From the IMG/VR virus record IMGVR_UViG_3300009499_000148, positions 1 through 64,000 of that record: 64,000 nt of DNA. One strand, given 5' to 3'. Below are positions 1 through 64,000 of the stretch, one piece after another. Positions within the stretch are counted from its first letter, which is position 1, and every line of letters begins with the position of its first letter. Source of the DNA: a virus. The notes beneath the pieces are model-generated. The model had not been told where the DNA came from. It saw only the letters and a list, made by a program, of their open reading frames with translations, and searched no databases. The position numbers were made by a program, and so were the translations under genes.

Positions 1-1633
1 CGAAGTTAGGATAAAAACGACCGTTATCATTCGGAAGTATCATTAGATTTCTTTTTCTAATGCTGCCAGAAAAAAAGTTCGTCTGCTCATCATACAGGAG
101 TGAATTCGCAGACAACGCTGTTGAGACAGACACTCCTATCTCTGATGCAGATAGATGCAACAATCGTGGGTAATTTTTTGTTGCAAAATCACGTGTGAAG
201 TTCTCAAGATTCATGAGACGACCACCGACGCCGAATGAGAGTGCGACATTGAACGGGTCTGTCGTTGAGCCAGATATCGACTGAAACGGCGTCTGCATCA
301 CACCACCGATTAGCTGCCCCAAAGCATTCGACCCGTATGGGCTTCTGTTCGGCGACTCGCGTGTGAAGAATGGCGGAACGTAAAACAACATGCTACCAGT
401 CTCAGTCGGGCCAGCTGTCATCGATGCACTGAGCTCATCTATCGACAAAAACCTGGGATGGATTTTAAGCTCATGAACCTCTGCATTCAAAGGATGTCTG
501 AATGTGAATGATGATGGTGTGTTCGTCGTGATTGCTCCGTCATTGACAAGCTGTGATAATCCTTCGCGGCGGCTGATATTTTGGTTGAAGAACAACGACG
601 TAGAGTTTGTCCCGCTGTTGTTTCCCTCGTAAAAATTTCCAACGCACAGAACTGTCGGGTTGCTACTAGAGATGAAAATATCGGGCCTTATCGATGAAGA
701 CGGAAAGATGAAATCGCCAGCATTCGAAGCATCAACTATGAACGAACCGGTGCCTGAATTTACTACAGCAGACCATCTCACACCCACATGATGCCAGTGG
801 TTTCGTCTGAGCGCGTTATCATTCGACATGAACGCGCGGGGGGTCGATGACGTTGCAGACGATGGTGCAACGTCAGCACCACCAGAAAGTTGCAATAGAA
901 TGCGAAACCCATCAGGAAGCCCGTATTGGTCTCGACTAGAACCCGTTATGATTGATACCGCGTAGCTAGATGATAGGTGGAACAGCGTCCCAGCACGAAA
1001 TGAATCGAATGGCCCGTCTGTCGTGTATCGAGTGTTGATGTAAAACTCAAACGTGAATGCATCATTAAGGATGTAGCATCCAGACGTCGATGTCGTTGAT
1101 GACACAGACGATGAGTTCGGGTATAGCAGAACAGCACTCGTGGGCACCGACGATGCAGTGAAAAAATTGAGCGTATTGTAGTTCGTGTATGCCCAACTTG
1201 CACCCGGATACGTGTGCCTGTAATAGGGATACAGGACATTGCGAACAACATTTTTTCTTTGTGTATCGCTCGTGTATGCGAATGATGGCTCAAACCTCGT
1301 GATACCCAACGTCGTCTGTTTACGCGCTGAACGTGCTGTCGAATTGACGCCAGAGATGTATGCAATCATCTGGTTGCTTATGTTTGTGCTTCCCGCAAGA
1401 CCAGAGTGTGCAAAACGCCTTGTGTCCTCAAGTATGTTCTGAATGTCATGTTCATCGTGCGTCGTTTCATTGAACAATGAAGTCTTGACAGGGTCCTTCT
1501 CTGAGGGTGAAGAACGTGCAAATAGAGGAACAGAGCCCGTGATACCAGCCGATGATGACGTGAATGTTCTGTGCGGATTGAGCTGAAGCGTGAAGTTCTC
1601 AATGTCATCTGGACCGACGCGATGAATTGCCAT
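1..1633 (-). CDS. Virion structural protein with LamG/concanavalin-like domain (runs off the left edge; missing from the ORF track)
   Basis: Translated by hand from ATG at 1633 (MAIHRVGPDDIENFTLQLNPHRTF...). The frame is open to position 1. It carries LamG-like motifs FTFEFYINTRY, NHWHHVGVRW and LNAEVHELKI, and several ITGS/ISGS/FSGS motifs. Confidence 0.8.
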   Translation of the reverse strand, partial: MAIHRVGPDDIENFTLQLNPHRTFTSSSAGITGSVPLFARSSPSEKDPVKTSLFNETTHDEHDIQNILEDTRRFAHSGLAGSTNISNQMIAYISGVNSTARSARKQTTLGITRFEPSFAYTSDTQRKNVVRNVLYPYYRHTYPGASWAYTNYNTLNFFTASSVPTSAVLLYPNSSSVSSTTSTSGCYILNDAFTFEFYINTRYTTDGPFDSFRAGTLFHLSSSYAVSIITGSSRDQYGLPDGFRILLQLSGGADVAPSSATSSTPRAFMSNDNALRRNHWHHVGVRWSAVVNSGTGSFIVDASNAGDFIFPSSSIRPDIFISSSNPTVLCVGNFYEGNNSGTNSTSLFFNQNISRREGLSQLVNDGAITTNTPSSFTFRHPLNAEVHELKIHPRFLSIDELSASMTAGPTETGSMLFYVPPFFTRESPNRSPYGSNALGQLIGGVMQTPFQSISGSTTDPFNVALSFGVGGRLMNLENFTRDFATKNYPRLLHLSASEIGVSVSTALSANSLLYDEQTNFFSGSIRKRNLMILPNDNGRFYPNF

Positions 1634-1701
1634 TATATGACCCCAATACGATTCATCAATGCTACGAATATCATATGGTGATATGTATCATACTTAGAAA
1701 G

Positions 1702-2040
1702 ATGCGTATTCTGAGACGTCTTGTATCATTAATGCTGACAGAACAGGTCATAGCACCGGGAACATCACTAAGGGTCGTCGAGCCCATGGCACTACAGCGT
1801 GTTGATGGAACTGGCGTTGATTCATTTGGACATGATGACGTTCTTATCTTTGCATCTGGTGATGGCATCATGTCAATCGTCAGGTCTCCAAAGCTTGGTA
1901 AAAGATACAACATCAGCAATCGTCAGCTTATGCAAGCAACAAGCGCAAGGCCAAATGTAGCACAGCAGGTGCAAAAGCCGATTCAACAAAAAGCAACGCG
2001 ACCCGTGCCAAGCGACCTAAGGGGCAAGAAGCTATCGTAG
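1702..2040 (+). CDS. Small hypothetical late protein, possible internal head protein
   Basis: Likely start is ATG 1702 (MRILRRLVSLMLTEQ), 5 nt after ATACTTA. It is the only plus-strand gene in the structural block. Confidence 0.55.
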   Translation: MRILRRLVSLMLTEQVIAPGTSLRVVEPMALQRVDGTGVDSFGHDDVLIFASGDGIMSIVRSPKLGKRYNISNRQLMQATSARPNVAQQVQKPIQQKATRPVPSDLRGKKLS

Positions 2041-2424
2041 TCAGTTCGTGTCAGCTGGCTGCTCATTCTCAAGTCGAAGTATCATCATCTCAGCAATGAG
2101 CTCATCTGCCAAAATATCTGGCTTCACATCGCTCCCCTCAATCTTAAACCCAAGCGTGTCATCATCACGACATGTCATGATGCATATATCACATGGATGA
2201 GATGTCATCACCCTTTCTGAGATTGCCGTCAGCATGTTTAGTGCGGCGAACGACAGCTGCGTCCCACCCTCATCATCAGGAAGAAGCTTAAAATCAACGA
2301 CGAACAATGCATCATCGATGAATGCTGTTGTGGGATATATGCACGGAATGTCTTCAAGAGCCTGAACGAGCCTCAATAGCCTGATGTCGATGTCATCACG
2401 CGCTTCATCGTATGTATTTGTCAT
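2041..2424 (-). CDS. Hypothetical acidic protein
   Basis: 127-aa ORF with ATGA overlap to the upstream gene. It converges exactly on the stop of the 1702-2040 gene. Confidence 0.65.
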   Translation of the reverse strand: MTNTYDEARDDIDIRLLRLVQALEDIPCIYPTTAFIDDALFVVDFKLLPDDEGGTQLSFAALNMLTAISERVMTSHPCDICIMTCRDDDTLGFKIEGSDVKPDILADELIAEMMILRLENEQPADTN

Positions 2425-3443
2425 ATTCCTAGCTCCATTTCAGTCCAACATTCAAACATAATTCCCGAGCCTGAACAAAATTTGATAGCAGCTTCACGTT
2501 TTGCGATGTTCTGGGGCAATCCAACCATACCAGCTGGTTTGACTTCAATAAGTTTTTTTGAGCCATCATGATAGTTGATGATGATATCTGGCACGTACCT
2601 CTTTACTTTTTTATCAAACTCATACATGATTGAAAACGGCTCCTTGTTAAAGCTGGCGACAGCATCATCAGCATCTAGGATTTCATATGCTTTCTTTTCA
2701 TATGATGAGCGATACCATATTTGACCCATTTTTATGCTATCATACATGCCTGAATCATGCTTGTGATTGCTTGGTCTCAATGACCCAGATACAATGCTTT
2801 TTGTCAGGCCTTTTGAGACATTTTGTCCCCGTAGAGTGGCGCGCTCATCAGAACCAGCGTGACGACCGTAAAGAGGATTAAAAACACCAGACTGCTTACA
2901 GCTTAGGCTACAAAATCTCTGTTTTCTATTCTTAAAAATGATGTTCATCTCTTTATGACAGTTCTTACATCGCTTTTGAACTATCGACGACTCTCCGCTT
3001 CGTCGTGAAAGTCTCATGTGTTCATCACAACAGAAACGCTGTCCAGAGTATCTGATGCTAGAAACAGTGAACGCTTCGTTACACCACTCACATTTTTGCA
3101 CCATCAATGCATGCATCTTGCTATTAAACTCAGATACACATGATGTATCGCAAAAAAGCCTGTCATCTGGCATGTCAAGCTCACAGTTGAAGCATTTCTT
3201 TGTATCATGAGACAGCTTCATGAATTTCGACATCGCCCATCGTTTAGCGTTGTAACAGCTGTCGGTGCAATGTTTCTTTTTAGATGAATTAGGGATGCTA
3301 AATGTCTCACCACAACAATAGCAGACTATGTTCTTGAACTTACGTCGTGTGTATGAAAGACCCATGCATGTTTGAGTACAAAACTTTCTATTCTGCTTTC
3401 CTATGAATGAAGCACCACACTGTATGCACAAACAGCTAGCCAC
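2421..3443 (-). CDS. Putative homing endonuclease: 5 CxxC...CSxxC zinc-finger repeats plus TnsA-N-like PD-(D/E)XK nuclease
   Basis: Repeats CIQC..FCTQTC, CYCC..HCTDSC, CFNC..FCDTSC, CEWC..FCCDEH, CKNC..FCSLSC. C-terminal YRSSYEKKAYEILD...RYVPDIII...LIEVKP. Confidence 0.8.
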   Translation of the reverse strand: MASCLCIQCGASFIGKQNRKFCTQTCMGLSYTRRKFKNIVCYCCGETFSIPNSSKKKHCTDSCYNAKRWAMSKFMKLSHDTKKCFNCELDMPDDRLFCDTSCVSEFNSKMHALMVQKCEWCNEAFTVSSIRYSGQRFCCDEHMRLSRRSGESSIVQKRCKNCHKEMNIIFKNRKQRFCSLSCKQSGVFNPLYGRHAGSDERATLRGQNVSKGLTKSIVSGSLRPSNHKHDSGMYDSIKMGQIWYRSSYEKKAYEILDADDAVASFNKEPFSIMYEFDKKVKRYVPDIIINYHDGSKKLIEVKPAGMVGLPQNIAKREAAIKFCSGSGIMFECWTEMELGI

Positions 3444-3448
3444 TTATA

Positions 3449-3478
3449 ATGGTACATGTATACAGCATGTATTGTCAA
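3449..3478 (-). promoter_or_regulatory. Sigma70-like promoter for the 2421-3443 endonuclease (leaderless)
   Basis: Minus strand reads TTGACA-18 nt-TACCAT, then 5 nt to the GTG start. Confidence 0.55.
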
Positions 3479-3575
3479 CAAATAAGACTTAACAGCATTA
3501 TGTCAATATATCGAACAAATATGCTATTAAATCATGTAAGTGTTTATTTTACAACAATAAATTCAACTTAAATTA

Positions 3576-4802
3576 TTAATAATCTAGCCTTAACCGAAAT
3601 GTTACATCTTTCTCGTCTTGCTTTTCTACGGGACGTGAAAGCTTCGCTACTGCTAGCAGATTGTCATTTGCATCATACAGGCCGATACTCGTGACGAACG
3701 TAAACGTTCTTTGAGAATCTTCGGCTCCTTCATCTATTACGACTATGCGATTATCGCTATCAACGAATGTCGGGTTCGACGAGTAGTTGAACTCATCAGC
3801 GGTCGCCCTACAGAAGAACAACGTTGAGTTGATGTTCGTCGTGTTTTGAAACGTTATCGCTGTCGTTGAACCAGAGCTGAAGCGTGTCGATGCAAAGTGG
3901 TCAAGGATGTTATCAATCGATGCAGACGTCATGAAATCGGGTATGAACGTCGCATTTGGATTACCACTGAGCTCGGCCGGGCCACCGATGCATATCTGGC
4001 CCGCCTGCGGAAACCCTCCTGTCCCATTCATCGCATCGATGACACCCGACACGTGCTGGGAACCCGATATAATCTTTGAGAGGTCTAGGACTGCGACACC
4101 CCTATCATTGAACATCAGACCGACGGTGCGGCTAGTGTTCGATGAATCGACGATGTTAGACACCTGACCGCCGAATGCAACGACCTTGTTCGTTGAGCTT
4201 CCGACATCTGTGTAGATTGACGAACCCGACTCTGTCGTTAGATTTAGGTTCGGCGCAAGGCTCTGTGCAGGGTCAGGGTTAGATGCCGATTGGTACCACC
4301 GCATCGCGAATGTCTCACGCTTGATGCCATCACGATGGAACAGTCTCTTGAAGCATATGAAGAGCGCAGCGTTGATGTTATTTGATGTCGTCGTCGAATC
4401 AAGAGGAGCAACAAACTGCTCAGTCGCATCACCGAGCAGCGTCTGTGCGAATTGTCGATAGACGTCAATCTTTTCACGCATCATCAACGACGTCGAGGGA
4501 AACAACAGCTTTCCTGCGCTGTCCTCACCTGTCTTGATGTTCTGAACGATTGAGCTTGAATAGAACAGTCCAACTGTCATGTCCATCATTGCGTTCGCAG
4601 TTTGGAGACTAAAATCTTGGTCGTAGATAGTCTGAAAGAGCGAACTCGTTACTCCTGGCCCAACACCACCGGTGATAAATGACAAGTGCCTCTTTCTGGT
4701 TGTAGAACCCGACACATCTTCTGCCACGACATCGACCAACTGCGACAAAAACGACCGCGCAGTCTTAACGTCTGACTGCCGAAGCTCTTTAAAAACACTC
4801 AT
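3576..4802 (-). CDS. Baseplate/tail protein with C-terminal tail-collar (DUF3751-like) motif
   Basis: C-terminal FVTSIGLYDANDNLLAVAKLSRPVEK resembles the (R/T)EIGLYD..G.LIAVA motif of tail-fibre attachment domains. It lies in the structural block. Confidence 0.65.
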   Translation of the reverse strand: MSVFKELRQSDVKTARSFLSQLVDVVAEDVSGSTTRKRHLSFITGGVGPGVTSSLFQTIYDQDFSLQTANAMMDMTVGLFYSSSIVQNIKTGEDSAGKLLFPSTSLMMREKIDVYRQFAQTLLGDATEQFVAPLDSTTTSNNINAALFICFKRLFHRDGIKRETFAMRWYQSASNPDPAQSLAPNLNLTTESGSSIYTDVGSSTNKVVAFGGQVSNIVDSSNTSRTVGLMFNDRGVAVLDLSKIISGSQHVSGVIDAMNGTGGFPQAGQICIGGPAELSGNPNATFIPDFMTSASIDNILDHFASTRFSSGSTTAITFQNTTNINSTLFFCRATADEFNYSSNPTFVDSDNRIVVIDEGAEDSQRTFTFVTSIGLYDANDNLLAVAKLSRPVEKQDEKDVTFRLRLDY

Positions 4803-4805
4803 CTT

Positions 4806-5162
4806 TTACACCTCATCTGCAACCCTAAATATGAACCCACTGACATTTTTAAGACGACCACTCACACATCGTGCTACCTGATGCTGTTTCAACCCAAGCT
4901 CTCTGGCTGCTTGAGCACAGGAAATGAACCGCCTGAGCTCTTGTCCTTCAGAAGAAACTAACATAATGTGTTTTCCAAAAAGGCCACCTATACGAGTACT
5001 AATTGATGCCCTAAAAATTTCATCATCGTTAACGATATCACCATCATATCGCCAAAGATATCCACCGAATGTTGTGGTTCTCTTTGACTTAATCGTCTGG
5101 CCAACGTACATCTTTTCATTGACTAAGTTCTTTATGCAGTAAATGATACCATGCACCGACAT
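4806..5162 (-). pseudogene. Degenerate GIY-YIG homing endonuclease remnant with NUMOD1/HTH C-terminus
   Basis: GIIYCIKNLVNEKMYVGQT is joined directly to TFGGYLWRY and FISCAQAARELG..VARCVSG..GFIFR. The catalytic Arg/Glu region of the GIY-YIG domain is missing. Confidence 0.7.
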
Positions 5163-5169
5163 GCATTAG

Positions 5170-5178
5170 ATTATATCA
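5170..5178 (-). promoter_or_regulatory. Extended -10 promoter (TGnTATAAT), leaderless
   Basis: Minus strand reads TGATATAAT, then 7 nt to ATG at 5162. Confidence 0.5.
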
Positions 5179-5205
5179 CGTGTAGCCGCTGAGATGTATC
5201 TGACA

Positions 5206-5904
5206 TCAACCGGTCTTCGATATCAGGACTTCAAACTCTTTGACGCAACCAGAGTTGAGGCCGCTGACCTTGACGTATGTACGGATCTGAGTTTTGTCCT
5301 GAGTGGTCCCGAATATAGTGAACTGTGCGTCAGTTATTGACTTCAGCTCTAGGGTGAATGTAAGCTGTGAGCCACCGAGAGCAGTTGATGAGCTATCACG
5401 TGGAATGAGATACCGGGCGCGTTGTTGGCCGTCGATGTTATCGGGTGAGTTTCCACTTATCTGAAGAAACAGGTTCGATAGGCTAATCTCAAATGATTGG
5501 TCGCGGAGCTCGGCATCTATCGTGTTCTCATTCTGGATTGTCTGCTGTATGATTTGTCGCGACTGGCGTGTCGTCGTGCGACCGAGTGTGATTGATGTTG
5601 AACCACCGACGAGTTCTAGAGTTGGAAACCTGATTAGATTTGGGTTCGACAATGACACTAGCTTGAACTTCTGCGCAAGCGTCTGGTTTGTGATTGCCTC
5701 GAAGACTGGCGTCAGCTTCTCAATCTTCTCTTTTCCTACTGTCCTACCGAACTTTTGGATTGTTGAGTAATCGACCTCATCATCTGCAAGCGCAAACTTA
5801 ATGACAGAGAACGAACCGTCATTCCTTGACAAGAACTGTCTACCCACGTCCGTGAGGACAGCGTCTAATATTAGATTATTTGTTTCATGCGATAAGAACC
5901 CCAT
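5206..5904 (-). CDS. Baseplate/tail protein with N-terminal tail-collar (DUF3751-like) motif
   Basis: N-terminal ILDAVLTDVGRQFLS..GSFSVIKFALADD matches an LT..GR..LA...I..FA..D pattern. Confidence 0.65.
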   Translation of the reverse strand: MGFLSHETNNLILDAVLTDVGRQFLSRNDGSFSVIKFALADDEVDYSTIQKFGRTVGKEKIEKLTPVFEAITNQTLAQKFKLVSLSNPNLIRFPTLELVGGSTSITLGRTTTRQSRQIIQQTIQNENTIDAELRDQSFEISLSNLFLQISGNSPDNIDGQQRARYLIPRDSSSTALGGSQLTFTLELKSITDAQFTIFGTTQDKTQIRTYVKVSGLNSGCVKEFEVLISKTG

Positions 5905-5905
5905 G

Positions 5906-6781
5906 TTATTGATTTCCTTTATTAATTACCAAAGCCACAGTCTTTTTTAAAGCATCAAACTCATCCTTTGAGTGCTTATGTAACTTACATATACGCATAC
6001 CATGAATCATGGTGCCACTTCTAACATAAGAGCGTAATAATTTTACACCTATATTGAGGTACATCGAAGCCTCAGCAAAATTACTAAAAACGTTAATGAT
6101 GGTGCCATCATTGTCTAGACACACAACTGGCCACCGCACACCCTTATTTGGTCCATCATTTTTAGCGAAGTATCTTTTAACACTCATGCCAATGTTTTTT
6201 TTATGATTCTCACTAAGAACTTTACCCGTGTGTGCAATCGACAATTTAAGCTTTGTCGCTTCTTTTAGTGGGCCTGTACGACCCCAACTCTTTCCATAAA
6301 ATGGATTGCCCTTACCCTTCATCTTTTTTGAATGCTCTTCATTTGCTATTAACATTTCATTCGTAGGATTTTTGTGTGCTTTAATCTGCGCCTCTCGTAT
6401 CAAAGCTCTTGTTGCATCTGATACTGATTTACCCTTATGCCTGTCAGATATCTTCTTTTTAGCTTCAACTGTGTGTGTATATCCATGTGCACCCTCACCA
6501 CCAAGTGTTAGGTTATAACCATGCCCATTTGATGCCAACGAGTTAAGCTTTTTAATCCAAAGCGTCTCAAGCATATTCAGTTCATCATAATCATCTGTCT
6601 CTTGTAGCACAGATATTTTGAAATTATCGACACCATATTTTCTAATAGCACAGCAGATGGCTGTCATGCTTTTGCCGATACTACCGTTAACATGTTCTTT
6701 CCATCTTATCTCAAGTGCTCTATACGTTTTTCCAACATACCTTTTTCCATTCAACGTATTTTCAATTAAATAAACGAACAT
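5906..6781 (-). CDS. GIY-YIG homing endonuclease with NUMOD3 repeats
   Basis: MFVYLIENTLNGKRYVGKT...RWKEH...AIRKYGVDNF...LETLWI...GYNLTLGGEG. NUMOD3 motifs HTVEAKKKIS and KGNPFYGK. AT-rich. Start corrected to ATG 6781. Confidence 0.9.
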   Translation of the reverse strand: MFVYLIENTLNGKRYVGKTYRALEIRWKEHVNGSIGKSMTAICCAIRKYGVDNFKISVLQETDDYDELNMLETLWIKKLNSLASNGHGYNLTLGGEGAHGYTHTVEAKKKISDRHKGKSVSDATRALIREAQIKAHKNPTNEMLIANEEHSKKMKGKGNPFYGKSWGRTGPLKEATKLKLSIAHTGKVLSENHKKNIGMSVKRYFAKNDGPNKGVRWPVVCLDNDGTIINVFSNFAEASMYLNIGVKLLRSYVRSGTMIHGMRICKLHKHSKDEFDALKKTVALVINKGNQ

Positions 6782-6818
6782 GCAACATCCTATATCATCA
6801 ATCTTATAACACAATACA

Positions 6819-8657
6819 TTACCTAGAAACATTCGTACGTGTATCGTCTATCGTTATATCGACAATCTCCTGCTGCATCATATCGATGTTTGTCAGTTGG
6901 AGTTGGTACTTCCCGCCGTCGATGTTGTTCAGCGTCATCAGCTTCATGTCATTGCCCTGTTTATCATCTAGGCGCAGCAGCTCTGGGTCAAAGATGACAC
7001 GACATCGCGTGTGTCCTGACGTCCTCATGAGGTCATTGAACATGTCCTGGTTAAGATACATGTTTGGGTATGATTTGGGCGCACCTGATGATGACGTCAA
7101 TGCTTTTACGACGTGGTTCTTCGCTTCATCAAACCACACGTTGAACTGCATTCCATAGTTTGATGAAAGACCATGTGCATCTATGCTGCACAGCGTGTAT
7201 ATCGCACGAGATGTGCGTCCGAACCCTCCATCAAGATACGTGAGAACAGGAGACTGGAAGTGCTTCACAGCTCCTGCATCTGGCGTCTCATGACTTTTTG
7301 TTCTAATCTCTGAATCATCAAAATCGATGTGTTGTATAAGGGTGAATGGCTCATCGATTGACGAGCGCTTGAATACCTGAAATGCCTTGATATCACGCTG
7401 TGTGTTCGGTGGAAAGCTCCACATTAATCGAAGTGCATCATGTGTGTAATCCCATATGATGTTGAAATCAGCAGGAGGTGGTGGAGGAACGTTCTCAACG
7501 CACTTCACGACTGCCCGCGAGGAGCGTCTAGATGCGACAAGGCCAGCACCGATGACGATGTCTTGTGAATCCTCGACAGACAATCGAACATTCAGCTGTG
7601 CAACCGTCCTTATCGCATACACGTACGTCCTACCGTATGCAACGCGGTCATCCACAGCGACACCCACCGATGGGCTTTCGATGACAATCGGTGGGTGCTG
7701 TCTTAGCTGCCCGTTAGATAGAATCTCATGCTTCTCGATGATGTATCCGATGACGCGTGTTGATGATGGAGCATCATGTGTGTCAATATGTTGCGTTGTG
7801 ATAGCGCGAAATCTTGGCTCAAACTCCGTTGCGTTAATTATGTTTGGGTTATGACGACTGAGTGCGTTTGCCTGCGCTGTGAGTGCCTTATACTGTGATG
7901 CAACAAGCTCATCAGAAAATGTGCTCATTGGGTCATTCACGATGTTTTTAATGACCCTGCCCGCAACTCTACCCAACAATTGACCCCTGACGCTGACATC
8001 ACGGATTCTGACGAAAGCATCATCGGTGAGTTCTTGGTGCGTTGCATCATCGATGAATGACATCTTCAACGTATCTAATTGGTTCAGTGCGTTGATGATG
8101 ACGTCATTACTGATGTTATCATTCGTCTCTGAGGCCATGGCTCTAGCTGCATCCATCAACGAATGCTCATCAGTCAGTGTGTCTAGTATCGTCTGTCTAT
8201 TCCTATCGATGCCTGCCTGCACAGCCCTATTCTTTGCAGAGACCTGCTTTGCTAATGACCCAGAAACAAGAGTAAAAAGCTTTTTATCGACGCTGTTGTC
8301 CTGAAACTCAAAACCAAGATACTCATTGCTCGAGAAATCAGACTCAAATTGAATCTGCGATAGATTATCGCTTATAGAGATTGCATTCTGGCGCCCAGAA
8401 CCGTCAGGATTACCCATGAACTCATTTCCATTTGGGCTATTCTGCACTATCGTCCGCGCAAACGTAAAACGAACGAATCGAGGAGCGTGATGCGTTATAC
8501 CGTCGATTGATGATGCATCTGCCTGGATGACACCGAGGCCCGCATCGTTTGTGCTTTCATCTGGAGTAAAAAACCCGTAAACGAACCTTGCATTGAAACC
8601 CGACACCTCTGGGACATCGGCGACAGAGACTCGCTTTGACGGTTTTGAAATGCTCAT
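6819..8657 (-). CDS. Large virion protein with fibronectin-III-like domains
   Basis: 612 aa. Fn3-like segments PPPPADFNIIWDY..LRLMWSFP..IKAFQVFKR and YGRTYVYAIRTV. Confidence 0.6.
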   Translation of the reverse strand: MSISKPSKRVSVADVPEVSGFNARFVYGFFTPDESTNDAGLGVIQADASSIDGITHHAPRFVRFTFARTIVQNSPNGNEFMGNPDGSGRQNAISISDNLSQIQFESDFSSNEYLGFEFQDNSVDKKLFTLVSGSLAKQVSAKNRAVQAGIDRNRQTILDTLTDEHSLMDAARAMASETNDNISNDVIINALNQLDTLKMSFIDDATHQELTDDAFVRIRDVSVRGQLLGRVAGRVIKNIVNDPMSTFSDELVASQYKALTAQANALSRHNPNIINATEFEPRFRAITTQHIDTHDAPSSTRVIGYIIEKHEILSNGQLRQHPPIVIESPSVGVAVDDRVAYGRTYVYAIRTVAQLNVRLSVEDSQDIVIGAGLVASRRSSRAVVKCVENVPPPPPADFNIIWDYTHDALRLMWSFPPNTQRDIKAFQVFKRSSIDEPFTLIQHIDFDDSEIRTKSHETPDAGAVKHFQSPVLTYLDGGFGRTSRAIYTLCSIDAHGLSSNYGMQFNVWFDEAKNHVVKALTSSSGAPKSYPNMYLNQDMFNDLMRTSGHTRCRVIFDPELLRLDDKQGNDMKLMTLNNIDGGKYQLQLTNIDMMQQEIVDITIDDTRTNVSR

Positions 8658-11600
8658 ATTATTCTACCCTTGCTTAGACCCGCAGAGACAGCATTCGGTT
8701 GTGATGTTGCATGTGTCTGACCAGATGCTGGAATTGGACCTGCAGGAGCACCTGATGGTGTTGCAGGGAATCCGCCAGATTGTGTTTGCGTTGAGCTGCT
8801 TCCTCTTGGCACCGATACGACAGACGTCGCAGATACAATCGGTAGCGGTTCTATCGCAACGAAGAACTGCTGCAATGATATATCACCAAGCTCCCTACGG
8901 CGCGTCTGATTGAATCCCACAGCACCAGTTGATGAAATTCCACGCTCAAACGGCCGAAGCAGACTGGTCGTCAGCTGTGAGTTCATGAATGCACGCCCAG
9001 ACTGCGTAGATAACGTCAACTGTCTATCAATCTCAAAATCATCAGGGTCTATCGGTATCGTGAAGATACGCTCAAATAGCTTCGGAGACACGACCCTTGA
9101 CCTTCTGGCACCAGCACCGAACAAGATAGAATTAACACCGAACGTTTTAACGAACGTCAAGAGGTCCTCACCTATCTCGATGTTTATCGACTTACTTGCA
9201 TCTTCAAACACCTTTCCGAGTGAGTCTATCGTTGCTGTCGTGATTGAGTCGCCCGATATCCTCTGCAGAAGGTCATCGACGTCAGTGTTTGACCTTCGAA
9301 GCTCATCCAATGATACTTTTCTTCCGATAAAACGTGAAACGCGCGCCTCGATGAGCTTCTTAAAATCACCGAGCGTTTGCTGGTCGACGCGAACATCTGC
9401 AACATCATCATTCACGTAGAAGCCGTCCTCAGACAAATCTACGCCCGTCAATAATCTCAAATAAACACGTATGAGATAGCTCTTGATGTGATTTGATGCA
9501 AGCTGTGAGCGTTCAACATCACTTATAACGCCACGATAGCTAACATCTGTGGCAGTCGACGGGCCCTTCTCAATATTGAACTTTGTTCCATCTGCTGTGA
9601 GTGCCCTTGTCTGGATGGCTTCATTAACAAGCGTCTCAAACGTTCGTGTATCATTCTGTCTTACATCACCAAAATCAGATGCAGCGACGAATCGACCCGT
9701 TTGAAAAACGAAAGTCTGAGGCTTAAACACAACATCATCGAACAGAAGGTCTTTCATATACACATTGACGCGGATGACATCGCTTTGAAGCTTCTGTTTT
9801 TTTGCTAGCTCTGACAGGTCTTGACCTGCAAAGAATGAGCTATTCTGTGAGCGCAACGCATCAGAGAACCCAGCAGGAAGCCCAACTGATAACAGACGGA
9901 TGTTGTTCGCACCGGGTGATATGAACTTCGATGACCGCAACATTGAGAACAACGCAGAACGAACAGACGCAGGAATGACCGTGTCATCTATGAACGGAGA
10001 CGTCGACGTGTCTGACGCTGTCGTTGAACCGAACGCGGCAGCTGAACCTGCCGTGCGTGCAGCACGATGCTCTGCAAGCGTGTTCCTTGCTAACGCAACC
10101 TGTGCAGAGTCAAGCGCCGCTAGCTTTTCATTTGCATCTGATGACGCTAACACCTTCGCAAGCTGTGATGCATTTGGGCCACGCGGGTCAAAAAAACGTG
10201 CTACTGCTTCACCCTCCATCTTAACGCTGTTGCCGATTGCTAACAAAACGCTTGTTATCTTCTTAATCGTTGCGTCCTCTGCACCAAACCTCGTCTCCAT
10301 CGACGAAAAACGACTGACGATATCCTGAACACGTGCCTCACGGTCTTGGTGTGTTGTGCCAGTTAGCTGTATCAGGATATTCGGACCGCTTGAGCGATTT
10401 AGACCGGGTGATGGCAATAACCTACCCAACGCTTCCTTAAGAACGCCAACAAGCTCATCATCTCTTAGGACGCTGAACACCTTTCCACTTCTTCCAGCAA
10501 CCGTGTCTGCACCTCTGAATGTTGCGACAGGAAACATCTTAAAGAATGATGTGAAAAGCTCAACCACCATCAGGATTATCGTATGTGCGCCGATACCGTT
10601 CAGTCGTGTAGTTCCTGCGATGATATCAGAGAAATAATCTGGTGCAGTCGCAGATGATGCGCCCCCAGACACTGCATTTCTAGCAGCTCTATCTATAGAG
10701 CTGATAAAATCAATCATGTTTCTTAATATGAAAGCTGGGTCGGTGTCGCCAAGATTCGATAACTTATCAAAGATACGATACTCACTGATATCATCGTATA
10801 GCTCATTTCCGTGGTTATAGCTTAACGGTCTGTTCCCCGTTGCCTGTAGGTCAAGTAACCGAGCCGTCATCGCTGCACAGATGATGTCAAAACCGCTTGC
10901 CTGATTGACGGGAATCGTGTTATTCACAAGTCTGTTTGCGATTGTCAGAAGCCTCTCTACGTCATTTCCACGTTGTGCGACGCCGTATGCACTCAACGGA
11001 TTGTTATCAACGCTCTGTAGCACGTTGATGATTGCTGTAGTGATGTTTGTCGTTGGGTCAATCGGGTTTCCTGATGCATCTTTAGCGCCGCCAATCAGCT
11101 GTGTTGCCTGTGCCATTGAACGAAACAGGCCACGAGAAACACCCGGTCTGTGGTCAGCAGTCATACCTGCATGCATGATGTATAGAACAAGCATATGCTT
11201 AAGAAGCGGGTCATCTGCTGCTGCATGCAATAGCGCTGGCGTGAATGTGTCTCTCTTATCAGCAGGATGTAGGTCAGTGTAAAATGCCTCAGGACCAGGG
11301 CTTCTTGTTGATATCTCGTCAACCACAGAATGCATCAAGCGTAAGAAACGGTCAAGCAACGTCGCTGCATTCAGGCCCAGGCTGTCTGAATTGACTGCAT
11401 TGACATCAAGCGTCGCCTCAATGATGACTGCTAACGACTGTGTTGCCTGTCCGAACGCTGTTGCATAATTGTTAAGTGGTGTTGCATCAAGCTTCTTCGT
11501 TCCTTTCGTGATTGAATCAACGTAAAACTTCTGCCCAGGAATGACCTGGACAAGCGACCTTTTGATGAAATTGCTTTCAAATGGAAGCACGATTCGATTG

Positions 11601-12850
11601 GATGCTACATTTTGTGGAGCATTCAAAATAAGGCTAGCGATTGAATTCGGTTGGCCGCTCGGTGCATCAAAAATTGTCGCACCCGGCTCACCGATGATTC
11701 TATCAAAGATGTTTCTATCGATTTGCGTTCTGTCGATACCAAACGTTTGCTCTATCGTCGAACGAACTCTTGGTTCGCTTAGACCGGCTGAGATACGCAG
11801 TTCTTTGGAAAGGACAGCGAAAATCATTCGTATCCTTTCATCAAGATTAGAAAACTGTCTAATGCTATTGTTAAACAGCTCAACACTAGACCTATCAAGT
11901 ATTGAGGCGAGGTCAGCAGATGTTCTTGACGCTAACGTTGAAGCATCGAACGAGTTCAAGATTGATGGAGTTGTGTCATTCGGCTTTAATATCGTGAATG
12001 GGTCAAAATCTATCCTACGACGTGTGTCTGTCGTCTCAATAAGACTGGGTGAGTACGTCTTAATCATCACACGAAGGTCTTCAATCATCTGCGCAAGAAT
12101 CTTTGTGTCAGTGAATGAGTTGTAGCCCTGGTTCGTGAAACCAAGGACATTGACAATGACATCAAGCACTGGGTCAGTTGATATGATTCCGCGAGATGCA
12201 ACATCTGCTGTGATGAATGCAACGTTATTTTTGACTGAAAGTGCTCGACGTGCATCTGTGAGCTTTTGAACAAGCTCTTGTAAGAACTTGACCTCATCCT
12301 CAACATCTAGCTCTGATTGCGCCAGACGAGCCTCGAGTGTCTGTATCGTCTTTAGTGCATCAGGGTCTGCACGAAGTTCATTAATGAGGCGTGTGATGTT
12401 ATCTGCCCTTAGTTGTCGCCCTGACATTTGGATATCGAGCATTTCTCCAACAGGACCAGCACGACGTCGAGATGAATTTGCATTATCATCATCATACACA
12501 GGCTCAAAATTAAACTCTGCAACAATCTCGGGACGCTGTTCAGACATACCCATTGAGTCGACGGGATTGTAGTTGTCAATCGCAACATTCAGGTTCAACC
12601 TCGACTGTGGTGCATCAGGAAGAGGGTTGATGCTTTCCTGGTCAGGATAATCACCCATCGATACGCCGAGAGCCGCTGCAACAGACGCATTTCTTTCTGC
12701 AACGCCAGGCGTTGGTTGAACAGATACAGACACACCTGCAGAACCGGGTGTCGGTGATGGTGTAGCACGTCCTGTCGACGCGCCCGTAGATGGTGCAGGA
12801 CTGGGTGTGCTAGGGTCTGTTGCGACAGATAAGCTGCCTAAATTTATCAT
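8654..12850 (-). CDS. Very large hypothetical virion-associated protein
   Basis: 1398-aa ORF with Pro/Ser/Thr-rich low-complexity termini and a helical/coiled-coil middle. Translationally coupled within the structural operon. Confidence 0.6.
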   Translation of the reverse strand: MINLGSLSVATDPSTPSPAPSTGASTGRATPSPTPGSAGVSVSVQPTPGVAERNASVAAALGVSMGDYPDQESINPLPDAPQSRLNLNVAIDNYNPVDSMGMSEQRPEIVAEFNFEPVYDDDNANSSRRRAGPVGEMLDIQMSGRQLRADNITRLINELRADPDALKTIQTLEARLAQSELDVEDEVKFLQELVQKLTDARRALSVKNNVAFITADVASRGIISTDPVLDVIVNVLGFTNQGYNSFTDTKILAQMIEDLRVMIKTYSPSLIETTDTRRRIDFDPFTILKPNDTTPSILNSFDASTLASRTSADLASILDRSSVELFNNSIRQFSNLDERIRMIFAVLSKELRISAGLSEPRVRSTIEQTFGIDRTQIDRNIFDRIIGEPGATIFDAPSGQPNSIASLILNAPQNVASNRIVLPFESNFIKRSLVQVIPGQKFYVDSITKGTKKLDATPLNNYATAFGQATQSLAVIIEATLDVNAVNSDSLGLNAATLLDRFLRLMHSVVDEISTRSPGPEAFYTDLHPADKRDTFTPALLHAAADDPLLKHMLVLYIMHAGMTADHRPGVSRGLFRSMAQATQLIGGAKDASGNPIDPTTNITTAIINVLQSVDNNPLSAYGVAQRGNDVERLLTIANRLVNNTIPVNQASGFDIICAAMTARLLDLQATGNRPLSYNHGNELYDDISEYRIFDKLSNLGDTDPAFILRNMIDFISSIDRAARNAVSGGASSATAPDYFSDIIAGTTRLNGIGAHTIILMVVELFTSFFKMFPVATFRGADTVAGRSGKVFSVLRDDELVGVLKEALGRLLPSPGLNRSSGPNILIQLTGTTHQDREARVQDIVSRFSSMETRFGAEDATIKKITSVLLAIGNSVKMEGEAVARFFDPRGPNASQLAKVLASSDANEKLAALDSAQVALARNTLAEHRAARTAGSAAAFGSTTASDTSTSPFIDDTVIPASVRSALFSMLRSSKFISPGANNIRLLSVGLPAGFSDALRSQNSSFFAGQDLSELAKKQKLQSDVIRVNVYMKDLLFDDVVFKPQTFVFQTGRFVAASDFGDVRQNDTRTFETLVNEAIQTRALTADGTKFNIEKGPSTATDVSYRGVISDVERSQLASNHIKSYLIRVYLRLLTGVDLSEDGFYVNDDVADVRVDQQTLGDFKKLIEARVSRFIGRKVSLDELRRSNTDVDDLLQRISGDSITTATIDSLGKVFEDASKSINIEIGEDLLTFVKTFGVNSILFGAGARRSRVVSPKLFERIFTIPIDPDDFEIDRQLTLSTQSGRAFMNSQLTTSLLRPFERGISSTGAVGFNQTRRRELGDISLQQFFVAIEPLPIVSATSVVSVPRGSSSTQTQSGGFPATPSGAPAGPIPASGQTHATSQPNAVSAGLSKGRII

Positions 12851-15330
12851 CTTGTTCCCGCTCTACCATCTGTGACGACGACAGAATTTGTTCTCAGCTC
12901 AGCGCCCCTTGAATAATCGTTCATAATGGGTATCACTCTATATGTAAGCTCACCAATGTCGTCAGGGCTGATATCATCGATGAACTCGAATGATTTACCT
13001 GTTGAGATTGAGTGCGTCTTTCCAATTATTGTTGAACGTCCAAGTAGCTCTTTTATAATGATGAAATGCTCAATCTGAGCAACATCACCCTCAACATTCC
13101 ACCTCACTGACATGTTTTTGCGATTCAATCTCGTCGCATGTGCATCGATAATCTTTGGAGCGAATGACGTCAATGAAACATCAATCTCCTGTGAGTTTCC
13201 TATGTTACCAAATGAAAAATCATCCTGCGGGTGGTTGCTTATAAGCGATTCACGAGAAACAAGCGTTCCCCTTGAGATTGCCAATGGGTGCCTGAACTTC
13301 GATGGTTTAAAGCTATATGCTTTACCCGTCGTCGGGTCTGTTGCATCTTTCTTTAAATCATCGAACATCGTCTCTGTGTCACGAAGCAACGTTGATATCA
13401 CATAGCGATACTTGTGGCCATCCTGTAACTGACTGACGCCAGTTTTTCTACCCAACACGGCGTCTGAGAACGTTGTCTCAGTGAATGTTCCGAATGTTTC
13501 CTCTGTGCCCGTCGTGACATCAATTCTCGAGACTGAGTGTGCTATCAATTTTTGTAACTTATCTCTCTCATTGGCTAGGTCACTATCATAGATGCCTTTA
13601 ACATCCTGCCTAGCCAACGCAGACTTCACTGCTCCTAGGCCCTCATCAGTGATTGCTGAACTGATATCAAAGACAACATCAAGATTGGCACCCGCTCGAA
13701 CTATCTGTAGGTTTGTCACAGATAGCTCAGCTGCACCAACGACCAGCGAAAAATACTGCTTAATTGCGTAAGCAGTAGACAACATGCTTAATCCGTCTCT
13801 ATAATAAAGCATGCATGTGTATTCATAGACATGACCGTCCTTAAGACCCGTATCATTAAAGAGTAGGTTACTCAGGCTTGGACCAACGAGCTTTATCGAC
13901 TCTTGACCATTAATCATCACACCATCATGTTCAAACTCTGTCAAATCACGACGAAGTATTGACACAGAGACGACATCTGATGGGATGCTTGAGACACTCA
14001 CTGCCAGACCACCATCGACGACACGTATGTCTATGCTAGCAGCATTTGAACGATTGCTTCTTGTTGAGCCCTGAAATTTGACGGGAAGAGAAACGACGCC
14101 AGAAAACTCAGAACACAGTATCCCTGTCGGCCCAACCGGAATGCATCTGTATATCAACGTGCTTGAGTTATTAACGATGTCAATGAACTTTGTCTGACCG
14201 TCTTTTCGTTTAAGAGGTATTTCTGCAACAAGCTCATACCTTGTGAGCGAAAGCGTTCCGTCAGGGCCAGCGATACGACGCCTGAAGATTCTCATTCTCG
14301 TTGCACGACCGTCAAGCTGCTCTATCTCAATTACATTCTTGCCATGAAACTGAAATGGCGACATGGCGACACGTGGTGCAACCACTGGTGTGTTCAAGAT
14401 TCTAATAAGATTAGAGTGTGGCACGCGCTTCGTGATTGTTTCAATCACAGACCCGAACACAGTCATCAAAGACATCTCAACATAAAAATCATCGAATCCA
14501 ACAACAGGAGGTATCACCAACGTTTGCACATTCAGCAGCTCTGTCATCTGAACATCGACTATGATTGGTACAAGCGTTGAATCAGAAAAATCATTATGTG
14601 CAGATGATGTATCGCTTGGATTCGACAGCAATGATGCCTCTATGATGTCTAGGCCGATACGTACGGGCGTATTTGGGCTGTTCGACGCAGTCTGCGAACG
14701 ACCAGTTGAACCGAGGCCAGCAAACGAGCTATGGGCGCCAGCAGGTGATGGTTGTGCTGTCGCGACTGTCGCTGGGTCGATTCCAAGGCTTAACAACGTG
14801 TGTGAAGCGTTCGTTGCTTGGCCAGAAGATGGTGATTGAGCACCGTTCTTTTCTGAAAGCAATGTTGGAAAATCGATGTTGCTCTGTTTCAGCTCAGCTA
14901 CAGACCTCAACTCAATGACGCGTTGTGTGCCGAGTATGGCCGTCGTGGATGACACTCCCGCCGCGATTTCAGGCACGACTGAATTATTAACGTTCGCAGT
15001 GATATCAGACCTAGCAGTGATTATAGTCGAAGACGATGCGTTTCGTCTTGCATCACGTCCGCGGGCTTCAACGAGCCTAATGTCGTCTATGAATGTGCTA
15101 TTATCATTTGAGTTTCTAATGGCGTCAAAAACATCAGGAGCCGGCACTGGAATTTCACGCTTAACAGATATCAACACGTAATTTGCTTCACGTCGTATCG
15201 CTTCTACTGTAGAGCAAAAATACCTGAACTCATAGATGAATGAACCATCATCGCGGGTGTCAAGCAATACAGCAAAATTATCATCAACCCTTAGCATCGG
15301 TGATGTTGCTGATTTTCGTGCTATTTTCAT
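12847..15330 (-). CDS. Large virion protein with Fn3/Ig-like beta domains
   Basis: 827 aa. Motifs DTGLKDGHVYEYTC, GHKYRYVI, SVRWNVEG..IEHFIIIK and LTYRVIP. Confidence 0.6.
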   Translation of the reverse strand: MKIARKSATSPMLRVDDNFAVLLDTRDDGSFIYEFRYFCSTVEAIRREANYVLISVKREIPVPAPDVFDAIRNSNDNSTFIDDIRLVEARGRDARRNASSSTIITARSDITANVNNSVVPEIAAGVSSTTAILGTQRVIELRSVAELKQSNIDFPTLLSEKNGAQSPSSGQATNASHTLLSLGIDPATVATAQPSPAGAHSSFAGLGSTGRSQTASNSPNTPVRIGLDIIEASLLSNPSDTSSAHNDFSDSTLVPIIVDVQMTELLNVQTLVIPPVVGFDDFYVEMSLMTVFGSVIETITKRVPHSNLIRILNTPVVAPRVAMSPFQFHGKNVIEIEQLDGRATRMRIFRRRIAGPDGTLSLTRYELVAEIPLKRKDGQTKFIDIVNNSSTLIYRCIPVGPTGILCSEFSGVVSLPVKFQGSTRSNRSNAASIDIRVVDGGLAVSVSSIPSDVVSVSILRRDLTEFEHDGVMINGQESIKLVGPSLSNLLFNDTGLKDGHVYEYTCMLYYRDGLSMLSTAYAIKQYFSLVVGAAELSVTNLQIVRAGANLDVVFDISSAITDEGLGAVKSALARQDVKGIYDSDLANERDKLQKLIAHSVSRIDVTTGTEETFGTFTETTFSDAVLGRKTGVSQLQDGHKYRYVISTLLRDTETMFDDLKKDATDPTTGKAYSFKPSKFRHPLAISRGTLVSRESLISNHPQDDFSFGNIGNSQEIDVSLTSFAPKIIDAHATRLNRKNMSVRWNVEGDVAQIEHFIIIKELLGRSTIIGKTHSISTGKSFEFIDDISPDDIGELTYRVIPIMNDYSRGAELRTNSVVVTDGRAGTR

Positions 15331-15355
15331 GTCTATATGCTAGATATGCAACCGC

Positions 15356-16270
15356 TCATTCATAGATGAGAACGAAAAGGTTCACGAACGTCTGTGCGCC
15401 CAATGAGTCAATGAACACCTTTCCGACAAAAAACACATGCTTTTCCGGAAAAGACGCATCATCGGTCGTCACAACGCCGTAATCGATGACATCAAGCTTC
15501 GTTAGGCTATCCTGCTTCAACTCAAACATCTGTGAAACGATGTTGCTGCGTATGCTTGTAGAACTAAACTCAATCGAACGCTCTTCTTTTCCAACCAATG
15601 AAGCCTTGAGCTGCTCATACGTCATAGATGTCTGCCTCTGCCCAATCACTGGATAGTTTCCCAAAGGTGCGCCACTAACATTGACGGGAGGCATGTATCT
15701 AAAATTTGGAAGATGCGAAAGTCTCTTATCCTGAAAGAGTGATTCGATGTGTTCGACTCGTGCTTGACTCACATCTCTTTTTCGAAATGGAGAAGAGTCA
15801 GTTATTGAAAAATTGATTACGTTCGTGTTTGTCGTAAACTCTGTGTCATCGTCGAACACCATATCATCGGTGCCAATCGCTCTAAGCTTCTGAAAATTAT
15901 CTATCGATGACGCCAACAACGACCCAGCAAGCGATGCAAATGCAGAGCCCGTGACCACAGAAAGATATACATCAGACGAACCAGACAACACCTTTCCATC
16001 CCTAACACCCAATGAGCTACCACGATACGGCATAAGCTTTCCTGAATCATCTGCCTCAAACGTGATTTGGTCCTGAGGCAATTCACATGCCTCAAGATAA
16101 ATTCTAGCAGATGCATCAGTTGAACCACTCACTGCATCACCCTGGTAGAATGTTTCAGCATCAGAGAATGACACAAACTCAATTCGCATCTTTCCTGTTG
16201 CTAACTGTCGCCTACCCTCCTGTGTGATTATCGTATCCATGATACGTGTCTTGTTGTCTAGTATGCCCAT
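15356..16270 (-). CDS. Baseplate/tail protein, paralogous N-terminus to 5206-5904
   Basis: MGILDNKTRIMDTIITQEGRRQLATGKMRIEFVSFSD aligns by eye with MGFLSHETNNLILDAVLTDVGRQFLS..FSVIKFALAD. Confidence 0.6.
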   Translation of the reverse strand: MGILDNKTRIMDTIITQEGRRQLATGKMRIEFVSFSDAETFYQGDAVSGSTDASARIYLEACELPQDQITFEADDSGKLMPYRGSSLGVRDGKVLSGSSDVYLSVVTGSAFASLAGSLLASSIDNFQKLRAIGTDDMVFDDDTEFTTNTNVINFSITDSSPFRKRDVSQARVEHIESLFQDKRLSHLPNFRYMPPVNVSGAPLGNYPVIGQRQTSMTYEQLKASLVGKEERSIEFSSTSIRSNIVSQMFELKQDSLTKLDVIDYGVVTTDDASFPEKHVFFVGKVFIDSLGAQTFVNLFVLIYE

Positions 16271-16289
16271 GCTTTATGTCTCCAAAGTA

Positions 16290-17693
16290 TCAAACTATAA
16301 TCTTAAACCCCTGACATATCGCAGAACCAGACACAGATGAATTTGATATAGAAACATTATACCAATCATTTGCAGGAATTATGATGCTTCCTGTTGAAAC
16401 CACATCACTCAAAAGCCCTGCACCAGTCAAAACAAGAATGATGTCACCGGTTGAAAAACGTCTCATTCTCAACGTTGTTGTGTCGCCCGAGAACTCACTG
16501 CCCATCATTGCTCGTCCAGATGAAAATGTCGCAGACGTGATATAGACGGCACCGATGATTGTCTCTATCGTTCCTGAGATGTTATTCGGTGATGGGATGA
16601 CGTTGTATGCCGTCTGTGCAGTCAGCGTTGCTGCAGTTGAGATTGTGATTGCTCCATTGCTAGCGCTAGAAACAGAAACGTTGTTTCCTGCAACGATGTA
16701 GGGTGTTCCATCAACGAGCCTCGTCAATGAACCAGACATACCGAGAGTAAACGATGCTGTCGTGGCACTGATTGGACCAGTGAACGTTGTTCCAGACACT
16801 GTGGCAATGATGCTATCTAGAAACCCGACGGTGACATTTGAGCCAGCGCCTCCATCTGTGATTGATATACCGGTGCTTGACGTAAGAACACGCTCATTTG
16901 CAAGCGATGATGTTGCACTGAGCACGACATAAGATGCAGTTGCATCAAAGACTGAACCAGCTGCGGTCGATGATATCGTTATCTGTCCATTCGACGCAGA
17001 TGCAACTGTTATGTTGGAGCCAGCTGTGATATATGACGTTCCATCAACAAGTCTCGTCAATGAGCCAGATATGCCTTGGATGAATGAACCAGTGCCAGCG
17101 ACACGAATGTTGCCAGAAAAAAGAGACCCTGTAAGCGTCGCAATGATGTTATCACGAAATCCTATGGTGATTGTGCTTCCAGCTCCACCATCTGTCAGTG
17201 ATATTCCCGTGCTTGATGTCAGAACACGTTCATTGGCGAGTGATGATGTTGCACTAAGAACGACGTATGATGCAGTTGCATCGAATGTGCTACCACCTCC
17301 CGTTGCAGTCGATGATATCGTTATCTGTCCATTCGATGATGACGATATCGTGATATTCGACCCAGCAACAAGATATGACGTTCCATTCGTCAGTCGAGTC
17401 AATGAGCCAGATATGCCCTGAACGAATGAACCAGTGCCTTGCACTTGGATGTTTCCGGCAAAGTATGATGTCGATGAACCTCCCGTTGATGTGAATGTTA
17501 TCTGTCCATTTGATGACGACACTATCGTCATGCCAGAACCAGCGACAAGATAGCTCAGCCCTGCGTTAGTTTGTTGTATCGAACCAAGAAGCTCACCACC
17601 AGACAGACCAGAGACACGTGTCCTGATGATGTTTCCCTTAAGGTCCTTTTTTAGGAGGAAGGGCGTCTTGTCGGCTTCATTCCTCTCAACCAC
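16290..17693 (-). CDS. Ser/Thr/Gly-rich repeat tail fibre or decoration protein
   Basis: Four copies of (SGSLTRL.DG)TSYL.AGSNIT.SS.SNGQITIS and two copies of FDATASYVVLSATSSLANERVLTSSTGIS.TDGGAGS. Confidence 0.75.
   Translation of the reverse strand: MVERNEADKTPFLLKKDLKGNIIRTRVSGLSGGELLGSIQQTNAGLSYLVAGSGMTIVSSSNGQITFTSTGGSSTSYFAGNIQVQGTGSFVQGISGSLTRLTNGTSYLVAGSNITISSSSNGQITISSTATGGGSTFDATASYVVLSATSSLANERVLTSSTGISLTDGGAGSTITIGFRDNIIATLTGSLFSGNIRVAGTGSFIQGISGSLTRLVDGTSYITAGSNITVASASNGQITISSTAAGSVFDATASYVVLSATSSLANERVLTSSTGISITDGGAGSNVTVGFLDSIIATVSGTTFTGPISATTASFTLGMSGSLTRLVDGTPYIVAGNNVSVSSASNGAITISTAATLTAQTAYNVIPSPNNISGTIETIIGAVYITSATFSSGRAMMGSEFSGDTTTLRMRRFSTGDIILVLTGAGLLSDVVSTGSIIIPANDWYNVSISNSSVSGSAICQGFKIIV
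16640..17560 (-). repeat. Intragenic tandem duplication (unit about 110-113 codons)
   Basis: Near-identical DNA such as gtcgatgatatcgttatctgtccattcga (~16966 and ~17308) and gtcaatgagccagatatgcc (~17056 and ~17398). Boundaries approximate. Confidence 0.8.
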
Positions 17694-17728
17694 AATCTGT
17701 CATAAATACGCCTATGAAAGACGTTCTC

Positions 17729-20700
17729 TTAAAATGAGACTATGGTTGAGTTAAGTTCTGTCAAATCAAGCGGGTCGTTCCTGTTCATCACAATTCCATC
17801 AAAATACGGCATGCTAGATGTTGCTTCGATGCTTAGGTTTGATGAGAACGTCTTCGCGGGTGATGTGATATTCACAGTTCTCGGTTCAACAAACTTAATC
17901 TGAACCGGTGATGCAGTCTCGCCAGGCTGACCTGATAACGTACCATCTGCGCTATAACCGACAGTATCATAATATTTTGAGTCTAATCGCTGCTCAAACA
18001 TATCTCTAAACTGGCCGTAATGAGACGGATTGAAAACGGCTTTTGTGTATTCTGGGAGCGCGTTTAAAATTCCGTACTTAAATCCCCTAAACACAGAATT
18101 AAAGATTGTCTCAACATCACCGCTTGAGCCAGCACTACGAGATGCCCAATATGTCACTCCGGTCATCGTTCCAGAGACAGTGCCGCCGATACCGTAGATG
18201 TGCAATAAAACATTTCTGGGTGTTTGTGGAAATAAACCTGACGCATCTTCACCGTCAGAGTCTCTCAGATACACTATCGGAAATGACGGTACAAGCGACT
18301 CACCGTGGTTAAGAATCCTTGCAACGGTCAACTTGCTAAAGATGGGTTGTGATATTGCACTACCCAAAACACCACCACCAAGCTGGCGTGTTGCCTCAGT
18401 GTTTGACACAACGTCAACGTCTCTTTCAACGCTAGCATACTTCGGTTCAAATGGAAATGCTCTATCCCATGTAGCATCGGCGATGACGTCTGGATACGGC
18501 GTCCCTGCAGATGTGATTAGATACGGCGTCCCAGACGATGCATTTGAATAATAACTGTCAAGGCCCAAGATGACATGGTTGTAGCTAACGTGGTTATAGA
18601 CTGCGCTACCGTTGATTTGAACTATCTTGTCGATGCGAGGCATCAATGTATCATAAAATCTCTCATTATCAGAGACAAGTTGAACATGGCGGCTGAGTCC
18701 AGGAATGCGTGCTCTGTTCTCTGAACCGTTTGTTAACGTTAGGCCAAAGATGTTATTAACGCTTCCTGTGTAAAGTGAAGACGCTAACACACGTCTTGAT
18801 GATGCATCATTCGTCATCGTTCCTGAGATGTATACATCATACGCGGAACCACTATATAGCTGTCTTGGTTCAGTAAGAAATTGGTCGACTATCTCAGGAG
18901 AACGAATGTCTTCATGCACCTCAACTGTCGTCAGCTCTTGATTGACAGTCTGATGGAATTCTTTGTTTTCACGTAATAATGAACCGTATAGCAACAACCT
19001 ACCCTTGCCGGGTGCAATCGTTAGTTCGCTGGCACGTCCCTCGACTACGCTCCCTCCGACGTTTGGAACACGACCCTCTGCAAACATCCTCTTACCCATC
19101 GGTACCTGCCATCCCATGATAAGCTTATCTGTCGGTAAGAGGATGTATGGGTTGTTTGTAGAATTAAAAACGTTCGGCGTTGATGTTGCAGTAAAACCAT
19201 CATCAATCAACGAGATGGATGCAGACACAGTATGACCCAAAACGCTTGCAGAGAGGTCTCTTCCCGTTGGAAGCGCAGTTCCAGCACGACCGCCGGGTTT
19301 ATTAGCAGTGTAAATTATCGCCGCAGTGTCATTGATACCTGCGTACATGTATGAAATCTGTTCATTTACAACTGGTGATTTAATCGTCGCAGACAACACA
19401 TATGAACCAGCCCAAAGCGCTTGGTTTGCATCATACGTGATTGAGACGTTCTTGATGTTCAAGTCACGCGAAAGAAGAGATAGATTCGCGGACGTTGCAA
19501 GCGAATGAAACGGACTGACCTGTGCAAACGTGATTATATCTCTGACTGAATCAACTGTTGTTGCAGTCGCACCAGACGAAAGTAACGTTGCACTCGGAAT
19601 CATGATATCTAGGCTTCTAGACGGTAATGGATACGAATGACCAGCTGATGAGAAGTTCGCAGACGAGCCGAACACTCCATCATGCGTTGCACACAATAGC
19701 TGCGCAGTCTGTGCACGTGCAGAATATGGATTTCGTTGGTTCAATATGAAGAATGTTGATATGGGTGTTCCGTATGTACCTCGTACAAAAACTGTGTCAG
19801 TTGCTGTTGTAGAAACATCACCGACTGACGCACTTTGGTTCGTGAACACCGTCAATGCACCAAGAGAACCAGAGAATGAGCTAGTGTATGCCGTGTAATC
19901 TGTCGTTGATAGAGGCGTTCTAACGGGTGAAAGTGCTGCACTGCCCAAACGATAGCTTCCTGAGAACTCGTAGACTATCTTCTCAACGACAAACGGATGA
20001 GATATGTACTGAGACATATCAAGAAGCTGTGATGACGTTGCATGAAACTTCGGATGTAGAGGAAATCCGAAATTTGACATTGGAATTGCTGCCTGTCGTC
20101 CCTCTACTGATGCTGTGATTGCGTAGCTAGGAGAAAATCCGTAGCATAGGTCTCTAACATTTTGCTCTAATGAAAGCTGTGGATTATTACCATACAGGTA
20201 GCCCTGTGTTCCAGTGATGCTTGTTGGAAGCCCACGACCTATTCCCTCCCATTTCTTGCTCGAAAAGTTGTAATACATCATTGGGTAATTGTTCGTTCCA
20301 TCGAACACCCAATTCCCAGGAACAGAGTCAGCGCTCGTCATGGCTGACCCAGTGACACCGCCATTTCGAATCCCAGCCGTGTATGCGACTGTCGGATTCA
20401 TATCAATCTCAATGATTGTTTTTGCGGTCAATGGCCCAGAAAATCCTGGGCCAACATCTGTTATACTGCTTCCAGTCGCATAAAACGGGTCGAGCATAGC
20501 GTTCGACTGCCATAGTTTCGCTGAATCATTGAACGGTCTGTGCACATCGATTGAATCACGAAAAACAACGAACTCATCAGCGATTCCCTTTCTAACTGTT
20601 CCAGTCGCCGTTAACGATGATGTTACATCTGTAAGGTCAGACGTTATCAGTGTGCTGTTGATTGTAGACGGTAGGTTGATGCTAGTGTTCTCACTGAAGA

Positions 20701-20845
20701 TAACGACCTTGGTATCATCAAATTTTGAGAATGATGTACCTAATCTGTATTGGTCTCCAGTTCGTGTAATTGTTGGATATGAGCCAGTCTCTGCATCAAT
20801 ATCACGTAGCTGCACACGCGGAGGAAGTCTAATCTTTTTCTTCAT
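17729..20845 (-). CDS. Large virion structural protein
   Basis: 1038 aa, S/T/G-rich, about 12 [ST]G[ST] motifs, within the structural operon. Confidence 0.65.
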   Translation of the reverse strand: MKKKIRLPPRVQLRDIDAETGSYPTITRTGDQYRLGTSFSKFDDTKVVIFSENTSINLPSTINSTLITSDLTDVTSSLTATGTVRKGIADEFVVFRDSIDVHRPFNDSAKLWQSNAMLDPFYATGSSITDVGPGFSGPLTAKTIIEIDMNPTVAYTAGIRNGGVTGSAMTSADSVPGNWVFDGTNNYPMMYYNFSSKKWEGIGRGLPTSITGTQGYLYGNNPQLSLEQNVRDLCYGFSPSYAITASVEGRQAAIPMSNFGFPLHPKFHATSSQLLDMSQYISHPFVVEKIVYEFSGSYRLGSAALSPVRTPLSTTDYTAYTSSFSGSLGALTVFTNQSASVGDVSTTATDTVFVRGTYGTPISTFFILNQRNPYSARAQTAQLLCATHDGVFGSSANFSSAGHSYPLPSRSLDIMIPSATLLSSGATATTVDSVRDIITFAQVSPFHSLATSANLSLLSRDLNIKNVSITYDANQALWAGSYVLSATIKSPVVNEQISYMYAGINDTAAIIYTANKPGGRAGTALPTGRDLSASVLGHTVSASISLIDDGFTATSTPNVFNSTNNPYILLPTDKLIMGWQVPMGKRMFAEGRVPNVGGSVVEGRASELTIAPGKGRLLLYGSLLRENKEFHQTVNQELTTVEVHEDIRSPEIVDQFLTEPRQLYSGSAYDVYISGTMTNDASSRRVLASSLYTGSVNNIFGLTLTNGSENRARIPGLSRHVQLVSDNERFYDTLMPRIDKIVQINGSAVYNHVSYNHVILGLDSYYSNASSGTPYLITSAGTPYPDVIADATWDRAFPFEPKYASVERDVDVVSNTEATRQLGGGVLGSAISQPIFSKLTVARILNHGESLVPSFPIVYLRDSDGEDASGLFPQTPRNVLLHIYGIGGTVSGTMTGVTYWASRSAGSSGDVETIFNSVFRGFKYGILNALPEYTKAVFNPSHYGQFRDMFEQRLDSKYYDTVGYSADGTLSGQPGETASPVQIKFVEPRTVNITSPAKTFSSNLSIEATSSMPYFDGIVMNRNDPLDLTELNSTIVSF

Positions 20846-21669
20846 GAACGCCTCATGCCACCGAATGCGATTGAATCAACACCATACGGAGAATTATCAT
20901 ACGTAAAGCCCGTTGATGTTGATTTTTGACGTGCTAAAAACAATATATCACTATCAGACGACATCGAGACTATAGCAACAACTATACCATATGAATTAGA
21001 GCCCGACAGTGAGCCCGATGCAAATGTTCGATTTAGGTATGCGCTTTCATTGAACGGTGTTATCGTCTTTTCACCCTCTGGAAATAGACCTCCCAGATTA
21101 ATTGCTCCTGATGCAACACCCATGCTATCTGAGGCATCAACGTATAGATTCAATGCTTGCACAGTCTCACGTGAATCAATGATGCTCACGACTGTATCGG
21201 AGCGACGAAATGCATCCTCATTTCCGCTGCCGAATGTTCCCCTGATGGTGTGTGGCTCAAACTCTGTCGTCGATACCAAAAAATTTCTTGCATCTATCGT
21301 GAGAGGTTCAACGAATCCTCCGATTGTCTCTATATCATTGAATGATGCATTATCTAGAACGACTGGGTACACCAACGATGCAGTGTTATAGATGATTGCA
21401 ACTGGGTCGAACTTGACAAGCTCTTCAAACTTTGCGTCGATGATAAACTCACTCGACTGCCCGTAAACAGTGATATCAATCGTGTGGTCATCTTCACCCG
21501 TGTCCAATCGAGGTAGCGTTCCAGCGTACCTCTGCACATCAGTGATTATCTCAACACCCTGACGCATGTGGTCGATGAGTGCAGTATCAGAACCAGACAT
21601 GTCTGCTGTCGCACGTGTGCCAGGCACGTTCGGTGCTTCAACAAATGGTGTGAAAAATCCCGACATCAT
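20842..21669 (-). CDS. Hypothetical virion protein
   Basis: 275 aa with ATGA-coupled overlaps on both sides. C-terminal GFTYDNSPYGVDSIAFGG. Confidence 0.6.
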   Translation of the reverse strand: MMSGFFTPFVEAPNVPGTRATADMSGSDTALIDHMRQGVEIITDVQRYAGTLPRLDTGEDDHTIDITVYGQSSEFIIDAKFEELVKFDPVAIIYNTASLVYPVVLDNASFNDIETIGGFVEPLTIDARNFLVSTTEFEPHTIRGTFGSGNEDAFRRSDTVVSIIDSRETVQALNLYVDASDSMGVASGAINLGGLFPEGEKTITPFNESAYLNRTFASGSLSGSNSYGIVVAIVSMSSDSDILFLARQKSTSTGFTYDNSPYGVDSIAFGGMRRS

Positions 21670-24600
21670 GACCTCCTAATCAGTGCTTCGAACTGTTGAA
21701 GTAAAATCGTTCCCTTGAGGCCGTGACGATTGTCTTCACCGAGGTATATGTCTGTTGACATATGCTCAAGCTTTGCACGCTCTAAGATGTGGCTTTCAAT
21801 TACAAAGTTCGTGCCCAAAAAGCGTGTTTTTCGTGGCACAAGCTGCTCAATGAATGTTGATATTCCAAGAACAGAATCAAACCACTTGAAAAACTCAAAG
21901 AACTGTCGAAGTCTCACCTGACCCGTTAGACGATTGAAGTATATATCGCGCATATTTTCAAGCTCAGGATAATCAGGAGAAAAGATTAACTCAGGATTAC
22001 CCAGAGCGCTATTGAACTCATCAAACGTTGAGAATATCTTGATGATATCATCGTTCAATGCGTCTGCAATCGAAAAATCGATTGAAAATCGTGTGTCGTC
22101 ATTTGGTATCTCACTTCTGGGAATCTCATGTATGGGACCGACTGCACCGCCCAACATGTTAACGTTCTGGTAATCGAGAAATCCCCTGACCCTGACCTTG
22201 TTGTTCGACGCTGCCTCATCAAATCGCGGTGAAAGCTGGCTATAGAACATTCTCTGTGGCTCTAGAACTGTCGTCGATGCCTCGAAGCCAGACCCTGTGA
22301 TATGCATGTTGTTCTGCGAAAAATCAAAAACGATGTATGAACCATCAGCATTCGACTTTGTGATGGGTTGCTCAATCGATGCATCAACACGAAGCCTACC
22401 AAATGAACCAGATGTTTTTGGAGCAAATCCAAAATTTGTTAATGGGTCCGCAACGCCTATCGACCTAAAATTCATGACATGCTCATGCCACTCATCAATG
22501 GTCAGCCCTGTGCTCCAAAATCTAATCTGTCCGACGAGACCGTCGAAGTCAGTGATACGAGCACTGCTTGAAACAAGTGGGTCGTTCAAGAACAATGAAA
22601 CGCTGTCTAGGCTCTGTGAACCTATCGTGAAAAATGTTCCTGATGCGTTGAATTGCGGTGATATTATCTCAAATGCATTCTGAGAACCCGTCGCAGAACC
22701 AGACTCATTAAAGAATGCGCTTGTGACGTGGCTTTCAACAAGTGTGCCAAAGTTTTGTCGAGCTGCCCTAACAAAGTATGACGCAGAAACGAATGCTCCA
22801 ACATCATCTGCACGGTTACGACCGAAGCTAACGTTCCACTGATGACCATCCATGACATCGACTCCCGTCAGTGGTAGATACAATGTCGGATGCGTCGAAC
22901 CGCTATAACCAGGCGACACACATAACAATAGGCCCGAACCCGATATCGCTAGAAGGTTTGTTAAAACACCTCCTGAGCCCGAGGGCCCAGCGATTGTGCC
23001 CGTCGTATTATAGCGCACCAAGCTCTGGGACACGGCGTGTGACCCAGTCAATAGCGATGGAAATCTATACATCGCCTCATACGTCCATGAACCTGATGTC
23101 ATCAGGCCGTCGCTGGCGACATTTGACACAGACAGGATGGGAGACACACGCACAAATGTACCAATTGGAAGGGGATACCCGGGCTCATACCTTGAGCCTG
23201 ATAAGAATGGTGACCTCAAGAACGGGCGTTGAGCGTTGACACCGTGGCTATCGACAGCCAATGAAGCCGGTGTCGCCAATGAACCACTGAAGTTAAGAAA
23301 CGTTGATACATCATGCTTCGTGTCTCGAGAATCCTCAAGGCTTCTGAACGAAGGACCCCCGAACTCACGAAGACGAAAGCTCTTATCTGGCTCAATCCCC
23401 ATTGAGCGCAAAAGAACCCTGATGCTATGCAGCGTGCCCTTCGACCTGATGACCTCTCCAACGTTCGTTAAAATCCTTCTCCAAAGCTGGTTCTGCACAT
23501 ACTGCAATGATGTTGTGTTTGTGCTTATAGTGTCTGAGATGTTTTCTGCATCGATGAACTGCTCGACAGATGCATCGATGAAAAACGCTGGCATCTCAAA
23601 TCCGTAATACCTCGATAAAAACTGCAAGAATTGGTCTGCCGTGAATCCCGTCTTATCGTAATCGACGTGTATGATTGAACCGAACAGGTCAATCATCATC
23701 TTGATTTCATCAAAAAAACGTGCCCATGTGTAAAGAAGCGCAGAGAGAAGCTGTGCAGAACCAAGCTCTGCAGAGCCCGGTGGCCCTGAGCCTGAAATTG
23801 CATCGACTATCGTTCCTGCTTCATGCTCGAATCCATCAAACGTTTGACCCTCTTGAAAGTAATGCGTCGGGACAAGCTTCGTTATGAGGTTCGGGTTTGT
23901 GGCATCGTATGAGCTTGCAGACGCAAGAAGCTCAGCATTGAAGTCGCTGACCTCGCTGTATGCGGGAAACAGAACAGGATGAAGCGAACGCTTCTCAGAC
24001 GTCATTGGTGATGCGATTGACCCAGTTGAGCGATTTGATGCCCGTATGTTTGAGACCAATGAATGTAGTGAATTGCCCGAGCTATCGATGACGATTGAAT
24101 CGGTACCTATGCTACCCGTGGGTTCATTGAACTTCAGATACAACTTCAGGTCATCTGATGGAGTTATCGATTTCCTTGCATTTGTCGATTGCTCCTTGAG
24201 ACTGATAGTCTTATGAAACACGCGCAGTTCGTCGATAGAACCAGATAGCGTCTGTGTCGGTGTGAAAGAACTGTGCGACGACCCAGAGCCGATGATGAAT
24301 GGTGATGTTGGAAACCCAAACTGTCCAAACTCCGACGCACGTGATGACGTCGCAACGAGCGCTTCATTGACATAGAGTTGGATGTTGTTGATACCGGGAT
24401 GCCTATCGAGCGTTGCAACGATATGATTGAACTGTCCTTTTGCAAGCGATGATGAGATGACCAGCGATTGAGAGCCGCTAGCGGCCATAAAAACGATATT
24501 ACATGCTGACGTCGATGCCGACTGCGACAACGCTAGCGTTATGCCCTGAACGCTACCTGATACCTTCTGACACACGATCTGATTGCCGTTTGTGACGCTT

Positions 24601-25148
24601 GGCACATGAAGCTGAAGCTCAATCGTGAATGATTTAAGCCCAGGGTCGATGACATTCTCGCCCGTTCTTTTCTTTGATATGCTTGGGTATAGATAACCCG
24701 CAAAATCTTCAACAACGACGTATGTTCCCTCAGTCGACGATGCACCTGCAGACCCAGAAAAGTTGAGATACCCAACATTTCGAGGAAAATTATCAAAAAC
24801 CCATTTCTCAAACCCAGACAACGAATCAACGAATGCTTCAACCTCACGTCTCGTGCCGTCGAATGGATACTCGTTGATTATCCTGTCGAATGCGACGTTA
24901 ACGTTCACCTCTGCAGAACTAAAAAATGTGTGTGTATTGAACACAGAGAAATCGACTGGAATCTGTTGCGTCGATTTGATACCAGTCCCATTAGAGTCGT
25001 ATCTAAATGACGCTGTGCTCGTTAGATTACTTTCAGCTATATCATTGGCCGTCCTATTGACGACAGAGCCACCATCGTCAAGAAGACGTCTCGTCATCGA
25101 TGGAGAAAACAGTCTTGGTCTATCGAAATCGATTGAGCGCTTCGCCAT
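21666..25148 (-). CDS. Baseplate wedge protein (P2 gpI/T4 gp7-like core) with LamG domains
   Basis: LWRRILTNVGEVIRSKGTLHSIRVLLRSMG resembles the gpI-type KGT motif. LamG motifs SFTIELQL, FNHIVAT, LYVNE and LSGSIDELRVFH. About 21 [ST]G[ST] motifs. Confidence 0.7.
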   Translation of the reverse strand: MAKRSIDFDRPRLFSPSMTRRLLDDGGSVVNRTANDIAESNLTSTASFRYDSNGTGIKSTQQIPVDFSVFNTHTFFSSAEVNVNVAFDRIINEYPFDGTRREVEAFVDSLSGFEKWVFDNFPRNVGYLNFSGSAGASSTEGTYVVVEDFAGYLYPSISKKRTGENVIDPGLKSFTIELQLHVPSVTNGNQIVCQKVSGSVQGITLALSQSASTSACNIVFMAASGSQSLVISSSLAKGQFNHIVATLDRHPGINNIQLYVNEALVATSSRASEFGQFGFPTSPFIIGSGSSHSSFTPTQTLSGSIDELRVFHKTISLKEQSTNARKSITPSDDLKLYLKFNEPTGSIGTDSIVIDSSGNSLHSLVSNIRASNRSTGSIASPMTSEKRSLHPVLFPAYSEVSDFNAELLASASSYDATNPNLITKLVPTHYFQEGQTFDGFEHEAGTIVDAISGSGPPGSAELGSAQLLSALLYTWARFFDEIKMMIDLFGSIIHVDYDKTGFTADQFLQFLSRYYGFEMPAFFIDASVEQFIDAENISDTISTNTTSLQYVQNQLWRRILTNVGEVIRSKGTLHSIRVLLRSMGIEPDKSFRLREFGGPSFRSLEDSRDTKHDVSTFLNFSGSLATPASLAVDSHGVNAQRPFLRSPFLSGSRYEPGYPLPIGTFVRVSPILSVSNVASDGLMTSGSWTYEAMYRFPSLLTGSHAVSQSLVRYNTTGTIAGPSGSGGVLTNLLAISGSGLLLCVSPGYSGSTHPTLYLPLTGVDVMDGHQWNVSFGRNRADDVGAFVSASYFVRAARQNFGTLVESHVTSAFFNESGSATGSQNAFEIISPQFNASGTFFTIGSQSLDSVSLFLNDPLVSSSARITDFDGLVGQIRFWSTGLTIDEWHEHVMNFRSIGVADPLTNFGFAPKTSGSFGRLRVDASIEQPITKSNADGSYIVFDFSQNNMHITGSGFEASTTVLEPQRMFYSQLSPRFDEAASNNKVRVRGFLDYQNVNMLGGAVGPIHEIPRSEIPNDDTRFSIDFSIADALNDDIIKIFSTFDEFNSALGNPELIFSPDYPELENMRDIYFNRLTGQVRLRQFFEFFKWFDSVLGISTFIEQLVPRKTRFLGTNFVIESHILERAKLEHMSTDIYLGEDNRHGLKGTILLQQFEALIRRS

Positions 25149-26689
25149 TATGCATCCACACGGAATATACCGCTAACATTTCGAAACACCTGCCTTGTTC
25201 CCTGTGCAACTATCATCACATCGATGCAGTATGAACGTCCTGGGTCAAGGTCAGATGCATATAGGTCAAAATACGGCCCAGTTGCATCGACAGACAACCT
25301 CGTTGAGTTTGTTACAGTATCGAAATCAAAAACGACCGTATCGTTGTTCACGTCGAACACACGATAATGCATCTCTTCAAATATCATGCTCTGTGATTCA
25401 ATCGGAAGCTTTGTCGCTTTAAATGATGCACCATCATCTTCAATGAACACTCGAACCCTTGGTCTATCTGAGCTCTTGTATGCATTTCTGACATTCGTCG
25501 CAGACACACGCAACGGGTTAAGCGTGCCGAGTGTCGTTGTTCTAGATGCATCATACATCACAAGAGTGCCAGTGTAGAAACCGACAGTCCCATCGCTTGA
25601 ACCCCACACCTCAGTGAATGTCGCAGAATGTGCAAGTGAGACCTCATTCAACAATGCACCAGTTGCAGCGGGTGATACAACGAATGTTGCAGAATAAATG
25701 CCAGCAATGCTGTTCTGCCCGACGACGTGTTGTGACGCAGATACGACTGTACGATAGTATGTTCCTGATGCCGTGCTTCCAGTCGTAAGAGTTATGACTA
25801 ATGAATTTGAGCCCGTTATGGGTGTTCGCGTAGAGCCAGAGACAATGTTCGACAATGCTCCTCGAACGATATTATTCAAGAACAATGAACCACTGACGTC
25901 AAAGAAAAATGAACGATGATGGTCGATGATGCTGTCATTGAATCCGACCTCTATCGATGGGCGTAAGCGCGGCTCTGTGCTGTGCCTTGTCCCAAACCGT
26001 TTAACAAACCTCGTCCTGTCATCTGTCTCCTGCGTTCCTGAGAACGAGAGCCTAAAACCGTGGTTGGGTATCTGTCCAGATATCGTTGCAGAGACAATCC
26101 TTGTGATGTCCATGCTTAGGTCCTCTGACCCATCGGTGAATGATTGTGTGACGAATAAATCACCCAACGTCATTGAGCCAGTTATGACATCGATTGATGC
26201 TTGGCCGACGTATCCCTTTGCGTCTGCACCAGAGACATTCCAAAGCGCAAGGCCGCTTGACACTGATGCAGTCAGGTAGTTTGCTGCATCTATGTCCTCG
26301 AAGGCGCTAACGTCACGGCCGATGCCCTCATCAAATGACTGTGCTAGAGGATACAGTATAAGCGAAAAATTTGATGGAAGCGTTTGACCACCCATCACAT
26401 CCTTCAGTGACAATGTGCATCTGAATGATGGGTGGTTCATGTCAAGGATGCTCGATGTAAGCGCAGTGATTGGTGATACATCGAACTTTATGAGAACGCG
26501 TGATAGCTCAATTGGGTCTGTCGTGCCGCTGACGAATGGTGATGAACCAGTCAGCTGACTCTCTCCTGCAAGCTTAAACAAATCTAGCGTGCCAGCAAGA
26601 CCCACGTTTGCATCTGTTGCACGAAAACTATCGCGTATGATGCGGTTCGTGATGTAGCCGTCCTTCGTTGCTCGTAAGATTCTTTTCAT
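25148..26689 (-). CDS. Baseplate-associated virion protein
   Basis: 513 aa directly downstream of the J-like wedge gene. Motifs ATKDGYI, SRVLIKFD, DLSMDITRIV and NHGFRL. About 10 [ST]G[ST] motifs. Confidence 0.6.
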   Translation of the reverse strand: MKRILRATKDGYITNRIIRDSFRATDANVGLAGTLDLFKLAGESQLTGSSPFVSGTTDPIELSRVLIKFDVSPITALTSSILDMNHPSFRCTLSLKDVMGGQTLPSNFSLILYPLAQSFDEGIGRDVSAFEDIDAANYLTASVSSGLALWNVSGADAKGYVGQASIDVITGSMTLGDLFVTQSFTDGSEDLSMDITRIVSATISGQIPNHGFRLSFSGTQETDDRTRFVKRFGTRHSTEPRLRPSIEVGFNDSIIDHHRSFFFDVSGSLFLNNIVRGALSNIVSGSTRTPITGSNSLVITLTTGSTASGTYYRTVVSASQHVVGQNSIAGIYSATFVVSPAATGALLNEVSLAHSATFTEVWGSSDGTVGFYTGTLVMYDASRTTTLGTLNPLRVSATNVRNAYKSSDRPRVRVFIEDDGASFKATKLPIESQSMIFEEMHYRVFDVNNDTVVFDFDTVTNSTRLSVDATGPYFDLYASDLDPGRSYCIDVMIVAQGTRQVFRNVSGIFRVDA

Positions 26690-26712
26690 AATGGCTCGCT
26701 AGAGTAAGTATC

Positions 26713-28581
26713 TCACTGTGCTGAACCGACGATGTCGAAATCAGGGTATCTAACCTCGAATATTGAACCGGCCGGTGATGGCACAAGAAGACGCTTTTTT
26801 GTGTTGCTTGTGACATCGAACCTGATTGTGCTGTATTCGCGGTCATTGACTGAGCCAGATATGCCCCTGAAACGCACATCAATGACAGATGCAACGCCCT
26901 GCGTCGTGTAAATGATGTTGTGTATGTCGTCGATTCGAATCGGTTGGTCGATTTGAAAGTTTTTGATATCGAGGTACTTTCTTAAACGAGCTATGATGTT
27001 CTGTATCACGATGTTCTTGACGGCGTTTGGTTCAACTGCTACCCTAAAATCGACACCGATGTTGATGACAGCAGCATCGAGGATATCGATTGCATCGCTA
27101 ATCATCCTAAATTCATTCAAGAATAGCCTGAGGTTCTTTTTTAATGAGTCTGGTGATACGACCAACCTCTTGTCAGCATCACGTGATATGATGAACAACT
27201 GTGTCGCAAGTGGATTTCTTGGGTTTGAACGAACACCTGCACGGAATACACGTCCAAAGTTCGACGGCATAGTATATACACGTGCCAACAAGTCTGGCGT
27301 CGTGACAATTCGTGACTGTGCATTTCGGGCGGCTGGCACTTTACTCCTTAGCTCATCAAGCGTGGGAGCATCCTCACCACCTGATGCATTCTCTGGGTTT
27401 TTGATAGAGACACTTGCTCGTATCTGCTGCGCGAGCGACGATGATATCGTGCTTGGAAATGTCATACGAAGCGTGTTGATGGTGTTGATTGCACCAGACG
27501 TTGCATTGTGCTTTAGGCCACCACCGTATCTGTAATCGACAGTGATTGTCGTGTTGATTGGTGCGACACCAAGCGTCTGCGTGCCTAACAACCTGCCAGG
27601 GTCTAGCGTGTAGCGTGAAAATGTCTGCTTGCCGTAAAGTGGAAGCGCAAGGTCGCTTGGGTCTGGGATGATATCATCAACAAGCGTGTTTGCGTTTCCG
27701 CTACCGAACCTCAGCGTCGTGAGACCCGTGTTAAAATCCATCGTTCGTGTGAATCGATACGGTGCGGGAATGACCTCAAAATTTTCATTCACCAGCTCAT
27801 TGTCGCTATTGACGTTGGGTATGCCACGAAACACGGTGTCCTGCGCAAGCGTCTCAACCTCGTAGTATGTGTTGCCGTCAGAGTCGATTACTGAGAACAC
27901 CTCAGTTATGTCCTGCTGCGCTAGCGTTATCTCTCTAAATGGAACGTATGAATCAGGAATGATGAACGTCTCTGTCGTTCGAAATCCTGATAGACACACA
28001 CCATCAGGAGCAAGGGGAGCATTTCCTGGGCCGCCCATGATGAGTATGAACGTCGTCGGGCTTCCGTCAGAGCCGACCTCACCTATCGTAAGGCGCGCCT
28101 TGAGCGTCCCATCAGAATACGTGTCTGAGAAGTCGAGGTCCTCTATCAGCTCAAATAGCACACCATCATCTGATTCACCTATGCTTCCCTGTAGGATGAC
28201 TGGAAGCGCAGACGGTTGTGGCACATACACCGAACCCTGTAGCTGTGATGGCACCTCTATCGCCCATTGCAATGCAACGACAGCAGGAGATGCACCCGTG
28301 ATTGGAACGCCGGCGCGCCTGATGTGTCTCAGTATGTTTGAGGTCTCAACAGCAAGCTCTGGGTCAAGCTCCGTGAACTGGTGGTCGAGATAGAACGACA
28401 TGTGGTCGCCTATCTCTGCAGGAAGGTCAAGTAAAAGACCACCAAGCGATGCCTCAGAGAAGTCCTTTATCTTATCAGGAAAGAACACACGCGCATGCTG
28501 CAACAGCAACGCCTTAAATGCATCACGGTCCTTGTTAAGATACGTCCTTGATATAACGTTCTTTACATCTTGCTTCACCAT
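26713..28581 (-). CDS. Baseplate wedge subunit (T4 gp6 / P2 gpJ-like)
   Basis: YLNKD..F, DFSEASLGGLLLD, MSFYLD, LRFGSG, ITVDYRYGGG and ASGGEDAPTLDELR..AQSRIVT..D are characteristic of gp6/J. Confidence 0.9.
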   Translation of the reverse strand: MVKQDVKNVISRTYLNKDRDAFKALLLQHARVFFPDKIKDFSEASLGGLLLDLPAEIGDHMSFYLDHQFTELDPELAVETSNILRHIRRAGVPITGASPAVVALQWAIEVPSQLQGSVYVPQPSALPVILQGSIGESDDGVLFELIEDLDFSDTYSDGTLKARLTIGEVGSDGSPTTFILIMGGPGNAPLAPDGVCLSGFRTTETFIIPDSYVPFREITLAQQDITEVFSVIDSDGNTYYEVETLAQDTVFRGIPNVNSDNELVNENFEVIPAPYRFTRTMDFNTGLTTLRFGSGNANTLVDDIIPDPSDLALPLYGKQTFSRYTLDPGRLLGTQTLGVAPINTTITVDYRYGGGLKHNATSGAINTINTLRMTFPSTISSSLAQQIRASVSIKNPENASGGEDAPTLDELRSKVPAARNAQSRIVTTPDLLARVYTMPSNFGRVFRAGVRSNPRNPLATQLFIISRDADKRLVVSPDSLKKNLRLFLNEFRMISDAIDILDAAVINIGVDFRVAVEPNAVKNIVIQNIIARLRKYLDIKNFQIDQPIRIDDIHNIIYTTQGVASVIDVRFRGISGSVNDREYSTIRFDVTSNTKKRLLVPSPAGSIFEVRYPDFDIVGSAQ

Positions 28582-28583
28582 CT

Positions 28584-29051
28584 TCAGCCTCTCACATACA
28601 GCGTTATCATTATCTCTTTTCCGACAATACCGAGCCGTGGCACATCATACACAATCTTTATATCTACGCGCTCGACGGTGCCACCCTGACCCGGTATCTG
28701 CTTTGACTCAAATGTCCGAGGGTTGATGAACGGCATGTGCCTATTGATGGCATCCCTGATGCGTGTTATCGCCTCAGAATCAAATGCTTCACGCCCATGC
28801 TCCATCGTCAATTCTCTAAGATTTGCTCCAAAATTGAACATTCCAAGGCGTTCTCCATGGTTCGTCAGCAGCAGGTTTCGAAAATTATCCTGTATCTGAT
28901 TACCGATGTCGAAATGCATTCCGAACAATCCATCATTCTGCGTACCAAATCTCAGTGGTGTGATGAACCCGATTGGTTCAGTGTTTTCAACGACCTTGAA
29001 CTTCTGTAATGATGAGCTTTCACCAGCACTTTTGAAATCAAGAATAGCCAC
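28584..29051 (-). CDS. Baseplate wedge / sheath initiator (gp25/GPW-like)
   Basis: QIQDNFRNLLLTNHGERLGMFNFGANL..I.DAI.RHMPFI is the gp25 signature. Confidence 0.9.
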   Translation of the reverse strand: MAILDFKSAGESSSLQKFKVVENTEPIGFITPLRFGTQNDGLFGMHFDIGNQIQDNFRNLLLTNHGERLGMFNFGANLRELTMEHGREAFDSEAITRIRDAINRHMPFINPRTFESKQIPGQGGTVERVDIKIVYDVPRLGIVGKEIMITLYVRG

Positions 29052-29074
29052 ACATCTAAATATGAAGCAGCCAA

Positions 29075-29575
29075 CTACATGGGAGGGATAACGATAAACT
29101 TTCCAGCAATCCTCATATCACCGACGAGAAGGCCACATGCCCAGTCAAGCAGCGCACGACCAAACTTAAGTGCATTCTCATCCTGAAACGGTGGTGCCGC
29201 TAACATGATGGGTGATATCGGTGATGGTGGTACCGGCGGCCCAGGGATTGGTTTTATGTTAAGAGACACCGCACCTGCAGCCAACATCGGAAACACTGTC
29301 GCGTTGATGTCAGCCGTCAATGCATCACCTATGATGTTCATACCGGGTGCATCTGCAGGTGTGCTATTCGTCTGTGCAGATATAGCTGCGGCAAGCGATT
29401 GACCCATGCTAGCGGGGGCGATTGGAATCGGAATCGACGCGATGTTCGGAGGAATCGGTGGTGGCATTAATGACATCATTATGATGGGTGTGGCAACACT
29501 CTCAATCGTTGAGATGATTAAATCATCGATACCAGAGACGCCCCTAGAATCAAGCGACTGCTTGAGACCCATCAC
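29075..29575 (-). CDS. Pro-rich hypothetical protein, possible spike-tip protein
   Basis: 166 aa between the gp5-like and gp25-like genes, with PPPIPP and PGPPVPP stretches. Confidence 0.45.
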   Translation of the reverse strand: MMGLKQSLDSRGVSGIDDLIISTIESVATPIIMMSLMPPPIPPNIASIPIPIAPASMGQSLAAAISAQTNSTPADAPGMNIIGDALTADINATVFPMLAAGAVSLNIKPIPGPPVPPSPISPIMLAAPPFQDENALKFGRALLDWACGLLVGDMRIAGKFIVIPPM

Positions 29576-31176
29576 CTCACCCTTCCTATCCGTGAAAACA
29601 TCGAATTGATGTTGTCGTTCAATTGCTTCGTTGCATCTGAGACATCACTCTTGAGCTGTGGAGATGCAGACTTCAACATGTCAGACAGTCTCTTGATACC
29701 GGGAAGCGCAACTCCCAAATTTCCAAGGCTGTTCGGCGGCGAAGCTAGCTCATTACCAGCTGTCTCAAGAGCGTTTGCAAATGTCGTGATGTGTTTTTCG
29801 ACAGCCGTCGTATAATCACCCAACAGCTTCTTGAGCGTATCTCCCATCACAAGTGGCTCTGTAGCATCACGACCGATGTACACCTGTGTGCCAGCGCCGT
29901 TATCCTTTTCAATGCCTGAACCGATGATTATCTTCGGAGAATCGATGATTGTCGTTCCATCTTTTTCCATCAAAATCACAGCACGACCCGTACCATTTTC
30001 ATCATTTTCATCACCCTCTTTGATGATGCGAATTGTTCCATCGACGCGTGAAATGACACGTGTATGGTCAGACTTAACGATTATCGCTGCACCAGTATCG
30101 ACAACAGCAACATCGACACCATCATTTAGCTTCGGAAGCTGTTTACCGAAGTTTCCGTCGATGTCAGTGTCCATCGCGATGTAGATACGGGCTGCATCAT
30201 TTTCGAAATCGACATCACCCTCACTCTTATTAGCGTTCGCTGGGTCCTTGTCTGTCTCTAATAGACCCCTCACATTCTTTATGATAGCAGGTGCCGTCAG
30301 CTTCGGTTTTGCACCTGCGGGTGGTAGCTTCTTATCTACCCCGATGCCTCGACCGACGACGATGTCTATCGCACCTGACGCACCCTTTGACTTATCAACA
30401 TCAGGCTTACCAGACACCTTGTCTGCAACGACCTTAGATGTCGCGCCCGTCCTGTCCTCCCCGAGAACTATCAACGTATTGTTGGAGCCCTCCATGACGT
30501 TATCACCAGGGCGCTTCCTGTATCTCGGCACGGGCTCACGCGTTGATACACGGTTCGCTATAGCATCTTTCTCAATCTTTTCGAATGCATCGGGTTCTGC
30601 AAGCGTGTATCCCTCTTTTGTGTCGCTACCGTTTGGAAATGACGGGCCTGGTGGTGGATTTCCAGACTTTGATAGGTCGAACCTATCAATCGTTGATGGA
30701 GACTGTTGGTCGATGAATGCACGGTCGGCATGTGTGAAGTTTGGGTCATCAATGTCAGACCTCTCAACAACACGTGAGACCCAAAACCCGATATCACGAG
30801 ACATGTCTGGGTCCTCAAACATCACCCAAACACGCTCACCCGGTTTAATCGGCTGATGGATGTGTGAAAACATCGGATAGAATATCGACGGTGTCTGATT
30901 CCTCTTATCGGCAGCATCGCTGACGAGACGTGCGATGACGCTGTTATAGGGTGCAACGGTCAGAAGCGATGCATTTGATAGATTCTCGCCGTATGCATCC
31001 ATCAGCTCCTTGAGTTGTGCATGCGGGTCATATATGACATCAACGACGACAGCACGGTATAGCACCCTTGTGGATGCAGCCGTCGCCACATCTCGCATCT
31101 CATTATCGTAGCTTGATTGGTCTGAGAACAGCTTACGTTGGGCGTTTATTCCCTTGTTTGTAAGAACCTTCGTCAT
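29572..31176 (-). CDS. Baseplate hub/central spike protein (gp5/VgrG-like OB fold)
   Basis: YPMFSHIHQPIKPGERVWVMF..GFWVSR (gp5 OB-fold pattern), RPGDNVMEGSNNTLIVLG and EPLVMGDTL. It sits upstream of the gp25- and gp6-like genes. Confidence 0.7.
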   Translation of the reverse strand: MTKVLTNKGINAQRKLFSDQSSYDNEMRDVATAASTRVLYRAVVVDVIYDPHAQLKELMDAYGENLSNASLLTVAPYNSVIARLVSDAADKRNQTPSIFYPMFSHIHQPIKPGERVWVMFEDPDMSRDIGFWVSRVVERSDIDDPNFTHADRAFIDQQSPSTIDRFDLSKSGNPPPGPSFPNGSDTKEGYTLAEPDAFEKIEKDAIANRVSTREPVPRYRKRPGDNVMEGSNNTLIVLGEDRTGATSKVVADKVSGKPDVDKSKGASGAIDIVVGRGIGVDKKLPPAGAKPKLTAPAIIKNVRGLLETDKDPANANKSEGDVDFENDAARIYIAMDTDIDGNFGKQLPKLNDGVDVAVVDTGAAIIVKSDHTRVISRVDGTIRIIKEGDENDENGTGRAVILMEKDGTTIIDSPKIIIGSGIEKDNGAGTQVYIGRDATEPLVMGDTLKKLLGDYTTAVEKHITTFANALETAGNELASPPNSLGNLGVALPGIKRLSDMLKSASPQLKSDVSDATKQLNDNINSMFSRIGRVR

Positions 31177-31553
31177 TTCGTCTGCGTGATTTCTGCATAC
31201 AACGCGTCGCTATCAATCTCATCATCCATCGTTGATGATGCATCGATGAGTTCAGCTAGCTTAAGGAGCTGGTCATTCGCCTTGTTCATTCGCTCAAGGT
31301 ACTGTGCGATTAATTTTCCATACGTGCCATGTGCTTCAGCTGAATTGAAAATCTTCGTATAAAGGTCAGTGAATAGCATGAATGCATGCACACGGTCTGC
31401 GTTGGCGTTCTCATATATCTCATGCCAGAGCTTCTTCGTTTCAACTGTAGCATATTCAATCTTGTTAAGAAGCTCAGAAAACTGTGCAGACTTAACATCA
31501 ACTGCAGCGACGACATCATCTGACATGTCATCTGGTATCGGTAATTGTGCCAT
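31173..31553 (-). CDS. Hypothetical helical protein
   Basis: Likely start ATG 31553 (MAQLPIP), 5 nt after ATATGTA. Helical segment YLERMNKANDQLLKLAEL. Confidence 0.6.
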   Translation of the reverse strand: MAQLPIPDDMSDDVVAAVDVKSAQFSELLNKIEYATVETKKLWHEIYENANADRVHAFMLFTDLYTKIFNSAEAHGTYGKLIAQYLERMNKANDQLLKLAELIDASSTMDDEIDSDALYAEITQTK

Positions 31554-31572
31554 CTTATTACATATCCAGCAA

Positions 31573-32334
31573 TCAGTAGATGCCGACGGTCTCATCACGA
31601 CGTAGGTCTCTATATGAGCGCTTAATTGAGCTAACGCACATCGTGAGTTGCTTTGCGTTAAGGCCACTTATCTCTCTCAGCTGAAAGAACACGGCTCGTT
31701 TGCTCAGCAGCAGGTCGGCTCCCGAACGCTCATCTGTGTCATGCACATCCTTGAACAACGTGATTATTGCATCGATGCACTTCAGCTCATTCTCTGATAC
31801 TGCACGTGCCCTTATCTCATCAAGCAGGCCATGCACTCGCATGACAAACTCAAGCATCTCAAGCTGGTCATCCTGCGGTGGAATGATGAAATGACTCTCA
31901 ATCGCATCCTTGTCTGCACGACTCAACATCTCATCATCCATCGACACATTTCTCTTTAATTTTGAGACACGTTGCTTCGAACGAATGATTAACCAATGCT
32001 TGGCGACGACGTTGAAGTATGAAAAAGCCTTGAAACCCTTCGTGGCATCATACTTGTGAATCGCCTCGTACAAAAACGTTATGCAATCATTCTTTAAATC
32101 ATCATACGTGTCATGGAGGCCCCTAAAACCGTGGATGAATATCAGGTTCTCAACGAGCTTATCGAACGCAGGGTATATCTCTGCAAGATACAGCTTCTCT
32201 CTTTCAGACCTATCTGTCATCGTTTGGTACGCGATGATTGCCGCCGTCGTTCCCTCATTGAAATACATGTTCGACTTACCACCAGGCTTTCTCCTGATGA
32301 TTTTCGACTTCTTTTTAACTGTCCTTAGCGTCAT
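31573..32334 (-). CDS. Phage RNA polymerase sigma factor (late, gp55-like role)
   Basis: Sigma region-2 pattern DDLKNDCITFLYEAIHKYDATKGFKAFSYFNVVAKHWLI and a C-terminal helical region. Confidence 0.75.
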   Translation of the reverse strand: MTLRTVKKKSKIIRRKPGGKSNMYFNEGTTAAIIAYQTMTDRSEREKLYLAEIYPAFDKLVENLIFIHGFRGLHDTYDDLKNDCITFLYEAIHKYDATKGFKAFSYFNVVAKHWLIIRSKQRVSKLKRNVSMDDEMLSRADKDAIESHFIIPPQDDQLEMLEFVMRVHGLLDEIRARAVSENELKCIDAIITLFKDVHDTDERSGADLLLSKRAVFFQLREISGLNAKQLTMCVSSIKRSYRDLRRDETVGIY

Positions 32335-32641
32335 CGACTTCCTCCGTAATGCCGCCGTATGGAGCAGCTAGCACATTCGAAACATACAATATCGAATCAC
32401 GAACATTTGCCATCTGTCGCACGACATGCTGTGCCTCAGGAGTATTGACTGCTATCGGTAGCTCAAGCACACCAACAACATGTCCATACGCACTATCACA
32501 TACATCAAGTGCCTCACTCAATGCATCCTCAAGCTCAATGATGATACGAGCATATCGCATAAGAACACGTATGCACATGATTAATGCAGCAAAAAGCACA
32601 ATGCTCATGATTGTCAAGAACGCAATCACAGCTTTTCCCAA
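32315..32641 (-). CDS. Small membrane-anchored protein
   Basis: N-terminal hydrophobic helix AVIAFLTIMSIVLFAALIMCI followed by a coiled segment. Confidence 0.6.
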   Translation of the reverse strand: MGKAVIAFLTIMSIVLFAALIMCIRVLMRYARIIIELEDALSEALDVCDSAYGHVVGVLELPIAVNTPEAQHVVRQMANVRDSILYVSNVLAAPYGGITEEVDDAKDS

Positions 32642-33813
32642 AGCTCATCATACATCTTCGAGATTGATGAGTGACTGAATCTATCTAGAACGATGGGTGA
32701 TAGCTCTTTTGCCCATTGCATCGGTATCGCGGGTCTCTCATAAAACTTAAGTAACCTTGACTTCGCGTCATGCTCACTTGGCTCAGCCCATCTAGAACCC
32801 TGCATGAATATTGCACGTGCAGCATCATTTGGACCGGGCCTGTCAATCCGAGTTGGTGGAAGCTCCTTAAGTTCAAAATCAACCTTGATGAAACGACCGA
32901 ATTTCATGAAATCTAGATGACCAGACCAGTTCGTGGCGATGACGGGTAGACCAGCCGCTGCGGCCTCTAGGATGGGAAGACCGTAGCCCTCACCACGCGT
33001 GAGCGTTAAGAACGCCTTAATCGAGTCATGATGATACAACGATGCCATCTCATCATCTGTCAGCATTCCATGCACAAGGCTGACACGTGGATATGGGCCC
33101 TTTCTGACCTGATTTAGCACACCCCTCAGCGTGTCAACAGTGACCCTACGGTCAATCTTCGTTTCACGCCCAGAGTTCGTCTTGATGATGAGACCGACAT
33201 CTGGATTATCCTTGAACGTCTCACAAAACCACTTCAACGTGTTAAAGATGTTCTTTCTATCACCCTCGACAGACCTCGACGTGAGCTGACCAACAAGCAA
33301 AAAATTGAACTTTGTTTCAAATTCAAACGATGACGGCTTAATTGAGTCAGCATCAAGCAGTGTGTCGATGAATGACTCCGGTATCACATGCAATGAATCG
33401 GGTCGATTGATGATACCCGTCTTTTCAATGACGCCACGTGTGAAAGTAGATGGCACAATCACATGCTCCATGGAATTGATGGCACCCAACCACGCAGGAT
33501 TGCATGTCGTCGTCTCAACAATCGCTGAAACACCGATGTTCGTCTTTGCAATACCGGGCGTCCACTCATTCGGAAGCTGCACCTGAAACGAGACATCGAA
33601 CGGGCCCTTGTCGTCCCTTGACCTATCAATCATTTGTCCAATGAGACCACCGCATGCTTCACGGTCTAGGTACCATGGCGTGATGCCCCATGGAGTGGGA
33701 TGTATCGTGAGCTCAACATCTGGCCTAGAAAGCAACCATCTAGCTATCTGACGCGTATGTACGCCATATCCCGATGAGCTCAGGGCCGGGCCACGCAATA
33801 ATACTTTTTTCAT
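32626..33813 (-). CDS. Glycosyltransferase, GT4 (GT-B)
   Basis: SSSGYGVHTR, RKNI and TRGEGYGLPILEAAAAGLPVIATNWSGHLDF. Start corrected to ATG 33813 with SD GGAGGAG. Confidence 0.92.
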   Translation of the reverse strand: MKKVLLRGPALSSSGYGVHTRQIARWLLSRPDVELTIHPTPWGITPWYLDREACGGLIGQMIDRSRDDKGPFDVSFQVQLPNEWTPGIAKTNIGVSAIVETTTCNPAWLGAINSMEHVIVPSTFTRGVIEKTGIINRPDSLHVIPESFIDTLLDADSIKPSSFEFETKFNFLLVGQLTSRSVEGDRKNIFNTLKWFCETFKDNPDVGLIIKTNSGRETKIDRRVTVDTLRGVLNQVRKGPYPRVSLVHGMLTDDEMASLYHHDSIKAFLTLTRGEGYGLPILEAAAAGLPVIATNWSGHLDFMKFGRFIKVDFELKELPPTRIDRPGPNDAARAIFMQGSRWAEPSEHDAKSRLLKFYERPAIPMQWAKELSPIVLDRFSHSSISKMYDELWEKL

Positions 33814-33850
33814 CTCTCCTCCATATATTACAATACTCAACAACTGTCTG

Positions 33851-36325
33851 TCACAGTTTCACAATCTCAACAGGACGATAGATGCTAGCTTTATTGCTCT
33901 TCCACGTTTCAATCGTCGTCGAAAGCGTCGTGTGCCAATCAGCGACCGTCTTTGAGAGACTAAACTCAGACAACACATACTGTCTGGCCTTCTCTCCAAG
34001 ACGTTCTCTTTCTTCATTACCCATGTCAAACATCTTAAGAAGAGCATCTGCGATTGTCTGGTTTGAACAGTAATCCTCGTAGATGTACGGACACAGCTGG
34101 CTTCCAACAAGAGTTTGCACCTCAACAGGAAGCGCGATACCATTCTCAGAACCATCACGATGGTCGACCACCTGACGTGTGAGGCCTCCCGTCTTTAATG
34201 CAATGATTGGTGTGCCGCACTGCATCGCCTCAAGTGTGCCTAAACCGAAGCCCTCATTACAGTTATGCGCTAAACATGTCTTAGTGGCATAAGAGTTATC
34301 TTTTTCAACTTCAAGATTAAACACCTTACATTCTACATCATCAACGTCAATCTCAAAAATACGTGCAATAATCAAGTTACCAACATTCCATGTTCGACAT
34401 GAACCATTCGAGCCCTCGGCATGTCGTCTATCACGCCACTCAATAGTCCAAATGCGTCCATTCTTGTTGTATCCATGACTATTATCATCATCATGTATCT
34501 GAGGACAATAGCCCAATGAAACAAGAAGTTGTTTCATATCAACCGCTAGACCATTTGAAATTGTTCTAACACGATTGACATACGTTGCATGTTGTTTATG
34601 AAACAGAACGCAACCGTCTCCTGCTTGATAGCCAGCTAAAAATGCCCTTTTGATGCTTTCATTTGATGAAAGAATTGCTCTTGGAATTCTTTTACCCTCA
34701 GAATATTCACCACAAACGTCTGTTATAAACGCTGAGTATACTGCTGGGTTCTTAAGATTTACTTCTAAGTGTCTGTCAAATTCTTTGATATAAGCAGTCT
34801 GTCCAAACACTCTTTCATACTTTTGGCGTAGCGTTTCTGCTAAATCAGCATCAAGCTTATTAAATGACACACTCATTGAATGAGTTGAACCATCAGCTAT
34901 CCATTCACCGAGAACATACGCGAAATCTTCATCAAGCTTGATATTTTCATGAGCAGCAAACTCGTCTATGCTCAATGCACAGTTATATTTAATTTTGCCA
35001 TTTTCACATCTGTATTTCATACGTGTTTTATTAAAATGCTCAAAACTTTCATCTTTAACTGAGTCCCAAACATTAAACTCATACGCATTAACACTGTCTA
35101 TTTTTTCGACACAATCTACGACATAGTCACCAACGCAAACATCAGACACCCTAATCCACTCAGCATGCTCAATCATGCTTTTTATATTTCTGCCAGGTAA
35201 TGAATTTGCGTGCTCACGCCTAATGACACGAATCGGATGTTCTTCTGTCATAGATAGTGTATCTGCATTTGACACATGTATCGTGTATAGTTTTCCAGAA
35301 TACTGTCTTTCATATTTTCGAACGACGGGCATGTATCTTCCCATATGCGTCAACACACTGTCGCCCGGTTCAATTGTTTCAATATCTTGGAATCCTTTTT
35401 CTGAAACAACTTTTGTTTTTGCAGGAAAACAGCTTATATTCACGACAACGTCAGAGATGTTATGCATCACCGCAACGTCTTCAAACAGAATTCTGTCCTT
35501 CGAAAAAATGACATCATTCTGTATCCCCAGCATCTCTGATGTTGCTACGAGGTTCGAGCCTGCCTGGTCGAATGGGTCCGTATGCATCAGAAGCGTCGCC
35601 TTTCTATGTCCGTGCTTCTTCTCAAGCATGTCCATGAACAGCTTCCATGCCTCGAGGAGGTCATTCGACCTCTTTCTCTTTGCATTTCTGTTTATCCAAA
35701 ATGACACGAAGTGGTCTTGGCGGTCAGGAGGAAGGAGACGCTTCTTAAAATCAGCCACGACGGTCGGCGAAAGTGGATGGAATATCTCCTGTGGGACAGC
35801 ATGAGGAATAAAATTAGTCTTCTCAGGAAAGTGTTCATGCACCATCTTATACGTGAGGTATGAATGACAATTGATGAGGTCTGTGCTTTCATACAGCACA
35901 CGATTGAACTCAGGCCACGGTAAGTTATCCCATACATGCCAATAAACTATCGGACATACCTGGTGTATCTCCTCTTCCATCTCCCATAGCCAAATGAAGA
36001 AGCGAGGGTCAGTAAAAATGAACAAGGCGTCTGGTTTTTCTGTCGCTAGGACCTGCCTCATCATGTTTGTGTCACCGAACCCGTCGATGGGTTTGATGAT
36101 GAAATCACCCGGCTCCCATGCAGCGCTCGTCGGTGGAACAGAGACCGTCTTATAGTCAGCGTGTTTGACAGCAGCGCCAAAACACTTGATGCGATACTCA
36201 CCCGTGTCTAGAAGTCCTGTTAGGAGGTATCGTGCCTGTGTACCAACTCCACTGGTTGATAAAGGATGGTCACAGAGCACCAATATCGTCTTCTTTTTTT
36301 TCTCAACAATTTTTACATTTTCCAT
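33851..36325 (-). CDS. Glycosyltransferase, GT4, interrupted by an intein (434 aa after splicing)
   Basis: DHPLSTSGVGTQAR and NRNAKRKR. Spliced junction VVNIS|CNEGFGLGTLEAMQCGTPIIA restores the EGFG..LEA motif. Confidence 0.92.
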   Translation of the reverse strand: MENVKIVEKKKKTILVLCDHPLSTSGVGTQARYLLTGLLDTGEYRIKCFGAAVKHADYKTVSVPPTSAAWEPGDFIIKPIDGFGDTNMMRQVLATEKPDALFIFTDPRFFIWLWEMEEEIHQVCPIVYWHVWDNLPWPEFNRVLYESTDLINCHSYLTYKMVHEHFPEKTNFIPHAVPQEIFHPLSPTVVADFKKRLLPPDRQDHFVSFWINRNAKRKRSNDLLEAWKLFMDMLEKKHGHRKATLLMHTDPFDQAGSNLVATSEMLGIQNDVIFSKDRILFEDVAVMHNISDVVVNISCFPAKTKVVSEKGFQDIETIEPGDSVLTHMGRYMPVVRKYERQYSGKLYTIHVSNADTLSMTEEHPIRVIRREHANSLPGRNIKSMIEHAEWIRVSDVCVGDYVVDCVEKIDSVNAYEFNVWDSVKDESFEHFNKTRMKYRCENGKIKYNCALSIDEFAAHENIKLDEDFAYVLGEWIADGSTHSMSVSFNKLDADLAETLRQKYERVFGQTAYIKEFDRHLEVNLKNPAVYSAFITDVCGEYSEGKRIPRAILSSNESIKRAFLAGYQAGDGCVLFHKQHATYVNRVRTISNGLAVDMKQLLVSLGYCPQIHDDDNSHGYNKNGRIWTIEWRDRRHAEGSNGSCRTWNVGNLIIARIFEIDVDDVECKVFNLEVEKDNSYATKTCLAHNCNEGFGLGTLEAMQCGTPIIALKTGGLTRQVVDHRDGSENGIALPVEVQTLVGSQLCPYIYEDYCSNQTIADALLKMFDMGNEERERLGEKARQYVLSEFSLSKTVADWHTTLSTTIETWKSNKASIYRPVEIVKL
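34262..35431 (-). mobile_element. Intein (390 aa) with LAGLIDADG homing endonuclease
   Basis: Block A CFPAKTKV, block B MTEEHPI, LAGLIDADG motifs AYVLGEWIADG and AFLAGYQAGDG, and blocks F/G VFNLEVEKDNSY..LAHN followed by +1 Cys. Confidence 0.93.
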
Positions 36326-37296
36326 TAAAGAACTCCTAACTCCTTCAGCTCATGTTCGCGAATTATGACGATATTAACGCTTTCATTACTTCGTCTAATG
36401 CATTCAAATTTTTCAAGTGAATGACTCAACACAAACTCGTTTTTTGTATCTACGAATGAATCACGACCCTTCCAATTTTTCACAAAAAAGTCAGGAAAAT
36501 ATAGGCGCTGTTTGCCTTTTGTGTCGAACCACACCAGGGGCTTCGGATGTGTCTCAAACACATACCCATTAGCATCCAAAAATTTTATGAACCCGAGTTC
36601 CCATGTGCCCTGAACATGGTTCGACCGGCCCAAAGAGTCGATGTAATCATACCACCTAACGTTCGTAAAAATTACATTATTAAAGTCGCCTCTTTCCCAC
36701 GCTTGCTGCACTGATATCGATAAAGCCGTTCGCGTCTTTGGGCTGTGCTTTTTACCGTAATACGGATTTCCCGGGCCACGGTATGACGCATTTTGACATG
36801 TTGAACCACAAAATTTTGCGCTTTTTCTGCTCTTAATAACGCTAAATGTAACACCACACTGCCTGCATACATTTTGTACTCTTTTATGGGAGCGATGCTC
36901 ATATGAACATTCACGTGAGCAATACGTTCGATTCAAAAGCTTTCTAGATGTAAAGTCATTTTTGCATGTAAGACACTGCTTCTTCTCATATGCTTCACTC
37001 TTACGAAGGCCATTGATTGACTCTCTAGCGCAACCGTCGTAGCAATGCTTGCGTGCTCTATCAATGTAGGAAGCAATAAACGTTTTACCACATGATGTAC
37101 AGTCAATGCTAACATCAGGATGCTTTTTGATGTGCAATTTTGTCGCACATGATTTGCTGCACGTTGAACGTAAAGCATCTTTCAAACGTTTTCTTACAAC
37201 GCTAAAATCAACAGCACATACATCACAACGCATGTGCATTATGACACGAGTTCTCTTTGGACCAATGTGCTCTAGGCTTTCGCTCAATAAAACCAT
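36325..37296 (-). CDS. Putative homing endonuclease: 4 zinc-finger repeats, NUMOD3 and PD-(D/E)XK nuclease
   Basis: CDVC..TCSKSC, CTSC..HCYDGC, CLTC..YCSREC, CRQC..FCGSTC. GNPYYGKKHS. VQGTWE..YFPDF..FVDTK. Confidence 0.8.
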   Translation of the reverse strand: MVLLSESLEHIGPKRTRVIMHMRCDVCAVDFSVVRKRLKDALRSTCSKSCATKLHIKKHPDVSIDCTSCGKTFIASYIDRARKHCYDGCARESINGLRKSEAYEKKQCLTCKNDFTSRKLLNRTYCSRECSYEHRSHKRVQNVCRQCGVTFSVIKSRKSAKFCGSTCQNASYRGPGNPYYGKKHSPKTRTALSISVQQAWERGDFNNVIFTNVRWYDYIDSLGRSNHVQGTWELGFIKFLDANGYVFETHPKPLVWFDTKGKQRLYFPDFFVKNWKGRDSFVDTKNEFVLSHSLEKFECIRRSNESVNIVIIREHELKELGVL

Positions 37297-37385
37297 CGTA
37301 TATTATGCTAGTGTCGCATTCACGCACGTATCAGTGATACGAGCATTATGCTTCATGACACCGTCGATTCTTAAAATCACAACAT

Positions 37386-37415
37386 ATTATACATGATGCA
37401 TCACAACACAATCAA
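37386..37415 (-). promoter_or_regulatory. Sigma70-like promoter
   Basis: Minus strand reads TTGATT-18 nt-TATAAT upstream of the 36325-37296 gene. Confidence 0.45.
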
Positions 37416-37867
37416 CGATTGTCGCATGTCACGGTCTCATATGCATCAAGACCCATGACGACATCATCAACCACAAGCACAGGCATCAGTCTTGTGGTGC
37501 CATCAACAGTCAATACTCTTATGAACGACACGAGCCTAGCATCAATCACGTCTCTCGTGGTAAATTTCGACACAGAAGATGAATGATTAAGCTCTTTAAG
37601 CTCAGCATCAGATAGTTGCATGTACATGATGCTGACTACATTTGTCTCGTTATCAACGACAGTCACATACACTGTAGCAGTATTATGCAACATGCTATCA
37701 TAAATTAGTGTCTTTCTATATGCATCAAATACCGACAGTCCATACTCAGCGTACAACTGCGACTTGCATATACGTTCAAGACACATCACACTCTCAGCAT
37801 GATTATGCTTTGATACAAGGAGTGTTCCAACAGCTGGCATATGCACGTTATCAGGCATCGATGACAT
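37412..37867 (-). CDS. Hypothetical protein (GTLL motif)
   Basis: Likely start is ATG 37867 or 37858. N-terminal MPAVGTLLVSK. Confidence 0.55.
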   Translation of the reverse strand: MSSMPDNVHMPAVGTLLVSKHNHAESVMCLERICKSQLYAEYGLSVFDAYRKTLIYDSMLHNTATVYVTVVDNETNVVSIMYMQLSDAELKELNHSSSVSKFTTRDVIDARLVSFIRVLTVDGTTRLMPVLVVDDVVMGLDAYETVTCDNR

Positions 37868-38366
37868 CAAACATCGGACAGTACATGATATCACCGACAA
37901 CGACAGCTGGTATCGACAACAACTCACCCGCCCGTGATAGCAAGGTCACGATGCTGATGGCATCATCTGGAATCCGAAACCCATGATGATAAGCATCGAA
38001 TGTTGCAACTGTTGAAGTCGTTGCTGAGACTGACTGTCTTGGGCTGAACTGATACAGTAATGCTGCTGCATCATCATCATGAAGCACGTACTCACGCATC
38101 CATTTTTGACGACCAACGTTGTATGAAGCTATGATATGAACGCTGAATGCAAGTGAATTAGCGCTATATGAGGATTTAAGCACTCTTATGTTTATGTCAT
38201 ACATCTCGTTCGATGTGGGCGCCATTGGCTTCGTGATAAGCGTTCCATCAAGTGTTTGTGTGCATATCAAATCATTGTGATGACGATCGATACTGATGAG
38301 CATTAAAACATCTGCGTCGTTACGAAACGAAACAAGTGAGCCATTCTTTGGAATTGTGAAGCTCAC
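37851..38366 (-). CDS. Hypothetical protein
   Basis: 171 aa with ATGA overlap to the exonuclease gene. N-terminal IPKNGSLVSF. Confidence 0.55.
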   Translation of the reverse strand: MSFTIPKNGSLVSFRNDADVLMLISIDRHHNDLICTQTLDGTLITKPMAPTSNEMYDINIRVLKSSYSANSLAFSVHIIASYNVGRQKWMREYVLHDDDAAALLYQFSPRQSVSATTSTVATFDAYHHGFRIPDDAISIVTLLSRAGELLSIPAVVVGDIMYCPMFDVIDA

Positions 38367-39235
38367 TCTATCTCCTGTGGAGCAACAGGTGTCGATGGTC
38401 TGACACCATCAGGACACAGCTCTGTGCCAGCAAACTCACAGAACTTACATGCCTCCCTGTTCTTAAGGAACCATCCCTTCTTGACAGCACGGACGTGGTT
38501 GTCGATGATTCTCATGCCCCGTGCAACAGGAGATGGACCTGCAGAGACCCTGATGAATTGGACTGAGCTTCCAACCTTGCCATCACGCTTTAAAAGCCCG
38601 AAGGCACACCTGACATCACGTGTGTTGATATCATGCTTCTTGCACCAAAAATTCTTATACAGTAAGAGTTGTAGCTGAACGTTGAAGTCGTTCTGTTTCT
38701 CACGCGACCAACCCCATCCACAGGTCTTCCAGTCTATCATCCAATACTTCTTACGGCCCCTCTTATCTCTAACGACGATGATTGCGTCGATGAAGCCCTT
38801 GAAGCTGATTTGTTGGTTTTCAATTGCCTCGTAGAGAGGCTCCTCTGCTGCATAACACTCCCATCCGGGAAACGTCTCATCAAGGTATGCAGGAACATCA
38901 TCGCAGATGCGACTCACCATCCCAATCCAATCATCGACACACCCAAACCCATGCGGAGCCCACGACGGGAATGGTCCCTTCGTGAAGAGCTCCTCGTTGT
39001 TTTTCCAATCCTCGCGGATGATATCAATCGCAATCTGTTTATTCATCACACGCGTCTTGATGTAATTCTCAGTCGATGCATGGATTGCTGTGCCAAACCC
39101 GAGATGTGGTGTTGGAACGAACACACCCTTCTTCTCGATATGAATCAAACGATGACGCCACGGACACTTCAACCAATCTCCAAGCTCAGAAAATGAGATG
39201 TGTTTCTTTCCTGTCGGCCACGCAAAATCAGACAT
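38363..39235 (-). CDS. PD-(D/E)XK exonuclease, Cas4/AddB-like with Fe-S cysteines
   Basis: HISFSEL..WLKCPWR, FGTAIH, FKGFIDAI, MIDWKT, QLLLY and CKFCEF....C. Start at ATG 39235, preceded by TGATATTAT plus 5 nt. Confidence 0.88.
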   Translation of the reverse strand: MSDFAWPTGKKHISFSELGDWLKCPWRHRLIHIEKKGVFVPTPHLGFGTAIHASTENYIKTRVMNKQIAIDIIREDWKNNEELFTKGPFPSWAPHGFGCVDDWIGMVSRICDDVPAYLDETFPGWECYAAEEPLYEAIENQQISFKGFIDAIIVVRDKRGRKKYWMIDWKTCGWGWSREKQNDFNVQLQLLLYKNFWCKKHDINTRDVRCAFGLLKRDGKVGSSVQFIRVSAGPSPVARGMRIIDNHVRAVKKGWFLKNREACKFCEFAGTELCPDGVRPSTPVAPQEIE

Positions 39236-39286
39236 ATATAATAATATCAACGCTTTGCATCATCGTTCATGATGCTACCCTTCGCA

Positions 39287-39553
39287 TCAGTCGTCGTTGT
39301 AGCCACTACCCGCGCATGCGCCACACGGAGGTGAGCCAGCGCTGTCATAGTAACCAGACCCGTTGCATGCAACACATCTCGACCCGATGCTATCAGCATC
39401 GAGACGTCGTAACAGCTCTTCACGAACAGACATGATGCGCTTCCTGTTATCCATCTCATTGCCTATCGATGATTCGCTTTCGAGCAAATCGACTAGCTCA
39501 ACAGTCGTCAATCCTTTCAAATATGTTCTGTTGTGTGGTAAATCACCGTTCAT
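39287..39553 (-). CDS. Small protein with DnaJ-type zinc finger
   Basis: CVACNGSG...CGACAGSG. Confidence 0.6.
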   Translation of the reverse strand: MNGDLPHNRTYLKGLTTVELVDLLESESSIGNEMDNRKRIMSVREELLRRLDADSIGSRCVACNGSGYYDSAGSPPCGACAGSGYNDD

Positions 39554-39558
39554 GATAC

Positions 39559-40137
39559 TCACCCGTCCTTCAGCATCAACGTATCGATGCATTCACATAT
39601 GATGTGCTCAACAGCCAACATCCTCTCCTGGATGATTGCTGTCGTTGAGCCGCCGACAGCAATAGCGACATCAGACAGTTTCTCAAGCCTCGTGTCTTTC
39701 CCACCCACAAGCCCAATCGTCTTCAGGGCCCTCTCTCTAGCATACTCCATTGCATTGAGGATGCTCTTGGATGAACCCGATGTGCTGATACCAAGGATGA
39801 CATCATCAGGATTACACAGCGCTTCTAGCTGTCTCCTAAAGACATAGTCGTACTCCCAATCATTGGCAATCGCAGTAAGCGCTGATGTGTCTGTTGTGAG
39901 CGCGATGGCAGGAAGACCCTCCCTATCACGTCTGAAGCGACCAACGAGCTCAGCCGCCATGTGCTGTGAGTCAGCGGCGGAGCCGCCATTACCACATATG
40001 AATAAGCGACCACCCCTGTTGAAAGCTGAAACAATCAGACATGCTGCATCACAAATCTCTGGAGCAACATCATGAAGCGCGGGCCGGAAGCCACGCCTAT
40101 CATCAATGAGCTCATGTATGTCTTTAAGAAGCTTCAT
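39559..40137 (-). CDS. gmhA: Phosphoheptose (sedoheptulose-7-phosphate) isomerase, SIS domain
   Basis: ICGNGGSAADSQHMAAELVGRF, ALTTDTSALTAIAND, VF.RQLEAL, GISTSGSS and IQE..HIIC. Confidence 0.92.
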   Translation of the reverse strand: MKLLKDIHELIDDRRGFRPALHDVAPEICDAACLIVSAFNRGGRLFICGNGGSAADSQHMAAELVGRFRRDREGLPAIALTTDTSALTAIANDWEYDYVFRRQLEALCNPDDVILGISTSGSSKSILNAMEYARERALKTIGLVGGKDTRLEKLSDVAIAVGGSTTAIIQERMLAVEHIICECIDTLMLKDG

Positions 40138-40140
40138 TTC

Positions 40141-41067
40141 TTAACCCAGTGTGTTCGTCTTTCGAAGCTTCTTGATTATGGGTTGCTCACTGTCATAAAC
40201 CCTCTTGACACCGTTACCCATCATCGATGTCGTGATGCGAACGTAATCAACGAGCTTCTTCACACCCTCAGGTTCAAGGCTTGCGCTCTGGTCTGAACCG
40301 TATGACGTTCTATCGAGTGTGATATGGAACTCAAGCATCTTTGCACCAAGAGCGACGACGGCGGGAACCCATGACAGGCCTGAGTAGTGATTTGAAAAAC
40401 CGATGTTCGGTCGCGACCTATCGTTGAACGTCATAGTCGTCATGCTCAGGTTCTTGAGACCCATATCCACGGCACGTGCAAGGCGTGGGATGATGTCGAA
40501 TGAATCGTTCAGAGTTCGAATGTAGCTCAGGTTCATCTCTTCTGGCTTCGTTGGATATGTGCTTGTGCAATGGAGGATTGTGTCAAGGCTTGTGCCAAGA
40601 ATATCACACGCTCTGAATATCTGTTCCTCTGTCGCCATTCCCGTCGATAGGATGACTGGCTTCCTCGTCATGACCAACCGCTCAAGAAAACGAACGTCAG
40701 TCAGCAATGCTGATGCGACCTTATGAAAGGGTACATCGAAATTGTTATCGATGAAATCGACTGACAACTTATCCCAACATGAGACGAACCATCCGATGCC
40801 ACGCTCACGACAGTGCTTATCGATGGCGTGGTATTCATCTAGACCAAACTCAAGTCCCTCTTTTTGAGCACGGTTCGTCTTTCCCCACGGGCTTTCACGA
40901 GGAGCATCTAGCTCTTCCTGTGTGTAGCATGTGTTGATGTCCCGCTTCTGAAACTTTATGTAATCGCAACCACTATCTGCAGCTACGTCGATAAGCTTCC
41001 TAGCAATGTCAATCGAACCGTTTGCGTTAATCCCTGCCTCGGCAACAAGCGTGATACCATTAATCAT
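40141..41067 (-). CDS. neuB: N-acetylneuraminate/ulosonate synthase family (short form lacking the C-terminal SAF domain)
   Basis: AEAGINANG, IKFQKR, KVASA, VILSTGM, LHCTSTYP, GFSNH and LEFHITLDR..GSDQSASLEP. Confidence 0.93.
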   Translation of the reverse strand: MINGITLVAEAGINANGSIDIARKLIDVAADSGCDYIKFQKRDINTCYTQEELDAPRESPWGKTNRAQKEGLEFGLDEYHAIDKHCRERGIGWFVSCWDKLSVDFIDNNFDVPFHKVASALLTDVRFLERLVMTRKPVILSTGMATEEQIFRACDILGTSLDTILHCTSTYPTKPEEMNLSYIRTLNDSFDIIPRLARAVDMGLKNLSMTTMTFNDRSRPNIGFSNHYSGLSWVPAVVALGAKMLEFHITLDRTSYGSDQSASLEPEGVKKLVDYVRITTSMMGNGVKRVYDSEQPIIKKLRKTNTLG

Positions 41068-41121
41068 ATCTCTAACCCCTAAGCTGTCCACAACGTAAGT
41101 TTCATTGTATAGTCCTATTGT

Positions 41122-41592
41122 TTACTTAAAAAATGCACGTATATATGTTTTAAAGTTTTTTACAAAAACAAAGAACATATGAAACTGTAATGATATAGAT
41201 GTGTCATACTTCAACATGATTCGATATGCTCTCAACCATGCATTAAATTCAAAACGAACTCTATGGAAATCAACTCTATCATCAGAAAAATCTTCGCTGA
41301 GTCTTATATAGCCTTCTTTTTCTTGTTGAGTATGTCCATATTCATGTAATAAAACACATGCACACTCTTTAATATTAAAAGGCCAATGTATTGAATATAA
41401 AGAACTAGCTTTGGGTGAAAAATCTTCACTTAAAAATAAAAAAGGCCTTAAGGCAAATTTCGGCGATATTCTTACTTGAAGTGGTATTTTTTCATACTGA
41501 AAATTTCGATTGTCAAATATCAATTTTTGTGAATGAGGTTGACTATCAATAATATGATTCCAAAGCCTATTACACTTAATGTTATTACACAT
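41122..41592 (-). CDS. AT-rich inserted gene, HExxH metallopeptidase-like (ImmA/IrrE-like)
   Basis: VLLHEYGH plus downstream EFNAW. TGATG overlap at 41592. Markedly AT-rich. Confidence 0.6.
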   Translation of the reverse strand: MCNNIKCNRLWNHIIDSQPHSQKLIFDNRNFQYEKIPLQVRISPKFALRPFLFLSEDFSPKASSLYSIHWPFNIKECACVLLHEYGHTQQEKEGYIRLSEDFSDDRVDFHRVRFEFNAWLRAYRIMLKYDTSISLQFHMFFVFVKNFKTYIRAFFK

Positions 41593-42383
41593 CACCACGC
41601 TCTCCATCCTGCATCGATCGCGATATCGGCGCCCGTGACGTAGCTCGACATATCGCTAGCAAGGAATGCAATCACGCCCTTGAGCTCCTCGGGTCTTCCA
41701 ACGCGGCCCAACATGGTCTTCTTCTGAAGCTCTTCCTCGAACCATCCCCTGTCGTTATCAAAGCTACCCGGCCGTGAGAACGATCCAGGAGAGATGCTGT
41801 TGCAACGTATCCCATGCTTTCCACCGATGGCTGCGATGTATCGCGTTGCCTGCAACATCGCTGCCTTCATCGCACCGTATTGTATCGCATTTCCCATTCC
41901 AGGTGTGTCCCTGTAGATTGCATGATTGGGTGCAACATGTCCAAGCATCGATGCGACATTGATGATGCTCCCACCACCCTGTGCTTTCATCACACCATAC
42001 ACTACCTGTGTCAGCATCAGAGGCCCAACGAACCCATCAGTCGCTGCACGTGTCGCACCGTCGACCGTGAGATTCTCAAAATCAAGCTCCTTGCTCCACT
42101 CATGGCTGTTATTGACTAGAATGTCGATGCGACCCGTTCTGTTGAGAACGACATCAACGATTGATGACATCGGGTCTGCTGTGACGTCAGCGACGACTGT
42201 GTGAAAGTTGCTGACATTGATGTGTGTCGTGAATGATGTGCTCTTACCCCTCGACACGGCAAAGACATCACAGCCAAGCTCACTCAATGTCTCACACATC
42301 GGAGCGCCGAGCCACCCAGTGCCTCCAGTGACTATCGCAGTGCGACCCTTGAGGTCAATCAGCTCATTTATCGGTTTCATCAT
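41592..42383 (-). CDS. Short-chain dehydrogenase/reductase
   Basis: VTGGTGWLG, GRIDILVNN, IINVAS, YGAMKAA and RCNSISPG. Confidence 0.92.
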   Translation of the reverse strand: MMKPINELIDLKGRTAIVTGGTGWLGAPMCETLSELGCDVFAVSRGKSTSFTTHINVSNFHTVVADVTADPMSSIVDVVLNRTGRIDILVNNSHEWSKELDFENLTVDGATRAATDGFVGPLMLTQVVYGVMKAQGGGSIINVASMLGHVAPNHAIYRDTPGMGNAIQYGAMKAAMLQATRYIAAIGGKHGIRCNSISPGSFSRPGSFDNDRGWFEEELQKKTMLGRVGRPEELKGVIAFLASDMSSYVTGADIAIDAGWRAW

Positions 42384-43191
42384 ACCCAAGAATTCTATTA
42401 ACAAATGCAACGTTGTTCATGAAAAGCTCTTTCTCTTTGCCGTTCTCACCGCGTGCTGTCTGAAACGTCACATACTCTACACATGGCCATCCCTTGATGT
42501 ACTCGATATCATCCAACGAGGTGTTTCCCTGACCGAGTGGCACTGTCGAACCAAGCCTCTTTGAAAAATCCTTCACATGAACATTATCAACCCATTTGCT
42601 GACATGCTTATCGTAATCTGTGATGTAGATGCCGTGCTTCGTCATGTTTCCCGTGTCCATCGTGATACGAAAAACATCATCATGCTTGTTCAAGAGCTGC
42701 ATCATCGCCTCTAACGTGTACGGGTCGAGGTCTGTCTCTAAAGAGAACGTGATGCCTTTCCATATCCTAGCGACATTGACGAGCTCCATCATCACGCAAA
42801 GCATGAGTGATGTATCGTGTGCAAGCGATGCCTTCTCAAGGAATGGAAGCACAAGCTTTCTGATGTGTTGCTTCTGCAACGTTACACATGCATCAGCCAA
42901 CACTCTGCTTCTGAACGATGACGATATGAACTCATCAGATATCAGAACGTCTAGACACACTGCACTGACATCAACGGGTAGCTTTCTCACATCACACCTG
43001 TCAAGCTGCAACACTGACTCACGCTCAGTCCATATCCACTCGATGTGTGATGCTTTGACCTCACGTGCTATGTCAAACTCTTCTTCCCATCGACCCCATG
43101 GAAAGCTCTGGATGAAATCACTCTCCTGTGGAAGAAGACGTCCCTGTATCACACCGTACATACGCGGTGTCGTGCGTATGAAATCACTCAT
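42364..43191 (-). CDS. Sugar phosphate isomerase/epimerase (xylose-isomerase-like TIM barrel)
   Basis: GVIQGRL..QSFP..WEEEF, IEWI, SLET, DTGN, VHVKD and TVPLGQG. Confidence 0.82.
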   Translation of the reverse strand: MSDFIRTTPRMYGVIQGRLLPQESDFIQSFPWGRWEEEFDIAREVKASHIEWIWTERESVLQLDRCDVRKLPVDVSAVCLDVLISDEFISSSFRSRVLADACVTLQKQHIRKLVLPFLEKASLAHDTSLMLCVMMELVNVARIWKGITFSLETDLDPYTLEAMMQLLNKHDDVFRITMDTGNMTKHGIYITDYDKHVSKWVDNVHVKDFSKRLGSTVPLGQGNTSLDDIEYIKGWPCVEYVTFQTARGENGKEKELFMNNVAFVNRILGYDETDK

Positions 43192-43375
43192 CGCTTTTCA
43201 ACATCCGTGAGACGCTGTCAGTGATTGACGACGTCAATGAACCCACAAGAGGTATGTGCAACAGAGAATGTGCATTTATGATATCGATTCGATTGATAAG
43301 CACATTCTCTGTATACTGAATGTTTCGACCTGAGAAGTCAAGGGCATCAGTCATACACACGCCCGACGCTTTCAT
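43184..43375 (-). CDS. Small hypothetical protein
   Basis: 63 aa filling the gap, with overlaps on both sides. Confidence 0.4.
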   Translation of the reverse strand: MKASGVCMTDALDFSGRNIQYTENVLINRIDIINAHSLLHIPLVGSLTSSITDSVSRMLKSDE

Positions 43376-43941
43376 CGATTGTCCTCGTACAGTGCGGCGC
43401 GCCTGGCAGAGCGTTCTAGCTCTGAGATGATGCCGCTAAGACCGAAAATACAATCACCTGAAAGAATCAGCTCCTGCATACCTATGAACGTAGATGTTTC
43501 TGTCGTGTTGAGATTCCAGATACGCTTGAACTGCTTAGAGTGTAGCATGCAAACATCACCCATCGGTTCTCCATCATCGTTAACGATTGCAAAGACGTAA
43601 TACGTGTCATCGCCGTCTTTATTGAATGACTCAACATGGTCGTGTGTAGCAGTGATTGTCGTTCCATTTTTCACAGACTTACAGCTCAATCTTGCGAATC
43701 GCCGACCGTTCGAATAAAGCAAGATGCCGCCGTACCTCTCGTCTAGGCTCGGTATGAATGATGAAAACAGCTGCCTCGATGAAGACTTTCCACAAAACGC
43801 GTCGATTAGTTGTTTAATTGTCACGATACGAACACAATCAACATTCAACTTGGCGCTCAACATCCGCTGCATATATTTTTCAAAATCATGGCCCTGCTTA
43901 GCTCTGCCTGATTCTTTATCATACGTCATGATGCTCTCCAA
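43372..43941 (-). CDS. Hypothetical protein, possible restriction-endonuclease-like fold
   Basis: KQGHDFEK...LDERYGGI...LSCKS loosely resembles G..FE / D / xCK of PD-(D/E)XK nucleases. Confidence 0.4.
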   Translation of the reverse strand: MESIMTYDKESGRAKQGHDFEKYMQRMLSAKLNVDCVRIVTIKQLIDAFCGKSSSRQLFSSFIPSLDERYGGILLYSNGRRFARLSCKSVKNGTTITATHDHVESFNKDGDDTYYVFAIVNDDGEPMGDVCMLHSKQFKRIWNLNTTETSTFIGMQELILSGDCIFGLSGIISELERSARRAALYEDNR

Positions 43942-44154
43942 TCAAATCTCATTAGCACACGTGCGTGTGCATTCATCGCAACAGTTGCAGACATCATCAT
44001 CACAACCGTTGACGTCGCTATCATATGGGCATGGATGACGTTTAGTGCCAGCGTTTATGCCGCACTTTTTGCATTTTCTTTTTCGTTGTCTCTTAACGTC
44101 AATCGGCTTCACACTCTCATCACTGCTTTCATCATGTTTCATATGATTGTCCAT
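43942..44154 (-). CDS. Small Cys-rich zinc-binding protein
   Basis: CKKC..HPCPY..CNCCDECTRTC. Confidence 0.6.
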   Translation of the reverse strand: MDNHMKHDESSDESVKPIDVKRQRKRKCKKCGINAGTKRHPCPYDSDVNGCDDDVCNCCDECTRTCANEI

Positions 44155-44822
44155 CCACCGTCAATGATTATCTCTGCACCCGTCATGTATCTGTTATCTT
44201 GTGAAAGAAGCATTCTCATGGCTGGCTCAAGGTCCTTCAGTGAAGCCATCCTACCCATCGGTGCATACGAGCCATATAGGTTCTTAAACTCAATCGGTTG
44301 GTCATGTGAGACACCGCCAGGAACGATGCAGTTGACGCGTATGTCGGGTGCAAGATGCACAGCAAGGATTCGTGTCAGATGTGCAACGCCCGCTTTCGAC
44401 ACAGAGTAACCAACGTGCTTATGAGCGCCGTCATACATGTCTGGTCGAGCAGAGACGATGCCAGTCGATGCACCAAAATTAACGATGTTGCCGTGCTTGT
44501 TGTTTCGTGCATACTCACGACAGACTGAAAAGAGCGACGTGAGATTGACCTCAAGACAGTCTCTAAAGCTCTGCAAAGGAAGGTCGAACAGCGTTCCTCT
44601 CTTCTCACCTGAAGCAACGTGGTCGTTGAATGCGAACAGATTCACTATCGATGATGCCTGGCCCTGCGGAGATGCAAAGAACTCCCTGACATACGCTTCA
44701 TCAGTGAGGTCATGGCCGAGCGCGACATCAAGCTCGATGACCTCCTCAAGCAACGTATTCATTATGAACTGCACCATGTGCTGTCCAATCAATCCCCTAG
44801 AACCTGCAACTATCACAGTCAT
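44139..44822 (-). CDS. Short-chain dehydrogenase/reductase
   Basis: VAGSRGLIG, IVNFGAS, YSVSKAG, IRVNCIVPGGV and TGAEIIIDGGW. Confidence 0.9.
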   Translation of the reverse strand: MTVIVAGSRGLIGQHMVQFIMNTLLEEVIELDVALGHDLTDEAYVREFFASPQGQASSIVNLFAFNDHVASGEKRGTLFDLPLQSFRDCLEVNLTSLFSVCREYARNNKHGNIVNFGASTGIVSARPDMYDGAHKHVGYSVSKAGVAHLTRILAVHLAPDIRVNCIVPGGVSHDQPIEFKNLYGSYAPMGRMASLKDLEPAMRMLLSQDNRYMTGAEIIIDGGWTII

Positions 44823-45697
44823 TTTTCGACCTCAATAATTGAAAAATTTTTCGACCTTACATCACTTTCACGTATTCTAACTAATTTTAGACAATGCTCA
44901 GCAAACCATTGATTTTGTTCTTTATCAGTTTGAATTTTTTTCAAAATTACTTTATCTCTAGCAGAACTTGAATTAAGAAGTTGTTCTATCGATCTATCAA
45001 GACCATGCCAATAATCACCATCAACTTGAATATAAAGCTTTTTAGACTTAACATAAAAATCGATCGGCCACTTATGAACAAACACTTGATATTCAACATC
45101 ATCAATTCCAAACAGTTTTTGAAGAAAAATATCTACATGACATTCAGGCTGTGTTTTTTGTCCATATGATGAATTTCGCTTCATCGTTTCATGTTGTCTA
45201 GCCCTAATCGACGGATCATTTTCAATGGCTTTTTTCATAGAAAAGCTTTTTTTCATTTTGACTTCAGGTCTATTTTGAGATTCTGTAAGAGAGATTATCC
45301 GTTTTTCTCTAACAACTGGATCTATCCAACTAATTTTTAGCTTTTCACTTTTTTTGAATCGAACTTCAGGTCTATTTTGTGCTTCTTTATTTGAGATTCG
45401 TTGTTTTTCTTTGACTGTCGGATTAGCTTGTATCTTTTTTGATATCTCAGAACGTATTTTTCTTACACCAGGTTGAGACCAGATTTCTTTTTGAGCTTTA
45501 CTCTTTTTTTCTCGAATATCATCACGATTAGCAAACTCTTTCATTGCTAGTTTATGATTTTTTTTAGCTTCTACTGTTTGACAACCATTTCTTTGTGAAA
45601 GATCTCTAATCTCTTTCCATTTTTCATCATGATGCTTACGATGAATACGCATTCCTTTGTTTGATTGAAAATTTCGAAGACAAATATCACAAATCAT
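44819..45697 (-). CDS. Putative homing endonuclease: C2H2 finger, 17-aa helical repeats and Vsr/DUF559-like nuclease
   Basis: CDIC..F....GMRIHRKHH, about 8 repeats of PEV+EK+S type, and TQPE..WPIDFY..IQVDGDYWHG..D..QN. Very AT-rich. Confidence 0.82.
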   Translation of the reverse strand: MICDICLRNFQSNKGMRIHRKHHDEKWKEIRDLSQRNGCQTVEAKKNHKLAMKEFANRDDIREKKSKAQKEIWSQPGVRKIRSEISKKIQANPTVKEKQRISNKEAQNRPEVRFKKSEKLKISWIDPVVREKRIISLTESQNRPEVKMKKSFSMKKAIENDPSIRARQHETMKRNSSYGQKTQPECHVDIFLQKLFGIDDVEYQVFVHKWPIDFYVKSKKLYIQVDGDYWHGLDRSIEQLLNSSSARDKVILKKIQTDKEQNQWFAEHCLKLVRIRESDVRSKNFSIIEVEK

Positions 45698-46656
45698 CTT
45701 TTATTCCATTCTTTAACTTGACTAATAAAATCAATGCCAACATTTCGTGACCACTGTTGACATATTTGCTGTGTAATCAGCCCCATTGGTTCTGAGTTAA
45801 TACAACCCTTTATCAATTGCCCGTTGAGACGATTACATGGAATAAGATTAGTGAACGTCCCAGTGAAAAATGCCTCATCTGCATTTAGAACATCATAAGG
45901 TTCAAAATTACATTCAATAACCTCGAGACCAAGCACCGGTGCTATGACATCGATGATGTACGTCATGCTACATCCACGAAGCACATTCCTGAGTTCTGGA
46001 ACGATAATCTTACGGTCTTTAATGATGACAAAGTTCGCACCTGTGCCCTCTGCGATAAGACCCTGTTCATCAAGCAGTAGCGCCTGCGCGTCCTTACCGT
46101 AGTGATTGGCCTGGATGTTCGCCAACATTAGATGAGCCCTTGAACGAGATTTCACCTTAGGGTCGAGGTATTGAGACGATATCTGTCTCTGCGGCACGAT
46201 GACAGCATTCGCACCAGTCTCATAGAAATGAGCCATCGTCTTTGCTGTCTTACTGAGAGGCCATGCGTTGATAATCCACGTCGGCTGGCCCCATTCCTCA
46301 CCCTCATCAAGCTCAAATACCTCACGATACACAGGTAGTGGGCCACGAGAGACATTAATCATGAAACGATACTCGTCATCTCTATAATGGGATTCATTCC
46401 TAACCATGACATCATGGATGATATCACGGAGCTCATTTCGCGTCTTATTGATGGGAATTGAAAAGCTTCTCATCGATGAAAAAAGTCTATCGATGTGCTC
46501 GTCGAGTAAGAAATGACGATGAACAAACGTTCGATGCATCTCAAAACAACCATCACCAAACATGAATTGTGAATCAGTCCATGAGATGGAAAGCTCCTCA
46601 TCAGGAAGCCAACGACCATTCTTATAACCGATGCGGCCCGTAGAAATTGGTCTCAT
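45694..46656 (-). CDS. PLP-dependent aminotransferase class IV (BCAT/D-aminotransferase fold)
   Basis: FMFGDGCFE, HIDRL, KVKSRSR, EGTGANF, LRGCS and ADEAFFTGT. Confidence 0.9.
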   Translation of the reverse strand: MRPISTGRIGYKNGRWLPDEELSISWTDSQFMFGDGCFEMHRTFVHRHFLLDEHIDRLFSSMRSFSIPINKTRNELRDIIHDVMVRNESHYRDDEYRFMINVSRGPLPVYREVFELDEGEEWGQPTWIINAWPLSKTAKTMAHFYETGANAVIVPQRQISSQYLDPKVKSRSRAHLMLANIQANHYGKDAQALLLDEQGLIAEGTGANFVIIKDRKIIVPELRNVLRGCSMTYIIDVIAPVLGLEVIECNFEPYDVLNADEAFFTGTFTNLIPCNRLNGQLIKGCINSEPMGLITQQICQQWSRNVGIDFISQVKEWNKR

Positions 46657-46690
46657 TGGATGACCCTCAACAAGATACAGTTAAAAAAAA

Positions 46691-47410
46691 TCATCCCTCA
46701 ATCTGCCTCTTCTTCCAATCATCATTACGATACTGATTGATGACCGTCAGCCCAGGATGTTTCATGAAGAAATCGACAATCTCAGAACGAGTGCATCCAG
46801 AGCCAAGGATGCGATGCACTGTCGAAATGACCCAATAATCTTGCTCATAATCAAGCGTAAGACGGATGTCCTTCTCAATCGGTTCAACATAAAATCCAAG
46901 CATCGCCTGCTTCAGACCCGGCAACAGATGCTTCCACACCATCTCAGTGCTGATGTTTGGATTAACGTTGTCAAGCGACGATACTATCGACGACGTCTTG
47001 AATGCCCAGCCATGTGAGCCAAGATACGCATCCATGTTAGGAGCAACGACGTCTAGGCCCCTTGCTTCAAGCTGGTCCATCGACTGCTGACACAACCCAC
47101 CATCAAAGAATGGGTCGTCAGCATCGACTGTGATGAACTGTTTCACACCAAAACGCTCACATGCCTGTGCCCACCTCAACATCTTATTCTGAGCAGGGCC
47201 CCTGTGGATACGTTCTCCGACGATTGGACGCAACATCTTCACAAGAGCATCATCAGAAGAGTCATCTGTCGTCGCGATGATGGGAGAAAATCCGAACCCG
47301 ATGCATCTATGAACGACATGCTGTATCACAGTCGTCGTGCCAAGAGGCAGGAGACACTTTCCAGGAAGCCGCGTCGATGCAGTTCGAACAGAGATGATTG
47401 CATCAATCAT
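46691..47410 (-). CDS. CMP-ulosonate synthetase / cytidylyltransferase (SpsF/PseF/KdsB-like)
   Basis: VRTASTRLPGKCL, ATT..SDD, VDADDPF and IRLTLDYEQD. Confidence 0.88.
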   Translation of the reverse strand: MIDAIISVRTASTRLPGKCLLPLGTTTVIQHVVHRCIGFGFSPIIATTDDSSDDALVKMLRPIVGERIHRGPAQNKMLRWAQACERFGVKQFITVDADDPFFDGGLCQQSMDQLEARGLDVVAPNMDAYLGSHGWAFKTSSIVSSLDNVNPNISTEMVWKHLLPGLKQAMLGFYVEPIEKDIRLTLDYEQDYWVISTVHRILGSGCTRSEIVDFFMKHPGLTVINQYRNDDWKKRQIEG

Positions 47411-47663
47411 TCCCATGCTCCTTCTCAAGAACACGCATCAGATGCTTGAACGTCGAACGCATGAACGCGGGGGCGGGTGTTGTTGCACCGTCCATCCAAT
47501 GCTTAATCGTCTGTTGCGACACACCCATCTTCTCAGCAAGGTCTGCAAGCTTAAATTGCATCAATGCATATGCATTCACTAACGCTGTCCTACATGCGGG
47601 TGCATCCTCAAAATCAACAGCACGAAGCTCATCCATCAATGCAATGTATTCACTGACATCCAT
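47403..47663 (-). CDS. XRE/Cro-type helix-turn-helix regulator
   Basis: LADLAEKMGVSQQTIKHWMDGATTP. Confidence 0.8.
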   Translation of the reverse strand: MDVSEYIALMDELRAVDFEDAPACRTALVNAYALMQFKLADLAEKMGVSQQTIKHWMDGATTPAPAFMRSTFKHLMRVLEKEHGND

Positions 47664-48592
47664 TATGTGAATAACTGTATCATGAATTGATGAACGTTTT
47701 CACTGGCGACATCGACACGATTCAAATGAGCGCCACGGCACATACCAACGATTGCATCAACGTCTGTTTCAAGCAAACGCGTGTATAGGTCATGCTCAGG
47801 ATGTGAAAATGTGCTCCATGGATGCTTGTCTGGGTGAAGGTCAATGTTTATGTACCTACAACCGGCCTCGATGAGGTCAGTGTATGCAGTCGAACCGAAT
47901 CCGACGACTGCGCGTGATGCCAACGCCAGCTCAATGCCCTCCGCGGGATACCACACATCATCCCACACAACAGTGCAGTCTGACGATGAGACTGCCTGAT
48001 GCTTGCGGCGTTGCTTAACAACGACAGAGAATCCATCGTCTTTGAGCGCCGTGATGACAGCGTTTGCTGATGCAACATCACCCGCATCAGGATAAAAGAT
48101 GAGGATGCGCTTTTCATCGACATCAACCCTTGATGCTCCATCCCAGAATGGAATTGGGTGTGGCGGGTGGAGAAGATTGAGACGAGAGCCACGAGAACGA
48201 ACATGCTCAATCATCCATCGTGTCGGACAGACATACACATCACACAGCGCAGAGACGTCATCGTGGTGCCAATTACAATCGAACCCGTGCTGTATCGATA
48301 CTCTCTTAACGTTGCTACTGAACCTCTCTGCAGGAAACTCAAGCGACACAGCGTAATCAACGACAGACGAAGTATCAAACGGCCTAACCTCTGCCCAGGG
48401 ACAGCGTTCACTGACACGGTCGAGCAGCACCTGAAAGTTCTCGTGTCGTGCGAAACCGTTATACTTCTCACTTCGTCTTGAGACATCGAACGACTGGACG
48501 ACATCTGGCATGACATGATGTAGCACCCTACTGAAGGGTATCATGTAGCGAAGCTCAGTGAGCCCCGTCATGATGAACGATGCGCGCTTCAT
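47663..48592 (-). CDS. Putative GT-B transferase (candidate ulosonic-acid/sialyl-type transferase)
   Basis: SIQHG motif, CDVYVC, VVVKQR and VVGFGST. Next to the CMP synthetase. Start at the ATGA overlap, 48592. Confidence 0.5.
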   Translation of the reverse strand: MKRASFIMTGLTELRYMIPFSRVLHHVMPDVVQSFDVSRRSEKYNGFARHENFQVLLDRVSERCPWAEVRPFDTSSVVDYAVSLEFPAERFSSNVKRVSIQHGFDCNWHHDDVSALCDVYVCPTRWMIEHVRSRGSRLNLLHPPHPIPFWDGASRVDVDEKRILIFYPDAGDVASANAVITALKDDGFSVVVKQRRKHQAVSSSDCTVVWDDVWYPAEGIELALASRAVVGFGSTAYTDLIEAGCRYINIDLHPDKHPWSTFSHPEHDLYTRLLETDVDAIVGMCRGAHLNRVDVASENVHQFMIQLFT

Positions 48593-49227
48593 CTCTTTGG
48601 ATGGCCCAATGTGATTATGTAGAGCTGTGGAGATGCTGGCCAAAGCATCTTGAACCTGATGCGTTCGTAATCGTAATCAACGAGCGCTGGCACCTCATCA
48701 CAGATGATTTTATCAATGTCGGGTGCATCAGAATACCCGAAGCGCCCAGCGATGCTCTTCACAAACGCCTGGACCTCGGGTTGCATCACAAACTCATGAC
48801 GCCATAGGCATGAATGAAGCGTGTTACGTTTATCATACGCCCACTCATGCTCACCGTTCCTGACCCAACCGACCTTGAACGCATCGAAGCGCCAATGGTC
48901 GCCGAGCCCAAAATCAAGCATGATGCGCCCACCAACATTGAGATGAGCATCACACCTATCGATGAAATCACGTGGATTACGTGAAAAATACGGACACCTC
49001 GTCGAGACTATCAGGTCGTACTTTCGCTTGAGGCTCCACTCTGAGTTGATGTCCCACGAACCTGCTCCACCCAGACGAATGTCATAGAAGTCTCTGACAG
49101 AGCCTGGCACAGACGCTGTGAAAGCGTTCTCTCCATCGAACCCCAAGAACGCAGTTGCATCAGACATGACGCCCTCAAGTATCTGTCGATACTCTGCAAA
49201 AATGTATGGGTCAGACTTACCCATCAC
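48589..49227 (-). CDS. SAM-dependent methyltransferase-like protein
   Basis: AFLG, WDIN and YDLIVSTRCPYF..P..F..HLNVGG follow the class I MTase layout with a degenerate motif I. Confidence 0.6.
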   Translation of the reverse strand: MMGKSDPYIFAEYRQILEGVMSDATAFLGFDGENAFTASVPGSVRDFYDIRLGGAGSWDINSEWSLKRKYDLIVSTRCPYFSRNPRDFIDRCDAHLNVGGRIMLDFGLGDHWRFDAFKVGWVRNGEHEWAYDKRNTLHSCLWRHEFVMQPEVQAFVKSIAGRFGYSDAPDIDKIICDEVPALVDYDYERIRFKMLWPASPQLYIITLGHPKR

Positions 49228-49946
49228 ATGCTACCTGACATGAGACCGTCGATAAAACTGAACTCATACTCACCGACATGCTCATGAAGGAATGCAATCA
49301 GCTCTGTCGTCATCTCACTAGAAAGGTAGTTGCTGTCCCATTCACATGCATGATACATGACCTCGAGTGCATCATCACGCATGACCAATGGCTTCTGCGG
49401 AGGAGCACAGTGATACATCACATGTCTCAAAGATGCATAGGCACCGTCATACGTCTTCATCGCATAATCATCTGGGCTCAATGCAAACAACGTAAAGCCC
49501 CTATCGTGGAATGCACGCATCGCATCAGGGCTCATACGCCATGCAGGAGGCCTGATGATGGGCTTGAATGCATCGATGAGGCCGGCCTTGGTGACACCTT
49601 CGAACATCCCATCGATGACACACAATGCATCGTCGTAGCTCAGGTGCTGTAATTCATCATTATTTGACCTGCCCGGTATCCCATGATGAAGACCATGATA
49701 TGCAAGCTCATAGTTATTCTTGTCTAGACCACGCAACACATCACAGAAGTCGGGATGCTCATGAAGCCAAAGGGGTTCTGCTGTCGCCGTGTGCCCCACT
49801 GTTCTCCAGTATGCTATCGGGACGAACAGCGTGAACTTTACATCAGGAAATTCCTTGATGATGCGCTCACACTGCCGAAGCACACGTATTGATGACATCG
49901 GGTGTGGAGAAACATCGTCTATTGATATGTTCAGAGGTGTTGTCAT
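49224..49946 (-). CDS. Polysaccharide deacetylase family (DUF2334/CE4-like)
   Basis: ISIDDVSP, FTLFVP, ELAYHGLHH, IRPPAW and MYH. Confidence 0.82.
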   Translation of the reverse strand: MTTPLNISIDDVSPHPMSSIRVLRQCERIIKEFPDVKFTLFVPIAYWRTVGHTATAEPLWLHEHPDFCDVLRGLDKNNYELAYHGLHHGIPGRSNNDELQHLSYDDALCVIDGMFEGVTKAGLIDAFKPIIRPPAWRMSPDAMRAFHDRGFTLFALSPDDYAMKTYDGAYASLRHVMYHCAPPQKPLVMRDDALEVMYHACEWDSNYLSSEMTTELIAFLHEHVGEYEFSFIDGLMSGSM

Positions 49947-50809
49947 TTTTTGGGTCTTCCAAACGTCCACCCCAATTCAAGATACTTGTCGACTTCATCT
50001 ACTTTGACATGCTTATATCCAGACATCTCTGGATTCGACATTATCTTTCGACCTGAAAGACTTTCAGTCATTTTCTTTTTATTTTTAGGATTTGAGAATT
50101 GGCGCTTAGTTGCTATACGTTGCTTTTCTTTCGTTTCTGGATTTGACATCGCTAACTTTATTGCATCACTTCGACGTTTTTTAACGTCAGGCCTTGCATC
50201 AGTAACTTTTCTACGAAGTTTTCGATCGGCATCAGTCCACATTTTTCGAAGACCTTTGCTGCGATTTTCTTTTGCTTTTGGCGTCGACAAGCTTTCTTTA
50301 ACAGCTTTTGAATGACGCTCCTTTACGTCTGGTTTATTTAAAGCATTTTTTATCGCTACATTACGCTTTTCACGATTTTCAATACTAGCATTTGCCCATA
50401 CTGCTTTGCTAGCAGCTGATTGTCTAGCCTTTACTTCAGGTAATGCTAACGTTTCTTTCATTGAAAGGCTTAGTCGTAGTAATGCTTCTTCACTCAAAGA
50501 CGAGCCTCCAGCTAGTTTATTATAACCGTACCTTGAATCATTCGTTTTCCATAGTGCTATATGTTCAATTTCTCGTTTATCAAGCTCTTCTCTTGATGAA
50601 CATTCACAAACTAACTGCCACTTGAACCCGTTAAAGCCGTATTTCTTTAGAGCATTATCTAAATGAAGATTATGACCTTTCTTGCTATATCTCTTAGAGA
50701 GATATTTCAATAAATCAACTACTGCAACTCGATTTCTTGTTTGTCCAACATAACGTTTTTGATTTACAATGTTCGTTGCACAATAAATCACTCCATAAAC
50801 ATTAGACAT
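49943..50809 (-). CDS. GIY-YIG homing endonuclease with 17-aa helical repeats
   Basis: GVIYCATNIVNQKRYVGQT, ALKKYG, REIEHI and GYNKLAGG. Repeats PEVKARQS, PDVKERHS, PDVKKRRS and PETKEKQR. C-terminal YLELGWTFGR. Confidence 0.88.
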   Translation of the reverse strand: MSNVYGVIYCATNIVNQKRYVGQTRNRVAVVDLLKYLSKRYSKKGHNLHLDNALKKYGFNGFKWQLVCECSSREELDKREIEHIALWKTNDSRYGYNKLAGGSSLSEEALLRLSLSMKETLALPEVKARQSAASKAVWANASIENREKRNVAIKNALNKPDVKERHSKAVKESLSTPKAKENRSKGLRKMWTDADRKLRRKVTDARPDVKKRRSDAIKLAMSNPETKEKQRIATKRQFSNPKNKKKMTESLSGRKIMSNPEMSGYKHVKVDEVDKYLELGWTFGRPKK

Positions 50810-51755
50810 ACTTTTCAATTAACTCCACTAATGATTGACCAGCGCTTTTTCTAATATTATAAACAGGAAAATTTCCAGCATTGACACGATTTGCTAGTGT
50901 TGATAATGCTGTCTCGAACGACTCATTGAATGATTCTCCACAATTTCTGACATACTCTGGGATGCTTCCTCCATTCATATGATAAAGGATGGGAAGGCCA
51001 CAAGCCATCGCCTCTAGAACGTGGTTGGCGCCTGCCTCTTCCTCAGACGCTGTCACATACACATCATGCATCGGAAGAGACCTCGCAAGCTCATCGACGT
51101 CTAACACACCAGATGATGTGAATGTTGCCGTATCGGGTGCACGTCCGTAGAACGTGAACGTGTGCCCATTGTTCTTACACCACGCATCGAGCTCATTGTA
51201 GAACGCGAAGCCCTTCTTCGGGTTCATCGACCAATGATGCGTCACGAACCTGATGTTCTTCTGAGGAATTGGACGACTCACACGTCTATGTGCAAAGAAC
51301 GCTGGATTGGGTGAATTCCAAATGACAGCATAGTCATTCATCATCTTTCCTAGCTTGAAAAGACTGTCATTGACCATCGTGGAGCACCACTCACTTGGAA
51401 ATATCACGAAGTCAGACACGGGTGCAGTTCGAATGACGAGGTTTCTCAACTCTGGTTTCCCATGTGTTCCAATGTCTCCGACGCGCTGCACGATGAACGG
51501 TCGCTGTGATGCATTCGGGAAGATTGCCATGATTGCATCGTGTGAAAGCTCATCACTCGTTGCACCCTGTCGTGGGTCCATGCAGAAAATGACATCGACA
51601 CGTGCATCATCACGGAATGCATCTGATAATGAAAAGATGACATCATGACCAGCTGCACGTGCCTCATTGATGAATGACTGGAGGATGCGATTACCTCCTC
51701 CCCACGGGCCAGTGACCGGCTTGCGATTGCAGTATATCGTTAGTCTTGTTGTCAT
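50802..51755 (-). CDS. Glycosyltransferase, GT4
   Basis: GPWGGGN, HWSMNPKKG and YVTASEEEAGANHVLEAMACGLP. Confidence 0.9.
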   Translation of the reverse strand: MTTRLTIYCNRKPVTGPWGGGNRILQSFINEARAAGHDVIFSLSDAFRDDARVDVIFCMDPRQGATSDELSHDAIMAIFPNASQRPFIVQRVGDIGTHGKPELRNLVIRTAPVSDFVIFPSEWCSTMVNDSLFKLGKMMNDYAVIWNSPNPAFFAHRRVSRPIPQKNIRFVTHHWSMNPKKGFAFYNELDAWCKNNGHTFTFYGRAPDTATFTSSGVLDVDELARSLPMHDVYVTASEEEAGANHVLEAMACGLPILYHMNGGSIPEYVRNCGESFNESFETALSTLANRVNAGNFPVYNIRKSAGQSLVELIEKYV

Positions 51756-52849
51756 GATTGTGCTCGTTTTAATGCAGTGATGATTTTCTGACGTGCTAAA
51801 TCAACATCATCGTACGACCATACAATAATAACATTATATCCCATTTTTTCAAGCTCTAAAACCCTTCTTCTATCTACATCCCACTTTTCTGATGCAGAGT
51901 ACCCGAATCCTTTGACGATATCATCTGGCTTAAAGCGTAAAGGAGTTGCATGAACATGGTCGCCATAAAATTCAACAATGACTTTTTTTTCTTCATTGAG
52001 CTCATCGACGATTTTGCTTTTAACATGTTGCTCTGGTACAAACCCTAGCTCGTCCATTCCGATTAAGCTTCGCATTTTTTGATGAAGCTTTGAGAGACGA
52101 CATCCTGAACGGGACGTCTTTAAAAAGGCCTCAAGCTTTTCTGGATTATCTGCAAAATACTGTTTCATTTTGGCAGATATCTTCGCACGCTTTTCTGGTT
52201 TAGAGTTCGCTACCCTAGTCGCATCAGCATGATGTTTCTTTTTTTCGACATCAGAGTATGCTGCATTCACTGATGCTACTCTTTTTTCTCTAACATCAGG
52301 GCGATTTTGCGCTTCTTTTTGTGCATTGGAGCGCTTCTCTTTCATCTCTGGCGTTGCCATCATTTCTATCATTTTTTTATGATAGTCTTCATTTAACCAT
52401 AACAACTTAATTCTATTGCCGACTTTTTCTCGTCTAGTCGGGTCGTCGATATACACCTGTTTTTGTGCATCACTTCGTCGTTTTTTTACATCTGGACGAG
52501 CATTAGCTTCATCAATTGTGCGACGAAACTCATCAGAATTGTAGTACGCCTGTCGAGAAGCTCTCTTCTCAGGATTAGCATGTTGTTTTATGGCTGATAA
52601 GCTACGTTGCTTTCTAACCTCTGGCTGTGATGCATACGTTTTTGTAGCAATTCGTCTACGTTCTCTTGATGCTGGGTCGTGGTTTTTAATATGAATCGCT
52701 AGACCGTTGCTCGTCTTGAACAGCCTATCACAGATAGGGCACTTAACATCGATGTTCTGCATTGCATGCACATGCTTCATGTGAATGCGGAGCCCCTTTA
52801 AAGAAGAAAACTCTCTATTACATTTTTCACAGCACAGATTGGAGGACAT
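51752..52849 (-). CDS. Putative homing endonuclease: two C2H2 fingers, about 10 helical repeats and Vsr/DUF559-like nuclease
   Basis: CEKC..F..LRIHMKHVH and CPIC..F..LAIHIKNH. VDEL..IVEFYGDHVH..D..R..GYNVIIVW. SD GAGG before ATG 52849. Confidence 0.82.
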   Translation of the reverse strand: MSSNLCCEKCNREFSSLKGLRIHMKHVHAMQNIDVKCPICDRLFKTSNGLAIHIKNHDPASRERRRIATKTYASQPEVRKQRSLSAIKQHANPEKRASRQAYYNSDEFRRTIDEANARPDVKKRRSDAQKQVYIDDPTRREKVGNRIKLLWLNEDYHKKMIEMMATPEMKEKRSNAQKEAQNRPDVREKRVASVNAAYSDVEKKKHHADATRVANSKPEKRAKISAKMKQYFADNPEKLEAFLKTSRSGCRLSKLHQKMRSLIGMDELGFVPEQHVKSKIVDELNEEKKVIVEFYGDHVHATPLRFKPDDIVKGFGYSASEKWDVDRRRVLELEKMGYNVIIVWSYDDVDLARQKIITALKRAQS

Positions 52850-53726
52850 ATTCGTACCTCTCTGCGACGTATCCGATGTCGATGTTAGTGTCAAATCTGC
52901 CCTGTCTTACAAGAGAAAAGTCCATTTTCGGTGGGTTGTACAACTCACATGGTTTAAAGTCCCACTCATCTTCTAGAATTATTGTAGAGTCTAAACCAGC
53001 AATCTCTTCTGTGCCACCTGTGGATGAACAAATGATATGACAACCAGCGGCGCGCGCATCAACAACAATGTTCGGGCAATGGTCGATATACGCGCAATGG
53101 ATGAACGTGTCTGTCGCTCTCAACAGTGATATAAGCGCATCTCGCTCTAAATCTCCAGCATAGAACACACGCGTGTCTGCGATTCTAACGTCTGGGTCCT
53201 TACCCGCGATTATTAGAACGTCTTTCGGGCCTGAGTGCTCCATGAAATACCTGATATTCTCTCCAAGACGCTTATGCGGTCGCCATGCAGACGCGCACGT
53301 CCATACTTTCTCAACATCATGGAGCTCAGGAACGTGAAGGGCGTCGCATGACTGTATGGCTTCAACGTCGGTACCGTTGTGAATCACATGCATGTTCATG
53401 CGTGCTCCGAAGTAATTCTCAACCAAACGCCTATCAAACTCTGACTGCACAATCACGCCCTCAACCCTCTTATACGTATCCCGTATCGGTCTGTTGAGAA
53501 GCTGCCAATCCTGCGCACTGTTGAACCATATGCCATCGAGGCGTTGCACTATTGGAAGGCCCTCAAGACGTTGCGTCGCCTGGATGAACGAGAGCTGTAC
53601 ATCTGGTGACTCATGCTTCTCAACAACCGTGTGCCCTCTCATTGATAGAGCAGTCGCTATCTTGAGACCGAATCCATTCGGACCGCTTCTAGATTGAAGC
53701 TGCACATTGTCAAGCATGATACGCAT
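52827..53726 (-). CDS. Glycosyltransferase, GT4
   Basis: SGPNGF, QRLDG, VIHNG, WRPHKRL and DHCPNIVVDARAAG. TGATG overlap at 53726. Confidence 0.88.
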   Translation of the reverse strand: MRIMLDNVQLQSRSGPNGFGLKIATALSMRGHTVVEKHESPDVQLSFIQATQRLEGLPIVQRLDGIWFNSAQDWQLLNRPIRDTYKRVEGVIVQSEFDRRLVENYFGARMNMHVIHNGTDVEAIQSCDALHVPELHDVEKVWTCASAWRPHKRLGENIRYFMEHSGPKDVLIIAGKDPDVRIADTRVFYAGDLERDALISLLRATDTFIHCAYIDHCPNIVVDARAAGCHIICSSTGGTEEIAGLDSTIILEDEWDFKPCELYNPPKMDFSLVRQGRFDTNIDIGYVAERYEYVLQSVL

Positions 53727-54445
53727 CACTTTAAGAACCCTCTTGCTCTGACCAAATTGACTGTCGCAAGCTGTTTTCTCTCTGCCCAATCCCTATCATC
53801 AACAGAACAACTCCTGATGCGATACAGATAACACACATCTGGGATGTATTTTCTTACCTTCGCAACCGTCAATAGTGGCAACATGAGAGATTGATCGTAT
53901 CCCCTTTGAAACCACACACTCTTGTTATCCTTGAAGTTATCATCAGATATAGAGTTCAACAGACGAGCGTCGAACGTTCTGAGATGTGATGAGCACCACG
54001 GCCACTGATATGGATTAACGTTCTGTGGCATCTCCCTTGAGATGTTTATGTCATTGATGTCCCACCGGTGTGCTGTCCATGCCACGGTATCGGGCTGTGA
54101 GTGTGCATCCTTCACCAACCTGACGGTCTCAGTGTTGCAGAGCTGGTCATCGCCGTCAATGATTGCGATTATGTTTCTGTCTGCATCATTGTTGGCGATG
54201 ATTGTACGTGATGCATGAATGATGTTATAAAGAGCATACATCCTGCTTGACCCAAGAACGACAGCAATCCTACCATCAGACGCCATGGCCTCCTTTAGAG
54301 CATCTCTCGTGTCGTCAGTCGAACAATCGTCTATGAATAACGCAGACCAATCTGCGTCAGATTGCGCCTTCAACGATTGCACCAGGTCGTGGATGTTCGG
54401 AGCAGCATTATAGCATGGAATGATGAACGTTAACATATGTTTCAT
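53726..54445 (-). CDS. Glycosyltransferase, GT2 (GT-A)
   Basis: FIIPCYN, IDDCSTD and IIDGDD (DxD). SHLRTF. Confidence 0.9.
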   Translation of the reverse strand: MKHMLTFIIPCYNAAPNIHDLVQSLKAQSDADWSALFIDDCSTDDTRDALKEAMASDGRIAVVLGSSRMYALYNIIHASRTIIANNDADRNIIAIIDGDDQLCNTETVRLVKDAHSQPDTVAWTAHRWDINDINISREMPQNVNPYQWPWCSSHLRTFDARLLNSISDDNFKDNKSVWFQRGYDQSLMLPLLTVAKVRKYIPDVCYLYRIRSCSVDDRDWAERKQLATVNLVRARGFLK

Positions 54446-54449
54446 GATA

Positions 54450-54731
54450 TCATACATCATCTGATGTGAATTGAACAGGGTGTGCCGTGTCATCATTCGG
54501 TCCATAAAACACCCACGAAGTTCTCCACGCACGGGGGTCAGAAAACTCAACAATGTTACCGTCGGCTATTAAAAATACAAACCGTCTTACGTGCTTTTGA
54601 AGCACTCCTGCGTTGGTGTTGACATCGACCAATAACAGAATAGACAATTCATAATTGCTACGTGAATCCATGAATCCCGTGTAGACGAACAACGTTCCAA
54701 CTTCAAACACTGATGTGCTCATTCTTTGCAT
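54450..54731 (-). CDS. Small paralogue array member 8 (PGTLF family)
   Basis: FEVGTLFVY..ILLLVD..FVFL..DPRAWRTSW. Confidence 0.7.
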   Translation of the reverse strand: MQRMSTSVFEVGTLFVYTGFMDSRSNYELSILLLVDVNTNAGVLQKHVRRFVFLIADGNIVEFSDPRAWRTSWVFYGPNDDTAHPVQFTSDDV

Positions 54732-55021
54732 CTCTTCATCACATAAGACTTATAATCGTATAACGTCATCTCATCATGCCCAGGCTCATGAACAGTCCAG
54801 TTGATGATGTTGTACAGCCACGCAACCGGTTCTGGCAAATCATCATGATAATCTGGTTCTCCACCGCCATTTGACCAATCAATGACATCTAAAAACCGAT
54901 GATGACCATCTATTTCACCTACATAGAGACGATACATTGTTCTCATGCCAAGCCAACGTTCTGCTGACATGCTATCATCAACAATCATAATGAACAGCGT
55001 TCCTGGCACATACTCATTCAT
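54719..55021 (-). CDS. Small paralogue array member 7
   Basis: YVPGTLFIM..RLYVG..HRFL..EPVAW...NW. Confidence 0.7.
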   Translation of the reverse strand: MNEYVPGTLFIMIVDDSMSAERWLGMRTMYRLYVGEIDGHHRFLDVIDWSNGGGEPDYHDDLPEPVAWLYNIINWTVHEPGHDEMTLYDYKSYVMKRCKE

Positions 55022-55287
55022 ACATCACTGTTTATGACAAAAAGACTGGTACATTCACCGTTTAACGGACTGACAAGCCTCCAGTTCTTCGCGTTCCAAC
55101 TACGTGGGTTGTCAAGCTCAAAAACATCACCAAAAGAAGACAGAAAAAACATAGCGTTATCATTAACACTGACGAGAATAAATCTCTGCTTACACTTAGC
55201 AGTACATGAGCAGTAAAATAATGTTCCTGGAATGAATTGCTCTGCATCATCTAGAAATAAGTTTTTAAAGTTTTTCATTTGACTCAA
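55018..55287 (-). CDS. Small paralogue array member 6
   Basis: FIPGTLFYC..FILVS..MFFL..NPRSWNAKNW. Confidence 0.7.
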   Translation of the reverse strand: MSQMKNFKNLFLDDAEQFIPGTLFYCSCTAKCKQRFILVSVNDNAMFFLSSFGDVFELDNPRSWNAKNWRLVSPLNGECTSLFVINSDV

Positions 55288-55543
55288 CTGGACCCAAGAA
55301 TGTCGCTACTCCATCTGGAGAGACGATAAGCCACCCATTTGACCACATACCCACCCACATGTGTGGATTTACGACTGTTTCAAACATGACTGCACCGTTG
55401 TCATGTTTGCTATGTGAATGACTTAAAAAACGATACCACATTAAATTATCAGATTTAATTTCAAGGCTAACGAATAGACGAACCTCAACCTCCCATAAAT
55501 TCTGCTTTATTAACAGACAACCGGGATAGATGTTATTGCTCAT
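55265..55543 (-). CDS. Small paralogue array member 5
   Basis: IYPGCLLIK..RLFVS..YRFL..NPHMW...GW. Confidence 0.7.
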   Translation of the reverse strand: MSNNIYPGCLLIKQNLWEVEVRLFVSLEIKSDNLMWYRFLSHSHSKHDNGAVMFETVVNPHMWVGMWSNGWLIVSPDGVATFLGPVESNEKL

Positions 55544-55552
55544 ACCATCGCT

Positions 55553-55822
55553 CTATTTCGAAAACACCACAAGTTCATCTGAACATGATGAAAGCACATA
55601 CCATATGCCGGGCCACCAGCGAGGATGAATGTAATCATGCAGGTCGCATGTCGTGGCACCTGAGTCATAAACGAACGTTCTTAAAAAGAGATAACGTCCA
55701 TCAGACAGACTCGAAACAAAGAGAGCAGTGATATGCGATGCATATTGATGCGTCATATCGTCCATTTTTCTAATCAACAGCATACCTGGAGTAAGCGTCT
55801 GTATCATAGCATCAGTGACCAT
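55553..55822 (-). CDS. Small paralogue array member 4
   Basis: LTPGMLLIR..ALFVS..YLFL..HPRWWPGIW. Confidence 0.7.
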   Translation of the reverse strand: MVTDAMIQTLTPGMLLIRKMDDMTHQYASHITALFVSSLSDGRYLFLRTFVYDSGATTCDLHDYIHPRWWPGIWYVLSSCSDELVVFSK

Positions 55823-56138
55823 CTACGTCTCCCAATATCAGTTCATTGGTTGAACCGAGAAAAACGACCTTCGTTTCAGGTGCAAACACAGGATTCCATA
55901 ACGACACAACCTCGATTGATTCAACGTCGTGTGCACCGCTGGGTCTAACGCAGACATCCACCTCTAAGAACACGTACACATCACCAAATGGATGCTCATT
56001 GTCACGAATGCGATTCACCAACAATCGATACACTGTGCCTTGTCTCACATTCCGTTTGTTCCAAATCAGCAACGTTCCCAGAGGGATATTCACGTTTGAC
56101 AGAAACACATGTTCTCTCTTAAAAGCGGACATAATCAT
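55812..56138 (-). CDS. Small paralogue array member 3
   Basis: IPLGTLLIW..RLLVN..YVFL..WNPVF. Confidence 0.7.
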   Translation of the reverse strand: MIMSAFKREHVFLSNVNIPLGTLLIWNKRNVRQGTVYRLLVNRIRDNEHPFGDVYVFLEVDVCVRPSGAHDVESIEVVSLWNPVFAPETKVVFLGSTNELILGDVDGH

Positions 56139-56379
56139 TCAACCTAACAGGGTATGACTCCCCAACATTGATGAATGAAACATTTTTTTTGGATATCCAA
56201 AGATGAGGAGCATCGTAGCATGCTAAATAAGAAACGCCGTTAAACGTCTCTAAAAACTCATACTTGTTTTCAACAAACAAATCACCCATGACAACTCGTC
56301 GAATCAACAACAGAATCATGTTTGGTATGTCTTCAGATTGAGGTTCTACAAAAAACAGCGTCCCTGGCAACCACTCCAT
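56119..56379 (-). CDS. Small paralogue array member 2
   Basis: WLPGTLFFV..LLLIR..YEFL..APHLW. Confidence 0.7.
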   Translation of the reverse strand: MEWLPGTLFFVEPQSEDIPNMILLLIRRVVMGDLFVENKYEFLETFNGVSYLACYDAPHLWISKKNVSFINVGESYPVRLNDYVRF

Positions 56380-56387
56380 ACTGATGA

Positions 56388-56681
56388 TTATAGCACGACT
56401 TTAACATCCATTACAACGCTGTAGTATGCATCGTTGTACTCAGTCAAAGGCCTCTCTACATCATCCGGCTGTATGTAGCACCATGAACGTGAGTGCCAGT
56501 CTATCGGTGACGACTCAAATAGCTCACCATCGCCATCGAGAAACACGTATGACGAAGAGCTGCCAGGTGATTGTCGTATCAGAAGCAACGCTGCATGGCG
56601 GCGAGCCAACACAGAACGGAAATCTTTCCTAAAGAACAGCGTCCCTGGCTTAAAAAACTCATTCACAGACGTCTGCATCAA
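56388..56681 (-). CDS. Small paralogue array member 1
   Basis: FKPGTLFFR..LLLIR..YVFL..SPIDWHSRSW. Confidence 0.7.
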   Translation of the reverse strand: MMQTSVNEFFKPGTLFFRKDFRSVLARRHAALLLIRQSPGSSSSYVFLDGDGELFESSPIDWHSRSWCYIQPDDVERPLTEYNDAYYSVVMDVKVVL

Positions 56682-57897
56682 TTGAGAAGATGTTATCAGA
56701 AAGCAACCTAATCGCTCCTGTCGGTGATGACATCAGCTCTTCTGTCTGAAATGGTTTGAGCGTCTCTCTAACGGCGGCGTCCCTACGGGCCTTATACGCC
56801 TCGTGGTCAAGCGAACGAAGCGCGGCGTTCCCTGGGTCCTTGCACACTCGACATATCGGCGGCACAGACAGCGGGTTGGGAAGCCTCATTGAGTTGAACA
56901 CAGGATGATGCCACGCCCAAAACAGGTCATCATTTGTCATCTTGTCAATGTCTGCTATCATCGGGCTTATCCTGTTGCAGACAGCTAGCTCAGACTGTCC
57001 CTTTCGAAACGGGTCTGACTTGAACAGAAAGCTGCTGAACGGCTCATGGCATCCACCAGCATACGGCTTCTCATCAGTTGGGAATGCAGTCTTTCCACTC
57101 ACAACATCAAGCGCTGGGATGATTGACTGCTGCTGGTGCTTCTGCTCAACGATGAACTTCGGCTCTTTCGGGTCAAGCTGTAATCCAACACGAGCTGCCT
57201 CATCATAGACTGCTCTTAGAGTGTCATTCGTTAGCTTGACATCATCGTACAATGAGACATCTTCATCAAAGTCATTTGGAGACTTATAATAAAGATAGAC
57301 GGTCATCATATCAACACCAAGAGACTTCGCCATCCTCACTGCCGCGACTGCATCTACCTGATTCAAACGTCCAATCCCAAAGTTGATGTTCGTCCTCGTC
57401 GGCACACCCTTTCTTGCGGAGCAAAAATACCTGATGTTCTCAATCACACGCTCGAACCTGTTTTTATTGCCCGGGCCCATCACCCTAGCATAGACCTCAG
57501 GTGTCGCTGCATGCAATGAGAACGTCAATGAGACGGGTGCATGCGCAATGAGAAAATCAGACCTCTCTTTCGTTAGAAGAAGACCGTTCGTCGATAGGTC
57601 TATCACGATGTTCTTGTTGATGTCCCTTATCGTCCTGATGATGTCGTCGAACGTTGGCGCATATAGGGGCTCACCCAACCCAGTCCGACCACCGATATTC
57701 ACGACACGTGCAGAGCGCAACATCGACGTGAACGCTAGAACGTTCTCTACAGTCATGATGTTGCGTTGGTAGCTCTTTCCTATCTTATGAAGCTTCTCAT
57801 CGACGCCGTTGATTTCACAGAAACCACACCTATAATTGCATTGTGCGATTATGGGAAGAGAAATGAAGTCAGGTCTCATCTGTGTGTTCATAGTCAC
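56659..57897 (-). CDS. Radical SAM enzyme with SPASM/twitch-like C-terminus
   Basis: CNYRCGFC, GEP, STNG and FSLHAATPEVY. C-terminal CHEPF..VC..ICRVC. Confidence 0.9.
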   Translation of the reverse strand: MTMNTQMRPDFISLPIIAQCNYRCGFCEINGVDEKLHKIGKSYQRNIMTVENVLAFTSMLRSARVVNIGGRTGLGEPLYAPTFDDIIRTIRDINKNIVIDLSTNGLLLTKERSDFLIAHAPVSLTFSLHAATPEVYARVMGPGNKNRFERVIENIRYFCSARKGVPTRTNINFGIGRLNQVDAVAAVRMAKSLGVDMMTVYLYYKSPNDFDEDVSLYDDVKLTNDTLRAVYDEAARVGLQLDPKEPKFIVEQKHQQQSIIPALDVVSGKTAFPTDEKPYAGGCHEPFSSFLFKSDPFRKGQSELAVCNRISPMIADIDKMTNDDLFWAWHHPVFNSMRLPNPLSVPPICRVCKDPGNAALRSLDHEAYKARRDAAVRETLKPFQTEELMSSPTGAIRLLSDNIFSIDADVCE

Positions 57898-58283
57898 CGA
57901 CTTAGCTTAAATCGCTTCTTTAAAGCATCTCTAAGCATATTAATTTTATTTAAACGAGCTTCATGTTCTGGTGCTAGTTGATAATTACAGTGCTCACGAT
58001 GCATACCTTCAAAATCTTTAAGACTAAGTCCAACAGCTTCTTTACGAAGGGTTTCAAGATCTTTATCGTTGTGTGTATCTAAGCCTCTAATCTTAGATTG
58101 CTGGTTAGCAAAATTTTGATTAACAATATTATGATTTATACCACGTGGAGGTTTAAAGTTATCAATCCACTCTTCAAAAAACGCACAAATTTGAACAAGC
58201 GCTTGTCTTTTAGCTTCTTTTTTACCAACGTTAAATATGAAGCTAAAAATATCAAAAATATTAAAATGAAAAATGCTAAACAT
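57894..58283 (-). CDS. AT-rich inserted hypothetical protein
   Basis: 129 aa with a Phe/Ile-rich N-terminus, SD AGGA and very AT-rich DNA. Confidence 0.55.
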   Translation of the reverse strand: MFSIFHFNIFDIFSFIFNVGKKEAKRQALVQICAFFEEWIDNFKPPRGINHNIVNQNFANQQSKIRGLDTHNDKDLETLRKEAVGLSLKDFEGMHREHCNYQLAPEHEARLNKINMLRDALKKRFKLSR

Positions 58284-58320
58284 ATGTTCCTAAATTTCAA
58301 AAAATTCTAACTTCAATATA

Positions 58321-59055
58321 TCACCAATCATTCAAGAATGCACTTGCATCGAACTTAGGATGCTTCACAAGCACCTGTCCGTAGTCAATCTGCTCATCAG
58401 GGATGCGTCTATCGTCAAAGAAAATCCTGCGGTCAGAGCGAATGAGTTCTTTGTCTTCGTCAAGCCCGTCGATGAACCTAGCAACCTGCATGTCTGGGCT
58501 CTTTGATGATGGGTCGTAGTCGTCGAAAAGTACAAACTTATTATACCTATCCTTGAGACATTCCCAGTCGTACTTTACACCCTCGAATGTGTGAAGCCCA
58601 TCGATGTAAATCAAATCGACGTTCTCCTTGATGTTCAGGACTGCATCATTGACTGTTCCCTTTATGAGATTGAGCTTCGAAAGCCACTCCCTTGGAAACG
58701 CCTGACCCAGGAGCTTGAGGTGGTTCTCATCGAAGTTCGGGTCGACGCTATACACCCTGCCGTCGTCAAAGCCCATGTCTGTCATTGCCTTTGCAGCGCA
58801 GAGGGATGCATAGCCACGACCGAACCCTATCTCCAACATCGTTCGAATCTCATAGCGCTTGATAAGGGCATAGATGAGGAGACCACGCTCAAAATTCGGT
58901 CTAAAAAAAGCTCCTGCAGAGCGATAAAGCGGGTCTGATGGATGACGAGACTTTTTAGCAGTCAGCTCACCAATCTGGTCAAAGTCTCCAAGTGAAAGTG
59001 AAGAAACTGGATAATGTAGCTCTTCTAGCTTCTGTCTAATGTCTGTGTGTTTCAT
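58321..59055 (-). CDS. Class I SAM methyltransferase (Methyltransf_24-like, sugar O-methyltransferase type)
   Basis: LEIGFGRGYAS, YSVD, DLIYIDGLHTFEGVKYD and LFDDY. Confidence 0.88.
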   Translation of the reverse strand: MKHTDIRQKLEELHYPVSSLSLGDFDQIGELTAKKSRHPSDPLYRSAGAFFRPNFERGLLIYALIKRYEIRTMLEIGFGRGYASLCAAKAMTDMGFDDGRVYSVDPNFDENHLKLLGQAFPREWLSKLNLIKGTVNDAVLNIKENVDLIYIDGLHTFEGVKYDWECLKDRYNKFVLFDDYDPSSKSPDMQVARFIDGLDEDKELIRSDRRIFFDDRRIPDEQIDYGQVLVKHPKFDASAFLNDW

Positions 59056-59936
59056 GGTAGGAATTCCTTTAATTTAGAAAAATCACCGCGCTTAACTTCT
59101 TTATCTGTTATTCTAACCAGCTTTAAATTATTGGTTTTAAACCAAGCATTTTGTTCACTGTCAGTGTGGCGTCTGCTATAGATGTTAATGTCTCGTTTTG
59201 TTTTTAACAAAGCTAATTCTTCGACTGTTCTGTCAAGGCCATGCCAATATACACCATCAAGCTGGATATACGCATCAACACTCTTGACATAAAAGTCAAT
59301 AGGCCATCTATGAATGAATTTCTGATAAATGACATTGTCAATGCCAAATGTTGATTGTAGAAATGTCTCAAGCTTGGCTTCAGGTTTTGTTTTTTTTCCA
59401 TATGTCCCATTTCGCTTCATCGTTTCATGACGTCTTTGATGAGCTTCTGGTGTCCAAGCTTCTTTAATTGACTTACTTTTTTTCTCTTTAATTTCTGGTC
59501 TATTTTGTGCTTCTTTTTGAATTTCACTTGCTTTTGCTTTATACTCAGGAGTACTATGTGAACGTTTAATAGACACACTTCGTTTTTGCACAACATCATG
59601 ACGGTTTTGAGCTATTTTTTGAGCTTTAGAACGTTTTTCTTTGACATCTGGTTTCGATAATGATTTTGTAATAGCAGCTATTGTTCGCTCCCTAATCTCT
59701 TGATTTTGCCAATTTTCTTTCGTCTTACTGACATTCATCGAATGAACTTTTCCGCCAGGTTTGTTTGCATTTTTTCGACAATCATCATTACAAAATGTAT
59801 ATTTCTGTTTAAGAAAATCAAGATTATGTGGTCTTATAAATGATAACGAGCATTGATCGCAAATAAAACGCATAACAGTTTTCTTTTTATTCTTTCTCGG
59901 ATGTGAATACTCAATCGTCTCAAACTTTATGAACAT
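59052..59936 (-). CDS. Putative homing endonuclease: Zn finger, 17-aa repeats and Vsr/DUF559-like nuclease (paralogue of 44819-45697)
   Basis: CDQC..FCNDDC. RHETMKRNGTYGKKTKPE versus QHETMKRNSSYGQKTQPE in the paralogue. WPIDFYVKS..IQLDGVYWHGLDR. Confidence 0.82.
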   Translation of the reverse strand: MFIKFETIEYSHPRKNKKKTVMRFICDQCSLSFIRPHNLDFLKQKYTFCNDDCRKNANKPGGKVHSMNVSKTKENWQNQEIRERTIAAITKSLSKPDVKEKRSKAQKIAQNRHDVVQKRSVSIKRSHSTPEYKAKASEIQKEAQNRPEIKEKKSKSIKEAWTPEAHQRRHETMKRNGTYGKKTKPEAKLETFLQSTFGIDNVIYQKFIHRWPIDFYVKSVDAYIQLDGVYWHGLDRTVEELALLKTKRDINIYSRRHTDSEQNAWFKTNNLKLVRITDKEVKRGDFSKLKEFLP

Positions 59937-61854
59937 TTCTCTTCATCCACTCTTCTATCACTTTAGGATGTTTAATTTGACACCTTATGCTTGGTGTTGG
60001 CCTTGAAAAATCAACTCTCTGATGAAAAATCCATCCACCCATTTCTTTGCTCAACTTCTTTGCTAAAATGTCAATTTCATCATCACTGACGTCTGACCAC
60101 TTCTTGTCGAAAAATTTATTGTTATCTGCAGTATCTTCTTGCTTAACGTCGTAAAGACTTTCCCAATGCTTTGACCAATAATTCTTATAAGTTTTTATCT
60201 TTCTTTCGATATTGAACCAACTATAATGATGCACTGACGGGAGGGCTTTCACAGCTTGATTGAACCACTCTTCGAACTGTTTTAGTGCATCAGGATTGCT
60301 AAATGCAGCCTGCCGAACTTGTTCAACATCAGGCGTATAGAACGATGCAGCAGGGACAACATCAAATGTATCATGTCTGACATAATCACAACCATCGCTT
60401 CCAGGAGCTGAAAATAATTCGCCGTCGCTGTCGAACTTTCTCAACTGTCGCGGAATACCATGTGTAGTAGTTGGAGCGTTCCAACTCAATCGCCACTTCC
60501 AAACGTTGATATCCATTCTTACCTTGTCTGGCCCACCCCAATATTCAATCACTGGTAATGAAAGAACAGGAATGTTTTTCGGAAGGATTTTTGCAACATC
60601 TCTAACCTTTTGATAATCATCTTCATGAACTAGTTCGTCGCTATCTTGCTGCCAGCATAATGTTTTTGTGCAAAGCGACCGAGCCAACGCCTTTTGTGCT
60701 CCATCAAATACAGCAAACCTCTTATGGCTCCAGTCTCTCTTCTGCTGATGAATAACAACACGTGCATCAGATGCAGCTAACGACTGCAACTTTTCCCACG
60801 TTCCATCAGTTGAGCCGCCATCAACAATCACTACTTCATCACAAAACCCTAACATTGACGTAATACACTCGACGAATGGATAATCTTGGCTTATACAATC
60901 TTTTGTCGTCGTATATCCAGATATCGTTGGCCTGTAGTCGATATCTGCTTTAATACCATTCCAGAATGTCTCTCTTGCTGCATAGAGATACGCTTCTGTG
61001 TTGAACATATCATCAGTTTCAAACCAAAGTTCATGACGATGCTGAACATTATCATTCAGATAAAGCTTACATCCAAGAAGTTTTGCTTCGATAACGAGGC
61101 GTGGACATGTATCTTCGCCTTTTGGAAGAAAGACAAGTCCTTCTGCTTGAACAAGCTCTTCAAGCATTTTTTCATAAGGTAGCCCCCAAACAACACGATG
61201 CTCAAGGCCATGCTCATTGCAGTATGCAACTGCATCATCAGTGCCCTTAACCCAAGACGGAGAACCACATACGATATTTCCCTTTCTAGGAAGTTGTTTT
61301 GCATTAAGAAGCTTAATTCTAGCGAATGTCTCATCATCAAATACAGATGAAAGTACCATATTGGGACGCTGTGATAGAAACGGAAATGCCTTATGATGTA
61401 TATCCATCTGCTTTTCAGACATCCACCACAACGACTTAGCACCATAAAGAAATGCAGATACAAGCTTCCCTCTATCTTCGTTCTGACAATCACATTGAGT
61501 TTTCTCAATATCACTGTGCTTCATCGGAGAACGATAACGACAGAAGTGAAAATCAAAACTGATAATTGAATAACTCATATTGCCAACAATTGTTGGAATG
61601 AGCTCTGTGTTCAAATTTGAAAAGTTTCCGAATATCCAGTGTTTCCCATGGCCTTGTTGTAATAGCTCAACAGAAACATCACGTGAATGAACACGATACA
61701 CTTCAAATGGAGATGCTTTAATTAAAGCCTCTGTCGTTAGTTCTGCTCCTCCGTTATAATCAGAAAGGAACATGTCAGAAACGACAACAACATCGCAGTC
61801 TGCAATCGACTTTGCTTTTGAAAAAAGATGTTCTGCTAAATTGATAATAGTCAT
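59920..61854 (-). CDS. Bifunctional glycosyltransferase: GT-B (GT4-like) plus GT2
   Basis: N-terminal half GGAELT, WVKG and DTCPRLVIEAKLLGC. C-terminal half FCDEVVIVDGGSTDGTW and QDSDE. Confidence 0.9.
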   Translation of the reverse strand: MTIINLAEHLFSKAKSIADCDVVVVSDMFLSDYNGGAELTTEALIKASPFEVYRVHSRDVSVELLQQGHGKHWIFGNFSNLNTELIPTIVGNMSYSIISFDFHFCRYRSPMKHSDIEKTQCDCQNEDRGKLVSAFLYGAKSLWWMSEKQMDIHHKAFPFLSQRPNMVLSSVFDDETFARIKLLNAKQLPRKGNIVCGSPSWVKGTDDAVAYCNEHGLEHRVVWGLPYEKMLEELVQAEGLVFLPKGEDTCPRLVIEAKLLGCKLYLNDNVQHRHELWFETDDMFNTEAYLYAARETFWNGIKADIDYRPTISGYTTTKDCISQDYPFVECITSMLGFCDEVVIVDGGSTDGTWEKLQSLAASDARVVIHQQKRDWSHKRFAVFDGAQKALARSLCTKTLCWQQDSDELVHEDDYQKVRDVAKILPKNIPVLSLPVIEYWGGPDKVRMDINVWKWRLSWNAPTTTHGIPRQLRKFDSDGELFSAPGSDGCDYVRHDTFDVVPAASFYTPDVEQVRQAAFSNPDALKQFEEWFNQAVKALPSVHHYSWFNIERKIKTYKNYWSKHWESLYDVKQEDTADNNKFFDKKWSDVSDDEIDILAKKLSKEMGGWIFHQRVDFSRPTPSIRCQIKHPKVIEEWMKRNVHKV

Positions 61855-61862
61855 TCAGCTCA

Positions 61863-61892
61863 ATTATAACATGTGATAGTTCAACTGTTCAA
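61863..61892 (-). promoter_or_regulatory. Sigma70-like promoter heading the glycan operon
   Basis: Minus strand reads TTGAAC-18 nt-TATAAT with extended TGn, then 8 nt to ATG 61854. Confidence 0.6.
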
Positions 61893-62035
61893 CAACTTGC
61901 TGATATTAAAGAGGTTATGACGTTCTAGAAGAACATTTACAAATTTATCAGACTAATTTTAATCAAACTAACTTTTGCGTGGTATTTGTTGTTCAACACA
62001 CAACACAACCTGCTAGCGTTTGATTTCTTATTATC

Positions 62036-62076
62036 AAAGGGCACGGCACCTGACGGTGCCAACAGCCCTCCCTTTT
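62036..62076 (-). terminator. GC-rich hairpin after phoH (probable intrinsic terminator)
   Basis: AGGGC..GGCACC-GTCA-GGTGCC..GCCCT-TT immediately after the phoH stop. A T-run also flanks it on the plus strand. Confidence 0.55.
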
Positions 62077-62082
62077 TCTATA

Positions 62083-63381
62083 TCATAGAATCTCAGCAGC
62101 AAGAGTCGCTAGCGCACTACGTTCTCCCTTAATGAGTGCGATGTGTGCAGCCATGGCATGCTCTTTAAACTTCTCAGCCGTATACGTCAATCCGTTTGAC
62201 AGTGCATCTATCTGTGGATTATCAACCTGTTCTATATCACCTGTCAGAACTATTTTTGTTCCTTCACCCACACGTGTTATGACTGTCTTGACCTCATGCG
62301 GTGTCAGGTTCTGTCCCTCATCAATGATGATGTATGCATTTGGAATAGACCTACCCCTGATGTACGTTATTGCCTCAACCTCTATGATACCTTGGTCGAA
62401 ATACATCTGCACCATATCACGCTTTCTAGAACCAAAAAGGAATTCAAGATTGTCCATGATGGGCTGTATCCACGGTTCCATCTTCTCTTCTTTTGTGCCC
62501 GGCAAATAACCGATATCACGTCCCATTGGTTGTATCGGCCTAGATACGATGAGCTTACTGAACTTTTTCTCTTCTATGACCTGTTTAATGCCTGCAGCAA
62601 GAGCTAAAATCGTCTTACCACAACCAGCAGCACCAATCATAGTCGTCAGCTTAACGTTGTCATCGAATAGAGCATCAAGCGCAAATCTCTGCTCTTTGTT
62701 TCTCGGCTTCAACCCCCAGACGTCATCAACGTTTATGATTGGTTTAAGCGTTCCATCTACACACTTTGAAAGACCAGACGTTGAGTGTCCGTTCTTGATT
62801 ACGACGTATTCGTTTGGAAATAGGTCTTCATCGATGTTAAGCTTATCAACATCAAGCCCCTTGCTTCGATAAAACTCATCAAGGTTAGCCTTCGTCGTAT
62901 TAACGACACGAACGCCTCCGTAGATGAGGTCGCTCTTTCCAATGTGATGTTTTAGATAATCTTCACATTTCACGCCGAGCGCATCACATTTGATACGCAT
63001 GCTGATATCCTTCGTTATCAGCCTAACGGGCTCACCAAGCTCTTTTTGAAGCTCCAGCACTGCTGAGATGATGAAATTATCAGCCCTGTTCTTATCAAAC
63101 TCTTGAGGGATGTCAGCGCTGAGCGTGCTTCTAATGATGCGAAGCGTTCCTCCACCTGGGAGCTTCACACCCTTCATCAGGTCTCCGGTGTGTCGAAGCT
63201 CATCTAGCACCCTGTTCGTGATGCGTGCATTTTTTCCTGCATCATCGAACCTATGCTCTTTGAGCTTATCAAGCTCTTCTAAGACTATGATTGGAATGAC
63301 AACGTCGTTGTCCTCGAATGAATACACGGCACGAGGGTCGTATATGAAAACGTTCGTGTCGATGCAAAATGTCTTTTTCAT
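62083..63381 (-). CDS. phoH: PhoH family ATPase with N-terminal PIN domain (PhoH2/YlaK-type)
   Basis: IDTNVF..VLEELD (PIN). Walker A GAAGCGKT, GYLPG, YIRGRS, IIDEGQN, TRVGEGTKIVLTGD and ERSALA. Confidence 0.95.
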   Translation of the reverse strand: MKKTFCIDTNVFIYDPRAVYSFEDNDVVIPIIVLEELDKLKEHRFDDAGKNARITNRVLDELRHTGDLMKGVKLPGGGTLRIIRSTLSADIPQEFDKNRADNFIISAVLELQKELGEPVRLITKDISMRIKCDALGVKCEDYLKHHIGKSDLIYGGVRVVNTTKANLDEFYRSKGLDVDKLNIDEDLFPNEYVVIKNGHSTSGLSKCVDGTLKPIINVDDVWGLKPRNKEQRFALDALFDDNVKLTTMIGAAGCGKTILALAAGIKQVIEEKKFSKLIVSRPIQPMGRDIGYLPGTKEEKMEPWIQPIMDNLEFLFGSRKRDMVQMYFDQGIIEVEAITYIRGRSIPNAYIIIDEGQNLTPHEVKTVITRVGEGTKIVLTGDIEQVDNPQIDALSNGLTYTAEKFKEHAMAAHIALIKGERSALATLAAEIL

Positions 63382-63442
63382 TCAATCTCCACCTGTGCAA
63401 CATCTGAACGTGCACAGCAGTATGCATTACCATCATCTTTAG

Positions 63443-63706
63443 ATGAATAATGACGATGTTCCTGTCCCAGGAGACACATGCTTCTCAGCACATGCTCGAT
63501 TTCGAGTCGAATGTCCGCGTGCAACATGCAACTACTGGATTGAAAACCCAGAGACGCAGAACTGTTCATTGCTAGCTGCCCAACATGGTGGTATGACTCT
63601 TGAAGCAATCGGAAGCTTCTTCGGTCTGACGAGAATGCGAGTCTGTCAGATTGAGAAGAACATCTATCAAAAGATTATGACCCAGCTTGAGGAACATCAG
63701 TCTTAG
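63443..63706 (+). CDS. Small protein with Cys cluster plus sigma70 region-4 HTH
   Basis: C..C..C.YW..C then MTLEAIGSFFGLTRMRVCQIEK (TLEEIG..GVTRERIRQIE pattern). Confidence 0.8.
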   Translation: MNNDDVPVPGDTCFSAHARFRVECPRATCNYWIENPETQNCSLLAAQHGGMTLEAIGSFFGLTRMRVCQIEKNIYQKIMTQLEEHQS

Positions 63707-64000
63707 GCTCTTGTTTCTTTTTCTGAAACTTTCCTGACTGTTTCTTTTCAGCCTTCTGCTCTTGTGGCTGTTGAACATCAACACTTTCTGTCGTATCAAC
63801 GCTCAACCCAAGCACTTTTGACTGCTCTTGCTCAATCTTAGCATCAGCTGGTGTAGCAACATGTTTTGGTTGTTCAACCTCATGCTTCACATCATTCTGC
63901 TCCACGCTGCTTACGACGACCTCTGTCTCTACGACTTGTTCGACAACAACATGTGTGTGCTTAACAGATGTAATGATGTCAGGAGTTGCTTCAGGCTTGG
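63675..64000 (-). CDS. Low-complexity hypothetical protein (5' end outside the window)
   Basis: The frame stays open from 63905 to the right edge (..KPEATPDIITSVKHTHVVVEQVVETEVVVSSVEQ..). Rich in Q/E/K/V. Confidence 0.55.
   Translation of the reverse strand, partial: KPEATPDIITSVKHTHVVVEQVVETEVVVSSVEQNDVKHEVEQPKHVATPADAKIEQEQSKVLGLSVDTTESVDVQQPQEQKAEKKQSGKFQKKKQEPKTDVPQAGS

Follow-up and report, generated by a model that had tools for sequence, protein, structure and literature searches.

The window analysed here, 64,000 nucleotides of DNA from a large, uncultured aquatic phage (IMGVR_UViG_3300009499_000148, positions 1–64000), carries a set of glycosyltransferase and sugar genes next to its baseplate and tail genes, which raises the question of whether these enzymes decorate the phage's own virion or serve another purpose. 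The first-pass annotation had proposed virion O-glycosylation, with a 29-kb glycan island as the source of the sugar and [Ser/Thr]-Gly-[Ser/Thr] as the acceptor sequon. The motif excess and its co-distribution with one adjacent pair of GT4 genes speak for this proposal, the placement of the motif at strand ends and turns fits both an acceptor and a structural role, and the island as a unit speaks against it. The best reading that we can offer, and one that we hold tentatively, is that the phage adds its own O-glycan to the exposed surfaces of its tail.

A motif excess in outer tail proteins

Motifs were counted in the translated minus-strand ORFs, and observed numbers were compared with shuffle expectations. 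Pooled over eight peripheral baseplate and fibre proteins, [ST]G[ST] occurs 71 times (∼20 expected), 51 times after a hydrophobic residue (8 expected, z ∼16). The third position is serine in 56 of the 71 motifs (59% expected, p = 6e-4). Restricted to a preceding hydrophobic residue and a final serine (Φ-[ST]-G-S), the count is ∼40 versus 4.5 expected, made up of hSGS (27 versus 2.6) and hTGS (13 versus 1.9), and outward-facing tail proteins carry this form at ∼10 times expectation. The motif is better written Φ-[ST]-G-S than [ST]G[ST]; the residue order and the preceding hydrophobic residue described earlier stand, and the third position is refined to serine.

Composition alone does not explain these frequencies, because the excess exceeds the shuffle expectation and also persists after shuffling inside 30-residue blocks. 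In the same set, rearranging the residues to G[ST][ST] or [ST][ST]G gives chance-level counts only. The codons at the motif sites are diverse, so that a DNA-level cause is absent, and BLASTP found no similarity among the enriched proteins, so that paralogy is not the cause either.

Few proteins carry the excess, and the majority can be recognised as belonging to the outer tail; in the 106-kb contig it is limited to six proteins of the tail module. All genes named below lie on the minus strand. The strongest case is a 1160-aa baseplate-periphery protein (21666..25148) with two LamG/pentraxin-like jelly rolls and 21 motifs versus 3.5 expected (z 9.6). It is flanked by a 513-aa protein (25148..26689; 10 versus 2.0), which lies directly downstream of the gp6-like gene, and by a 275-aa tail protein (20842..21669; Φ[ST]GS 3 versus 0.2). 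Next come a 1038-aa peripheral tail protein (17729..20845; 12 versus 3.8) and a 467-aa fibre-like protein with a CBM_X2 match (16290..17693), for which the excess is weak (10 versus 5.8, p 0.05) and most motifs are housed in a threefold internal repeat, GTGSF.QGISGSLTRL..GTSY. The fibre gene is followed downstream by the gene for a 304-aa protein (15356..16270) with three Φ[ST]GS versus 0.2 expected. Recomputation reproduced the earlier hand counts for the 1160-, 513-, 1038-, and 467-aa proteins exactly. For a LamG-like tail protein with a weak Laminin_G_3 match (2..1633) the enrichment stood, and the earlier count of ∼6 became 8 versus 2.1 expected; the edge of the window truncates this ORF and leaves only the C-terminal 544 aa inside. 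A 408-aa protein of no assigned family (3576..4802) has four SGS versus 1.2 expected.

The gp6/J-like baseplate wedge protein of 622 aa (26713..28581), which served as the marker for finding relatives, is unenriched. Together with the 1398-, 827-, and 612-aa structural proteins it carries one motif each, in line with the 0–1 reported earlier. Next to it lies the gene for the gp25/W-like wedge protein (28584..29051).

The GT4a/GT4b pair and the remainder of the island

Two adjacent genes form the head of the baseplate gene array. GT4a (33851..36325, minus strand) is a GT-B glycosyltransferase interrupted at its EX7E motif by a Hint/LAGLIDADG intein, with the EGFGLSTLE segment of that motif present, and GT4b (32626..33843, minus strand) is a GT-B glycosyltransferase of 405 aa whose EX7E motif is intact, with E285 and E293 invariant. 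GT4a ends 7 nt before the start of GT4b, and from GT4a through the 612-aa gene the largest intergenic gap is at most 36 nt. Both enzymes match Pfam Glycos_transf_1, and both are soluble and have no transmembrane segments. Directly after GT4b lies a 253-aa ORF (31573..32334, minus strand), possibly a late sigma factor, with a weak Sigma70_r2 match only.

The predicted structure of GT4b is a canonical GT4 (pLDDT 94), and a structure search matched it to GT4 structures, including the protein Ser-O-GlcNAc transferases SdgB and GtfA and, as second-best neighbour, a glycosyltransferase of chlorovirus NY2A (3oy2). The GT4 fold does not by itself tell the acceptor. GtfA/GtfB, acting on streptococcal serine-rich-repeat adhesins, and SdgA/SdgB, acting on staphylococcal Ser-Asp-repeat proteins, put the first sugar on Ser of short repeated Ser-X motifs. 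Like the phage enzymes, they are adjacent pairs of cytoplasmic GT-B/GT4 proteins, but the likeness to GtfA and SdgB is at the level of the fold (13–16% identity). Whereas GtfB is a non-catalytic partner, EX7E is retained in both phage enzymes, so that neither has the look of a non-catalytic subunit. GtfA and SdgB also carry a DUF1975 add-on domain, which neither phage enzyme has (no PF09318 match in the pair); the GT4b model consists of two Rossmann halves only and aligns with the ∼500-aa SdgB and GtfA over ∼355 columns. Moreover, the acceptor here would be isolated Φ[ST]GS motifs in folded domains instead of long low-complexity repeats. The chloroviruses PBCV-1 and NY2A likewise encode their own soluble glycosyltransferases and sugar-nucleotide enzymes and use non-canonical acceptor sites. 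They are, however, eukaryotic viruses with N-linked capsid glycans, in contrast to presumed O-linked tail sites in a tailed phage, and the similarity is again confined to the fold.

Upstream of the pair, here as in Flavobacterium phage immuto and Microcystis phage Mel-JY01, lies a PD-(D/E)XK nuclease (38363..39250, minus strand). At higher coordinates than the nuclease lie a variable sugar-activation block (39559..47434, minus strand) encoding an SIS isomerase, a NeuB-type synthase, two SDRs, a TIM-barrel enzyme, a class IV aminotransferase, and a cytidylyltransferase, and a variable transferase and tailoring block (49224..61854, minus strand) with interspersed homing endonucleases. The latter comprises a DUF2334 protein, two GT4-like genes (50802–51755 and 52827–53789), two GT2 genes (53726–54553 and 59920–61854), a radical SAM enzyme, and a methyltransferase. 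The SIS, NeuB, cytidylyltransferase, SDR, aminotransferase, DUF2334, radical SAM, and methyltransferase assignments are confirmed. The eight glycosyltransferase domains in seven genes counted earlier are reduced: Pfam finds such domains in six genes (the GT4 pair and the four just listed), with no family match for the 326-aa ORF at 47663–48643 or for the N-terminal half of a 644-aa ORF.

As the first-pass annotation had reported, the genes for a lipid-carrier route are missing from the island. It encodes no multi-pass membrane protein and no N-terminal hydrophobic segment, and the 106-kb contig has no gene for a priming transferase, a flippase, a polymerase, or an ABC exporter. This contig represents ∼29% of the genome, and host enzymes could serve.

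With the pair set aside, BLASTP of the 36–62 kb part (GT2, GT4, NeuB, cytidylyltransferase, SDRs) against the glycosyltransferase regions of immuto and Mel-JY01 gave a match for the PD-(D/E)XK nuclease only. Outside the pair, most of the island thus appears variable between relatives, and the earlier claim that the 29-kb island accompanies the motif holds for the two GT4 genes at its baseplate-proximal end and fails for the rest. Iyer et al. (2021) read comparable clusters of glycosyltransferase and sugar-nucleotide genes in jumbo phages and cyanophages as modifying capsule or O-antigen and thereby preventing superinfection (PMC7824862). Those clusters combine several glycosyltransferase families with nucleotide-sugar enzymes and are sporadic and polymorphic, as is the 36–62 kb part here, and this variability fits host-surface polysaccharide remodelling (PMC7824862) and counts against the O-glycan reading. 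The GT4a/GT4b pair differs from them as a conserved core that travels with a protein motif, and in the available sequence no membrane-linked assembly or export gene lies beside it.

Distribution of the motif and of the pair

The pair (32626–36325) contains the only glycosyltransferases of the island conserved beyond close relatives. Both enzymes have orthologues in immuto and Mel-JY01 (E 1e-44 to 1e-48), GT4b is found in both 100%-complete metagenomic genomes, Rhodothermus phage RM378 has a diverged form of the pair, and metagenomes contain thousands of GT4b homologues. By these sequence comparisons, GT4a/GT4b belongs to the core genes of a very large clade and is not a sporadic acquisition.

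All carriers of the pair show the motif excess: immuto, Mel-JY01, the two complete metagenomic genomes, and RM378. Genome-wide, Φ[ST]GS reaches 43 observed versus 10.5 expected in this contig, 79 versus 18 in immuto, 43 versus 13.5 in the genome G006, and 33 versus 8.2 in RM378. An excess is likewise found in 17 homologues of the 1160-aa protein and, at 4–14-fold, in 30 of 34 IMG/VR relatives. In immuto, the enriched proteins belong to the baseplate periphery, the fibres, the sheath, and the neck region, and capsid, tape measure, and enzymes are unenriched (major capsid protein, 1 versus 0.3). The enriched ORFs of RM378 are not identifiable as structural. A literature search found no proteomic or glycan data for virions of this clade.

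The examined phages that lack GT4b or both enzymes show no excess, which answers the earlier concern that relatives without the glycosyltransferases might be equally enriched. This applies to cyanophage Syn9 (23 versus 19.2), the T4 periphery (1 versus 3.1), P2 (about 0–1 per protein), and Streptomyces phage Blueeyedbeauty (2 versus 2.8); the Streptomyces phage has a distantly similar glycosyltransferase pair. It also applies to the 484-kb phage LR756508, a baseplate-level relative that kept GT4a, lacks GT4b, and has 34 motifs genome-wide versus 28.3 expected. In a quick gp6 tree it groups, with moderate support, among the pair-bearing lineages, so that the absence of GT4b and motif looks like a secondary loss. 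The motif excess follows the presence of GT4b, which is a better candidate than GT4a for the motif-reading enzyme.

The co-distribution is phylogenetically confounded, as it comprises one large clade, one distant outgroup (RM378), and one apparent loss. In addition, the pair lies away from the tail genes in immuto and Mel-JY01, which counts against the O-glycan reading.

Acceptor site, structural turn, or other function

In a moderately confident AlphaFold model of the 1160-aa protein (pLDDT 61), the motifs lie at β-strand ends and in hairpin turns of two to three residues, including sites in confident parts such as G198, G225, and G737. The distance of motif glycines to strand ends is no shorter than that of other glycines. 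The first-pass annotation had set surface loops against structural β-turns, and this placement is compatible with both, fitting a structural turn equally with an exposed acceptor. As Gly-Ser is a classic type II′ turn, the motif may have a structural function only.

It is conceivable, but in our estimate rather unlikely, that the motif is a lineage-specific structural device, namely a hydroxyl-capped Gly-Ser tight turn at strand ends of jelly-roll, Ig-like, and fibre domains, and that the glycosyltransferases serve another purpose, for example the remodelling of host surface polysaccharide against superinfection. Besides the polymorphism of most of the island and the published attribution of such clusters to surface-polysaccharide diversification, three motif sites are canonical conserved glycines of the LamG_3 fold, ∼12 sites of the 1160-aa protein are positionally conserved in homologues at 40–69% identity, as structural residues would be, and h[DN]G[ST] turns are similarly overrepresented in T4 (12 versus 4.4 expected). 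However, a turn leaves unexplained why so many non-homologous proteins of the clade prefer Ser/Thr-Gly-Ser, a preference missing from the β-rich tail proteins of T4, P2, Syn9, and LR756508, and why the third position is specifically serine. Nor does it account for the missing excess in LR756508, the sole baseplate-level relative without GT4b. A host-surface function sits poorly with the lack of flippase, polymerase, and priming transferase in the available 106 kb, and it would be odd for a pair common to phages of Flavobacterium, Microcystis, and Rhodothermus, which belong to different phyla.

We consider it improbable that a non-glycan process (for example phosphorylation, acylation, or the docking of a chaperone for fibre assembly) recognises or modifies the motif, and that the association with the GT4 genes reflects shared ancestry. 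In favour of this reading, the genuine excess is found only in tail proteins that require help to assemble, and the co-distribution is built on few independent events; yet an unsystematic look saw no kinase, acyltransferase, or chaperone gene co-varying with the motif, and the two GT4s are the only conserved enzyme genes found beside the tail genes. That the transferases instead modify phage DNA against restriction, as in T-even phages and RB69, with the protein motif unrelated, is very improbable: DNA bases are known substrates of phage GT-B enzymes (PMC13326640) and the PD-(D/E)XK nuclease is syntenic with the pair, but LC-MS of DNA from immuto, which has the orthologous pair, gave only dA, dC, dT, and fdPreQ1 and no glycosylated nucleoside (PMC10516641), and the 106-kb contig, ∼29% of the genome, has no match to thymidylate-synthase-type hydroxylases (PF00303).

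For glycosylation of virion proteins itself there is a precedent. Freeman et al. (2023, Cell Host & Microbe) reportedly described the glycosylation of actinobacteriophage virions by phage-encoded glycosyltransferases, and the finding is echoed elsewhere (PMC11256854). Those phages share with the present one soluble, phage-encoded glycosyltransferases near structural genes that presumably act in the cytoplasm before or during assembly. Their modification, however, was reportedly demonstrated by chemistry and concerns capsid and tail tube, at Ser/Thr-rich C-terminal extensions, whereas the candidate sites here are predicted from sequence and form a short motif scattered over folded β domains of baseplate periphery and fibres (and the sheath in immuto); no Ser/Thr-rich C-terminal extension was found as acceptor. 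The hosts differ as well, being aquatic Gram-negatives and cyanobacteria here.

From the combined evidence, we tentatively infer protein glycosylation, the role of the motif as acceptor, and the order of the enzymes. For the O-glycan reading, the phage would probably make nucleotide- or CMP-activated sugars in the host cytoplasm and move them directly, probably without a lipid carrier, onto its own late structural proteins. The soluble GT4a and GT4b would start the glycan on Ser/Thr within hydrophobic-[Ser/Thr]-Gly-Ser, with GT4b the likelier reader of a signal presented at strand ends and tight turns of β-rich baseplate-periphery and fibre domains and, in relatives, also on the sheath and a neck-region protein. 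Extending and diversifying the glycan would fall to the other, lineage-variable transferases and sugar genes, which here include a NeuB-type ulosonic acid route. Φ-[Ser/Thr]-Gly-Ser might then be the first acceptor signal to be defined for a protein O-glycosylation that a phage encodes and that runs without a lipid carrier; in it, a core GT4 pair would coat exposed tail, baseplate, and fibre surfaces, GT4b would read the signal, and lineage-variable sugar genes would diversify the coat. If this is true, the coat system would span a very large clade of aquatic T4-like and jumbo myophages with hosts in several phyla.

Tail module and motif excess

The window covers the first 64 kb of a 106-kb viral contig from IMG/VR, which is 29% complete according to CheckV and therefore represents a piece of a jumbo phage of ~350 kb. 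All long ORFs of the window lie on the minus strand. The tail module contains a gp25-like (28584-29051, minus strand) and a gp6/J-like baseplate wedge protein (26713-28581, minus strand), both assigned by Pfam and PHROGs. Downstream follow large genes without a family, except for LamG-type matches in the 1160- and 544-aa proteins; judged by position, the genes downstream of the gp6-like gene encode baseplate periphery and fibres. PHROGs returned no family for most tail proteins, nor for the enriched ORFs of Rhodothermus phage RM378, and no cultured phage was matched when the tail region was searched by Megablast. The T4-type late promoter TATAAATA was not found, and a scan for sigma-70 promoters and terminators performed no better than chance.

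Several of these proteins are enriched in [ST]G[ST], as the first-pass annotation had reported from hand counts, which our recount reproduced exactly in four of the five enriched proteins. The motif occurs 21 times in the 1160-aa protein (3.5 expected), 10 times in the 513-aa protein (2.0 expected), 12 times in the 1038-aa protein (3.8 expected), 10 times in the 467-aa fibre (5.8 expected), and 8 times in the 544-aa LamG fragment (2.1 expected). The 1398-, 827-, 612-, and 622-aa proteins, for which a low count had been claimed, indeed carry one motif each (0.7-2.6 expected). Pooled over eight proteins, 71 motifs stand against 20 expected, and 51 are preceded by a hydrophobic residue, against 8 expected. 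The excess depends on residue order, with G[ST][ST] and [ST][ST]G no more frequent than by chance, and persists when shuffling is confined to 30-residue blocks. The enrichment is thereby confirmed and narrows to the consensus Φ-[ST]-G-S (Φ or h, hydrophobic), with hSGS found 27 times (2.6 expected) and hTGS 13 times (1.9 expected). Serine occupies the third position in 56 of the 71 motifs (59% expected), and the first position is without bias. Elsewhere in the contig, enzyme genes included, the motif is at expectation or slightly under.

Varied codon use at the motif rules out a cause at the DNA level. Paralogy or a common repeat is likewise ruled out, the eight enriched proteins being mutually dissimilar in an all-versus-all BLASTP. 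Avoidance of Asn-Gly (deamidation) as the cause of the Ser-Gly preference was also rejected, as NG is depleted in this phage (0.60) and not in Flavobacterium phage immuto (0.83) or Microcystis phage Mel-JY01 (1.05). Only in the 467-aa fibre does an internal repeat account for much of the motif count. This fibre (16290-17693) carries the threefold repeat G(N)I.V.GTGSF.QGISGSLTRL..GTSY, and the immuto tail spike (segment L020, 35281-38442) starts with similar repeats, SGSF.G(D)GS.LTG.

Glycan island and the conserved GT4 pair

Pfam supports six glycosyltransferase genes in the glycan island (~32.6-61.9 kb), four GT4-type and two GT2; a seventh gene and an eighth domain listed in the first-pass annotation were not confirmed. 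Also backed by Pfam are a SIS isomerase, a NeuB-type synthase, a cytidylyltransferase, two SDRs, a class IV aminotransferase, a DUF2334 protein, a radical SAM enzyme, and a methyltransferase, and no multi-pass membrane protein was found in the island. Many homing endonucleases are scattered among the sugar genes, and genes of homing-endonuclease type are very dense in island and tail module alike (36325-37296, 44819-45697, 49943-50818, 51752-52894, 59052-59936, 5906-6832, and 2421-3443). Their types include NUMOD3, GIY-YIG, C2H2 zinc finger with DUF559/Vsr-like ends, and TnsA-like.

Relatives collected through the gp6-like protein comprised >570 in IMG/VR and the cultured phages immuto (160 kb) and Mel-JY01 (190 kb), each with ~30% identity in this protein. 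In BLASTP against the glycosyltransferase regions of these two phages, the only island matches were a PD-(D/E)XK nuclease and the adjacent glycosyltransferases GT4a (33851-36325) and GT4b (32626-33843), with E values of 1e-17 to 1e-48. The nuclease lies upstream of the pair in all three phages (window 38363-39250; immuto L024 3965-4906; Mel-JY01 L025 3376-4272). The Mel-JY01 GT4a orthologue (L025 5442-6933) is annotated as ORFs of 190 and 302 aa, possibly because the gene is split or because of a frameshift in the sequencing.

In the window, GT4a and GT4b adjoin the baseplate genes. GT4b is directly followed by a 253-aa ORF (31573-32334, minus strand) with a weak Sigma70_r2 match (E 0.077), which on this sequence evidence may encode a gp55-like late sigma factor; if so, the pair would be tied to late transcription. 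GT4b was found in the two metagenomic genomes of the clade that are 100% complete and in several others of 44-70% completeness, and has >2,400 metagenomic homologues. The matches in the two complete genomes were reported with one in-frame stop each, TAA in G006:C1:54738-56060 and TGA in G007:C1:160155-161417.

Both enzymes retain EX7E. The GT4b model is a canonical GT4 fold (pLDDT 94) whose structural neighbours are generic GT4 enzymes, including a chlorovirus glycosyltransferase and two protein Ser-O-GlcNAc transferases, SdgB and GtfA. The likeness is at fold level only, and the predicted fold does not name the acceptor; when the GT4b sequence was searched against PDB entries, all matches were insignificant. 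GT4a is interrupted by a Hint/LAGLIDADG intein (34259-35431, minus strand) exactly at the catalytic EX7E, between NIS and C-NEGFGL, and absent from eight orthologues. Inteins are, to our knowledge, uncommon in glycosyltransferase genes, and the site marked by this insertion is highly conserved.

Distribution of motif and pair among phages

Genome-wide, Φ[ST]GS was observed 43 times against 10.5 expected in this contig, 79 against 18 in immuto, and 43 against 13.5 in the complete genome G006, all of which carry GT4a and GT4b. RM378, with GT4a and a diverged GT4b-like neighbour, scored 33 against 8.2. Syn9, searched for GT4a alone and lacking it, scored 23 against 19.2. The pair was unmatched for T4 and P2 in a search of the phage collection, and the motif count was 1 against 3.1 in the outer baseplate and fibres of T4 and 0-1 per protein in P2. 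Streptomyces phage Blueeyedbeauty, with only a distantly similar glycosyltransferase pair, scored 2 against 2.8. In 30 of 34 IMG/VR relatives, the genes that follow gp6 are enriched 4-14-fold in the motif. Two lineages of apparently low motif content, L093 and L101, were rejected as negatives since related contigs of both lineages have the excess; longer contigs of the L093 lineage carry GT4b. In immuto, the excess occurs only in proteins of the baseplate periphery and fibres, in the tail sheath, and in a neck-region protein of 373 aa, with no enrichment in capsid, tape measure, or enzymes.

The most telling case is LR756508, an uncultured 484-kb phage whose gp6 is as close to that of the window as are those of immuto and Mel-JY01. 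It possesses a GT4a orthologue (LR756508.1 305432-306748, E 5e-71) and no GT4b, an unrelated ORF of 261 aa standing in the place of the latter, and no motif excess was found anywhere in its genome (34 against 28.3 expected in ~130,000 residues). A quick gp6 tree, with moderate support and an uncertain root, places LR756508 among pair-bearing lineages, so that secondary loss of both GT4b and the motif excess is the simplest reading. The independent evolutionary events behind this co-distribution are few. Orthologues from immuto, Mel-JY01, and LR756508 are just 16-19% identical, and the positions of their motif sites are not comparable.

Possible roles of motif and pair

The best explanation, which we put forward tentatively, is a phage-made O-glycan that Φ[ST]GS sites of exposed tail surfaces would carry and that GT4a and GT4b would start. 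The virion O-glycosylation proposed in the first-pass annotation is supported in part, by a motif excess that tracks the pair.

That the motif is purely structural and the glycosyltransferases unrelated to it is a somewhat less probable reading, which the structural model accommodates as well. AlphaFold models the 1160-aa protein with a pLDDT of 61 overall and with both jelly rolls confident; LamG/pentraxin-like domains were confirmed by Foldseek. In this model, motif sites fall at strand ends and 2-3-residue hairpins, such as G198, G225, and G737. These predicted sites are exposed and compatible with an acceptor, and a structural Gly-Ser turn fits equally. The placement of the motif glycines does not differ from that of other glycines, and they lie no closer to a strand end, so that structural mapping cannot separate the two readings. 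T4 forms its turns with h[DN]G[ST] instead; hence the clade-wide choice of a hydroxyl residue is unusual and the turn itself is not.

Host-surface remodelling, the reading given to jumbo-phage glycosyltransferase clusters (PMC7824862), is a plausible function of the island's variable part, but suits the core pair less, which is soluble and conserved across phages with hosts of different phyla. DNA glycosylation by the pair is unlikely because immuto DNA contains canonical dA, dC, and dT plus fdPreQ1 without a glycosylated nucleoside (PMC10516641) and no thymidylate-synthase-type enzyme was found in the contig.

Glycosylation of the motif is directly testable, since three cultured phages, immuto, Mel-JY01, and RM378, have both pair and motif. 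If true, the short, portable acceptor signal and its two starter enzymes would constitute the first glycosylation sequon of a phage and a potential tool for cytoplasmic glycoengineering, and many phage "LPS/cell-wall" glycosyltransferase genes would need reassignment. Many abundant aquatic phages would then make their own sugar coat for the very parts in contact with the host. Such a coat could alter adsorption and host range, how well the particles withstand proteases and grazers, how sticky they are and how they decay in water, and whether host defences recognise them.

Follow-up and report, generated by a model that had tools for sequence, protein, structure and literature searches.

A phage operon pairing a short NeuB with GmhA, predicted to lead to a CMP-activated amino ulosonic acid of possibly ten carbons

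The operon described here, located in a 64,000-nucleotide stretch of phage DNA (the window), probably encodes a single pathway to a CMP-activated amino ulosonic acid, with substrates predicted from the enzyme sequences; whether this acid has ten carbons is judged an even call. A product bearing CMP and an amino group, and other than Neu5Ac, Leg or Pse, was supported. The gene set was common to many phages and bacteria, and the operon is a variant of a widespread, uncharacterised module. An earlier sequence-only reading had proposed a non-canonical single pathway, which was supported by the conservation of the module, by gene fusions and by the missing classical partners; the tie between GmhA and NeuB and the membership of the aminotransferase also stood.

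The phage is uncultured and large, and its sugar genes are tightly packed. All of the genes named in the sequence-only reading were found at 39559-48643, intact and co-oriented (Table 1), and each of the eight conserved operon genes was full length with its catalytic motifs kept. The 3-nt gap described in that reading was also confirmed, as NeuB comes first and its stop codon is followed by gaa and the start of GmhA (TAA, gaa, ATG).

Table 1. Coordinates of the operon genes, inserted ORFs and flanking gene.
Feature	Coordinates	Strand	Evidence
GmhA-type sedoheptulose-7-phosphate isomerase, 192 aa	39559..40137	-	SIS_2, E 9e-27
Short NeuB-family PEP-aldose condensing enzyme, 316 aa	40141..41091	-	PF03102, 209 bits
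161-aa ORF with HEYGH motif, outside the conserved module	41122..41607	-	absent from nearest relative (L006)
Classical SDR, 272 aa	41592..42410	-	adh_short_C2, E 6e-35
UlaE-like TIM-barrel keto-sugar(-phosphate) 3-epimerase/isomerase, 275 aa	42364..43191	-	AP_endonuc_2, 21 bits (single sequence)
Two window-specific ORFs, 189 aa and 70 aa (Cys-rich)	43372..44154	-	methyltransferase at this place in L006
Second SDR, compact, 227 aa	44139..44822	-	adh_short_C2, E 1e-26
Zinc-finger and Vsr-like homing endonuclease, between aminotransferase and SDR	44819..45697	-	weak zf-C2H2 and Vsr matches
Class-IV (BCAT/DAAT-fold) PLP aminotransferase, 320 aa	45694..46656	-	PF01063, 142 bits, E 3.5e-41
CMP-ulosonate synthetase, 247 aa	46691..47434	-	CTP_transf_3 (PF02348), 46 bits, E 7e-12
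GT-B-fold protein, 326 aa, candidate transferase for the CMP-sugar	47663..48643	-	QHG at residue 118
Weakly methyltransferase-like protein, 212 aa	48589..49227	-	Methyltransf_23, E 0.012

The NeuB protein belongs to a family of proteins of 270-300 aa, lacks the SAF domain and carries a 28-aa insert before the GFSNH strand, with its catalytic residues kept. Alignments were obtained with PseI (8H2C) and with the short NeuB of Leptospira (6NCS), and the scores of the phage protein fell under the equivalog cut-offs for NeuB (205 against 399.65) and PseI (156 against 340). The top PDB matches of GmhA were all phosphoheptose isomerases (1TK9, E 1e-43), and its TIGR00441 score was 189.4 against a cut-off of 209.45. 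The phage GmhA shares 48-52% identity with named cellular GmhAs and has retained the QH..E and Q..H zinc/catalytic residues, the STSGxS motif and the phosphate-binding residues, so that a shift in chain-length specificity is not indicated.

Among the tailoring enzymes, the SDR next to the TIM-barrel gene was closest to gluconate-5-dehydrogenase, KduD and PtmA-like enzymes in NCBIfam matches, and the catalytic residues of both SDRs were kept. An impression from Pfam that the compact SDR is N-terminally truncated was rejected, as the GSRGLIG (GxxGxxG) and YSVSK (YxxxK) motifs are present and an orthologue exists in L006. The TIM-barrel epimerase, weak as a single sequence, was borne out by its family profile (A3), which matched UlaE (3CQH, E 1.6e-15) as well as IolI, IolE and ketose 3-epimerases. 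The aminotransferase scored under all of the BCAT, DAAT and ADCL equivalog cut-offs; its top PDB match was the archaeal BCAT 5MQZ, and the catalytic Lys is conserved, with YRF at the place of the YxR carboxylate motif. The CMP-synthetase contains the N-terminal R..S.RLPGK motif, gave weak KdsB matches and matched PDB 6OEW over its full length (E 5e-12). The GT-B protein had no match in the Pfam search; the Atlas placed it in GT-B-fold viral families near DUF6716 and Glyphos_transf, in agreement with the fold and QHG motif first reported. Several glycosyltransferases are present in the sugar island.

To place the operon among its relatives, a set of about 160 loci around short NeuBs was compared, with co-occurrence counted over 150 loci. 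In phages the module order was CMP-synthetase, aminotransferase (class III, class IV or DegT), VOC, TIM, SDR, GmhA, NeuB and phosphatase, a Maf/MptE-like transferase was present in phage relatives, and a related gene set was carried by Chloroflexia. SDR and TIM genes occurred together in 50 of 55 loci. The class-IV aminotransferase was supported as a member of the ulosonate pathway, as had been proposed, since three loci (L009, L010 and L167) encode it as a fusion with the CMP-synthetase, and class-III or DegT enzymes take its slot in others. These fusions, together with HAD-CMP-synthetase fusions, indicated that tailoring and activation belong to one pathway. The nearest relative, L006, shares the gene order and a NeuB that is 57% identical; its orthologues of the first and second SDRs (the latter L006:6842-7588) are 49% and 50% identical, that of the GT-B protein is 30% identical at a matching position, and L006:2936-3583 is 38% identical to the flanking 212-aa protein.

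Four window-specific ORFs, overlooked in the sequence-only reading, interrupt the operon. The homing endonuclease is missing at the corresponding position in L006, family searches were empty for the 189-aa and 70-aa ORFs, which are not similar to the L006 gene in that position, and they gave no match for the 161-aa ORF.

The search for the classical partner enzymes covered the window and all 106 kb of the contig, which amounts to about 29% of the phage genome. No Epimerase_2 (NeuC), DegT or extended-SDR (Pse/Leg) dehydratase, no PfkB, GHMP, NTP_transferase or HAD (heptose kinase, nucleotidyltransferase, GmhB), and no N-acetyltransferase was found on this contig, so that the absences first noted for NeuC, HldE, HddA and the other partners extend across it. 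A recognisable phosphatase, including mini-HAD and KdsC-type HAD, was likewise found in neither. As in the Leg and Pse pathways (LegB/C/H/G/I/F; PseB/C/H/G/I/F), condensation by a NeuB-family enzyme, later CMP activation and an amino-bearing sugar are predicted, and the SDRs resemble PtmA-like flagellin-modification SDRs. In contrast to these pathways, the contig lacks the 4,6-dehydratase, DegT, N-acetyltransferase and hydrolysing 2-epimerase, the NeuB is SAF-less and under the PseI and NeuB cut-offs, and amination would follow chain building instead of preceding it.

The adjacency of NeuB and GmhA proved to be recurrent. GmhA was located within 4 kb of the short NeuB in 29 of the 150 loci, and within 3 kb for 49 of 252 distinct NeuBs; it was enriched with TIM (23/29, p 2e-7) and with SDR (25/29). 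Mapping the GmhA label onto the NeuB tree takes nine changes, at least six of which are forced by supported branches, and GmhA was therefore recruited repeatedly, with at least six independent origins. Nine contigs of matching size appeared among the nearest relatives of both NeuB and GmhA, which indicated that the closest clade has both genes. Furthermore, GmhA is fused to a 100-aa mini-HAD in some of its closest relatives (P0125, P0132, P0134 and P0138) and, in both domain orders, to a KdsC/KDN-9-P-phosphatase-type HAD (L105; L173, L150, L142, L070 and L146), the latter fusions giving no GmhB-family match. Three lines of evidence supported the functional tie of GmhA to NeuB that had been suggested: the recurrent adjacency, the fusions with phosphatases of ulosonate phosphates, and the genomes that have GmhA while lacking HldE and GmhB.

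The operon may accordingly be read, at roughly even confidence and from sequence comparison, as a Kdn-like sugar-phosphate route to a CMP-activated, amino-substituted 3-deoxy-2-ulosonic acid, with ten carbons by way of GmhA and with substrates and order of steps as predicted here. GmhA would convert sedoheptulose-7-P to D-glycero-D-manno-heptose-7-P, which the SAF-less NeuB would condense with PEP to a ten-carbon 3-deoxy-dec-2-ulosonate phosphate (Kdn plus one CHOH). Dephosphorylation would be performed by a phosphatase, which has no gene in the window and is a mini-HAD or KdsC-type HAD in relatives. The KduD-like SDR would then oxidise a secondary hydroxyl to a ketone, the UlaE-like enzyme epimerise the neighbouring carbon, the aminotransferase convert the ketone to an amine and the second SDR adjust another centre. 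Finally, the cytidylyltransferase would activate the acid with CMP, presumably after tailoring, and the adjacent GT-B protein could transfer the sugar to an acceptor. The sequence-only reading had put CMP activation, also as a proposal, ahead of oxidation and amination, and had likened the SDR pair to that of acinetaminic acid pathways. No published test of heptose-7-P on any NeuB-family enzyme was found in the literature, and it was not among the substrates tried with the Kdn-9-P synthase (PMC6200933).

A possible but rather doubtful alternative is a nine-carbon Kdn-type pathway, in which Man-6-P and PEP would give Kdn-9-P, later oxidised, epimerised, aminated and CMP-activated, with GmhA acting as a fructose-6-P/mannose-6-P isomerase or being dispensable. 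In the characterised CMP-Kdn pathway, known from Bacteroides thetaiotaomicron (BT1713-BT1715) and Prymnesium parvum, a NeuB-family synthase uses PEP and a manno-configured sugar 6-phosphate, a KdsC-family HAD dephosphorylates and a CMP-synthetase activates the acid, with no NeuC or nucleotide-sugar precursor (PMC6200933). The phage operon likewise has NeuB and CMP-synthetase without NeuC, and 49 of 58 bacterial short-NeuB loci, most of them lacking GmhA, have a KdsC/KDN-9-P-phosphatase-type HAD beside NeuB, as in the CMP-Kdn pathway. Moreover, the GmhA slot of L006 holds a D-lyxose/D-mannose-isomerase-like cupin, an arrangement just as compatible with GmhA and the cupin both providing a manno-aldose from which nine carbons would result; GmhA and cupin never occurred together (0/150 loci, p 0.024), NeuBs linked to either were intermingled on the tree, and no alignment column separated GmhA-linked from other NeuBs. 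Against this stand the close likeness of the phage GmhA to cellular enzymes described above, the phosphomannose isomerase that hosts normally already have, and five Chloroflexia genomes in which the sole GmhA sits within, and is kept solely for, the NeuB locus. The phage operon also differs from the CMP-Kdn pathway in adding GmhA, two SDRs, the UlaE-like epimerase and the aminotransferase, with no phosphatase in the window, which points to a tailored and aminated product, possibly C10.

It is unlikely that GmhA serves a separate ADP- or GDP-heptose glycan (GmhA, HldE or HddA, GmhB, HldE or HddC), its adjacency to NeuB merely reflecting packing of the island. The first enzyme of that pathway is present with its catalytic residues, HldE and GmhB are usual in Gram-negative hosts, the island has several glycosyltransferases, and heptose-activating genes could sit in the remaining 71% of the phage genome. 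However, neither a sugar kinase nor a heptose nucleotidyltransferase was found in any GmhA-positive locus, no HldE kinase above cut-off, GmhB or nucleotidyltransferase was found in the five Chloroflexia genomes, the relatives' GmhA is fused to KdsC-type and not GmhB-type phosphatases, and the 3-nt junction and the repeated origin of the adjacency also stand against this reading. Decay into a productless operon is very improbable: homing endonuclease and other inserts break the conserved order and the phosphatase may have been lost, but the inserts sit only between genes, the eight conserved genes are intact, copies of NeuB and GmhA with 98% identity were seen on several further contigs (P0001, P0121) and sugar phosphatases are often redundantly supplied (PMC6200933).

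The preferred ten-carbon amino ulosonic acid has partial parallels. In the tailoring of Kdo8N in Shewanella, an oxidase and an aminotransferase act on the finished ulosonic acid; the logic in the phage would be alike, a hydroxyl being oxidised and then transaminated, with different enzyme families (SDR and a fold-IV/class-III aminotransferase). CMP-activated C10 ulosonic acids have been detected by MS in Magnetospirillum gryphiswaldense, their biosynthetic genes not being named (bioRxiv preprint 10.64898/2026.04.20.719630), and no other printed evidence for CMP-linked ulosonic acids of more than nine carbons was found in the literature. The C10 marker in that bacterium is set apart from Leg by CH2 rather than CHOH (10.64898/2026.04.20.719630), so such species may come from C-methylation as well as from chain extension. 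If the proposed route is true, the phage product would be a new sialic-acid-like amino sugar with ten carbons rather than nine.

All of the genes named in the sequence-only reading were present and intact, as judged from family matches and retained motifs, and neuB ended in TAA-gaa-ATG, so that gmhA started 3 nt after it. The NeuB-family protein (316 aa) matched PF03102 with 209.2 bits (gathering cut-off, 22.1) and fell below the cut-offs of the equivalogs for N-acetylneuraminate synthase (TIGR03569; 205.3, cut-off 399.65) and pseudaminate synthase (TIGR03586; 156.1, cut-off 340.25). Its GFSNH and EFH motifs, on the strands of the metal-binding histidines, aligned with those of PseI (8H2C), and K46, K124, S149, N187, H235 and H256, which cover the metal-binding His and the PEP-binding Lys, Ser and Asn, were invariant or nearly so in the family alignment. 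No SAF domain was matched in this protein, which stopped about 20 residues past the barrel; in the NeuB family, this antifreeze-like C-terminal domain closes the aldose pocket. The subfamily lacking it was large, with proteins of 270–300 aa. An insertion of 28 residues (approximately 201–228) was found directly before the GFSNH metal-binding strand, at a site of variable length in the family where the related proteins P0022 and P0027 had a shorter insertion. It is probably a loop on the barrel side away from the active site.

The best solved relatives of the GmhA protein (192 aa) were phosphoheptose isomerases (1TK9, E 1e-43). Its QHmaaE, IQE....H and STSGSS motifs aligned with 1TK9 and 5I01, the zinc/catalytic His-Glu-Gln-His set and the STSGxS phosphate loop being kept, and these positions were invariant or nearly so among NeuB-linked GmhAs. 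The score against the TIGR00441 equivalog was 189.4, narrowly under the cut-off of 209.45. The closest relatives (54–60% identity) included proteins of 294–304 aa with a C-terminal minimal HAD domain (P0125, P0132, P0134 and P0138), and P0125 scored 206.7 against the same equivalog.

The short-NeuB subfamily was represented by 260 confirmed stretches in viral contigs; bacterial genomes yielded at least about 600, and metagenomes over 540. When genes up to 8 kb from NeuB were called and clustered in 162 loci, the commonest neighbours were CMP-synthetases (76), SDRs (72), a putative UlaE-like TIM-barrel epimerase (TIM; 50) and a viral 100-aa protein (45), and further frequent ones were a KdsC-type HAD (30, mostly bacterial), GmhA (25) and a small cupin (22). 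Aminotransferases (DegT, class-III or class-IV) were also among the most frequent neighbours, and C-methyltransferases were often located near short NeuBs (28 loci). A nearly constant gene order recurred in phages (CMP-synthetase, aminotransferase, VOC, TIM, SDR, GmhA, NeuB, 100-aa protein). The order in Chloroflexia was CMP-synthetase, NeuB, TIM, GFO, SDR, GmhA, NeuB, and the loci of Chloroflexia MAGs (L117, L129, L138, L140 and L091) contained two short NeuBs, two or three CMP-synthetases, GFO, SDR, TIM, GmhA and a KpsC/S-like transferase. The window conformed to the phage order with four window-only ORFs wedged amid the conserved genes, namely a zinc-finger/Vsr-like homing endonuclease, a 70-aa Cys-rich protein, a 189-aa protein and a 161-aa HEYGH protein. 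As a variant of the module, it has two SDRs and an aminotransferase of class IV, places GmhA downstream of NeuB, lacks a phosphatase and contains selfish-element inserts. No paper describing this module was found in the literature search, though it is common in uncultured phages and several bacterial phyla; the module is recurrent and uncharacterised.

The source record (IMG/VR), of which the window is the first 64 kb, has 106,059 bases and was estimated by CheckV as about 29% complete, and therefore belongs to a jumbo phage. The phage identity was taken from the virus record, the baseplate-wedge protein, the intein-bearing glycosyltransferase, the homing endonucleases and a PD-(D/E)XK nuclease; no match was obtained when the region was compared with phage records by megablast. 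Every gene of the region lay on the minus strand. The GT1 glycosyltransferase gene held an intein (Hint + LAGLIDADG), and its intein-free orthologue of 422 aa in L006, the nearest relative locus, aligned as two pieces, which delimited the insert. Homing-endonuclease-like genes (zinc-finger + Vsr-like, GIY-YIG, NUMOD3) were dispersed in the sugar island, and the zinc-finger + Vsr-like one, which separates the aminotransferase from the second SDR, overlapped both of these by 4 nt.

Positions of the genes and inserts in the window and of comparison genes in related short-NeuB loci (L-numbers)
Feature	Location	Strand	Remark
Baseplate-wedge protein	26713-28581		
GT1 glycosyltransferase	33851-36325	-	Intein-bearing
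GT1 pieces aligned to L006 orthologue	36298-35429, 34276-33854	-	
GT1 insert	~34277-35428	-	
Homing-endonuclease-like gene	36325-37296	-	
101-aa ORF	39287-39592	-	Overlaps GmhA end
GmhA	39559-40137	-	
NeuB	40141-41091	-	
161-aa ORF	41122-41607	-	Between SDR and NeuB
Classical SDR	41592-42410	-	
Putative TIM-barrel epimerase	42364-43191	-	
Second SDR	44139-44822	-	
Homing-endonuclease-like gene	44819-45697	-	
Class-IV aminotransferase	45694-46656	-	
CMP-synthetase	46691-47434	-	
Weakly methyltransferase-like gene	48589-49227	-	
Homing-endonuclease-like gene	49943-50818	-	
117-aa cupin	L006:10845-11198		
Mini-HAD	L006:11198-11491		Example
Mini-HAD	L027:8383-8688		Example; 35 further distinct sequences
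GmhA-HAD fusion	L105:4095-5309		GmhA first; HAD of KdsC/KDN-9-P-phosphatase type
HAD-GmhA fusion	L173:3278-4333		HAD first
HAD-GmhA fusion	L150:12601-13776		HAD first
HAD-GmhA fusion	L142:6865-8010		HAD first
HAD-GmhA fusion	L070:5539-6546		HAD first
HAD-GmhA fusion	L146:11553-12686		HAD first

Two SDRs, one classical and a second, compact one, lay upstream of NeuB together with the TIM barrel, the class-IV aminotransferase and the cytidylyltransferase; a further protein there, 326 aa long and carrying QHG at residue 118, was assigned a GT-B fold by the Atlas. Barrels of the UlaE type epimerise the carbon neighbouring a ketone. As a single sequence the TIM protein scored 21.2 bits against AP_endonuc_2 (cut-off, 31.1), and a profile of 32 orthologues matched the sugar-phosphate 3-epimerase UlaE (3CQH) with an E-value of 1.6e-15 over positions 24–256, followed by IolI, IolE and ketose 3-epimerases. 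Among the best named relatives of the main SDR were gluconate 5-dehydrogenase and KduD, enzymes that act on (2-keto-3-deoxy) sugar acids by oxidising a secondary hydroxyl. The second SDR had a truncated look in Pfam, but loss of its N-terminus to the homing endonuclease was discarded on its end-to-end alignment with the L006 orthologue, with GxxGxxG and YxxxK kept. The 161-aa ORF carried a zinc-protease-like HEYGH motif, and no homologue of it was found; it was missing from L006.

The aminotransferase matched PF01063 with 141.9 bits (cut-off, 28.5), and its catalytic Lys aligned with that of 5MQZ. It reached no equivalog cut-off for BCAT, DAAT or ADCL, and the residues at its YxR carboxylate motif were YRF; the fold-IV enzymes include the (R)-selective amine transaminases. 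Class-IV, class-III and DegT aminotransferases shared one slot after the CMP-synthetase, and fusions of the class-IV enzyme to the CMP-synthetase were observed in loci L009, L010 and L167; both observations count as evidence that the aminotransferase belongs to the pathway. The CMP-synthetase of the window matched PF02348 (46 bits; cut-off, 22.6) and 6OEW over its full length, and HAD-CMP-synthetase fusions were detected in about 24 loci.

The survey of neuB-gmhA adjacency proposed from the sequence bore out the pairing, with GmhA less than 4 kb from NeuB in 29 of the 150 loci that had enough flank. These loci were enriched in TIM (23/29, p 2e-7) and SDR (25/29). Counting distinct NeuBs, 49 of 252 had GmhA within 3 kb. 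On the NeuB tree the GmhA label required nine changes, at least six of these being forced by supported branches; therefore, the GmhA-NeuB pairing arose repeatedly. Consistent with this, the window GmhA had higher identity with named cellular GmhAs (48–52%) than with the majority of the other phage GmhAs linked to NeuB (27–43%). No alignment column of NeuB split the GmhA-linked proteins from the others as a signature of the aldose or of the linkage. Furthermore, fusions of GmhA with a KdsC-type HAD adjoined short NeuBs in cyanobacterial, Nitrospiraceae, Polyangiales and viral contigs, and no GmhB family was among the matches.

The top NeuB and top GmhA matches agreed in nine longest-contig sizes (162523, 162240, 89172, 17526, 13436, 6565, 6452, 4409 and 3493), and therefore the nearest clade carries both genes. 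This clade, 60–68% identical in the protein search, was not retrieved by the metagenome scan, and its gene order is known through the matching contig sizes only. Each of five Chloroflexia genomes gave one strong GmhA match (about 191–198 bits), and in G001, the one genome whose coordinates were compared, the sole strong GmhA was the gene in NeuB locus L117. Neither an HldE-type kinase above the cut-off (best 95 bits against 345) nor GmhB was detected in these five genomes. Further genes conserved in GmhA-positive loci were those for glycosyltransferases, PhoH, Glf, methyltransferases and a KpsC/S-like transferase, and no sugar kinase or heptose nucleotidyltransferase was among them. The supply of NeuB by GmhA has good support in the relatives and is likely in the window.

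The viral 100-aa protein bears all four HAD motifs (FDIDGT, TARG, GKP and IDDK) and is, by these motifs, a predicted minimal HAD phosphatase (mini-HAD). The family had no match in Pfam or NCBIfam at an E-value of 0.001 or better, and weak HAD matches appeared at about 0.01. It followed NeuB in 34 of 69 viral loci, a HAD of the KdsC/Kdn-9-P-phosphatase type was beside NeuB in 49 of 58 bacterial loci, and the two never co-occurred (p 1e-11). The presence of a phosphatase beside NeuB across the family points to a phosphorylated route like the CMP-Kdn pathway, which runs from Man-6-P and PEP through a phosphatase to a CMP-synthetase (PMC6200933). The window shares with that pathway the CMP-ulosonate cytidylyltransferase; unlike it, the window and the whole contig have no KdsC-family Kdn-9-P phosphatase by the synthase, and HMMs of the mini-HAD and the KdsC-type HAD found no phosphatase in six frames of the contig (about 29% of the genome). 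The 101-aa ORF holds the mini-HAD position of the relatives, but was rejected as a phosphatase, being unrelated to the mini-HAD; it is a zinc-ribbon protein with a DnaJ-like CxxCxGxG repeat at its C-terminus.

The number of carbons depends on the aldose, and here the alternative is a nine-carbon acid from Man-6-P and PEP. L006, whose NeuB was 57% identical and whose gene order was shared from the 212-aa protein to the sigma-like gene, had a 117-aa cupin exactly in the GmhA position of the window. Small cupins of this family occurred in L006 and 15 other loci (alignment A6), in the GmhA slot or beside the mini-HAD, and GmhA and cupin were together in none of 150 loci (p 0.024). The best functionally defined matches of the cupins were D-lyxose/D-mannose isomerases and mannose-6-P isomerase. 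Isomerases of the GmhA type and of the cupin type both convert a ketose to a manno-configured aldose, and the swap may therefore reflect different substrates, heptose-7-P or Man-6-P, or two routes to one. Since the window GmhA looks fully canonical, heptose-7-P was rated, on genomic evidence, the likelier aldose here.

The absences noted in the sequence-only reading (NeuC, the dehydratase, DegT, and the heptose kinase, phosphatase and nucleotidyltransferase) extended to the 106-kb contig, about 29% of the genome. The legionaminic, pseudaminic and Neu5Ac nucleotide-sugar routes use a hydrolysing UDP/GDP-GlcNAc 2-epimerase, a 4,6-dehydratase and DegT, whereas the contig had no PF02350 (Epimerase_2/NeuC), no PF01041 (DegT) and no extended SDR, the only PF01370 matches being the two classical SDRs; tblastn with the relatives' genes did not find the genes of these routes either. 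Likewise, a nucleotide-heptose pathway needs HldE or HddA, GmhB and a nucleotidyltransferase, and no PfkB, GHMP, HAD or NTP_transferase domain was found on the same contig. Reading the GmhA-SDR pair as a copy of Campylobacter PtmF/PtmA, of the legionaminic route, was dismissed, PtmF being a 326-aa oxidoreductase and not a SIS protein (PMC4481668).

The sequence-only interpretation was supported in part. There is good support for a single pathway, formed by these genes, that leads to an amino ulosonic acid activated with CMP. On the favoured reading, heptose-7-P would be condensed with PEP to a 3-deoxy-dec-2-ulosonic acid. The simplest tailoring scheme would comprise oxidation, epimerisation, transamination and further redox adjustment, after which the acid would be activated with CMP and transferred by the neighbouring GT-B protein. 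No N-acyltransferase was present, and therefore a free or a methylated amine may result; the weakly methyltransferase-like gene is located at 48589-49227. The ten-carbon product, put forward from the sequence, remained plausible only, its chances evenly balanced. More tentatively, GmhA and the short NeuB may define a C10 sialic-acid-analogue route in which an SDR, the UlaE-like epimerase and the fold-IV aminotransferase aminate a product that is then CMP-activated, a new sugar class of phages and bacteria such as Chloroflexia. The literature search found no paper on GmhA with NeuB (including in phages), on deculosonic acids or on sedoheptulose with a sialic acid synthase. A 2026 preprint (bioRxiv 10.64898/2026.04.20.719630) presents mass-spectrometric evidence that Magnetospirillum gryphiswaldense has CMP-activated ulosonic acids whose backbone is C10, and assigns no genes to them. 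The C10 marker there differs from legionaminic acid by CH2, which makes C-methylation an alternative in that organism.

Sialic-acid-like sugars govern recognition among cells, phages and immune systems, and to our knowledge all of those known have eight or nine carbons and come from few well-mapped routes. If GmhA feeds NeuB, a ten-carbon member would be added to this family, and the mass-spectrometric signals of higher-carbon CMP-ulosonic acids would be accounted for. The module would also be a source of new enzymes in glycoengineering, namely a NeuB that accepts heptose, a fold-IV transaminase that acts on sugars and a HAD phosphatase of 100 aa. Should the ten-carbon reading be true, this would be the first role of a fold-IV aminotransferase in a sugar pathway.

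Follow-up and report, generated by a model that had tools for sequence, protein, structure and literature searches.

The window, that is, the whole stretch of 64,000 nucleotides that was analysed, contains four genes, A to D, with tandem arrays of a helical repeat of mostly 17 amino acid residues. Judged from its sequence, this repeat is an offshoot of NUMOD3 (PF07460), with the same period and the same helix core, and the two are joined in hybrid arrays; the variant was previously unnamed. The four genes, which lie in a glycosylation cluster of a jumbo phage, encode predicted free-standing nucleases: one is GIY-YIG and three are Vsr/I-Bth0305I-like. The initial annotation had placed repeat-bearing frames at 44819, 49943, 51752 and 59052; these coordinates hold, and all four frames are on the minus strand. 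The features are collected in Table 1.

Table 1. Repeat-bearing nuclease genes of the window, their arrays, and a canonical NUMOD3 endonuclease for comparison
Feature	Position	Strand	Remarks
Gene A	44819..45697	-	292 aa; GC 31%; overlaps neighbours on both sides
Array of gene A	45164..45574	-	aa 42-178; 8 units: six of 17 aa, one of 18, one terminal
Gene B	49943..50818	-	291 aa from TTG; ATG at codon 4; GC 36.5%
Array of gene B	50039..50491	-	aa 110-260; 9 units, including one of 13 aa and one of 19 aa
Gene C	51752..52894	-	380 aa from TTG; GC 41%
Array of gene C	52145..52675	-	aa 74-250; 11 units, including three of 13 aa and two of 18 aa
Gene D	59052..59936	-	294 aa; GC 34%
Array of gene D	59400..59753	-	aa 62-179; 7 units: five of 17 aa, one of 16, one terminal
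Canonical NUMOD3 GIY-YIG endonuclease, same genome	5906..6832	-	units also 17 apart

The protein of gene A consists of one C2H2-like zinc finger (aa 2-24), the array, and a Vsr/I-Bth0305I-like nuclease (aa ~180-292). In gene B the order is reversed: an N-terminal GIY-YIG nuclease (aa 9-89) precedes the array, which is followed by a short C-terminal domain common to six other proteins of the repeat family. Gene C has two C2H2 zinc fingers (aa 21-43 and 51-72), an array with a degenerate twelfth unit from aa 251, and a DUF559/Vsr-like nuclease; its close relatives are called at 365 aa, i.e. from the ATG at codon 16. Gene D combines a weak FCS-like Cys finger (aa 26-55), the array and a Vsr-like nuclease domain 53% identical to that of gene A.

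The periodicity was assessed as the self-similarity of each protein against 300 shuffles. It is clear in gene A (z=6.2 at 17 residues and 7.5 at 34), gene B (5.5 at 17) and gene D (4.9 at 17, 6.3 at 34), and weaker in gene C (3.1 at 17, 3.8 at 30, which equals 17+13). Segmentation by hand gives 8, 9, 12 and 7 units for A, B, C and D, with variants of 13, 16, 18 and 19 residues, while a stricter PSSM count gives 7, 7, 8 and 5. Tandem repeats of mostly 17 residues in all four genes, as originally proposed, are thus borne out by periodicity and segmentation, with 7-12 units per gene. A unit HMM trained on A-D matched A-D alone among the 756 stop-to-stop frames of the 106-kb contig (next E 2.6), and the NUMOD3 endonuclease at 5906..6832 gave no match to it. 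The AlphaFold2 model of gene A, built from a 98-row alignment, has pLDDT 97-98 across the array, with helices that begin at prolines. This confident model shows each array unit as a single predicted helix broken at proline, in a helix-kink-helix arrangement. The net charge per unit is +2.25. A sequence search of the repeat against solved natural structures found no match.

The GIY-YIG domain of gene B scores 24.3 bits with PF01541 (cut-off 22.6) and matches PHROG 314 at E 1e-20; its score against TIGR01453 is under that model's cut-off. For genes A, C and D the Pfam Vsr and DUF559 scores are below cut-off. The C-terminal domain of gene A superimposes on the Vsr fold with Z 11.6 and rmsd 3.7 over 114 residues, and on I-Bth0305I with Z 10.6 and rmsd 3.3 over 91 residues, in searches that were dominated by the nuclease domain and barely probed the array. 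Residues E185, D213, D226, H231 and D258 of gene A are in place; the E, D, x and H align to 3r3p, and the last Asp, D258, was assigned from conservation in alignment A4 rather than from the 3r3p alignment. The alignments show that genes A and D have a predicted Vsr-type C-terminal nuclease with intact catalytic residues, the fold having been modelled for A. In gene C, the nuclease domain of which is 16% identical to that of gene A, the D, H, D residues are conserved in alignment A4, with differences at the first Glu and at x. It is useful to compare gene A with I-Bth0305I, of the EDxHD type. Both have an N-terminal DNA-binding region (putative in A) and a C-terminal Vsr-fold nuclease, and the catalytic E, D and H of I-Bth0305I align with E185, D213 and H231. 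However, I-Bth0305I carries two NUMOD2 motifs and sits within a group I intron, while genes A, C and D are free-standing and have zinc fingers with the 17-aa array.

The initial annotation regarded the array as NUMOD3-like. This is supported by profile comparison, matching core columns, shared spacing and hybrid arrays. With hhalign, the repeat aligned in register with NUMOD3 at a probability of 86% and E 4.8e-6, while 20 controls with shuffled columns reached no more than 34%. Column frequencies agree at positions 2, 4, 6, 8, 9, 10 and 12, in a NUMOD3 comparison set whose seed pattern already fixed several of them. The core E2-x-K/R4-x-K/R6-x-S8-x-A10-x-K12 is shared in register with NUMOD3, the minor-groove helix of I-TevI, I-BmoI and I-HmuI, as are tandem arrays, the modal spacing of 17 residues (81 cases in NUMOD3), hybrid arrays in single proteins and use by GIY-YIG and HNH nucleases. 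Residue S191 of I-TevI, which bonds to phosphate according to PMC2853131, maps to S8 of the unit. A NUMOD3-type leader stands at the start of 11 of the 152 family proteins, nearly all in the register of the array (12 matches were listed, one without a leader), and Pfam NUMOD3 is listed in 11 of 149 relatives at E<=0.01, several with a canonical leader unit.

The two motifs differ beyond the core. On the repeat profile, the cores of Pfam-called NUMOD3 units score +7.7 (I-TevI), +13.3 (I-TevII) and +11.3 bits (the protein at 5906), but the tails of canonical units score -14 to -18 bits. The NUMOD3 linker G-K-x-H-S/T-E is replaced in the repeat by the helical E/A-A-W/Q-A/N-R/D-P; position 13 is G in 86% of NUMOD3 units and E/A in the repeat, and position 16 is H in 42% against A/N/S, so that the base-reading His before the helix is lost. 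Position 7 is I/M/L in NUMOD3 and hypervariable in the repeat, and the arrays are longer, with 3-16 units. The Pfam profile (gathering cut-off 20.4 bits) gives no match to the A-D proteins at E<=1. Nor does it match the MobD proteins of T4 or VR26 at E<=10.

The repeat family comprises 3,135 clusters at 50% identity with E<=1e-3, and 659 with E<=1e-10. The study names the putative DNA-binding arm of a very large group of homing-type nucleases which lack annotation and escape the Pfam NUMOD3 profile. The fusion partners are GIY-YIG, HNH, Vsr-like and TnsA-like nucleases, which upholds the proposal that unrelated nuclease families have the repeat in common. Among 152 family proteins, 91 have an N-terminal GIY-YIG-type flank, 23 a C-terminal Vsr/DUF559/TnsA-type flank, 9 a C-terminal HNH, 6 an N-terminal HNH-type flank and 4 an AP2. 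In L017 and L018, the same Vsr-like nuclease clade occurs with a different repeat. Long-term shuffling of the repeat across nuclease types is real, and is already known for NUMODs.

MobD of T4 (AAD42592.1) and of VR26 also bear the array. Three units score 23-33 bits, and there is a further unit of 13 aa besides weaker ones at the ends (the 95th percentile of shuffled sequences is ~1-2 bits). T4 MobD and its VR26 and a20 orthologues are likewise free-standing endonucleases with the same repeat, but the nuclease is HNH and N-terminal to the array. In PMC2988022, the C-terminal region of T4 MobD is called presumably DNA-binding, and Table 1 of that paper lists the activity of mobD as 'not determined' and gives no target. 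The repeat supplies an anatomy for this uncharacterised C-terminal half, which opens the idea to an immediate test in a standard E. coli phage.

The expectation of a fixed framework with variable positions agrees with the positional variability of the units. The most variable positions, 7, 11 and 15 (~3.3 bits each), fall on one face of the helix. Homogenisation within proteins is 0.03-0.08 at positions 3/7/8/10/11/14/15 and 0.15-0.22 at 4/5/6/9/12/13/16/17; after composition matching the contrast is smaller (0.03-0.08 against 0.09-0.16). In MobD orthologues, representing one family and about three lineages, 2 of 32 residues changed at 3/7/11/15 compared with 23 of 56 at 5/9/10/13/14/16/17 (Fisher p 4e-4). 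Position 10 is off this pattern, with low homogenisation yet 9 changes in MobD. Between T4 and VR26 MobD, codons at 3/7/11/15 have 7 synonymous and 2 non-synonymous changes, and those at 5/9/13 have 1 and 7. In 12 distant pairs (42-51% identity, register uncertain) there is a small excess of 0.14-0.22 at 7/11/15 against -0.02 to 0.08 at 5/9/13. The gene families of the window itself have too few residue changes for this contrast. These data suggest that the conserved, unit-specific face 3/7/11/15 makes putative unit-specific contacts with the DNA groove.

A recognition code reminiscent of TALE or PPR repeats had also been proposed. Support extends to a weaker form of it, with residues on one helix face that are specific to the unit; a code of the proposed kind is unproven, and variation is spread over the whole unit. 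A TALE unit is a near-identical two-helix 34-mer with two variable residues per base, and a PPR unit is a two-helix 35-mer. All three are built of helices in tandem and have some strongly variable positions, but the present units are single helices, and most of their positions vary. A TALE-type repeat, with variation confined to two positions, was rejected: units inside one protein are 38% identical and the two most variable positions hold 16% of the summed entropy.

The closest structural analogue is the STPR domain of Bombyx mori FMBP-1 (PMC4856987), also composed of tandem single helices with short linkers, which zig-zags along the DNA groove. Its units, however, have 23 residues, are 60-80% identical and cover 4 bp each in the major groove, and the protein is a eukaryotic transcription factor. 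The STPR contact residues 6, 9, 10, 13, 14, 16 and 17 (PMC4856987) map to the same helix face, on repeat positions 4, 7, 8, 11, 12, 14 and 15, when the helices are aligned by their N-caps. None of the STPR entries matched repeat profile A1 at E<=10, so the likeness is an analogy only. Membership in STPR was rejected, as there is no sequence similarity and a spacing of 23 occurs once against 938 of 17, in a set gathered with a 17-periodic profile.

It is probable that A-D are homing endonucleases with a NUMOD3-derived array that gives a degenerate preference for groove shape, and that arrays recombine between nucleases. The genes would have entered a jumbo phage between its glycosylation genes. 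The core residues E2, K/R4, K/R6, S8, A10 and K12 would have been kept, and the extended G-K-x-H-S/T linker would have become more helix, with an N-cap and a proline. Each 17-aa unit would form one helix of 14-16 residues with a kink, a 13-aa unit being short by about one turn. By analogy and simple geometry, the helices may zig-zag along the DNA groove, major or minor, at ~3-4 bp per unit. The basic residues 4, 6 and 12 with S8 would hold the DNA backbone, and the unit-specific face (3, 7, 11, 14, 15) would fit the groove with a degenerate, shape-based and neighbour-dependent preference, adding to the specificity of the zinc fingers and the nuclease. Over long times, recombination would lengthen and shorten the arrays and carry them from one nuclease to another.

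It is conceivable, though unlikely, that the array is instead a sequence-blind basic clamp that raises affinity and a ruler for the distance between finger and nuclease, with specificity due to these two and the conserved face serving for helix packing at the kinks. According to PMC3239194, the specificity of I-Bth0305I comes mostly from its nuclease dimer, and its N-terminal region (with NUMOD2, not NUMOD3) binds largely non-specifically. In PMC2853131, the NUMOD3 helix of I-TevI contributes a single phosphate bond, the His that reads a base lies before the helix, and its equivalents in I-BmoI tolerate substitution; this position is A/N/S in the repeat. Among the strongest covarying pairs, position 15 is linked to 3 and 7, and position 17 to 3, of the following unit, as packing at a kink would give. 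However, positions 7 and 11 are mid-helix, mostly polar or mixed, and differ between units; in MobD they are better conserved than the framework (2 of 20 codons non-synonymous against 7 of 30); and some members have little else for DNA binding, several GIY-YIG proteins ending within a few residues after the array. That the variable face is a protein-protein surface for a dimer, bundle or partner, with the array mainly a scaffold, is highly improbable. Hydrophobic residues make up 72% and 57% at positions 3 and 15 (35% and 46% at 7 and 11), 3/7/10/11/14 form an amphipathic stripe, and I-Bth0305I-type nucleases are dimers, but the unit derives from a DNA-groove helix, is strongly basic and occurs almost exclusively beside nucleases or DNA-binding domains. 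A self-interface would presumably favour homogenised rather than unit-specific residues.

A modular cipher, with each unit reading a fixed 3-4-bp step through 7/11/15 (with 3 and 14) largely independently of its neighbours, and programmable like zinc fingers or TALEs, appears improbable. The variable positions 7, 11 and 15 do share a face, resist homogenisation and are under purifying selection in MobD, the STPR contacts include 7, 11, 14 and 15, and recurrent unit types exist: among 938 units, QNR tails occur 103 times and WAD tails 47 times, and the ten commonest 11/15 pairs cover 37%. Yet the same 938 units contain 485 different 7/11/15 triplets and 154 different 11/15 pairs, unit length ranges from 13 to 19 aa, STPR reads chiefly DNA shape, and the covariation of adjacent units indicates that they are not independent. 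It is doubtful that the repeat is a natural and compact module for programmable DNA reading, in which one 17-aa helix covers 3-4 bp and residues 7/11/15 (with 3 and 14) set the base preference. If so, thousands of phage nucleases from at least four catalytic families, T4 MobD among them, would use it, and the module could be deciphered and rebuilt in the manner of zinc fingers. The informative positions are 7, 11 and 15 against 5, 9 and 13. If the former set preference unit by unit, the array would amount to a small DNA binder that can be programmed, and the switching of targets by these nucleases would be explained; if they do not, it is a routine addition to the NUMOD catalogue.

Exchange between the genes of the window had been suggested by a 12-residue identity between B and C and by the motif KEAQNRP in three proteins. 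Both observations are real: the DNA matches over 46 nt at 78%, and KEAQNRP is present in A, C and D. However, the codons agree at only 6 of the 12 residues, where codon usage predicts 4.9, 13 of 1,500 random pairs share at least 12 identical residues, and KEAQNRP occurs in 26 of the 152 family proteins. Similarity among the A-D arrays does not exceed that of composition-matched arrays from other genomes. On these comparisons, neither the 12-mer nor KEAQNRP is a sign of recent exchange within this genome.

The mobility of the genes was examined in related phages, whose flanking genes are only ~45-50% identical to those of the window. Empty sites for genes A and C were not found in the related loci. 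Gene D is missing at the matching junction in two of four loci (L012 and L013), the other two (L010 and L011) having a different short gene there. Gene B is missing at the matching junction in one of three loci (L016), and in L014 and L015 other DNA lies between the flanking homologues. The loci show that genes B and D are optional, with empty sites in related phages. The GC content of genes A-D is 31-41%, compared with 40-49% in their neighbours.

The four nuclease genes A, B, C and D carry genuine arrays of a 17-residue repeat, as the initial annotation had claimed. When each protein is compared with itself and scored relative to 300 shuffled versions, the strongest period of A, B and D is 17 or 34 residues, with z-values of 4.9-7.5. 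The signal of gene C is weaker (z of 3.1 at period 17 and 3.8 at 30), and its peak at 30 arises because 13-residue units are present. Segmentation by hand gives 8, 9, 12 and 7 units for A, B, C and D, respectively. An HMM trained on these units found no other carrier among the 756 frames of the contig, and no tandem repeats were found in the DNA over the four arrays.

The AlphaFold2 model of gene A, built on a 98-row alignment, has a mean pLDDT of 91 and values of 97-98 in the array; a single-sequence prediction with pLDDT 46 was left unused. Each unit is predicted to form a single helix beginning at the proline. In fold searches the modeled C-terminal domain matches Vsr (Z 11.6) and the Vsr-like homing endonuclease I-Bth0305I (Z 10.6). 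Residues E185, D213, D226 and H231 align with the active site of I-Bth0305I, and D258 is invariant in an alignment of five sequences. The fold searches, which barely probed the repeat part, returned no match for it. A PDB match to the designed protein 4D2 was rejected as a chance match to a charged, proline-capped helix, and the Pfam matches GerD, NPM1-C, STI1 and GBP_repeat in relatives were taken in the same way. ESM Atlas features scoring below 0.9 (DUF7487, 0.85; NUMOD3, 0.84) are leads only.

The window covers bases 1-64000 of a virus record of 106,059 bases with an estimated completeness of 29%, and contains a baseplate gene, PhoH and a long glycosyltransferase/NeuB cluster. Genes A-D are located within this cluster; they share the strand of the neighboring genes and overlap them. 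Their GC contents are 31, 36.5, 41 and 34%, respectively, and those of the flanking genes 40-49%. Other features of the region are listed in the table. Recombination between repeats has been reported for zinc-finger arrays of homing endonucleases (PMC10448857).

Features of the window and of other loci (window positions unless a locus is named)
Feature	Position (strand)	Content
Gene A	44819 (-)	N-terminal zinc fingers and C-terminal domain; Vsr/DUF559 scores sub-threshold
Gene B	49943 (-)	GIY-YIG protein (domain search)
Gene C	51752 (-)	N-terminal zinc fingers and C-terminal domain; Vsr/DUF559 scores sub-threshold
Gene D	59052 (-)	N-terminal zinc fingers and C-terminal domain; Vsr/DUF559 scores sub-threshold
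Probable homing-type nuclease	2421-3443 (-)	TnsA-like nuclease; array of Cys-rich zinc-finger-like units
Remnant	4806-5162 (-)	118 aa; start of GIY-YIG motif fused to I-HmuI NUMOD-like domain; looks like an endonuclease with internal deletion
5906 endonuclease	5906-6832 (-)	Canonical NUMOD3 GIY-YIG protein
Glycosyltransferase	33851-36325 (-)	Split by an intein that has a LAGLIDADG domain
Probable homing-type nuclease	36325-37296 (-)	Weak NUMOD3 match; array of Cys-rich zinc-finger-like units
Surroundings of gene A	39559-48592 (-)	NeuB, SIS, two short-chain dehydrogenases, class IV aminotransferase, cytidylyltransferase-like gene
Seven tandem ORFs	54719-56681 (-)	86-108 aa; common N-terminal PG/LG-(T/C/M)-L-(F/L) motif; no Pfam match; looks like a locally expanded small-protein family
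I-TevI	L001:195-932 (-)	Linker aa 107-123 unit-like
A/D-type nucleases with a different repeat type	L017:4494-5387, L018:436-1488 (+)	Replication-gene neighborhoods

The Pfam NUMOD3 profile detects neither genes A-D nor MobD, a T4-type free-standing HNH endonuclease with the same repeat. The repeat was compared with 282 NUMOD3-type units, taken from 79 relatives of the 5906 endonuclease. These units likewise have a modal spacing of 17, and their residue frequencies agree with the repeat at positions 2 (the Glu of the helix core), 4, 6, 8, 9, 10 and 12, although conservation is partly built in at the columns H-S/T, E, K/R, I/M/L and S/R, which were fixed in the seeding pattern. A profile-profile alignment of the two gives 86% (E 4.8e-6) in register, while 20 column-shuffled controls reach at most 34%; a NUMOD3 profile of a single unit gives just 43%. 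In addition, a NUMOD3-type leader opens 11 of 152 family proteins, nearly always in register with the array. The shared period, the matching columns, the in-register alignment and these leaders bear out the proposal of a NUMOD3-like array. The two differ in the linker, which is G-K-x-H-S/T-E in NUMOD3 and E/A-A-W/Q-A/N-R/D-P in the repeat, and at position 7, where NUMOD3 has I/M/L in 96% of units and the repeat shows 3.3 bits of variety. In I-TevI, Ser191 bonds to phosphate and His182 reads bases (PMC2853131). Ser191 maps to the conserved Ser8 of the repeat and His182 to position 16, where the His is lost. The unit-like stretch of the I-TevI linker scores 9.2 bits as one unit of the repeat (shuffled 95th percentile 1.5), and it stands apart from the known NUMOD3 helix of that enzyme.

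The array profile of A-D gives 3,135 matches at E<=1e-3 among 1.84 billion cluster representatives. The family statistics are drawn from the best 150 of these matches, the most regular arrays, and are therefore biased to period 17; the set comprises 152 proteins after removal of P0036, which is 96% identical to D. Spacings between units are exactly 17 residues in 938 cases, 30 in 98 and 34 in 19. The array is flanked by a GIY-YIG-type N-terminal domain in 91 proteins, by a Vsr/DUF559/TnsA-type C-terminal domain in 23, by a C-terminal HNH-type domain in 9, by an N-terminal one in 6 and by AP2 in 4, the rest being small groups and singletons. In P0010 the partner is a SET domain, and in P0060, P0091 and P0098 it is AP2; these fusions suggest that the array is used outside nucleases too. 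Among GenBank phages (tblastn), gene A matches MobD of VR26 in the repeat region, and T4 MobD itself has the array, at about residues 103-200; Table 1 of a review gives its activity as not determined and its target as unknown (PMC2988022). No published description of the 17-residue repeat was found in the literature searched, and Sitbon and Pietrokovski 2003 and Van Roey 2001 may already cover MobD-type units.

Positions 7, 11 and 15 are the most variable (3.3 bits each) and form a single helix face together with position 3. In two non-overlapping MobD pairs, 2 of 32 residues changed at 3/7/11/15, a set fixed from family entropy before MobD was recognized as a member, against 23 of 56 at 5/9/10/13/14/16/17, positions picked after visual inspection of the T4/VR26 pair. 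The p-value of 4e-4 is optimistic because the pairs have common ancestry. Across 25 MobD sequences, the minimum number of changes is 3 over 20 face sites versus 16 over 15 sites at 5/9/13. Between T4 and VR26 MobD, codons on the face carry 7 changes that are synonymous and 2 that are not, versus 1 and 7 at 5/9/13. Homogenisation within arrays is 0.03-0.08 on the face and 0.15-0.22 at the positions compared with it; once composition is matched, the values are 0.03-0.08 and 0.09-0.16, respectively. Variation within the clusters of A, C, D and P0018 is too small for the face test; a frameshifted tail accounts for four changes in a single gene C unit, and these were disregarded.

These data bear on the modular recognition code proposed as a possibility in the initial annotation, which is supported only in a weaker form, as unit-specific residues on one helix face: the variable face is kept in MobD and resists homogenisation, but variation is not confined to it and neighboring units covary. 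A true cipher read unit by unit would fit the hypervariable 7/11/15 on one face, their retention in MobD orthologues and the low homogenisation. However, the MobD constraint comes from one family, distant pairs show no more than a small excess, and position 10 deviates from the face pattern. Units within a protein are 38% identical, the two most variable positions account for 16% of the entropy, 485 triplets occur among 938 units, and the covariation of neighbors extends across the kink. The NUMOD2 N-terminal region of I-Bth0305I also adds little specificity (PMC3239194). Such a cipher is improbable.

The nearest structural analogue of the array is STPR, the tandem-helix DNA-binding domain of Bombyx mori FMBP-1, whose helices run along the major groove with 4 bp per 23-residue unit and chiefly shape readout (PMC4856987). 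With the N-caps aligned, the STPR contact residues would land on repeat positions 4, 7, 8, 11, 12, 14 and 15; this correspondence comes from helical phase, sequence match being absent. Simple chord geometry allows a 17-residue unit to span 3 or 4 bp. We favor, as the probable reading, a groove-tracking arm whose sequence preference would be degenerate and specific to each unit. It is preferred to the cipher, to a clamp blind to sequence, which we consider unlikely, and to an interface for other proteins, of which there is very little chance.

Exchange of the array between nucleases is supported as sharing of a module and not as recent swapping within this genome. The array occurs on several nuclease types, and the A/D nuclease clade is also paired with a different repeat type, in proteins of L017 and L018 whose nuclease domains are 52% and 42% identical to that of gene A; the module is therefore shared by GIY-YIG, HNH and Vsr-like enzymes. 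Such sharing has already been stated for NUMODs generally (PMC3239194; PMC1564403). Two supposed signs of exchange did not hold. The 12-residue segment common to B and C has 6 of 12 codons identical, against 4.9 expected, and KEAQNRP is found in 26 of the 152 family proteins. Of 1,500 family pairs drawn at random, 13 have an identity of at least 12 residues, so that one match among six window pairs is only borderline. The A-D arrays are mutually no closer than composition-matched outside arrays in 11 of 12 directed comparisons; the sole exception, D to C by best unit, lies within the top 3%. Recent exchange of the segment between B and C was rejected, as its codons are near expectation and the arrays are no closer than matched outsiders.

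Gene D is absent, with the flanking genes abutting, in two of four related loci (L012, L013), and a different short gene is present in the other two; gene B is absent in the same manner in one of three (L016). No empty site for A or C was found in related loci and metagenome searches. A search of viral contigs with gene D gave no match, nor did a search with the aminotransferase that adjoins gene A; gene A retrieved only relatives of its nuclease domain from metagenomes, and the repeat was not matched in five related phage records, 15-71% complete. The gene C relatives P0270 and P0271 are two reading frames of 199 and 172 residues split inside the array (longest contig for both, 111,068 bases), which may reflect decay or an assembly error.
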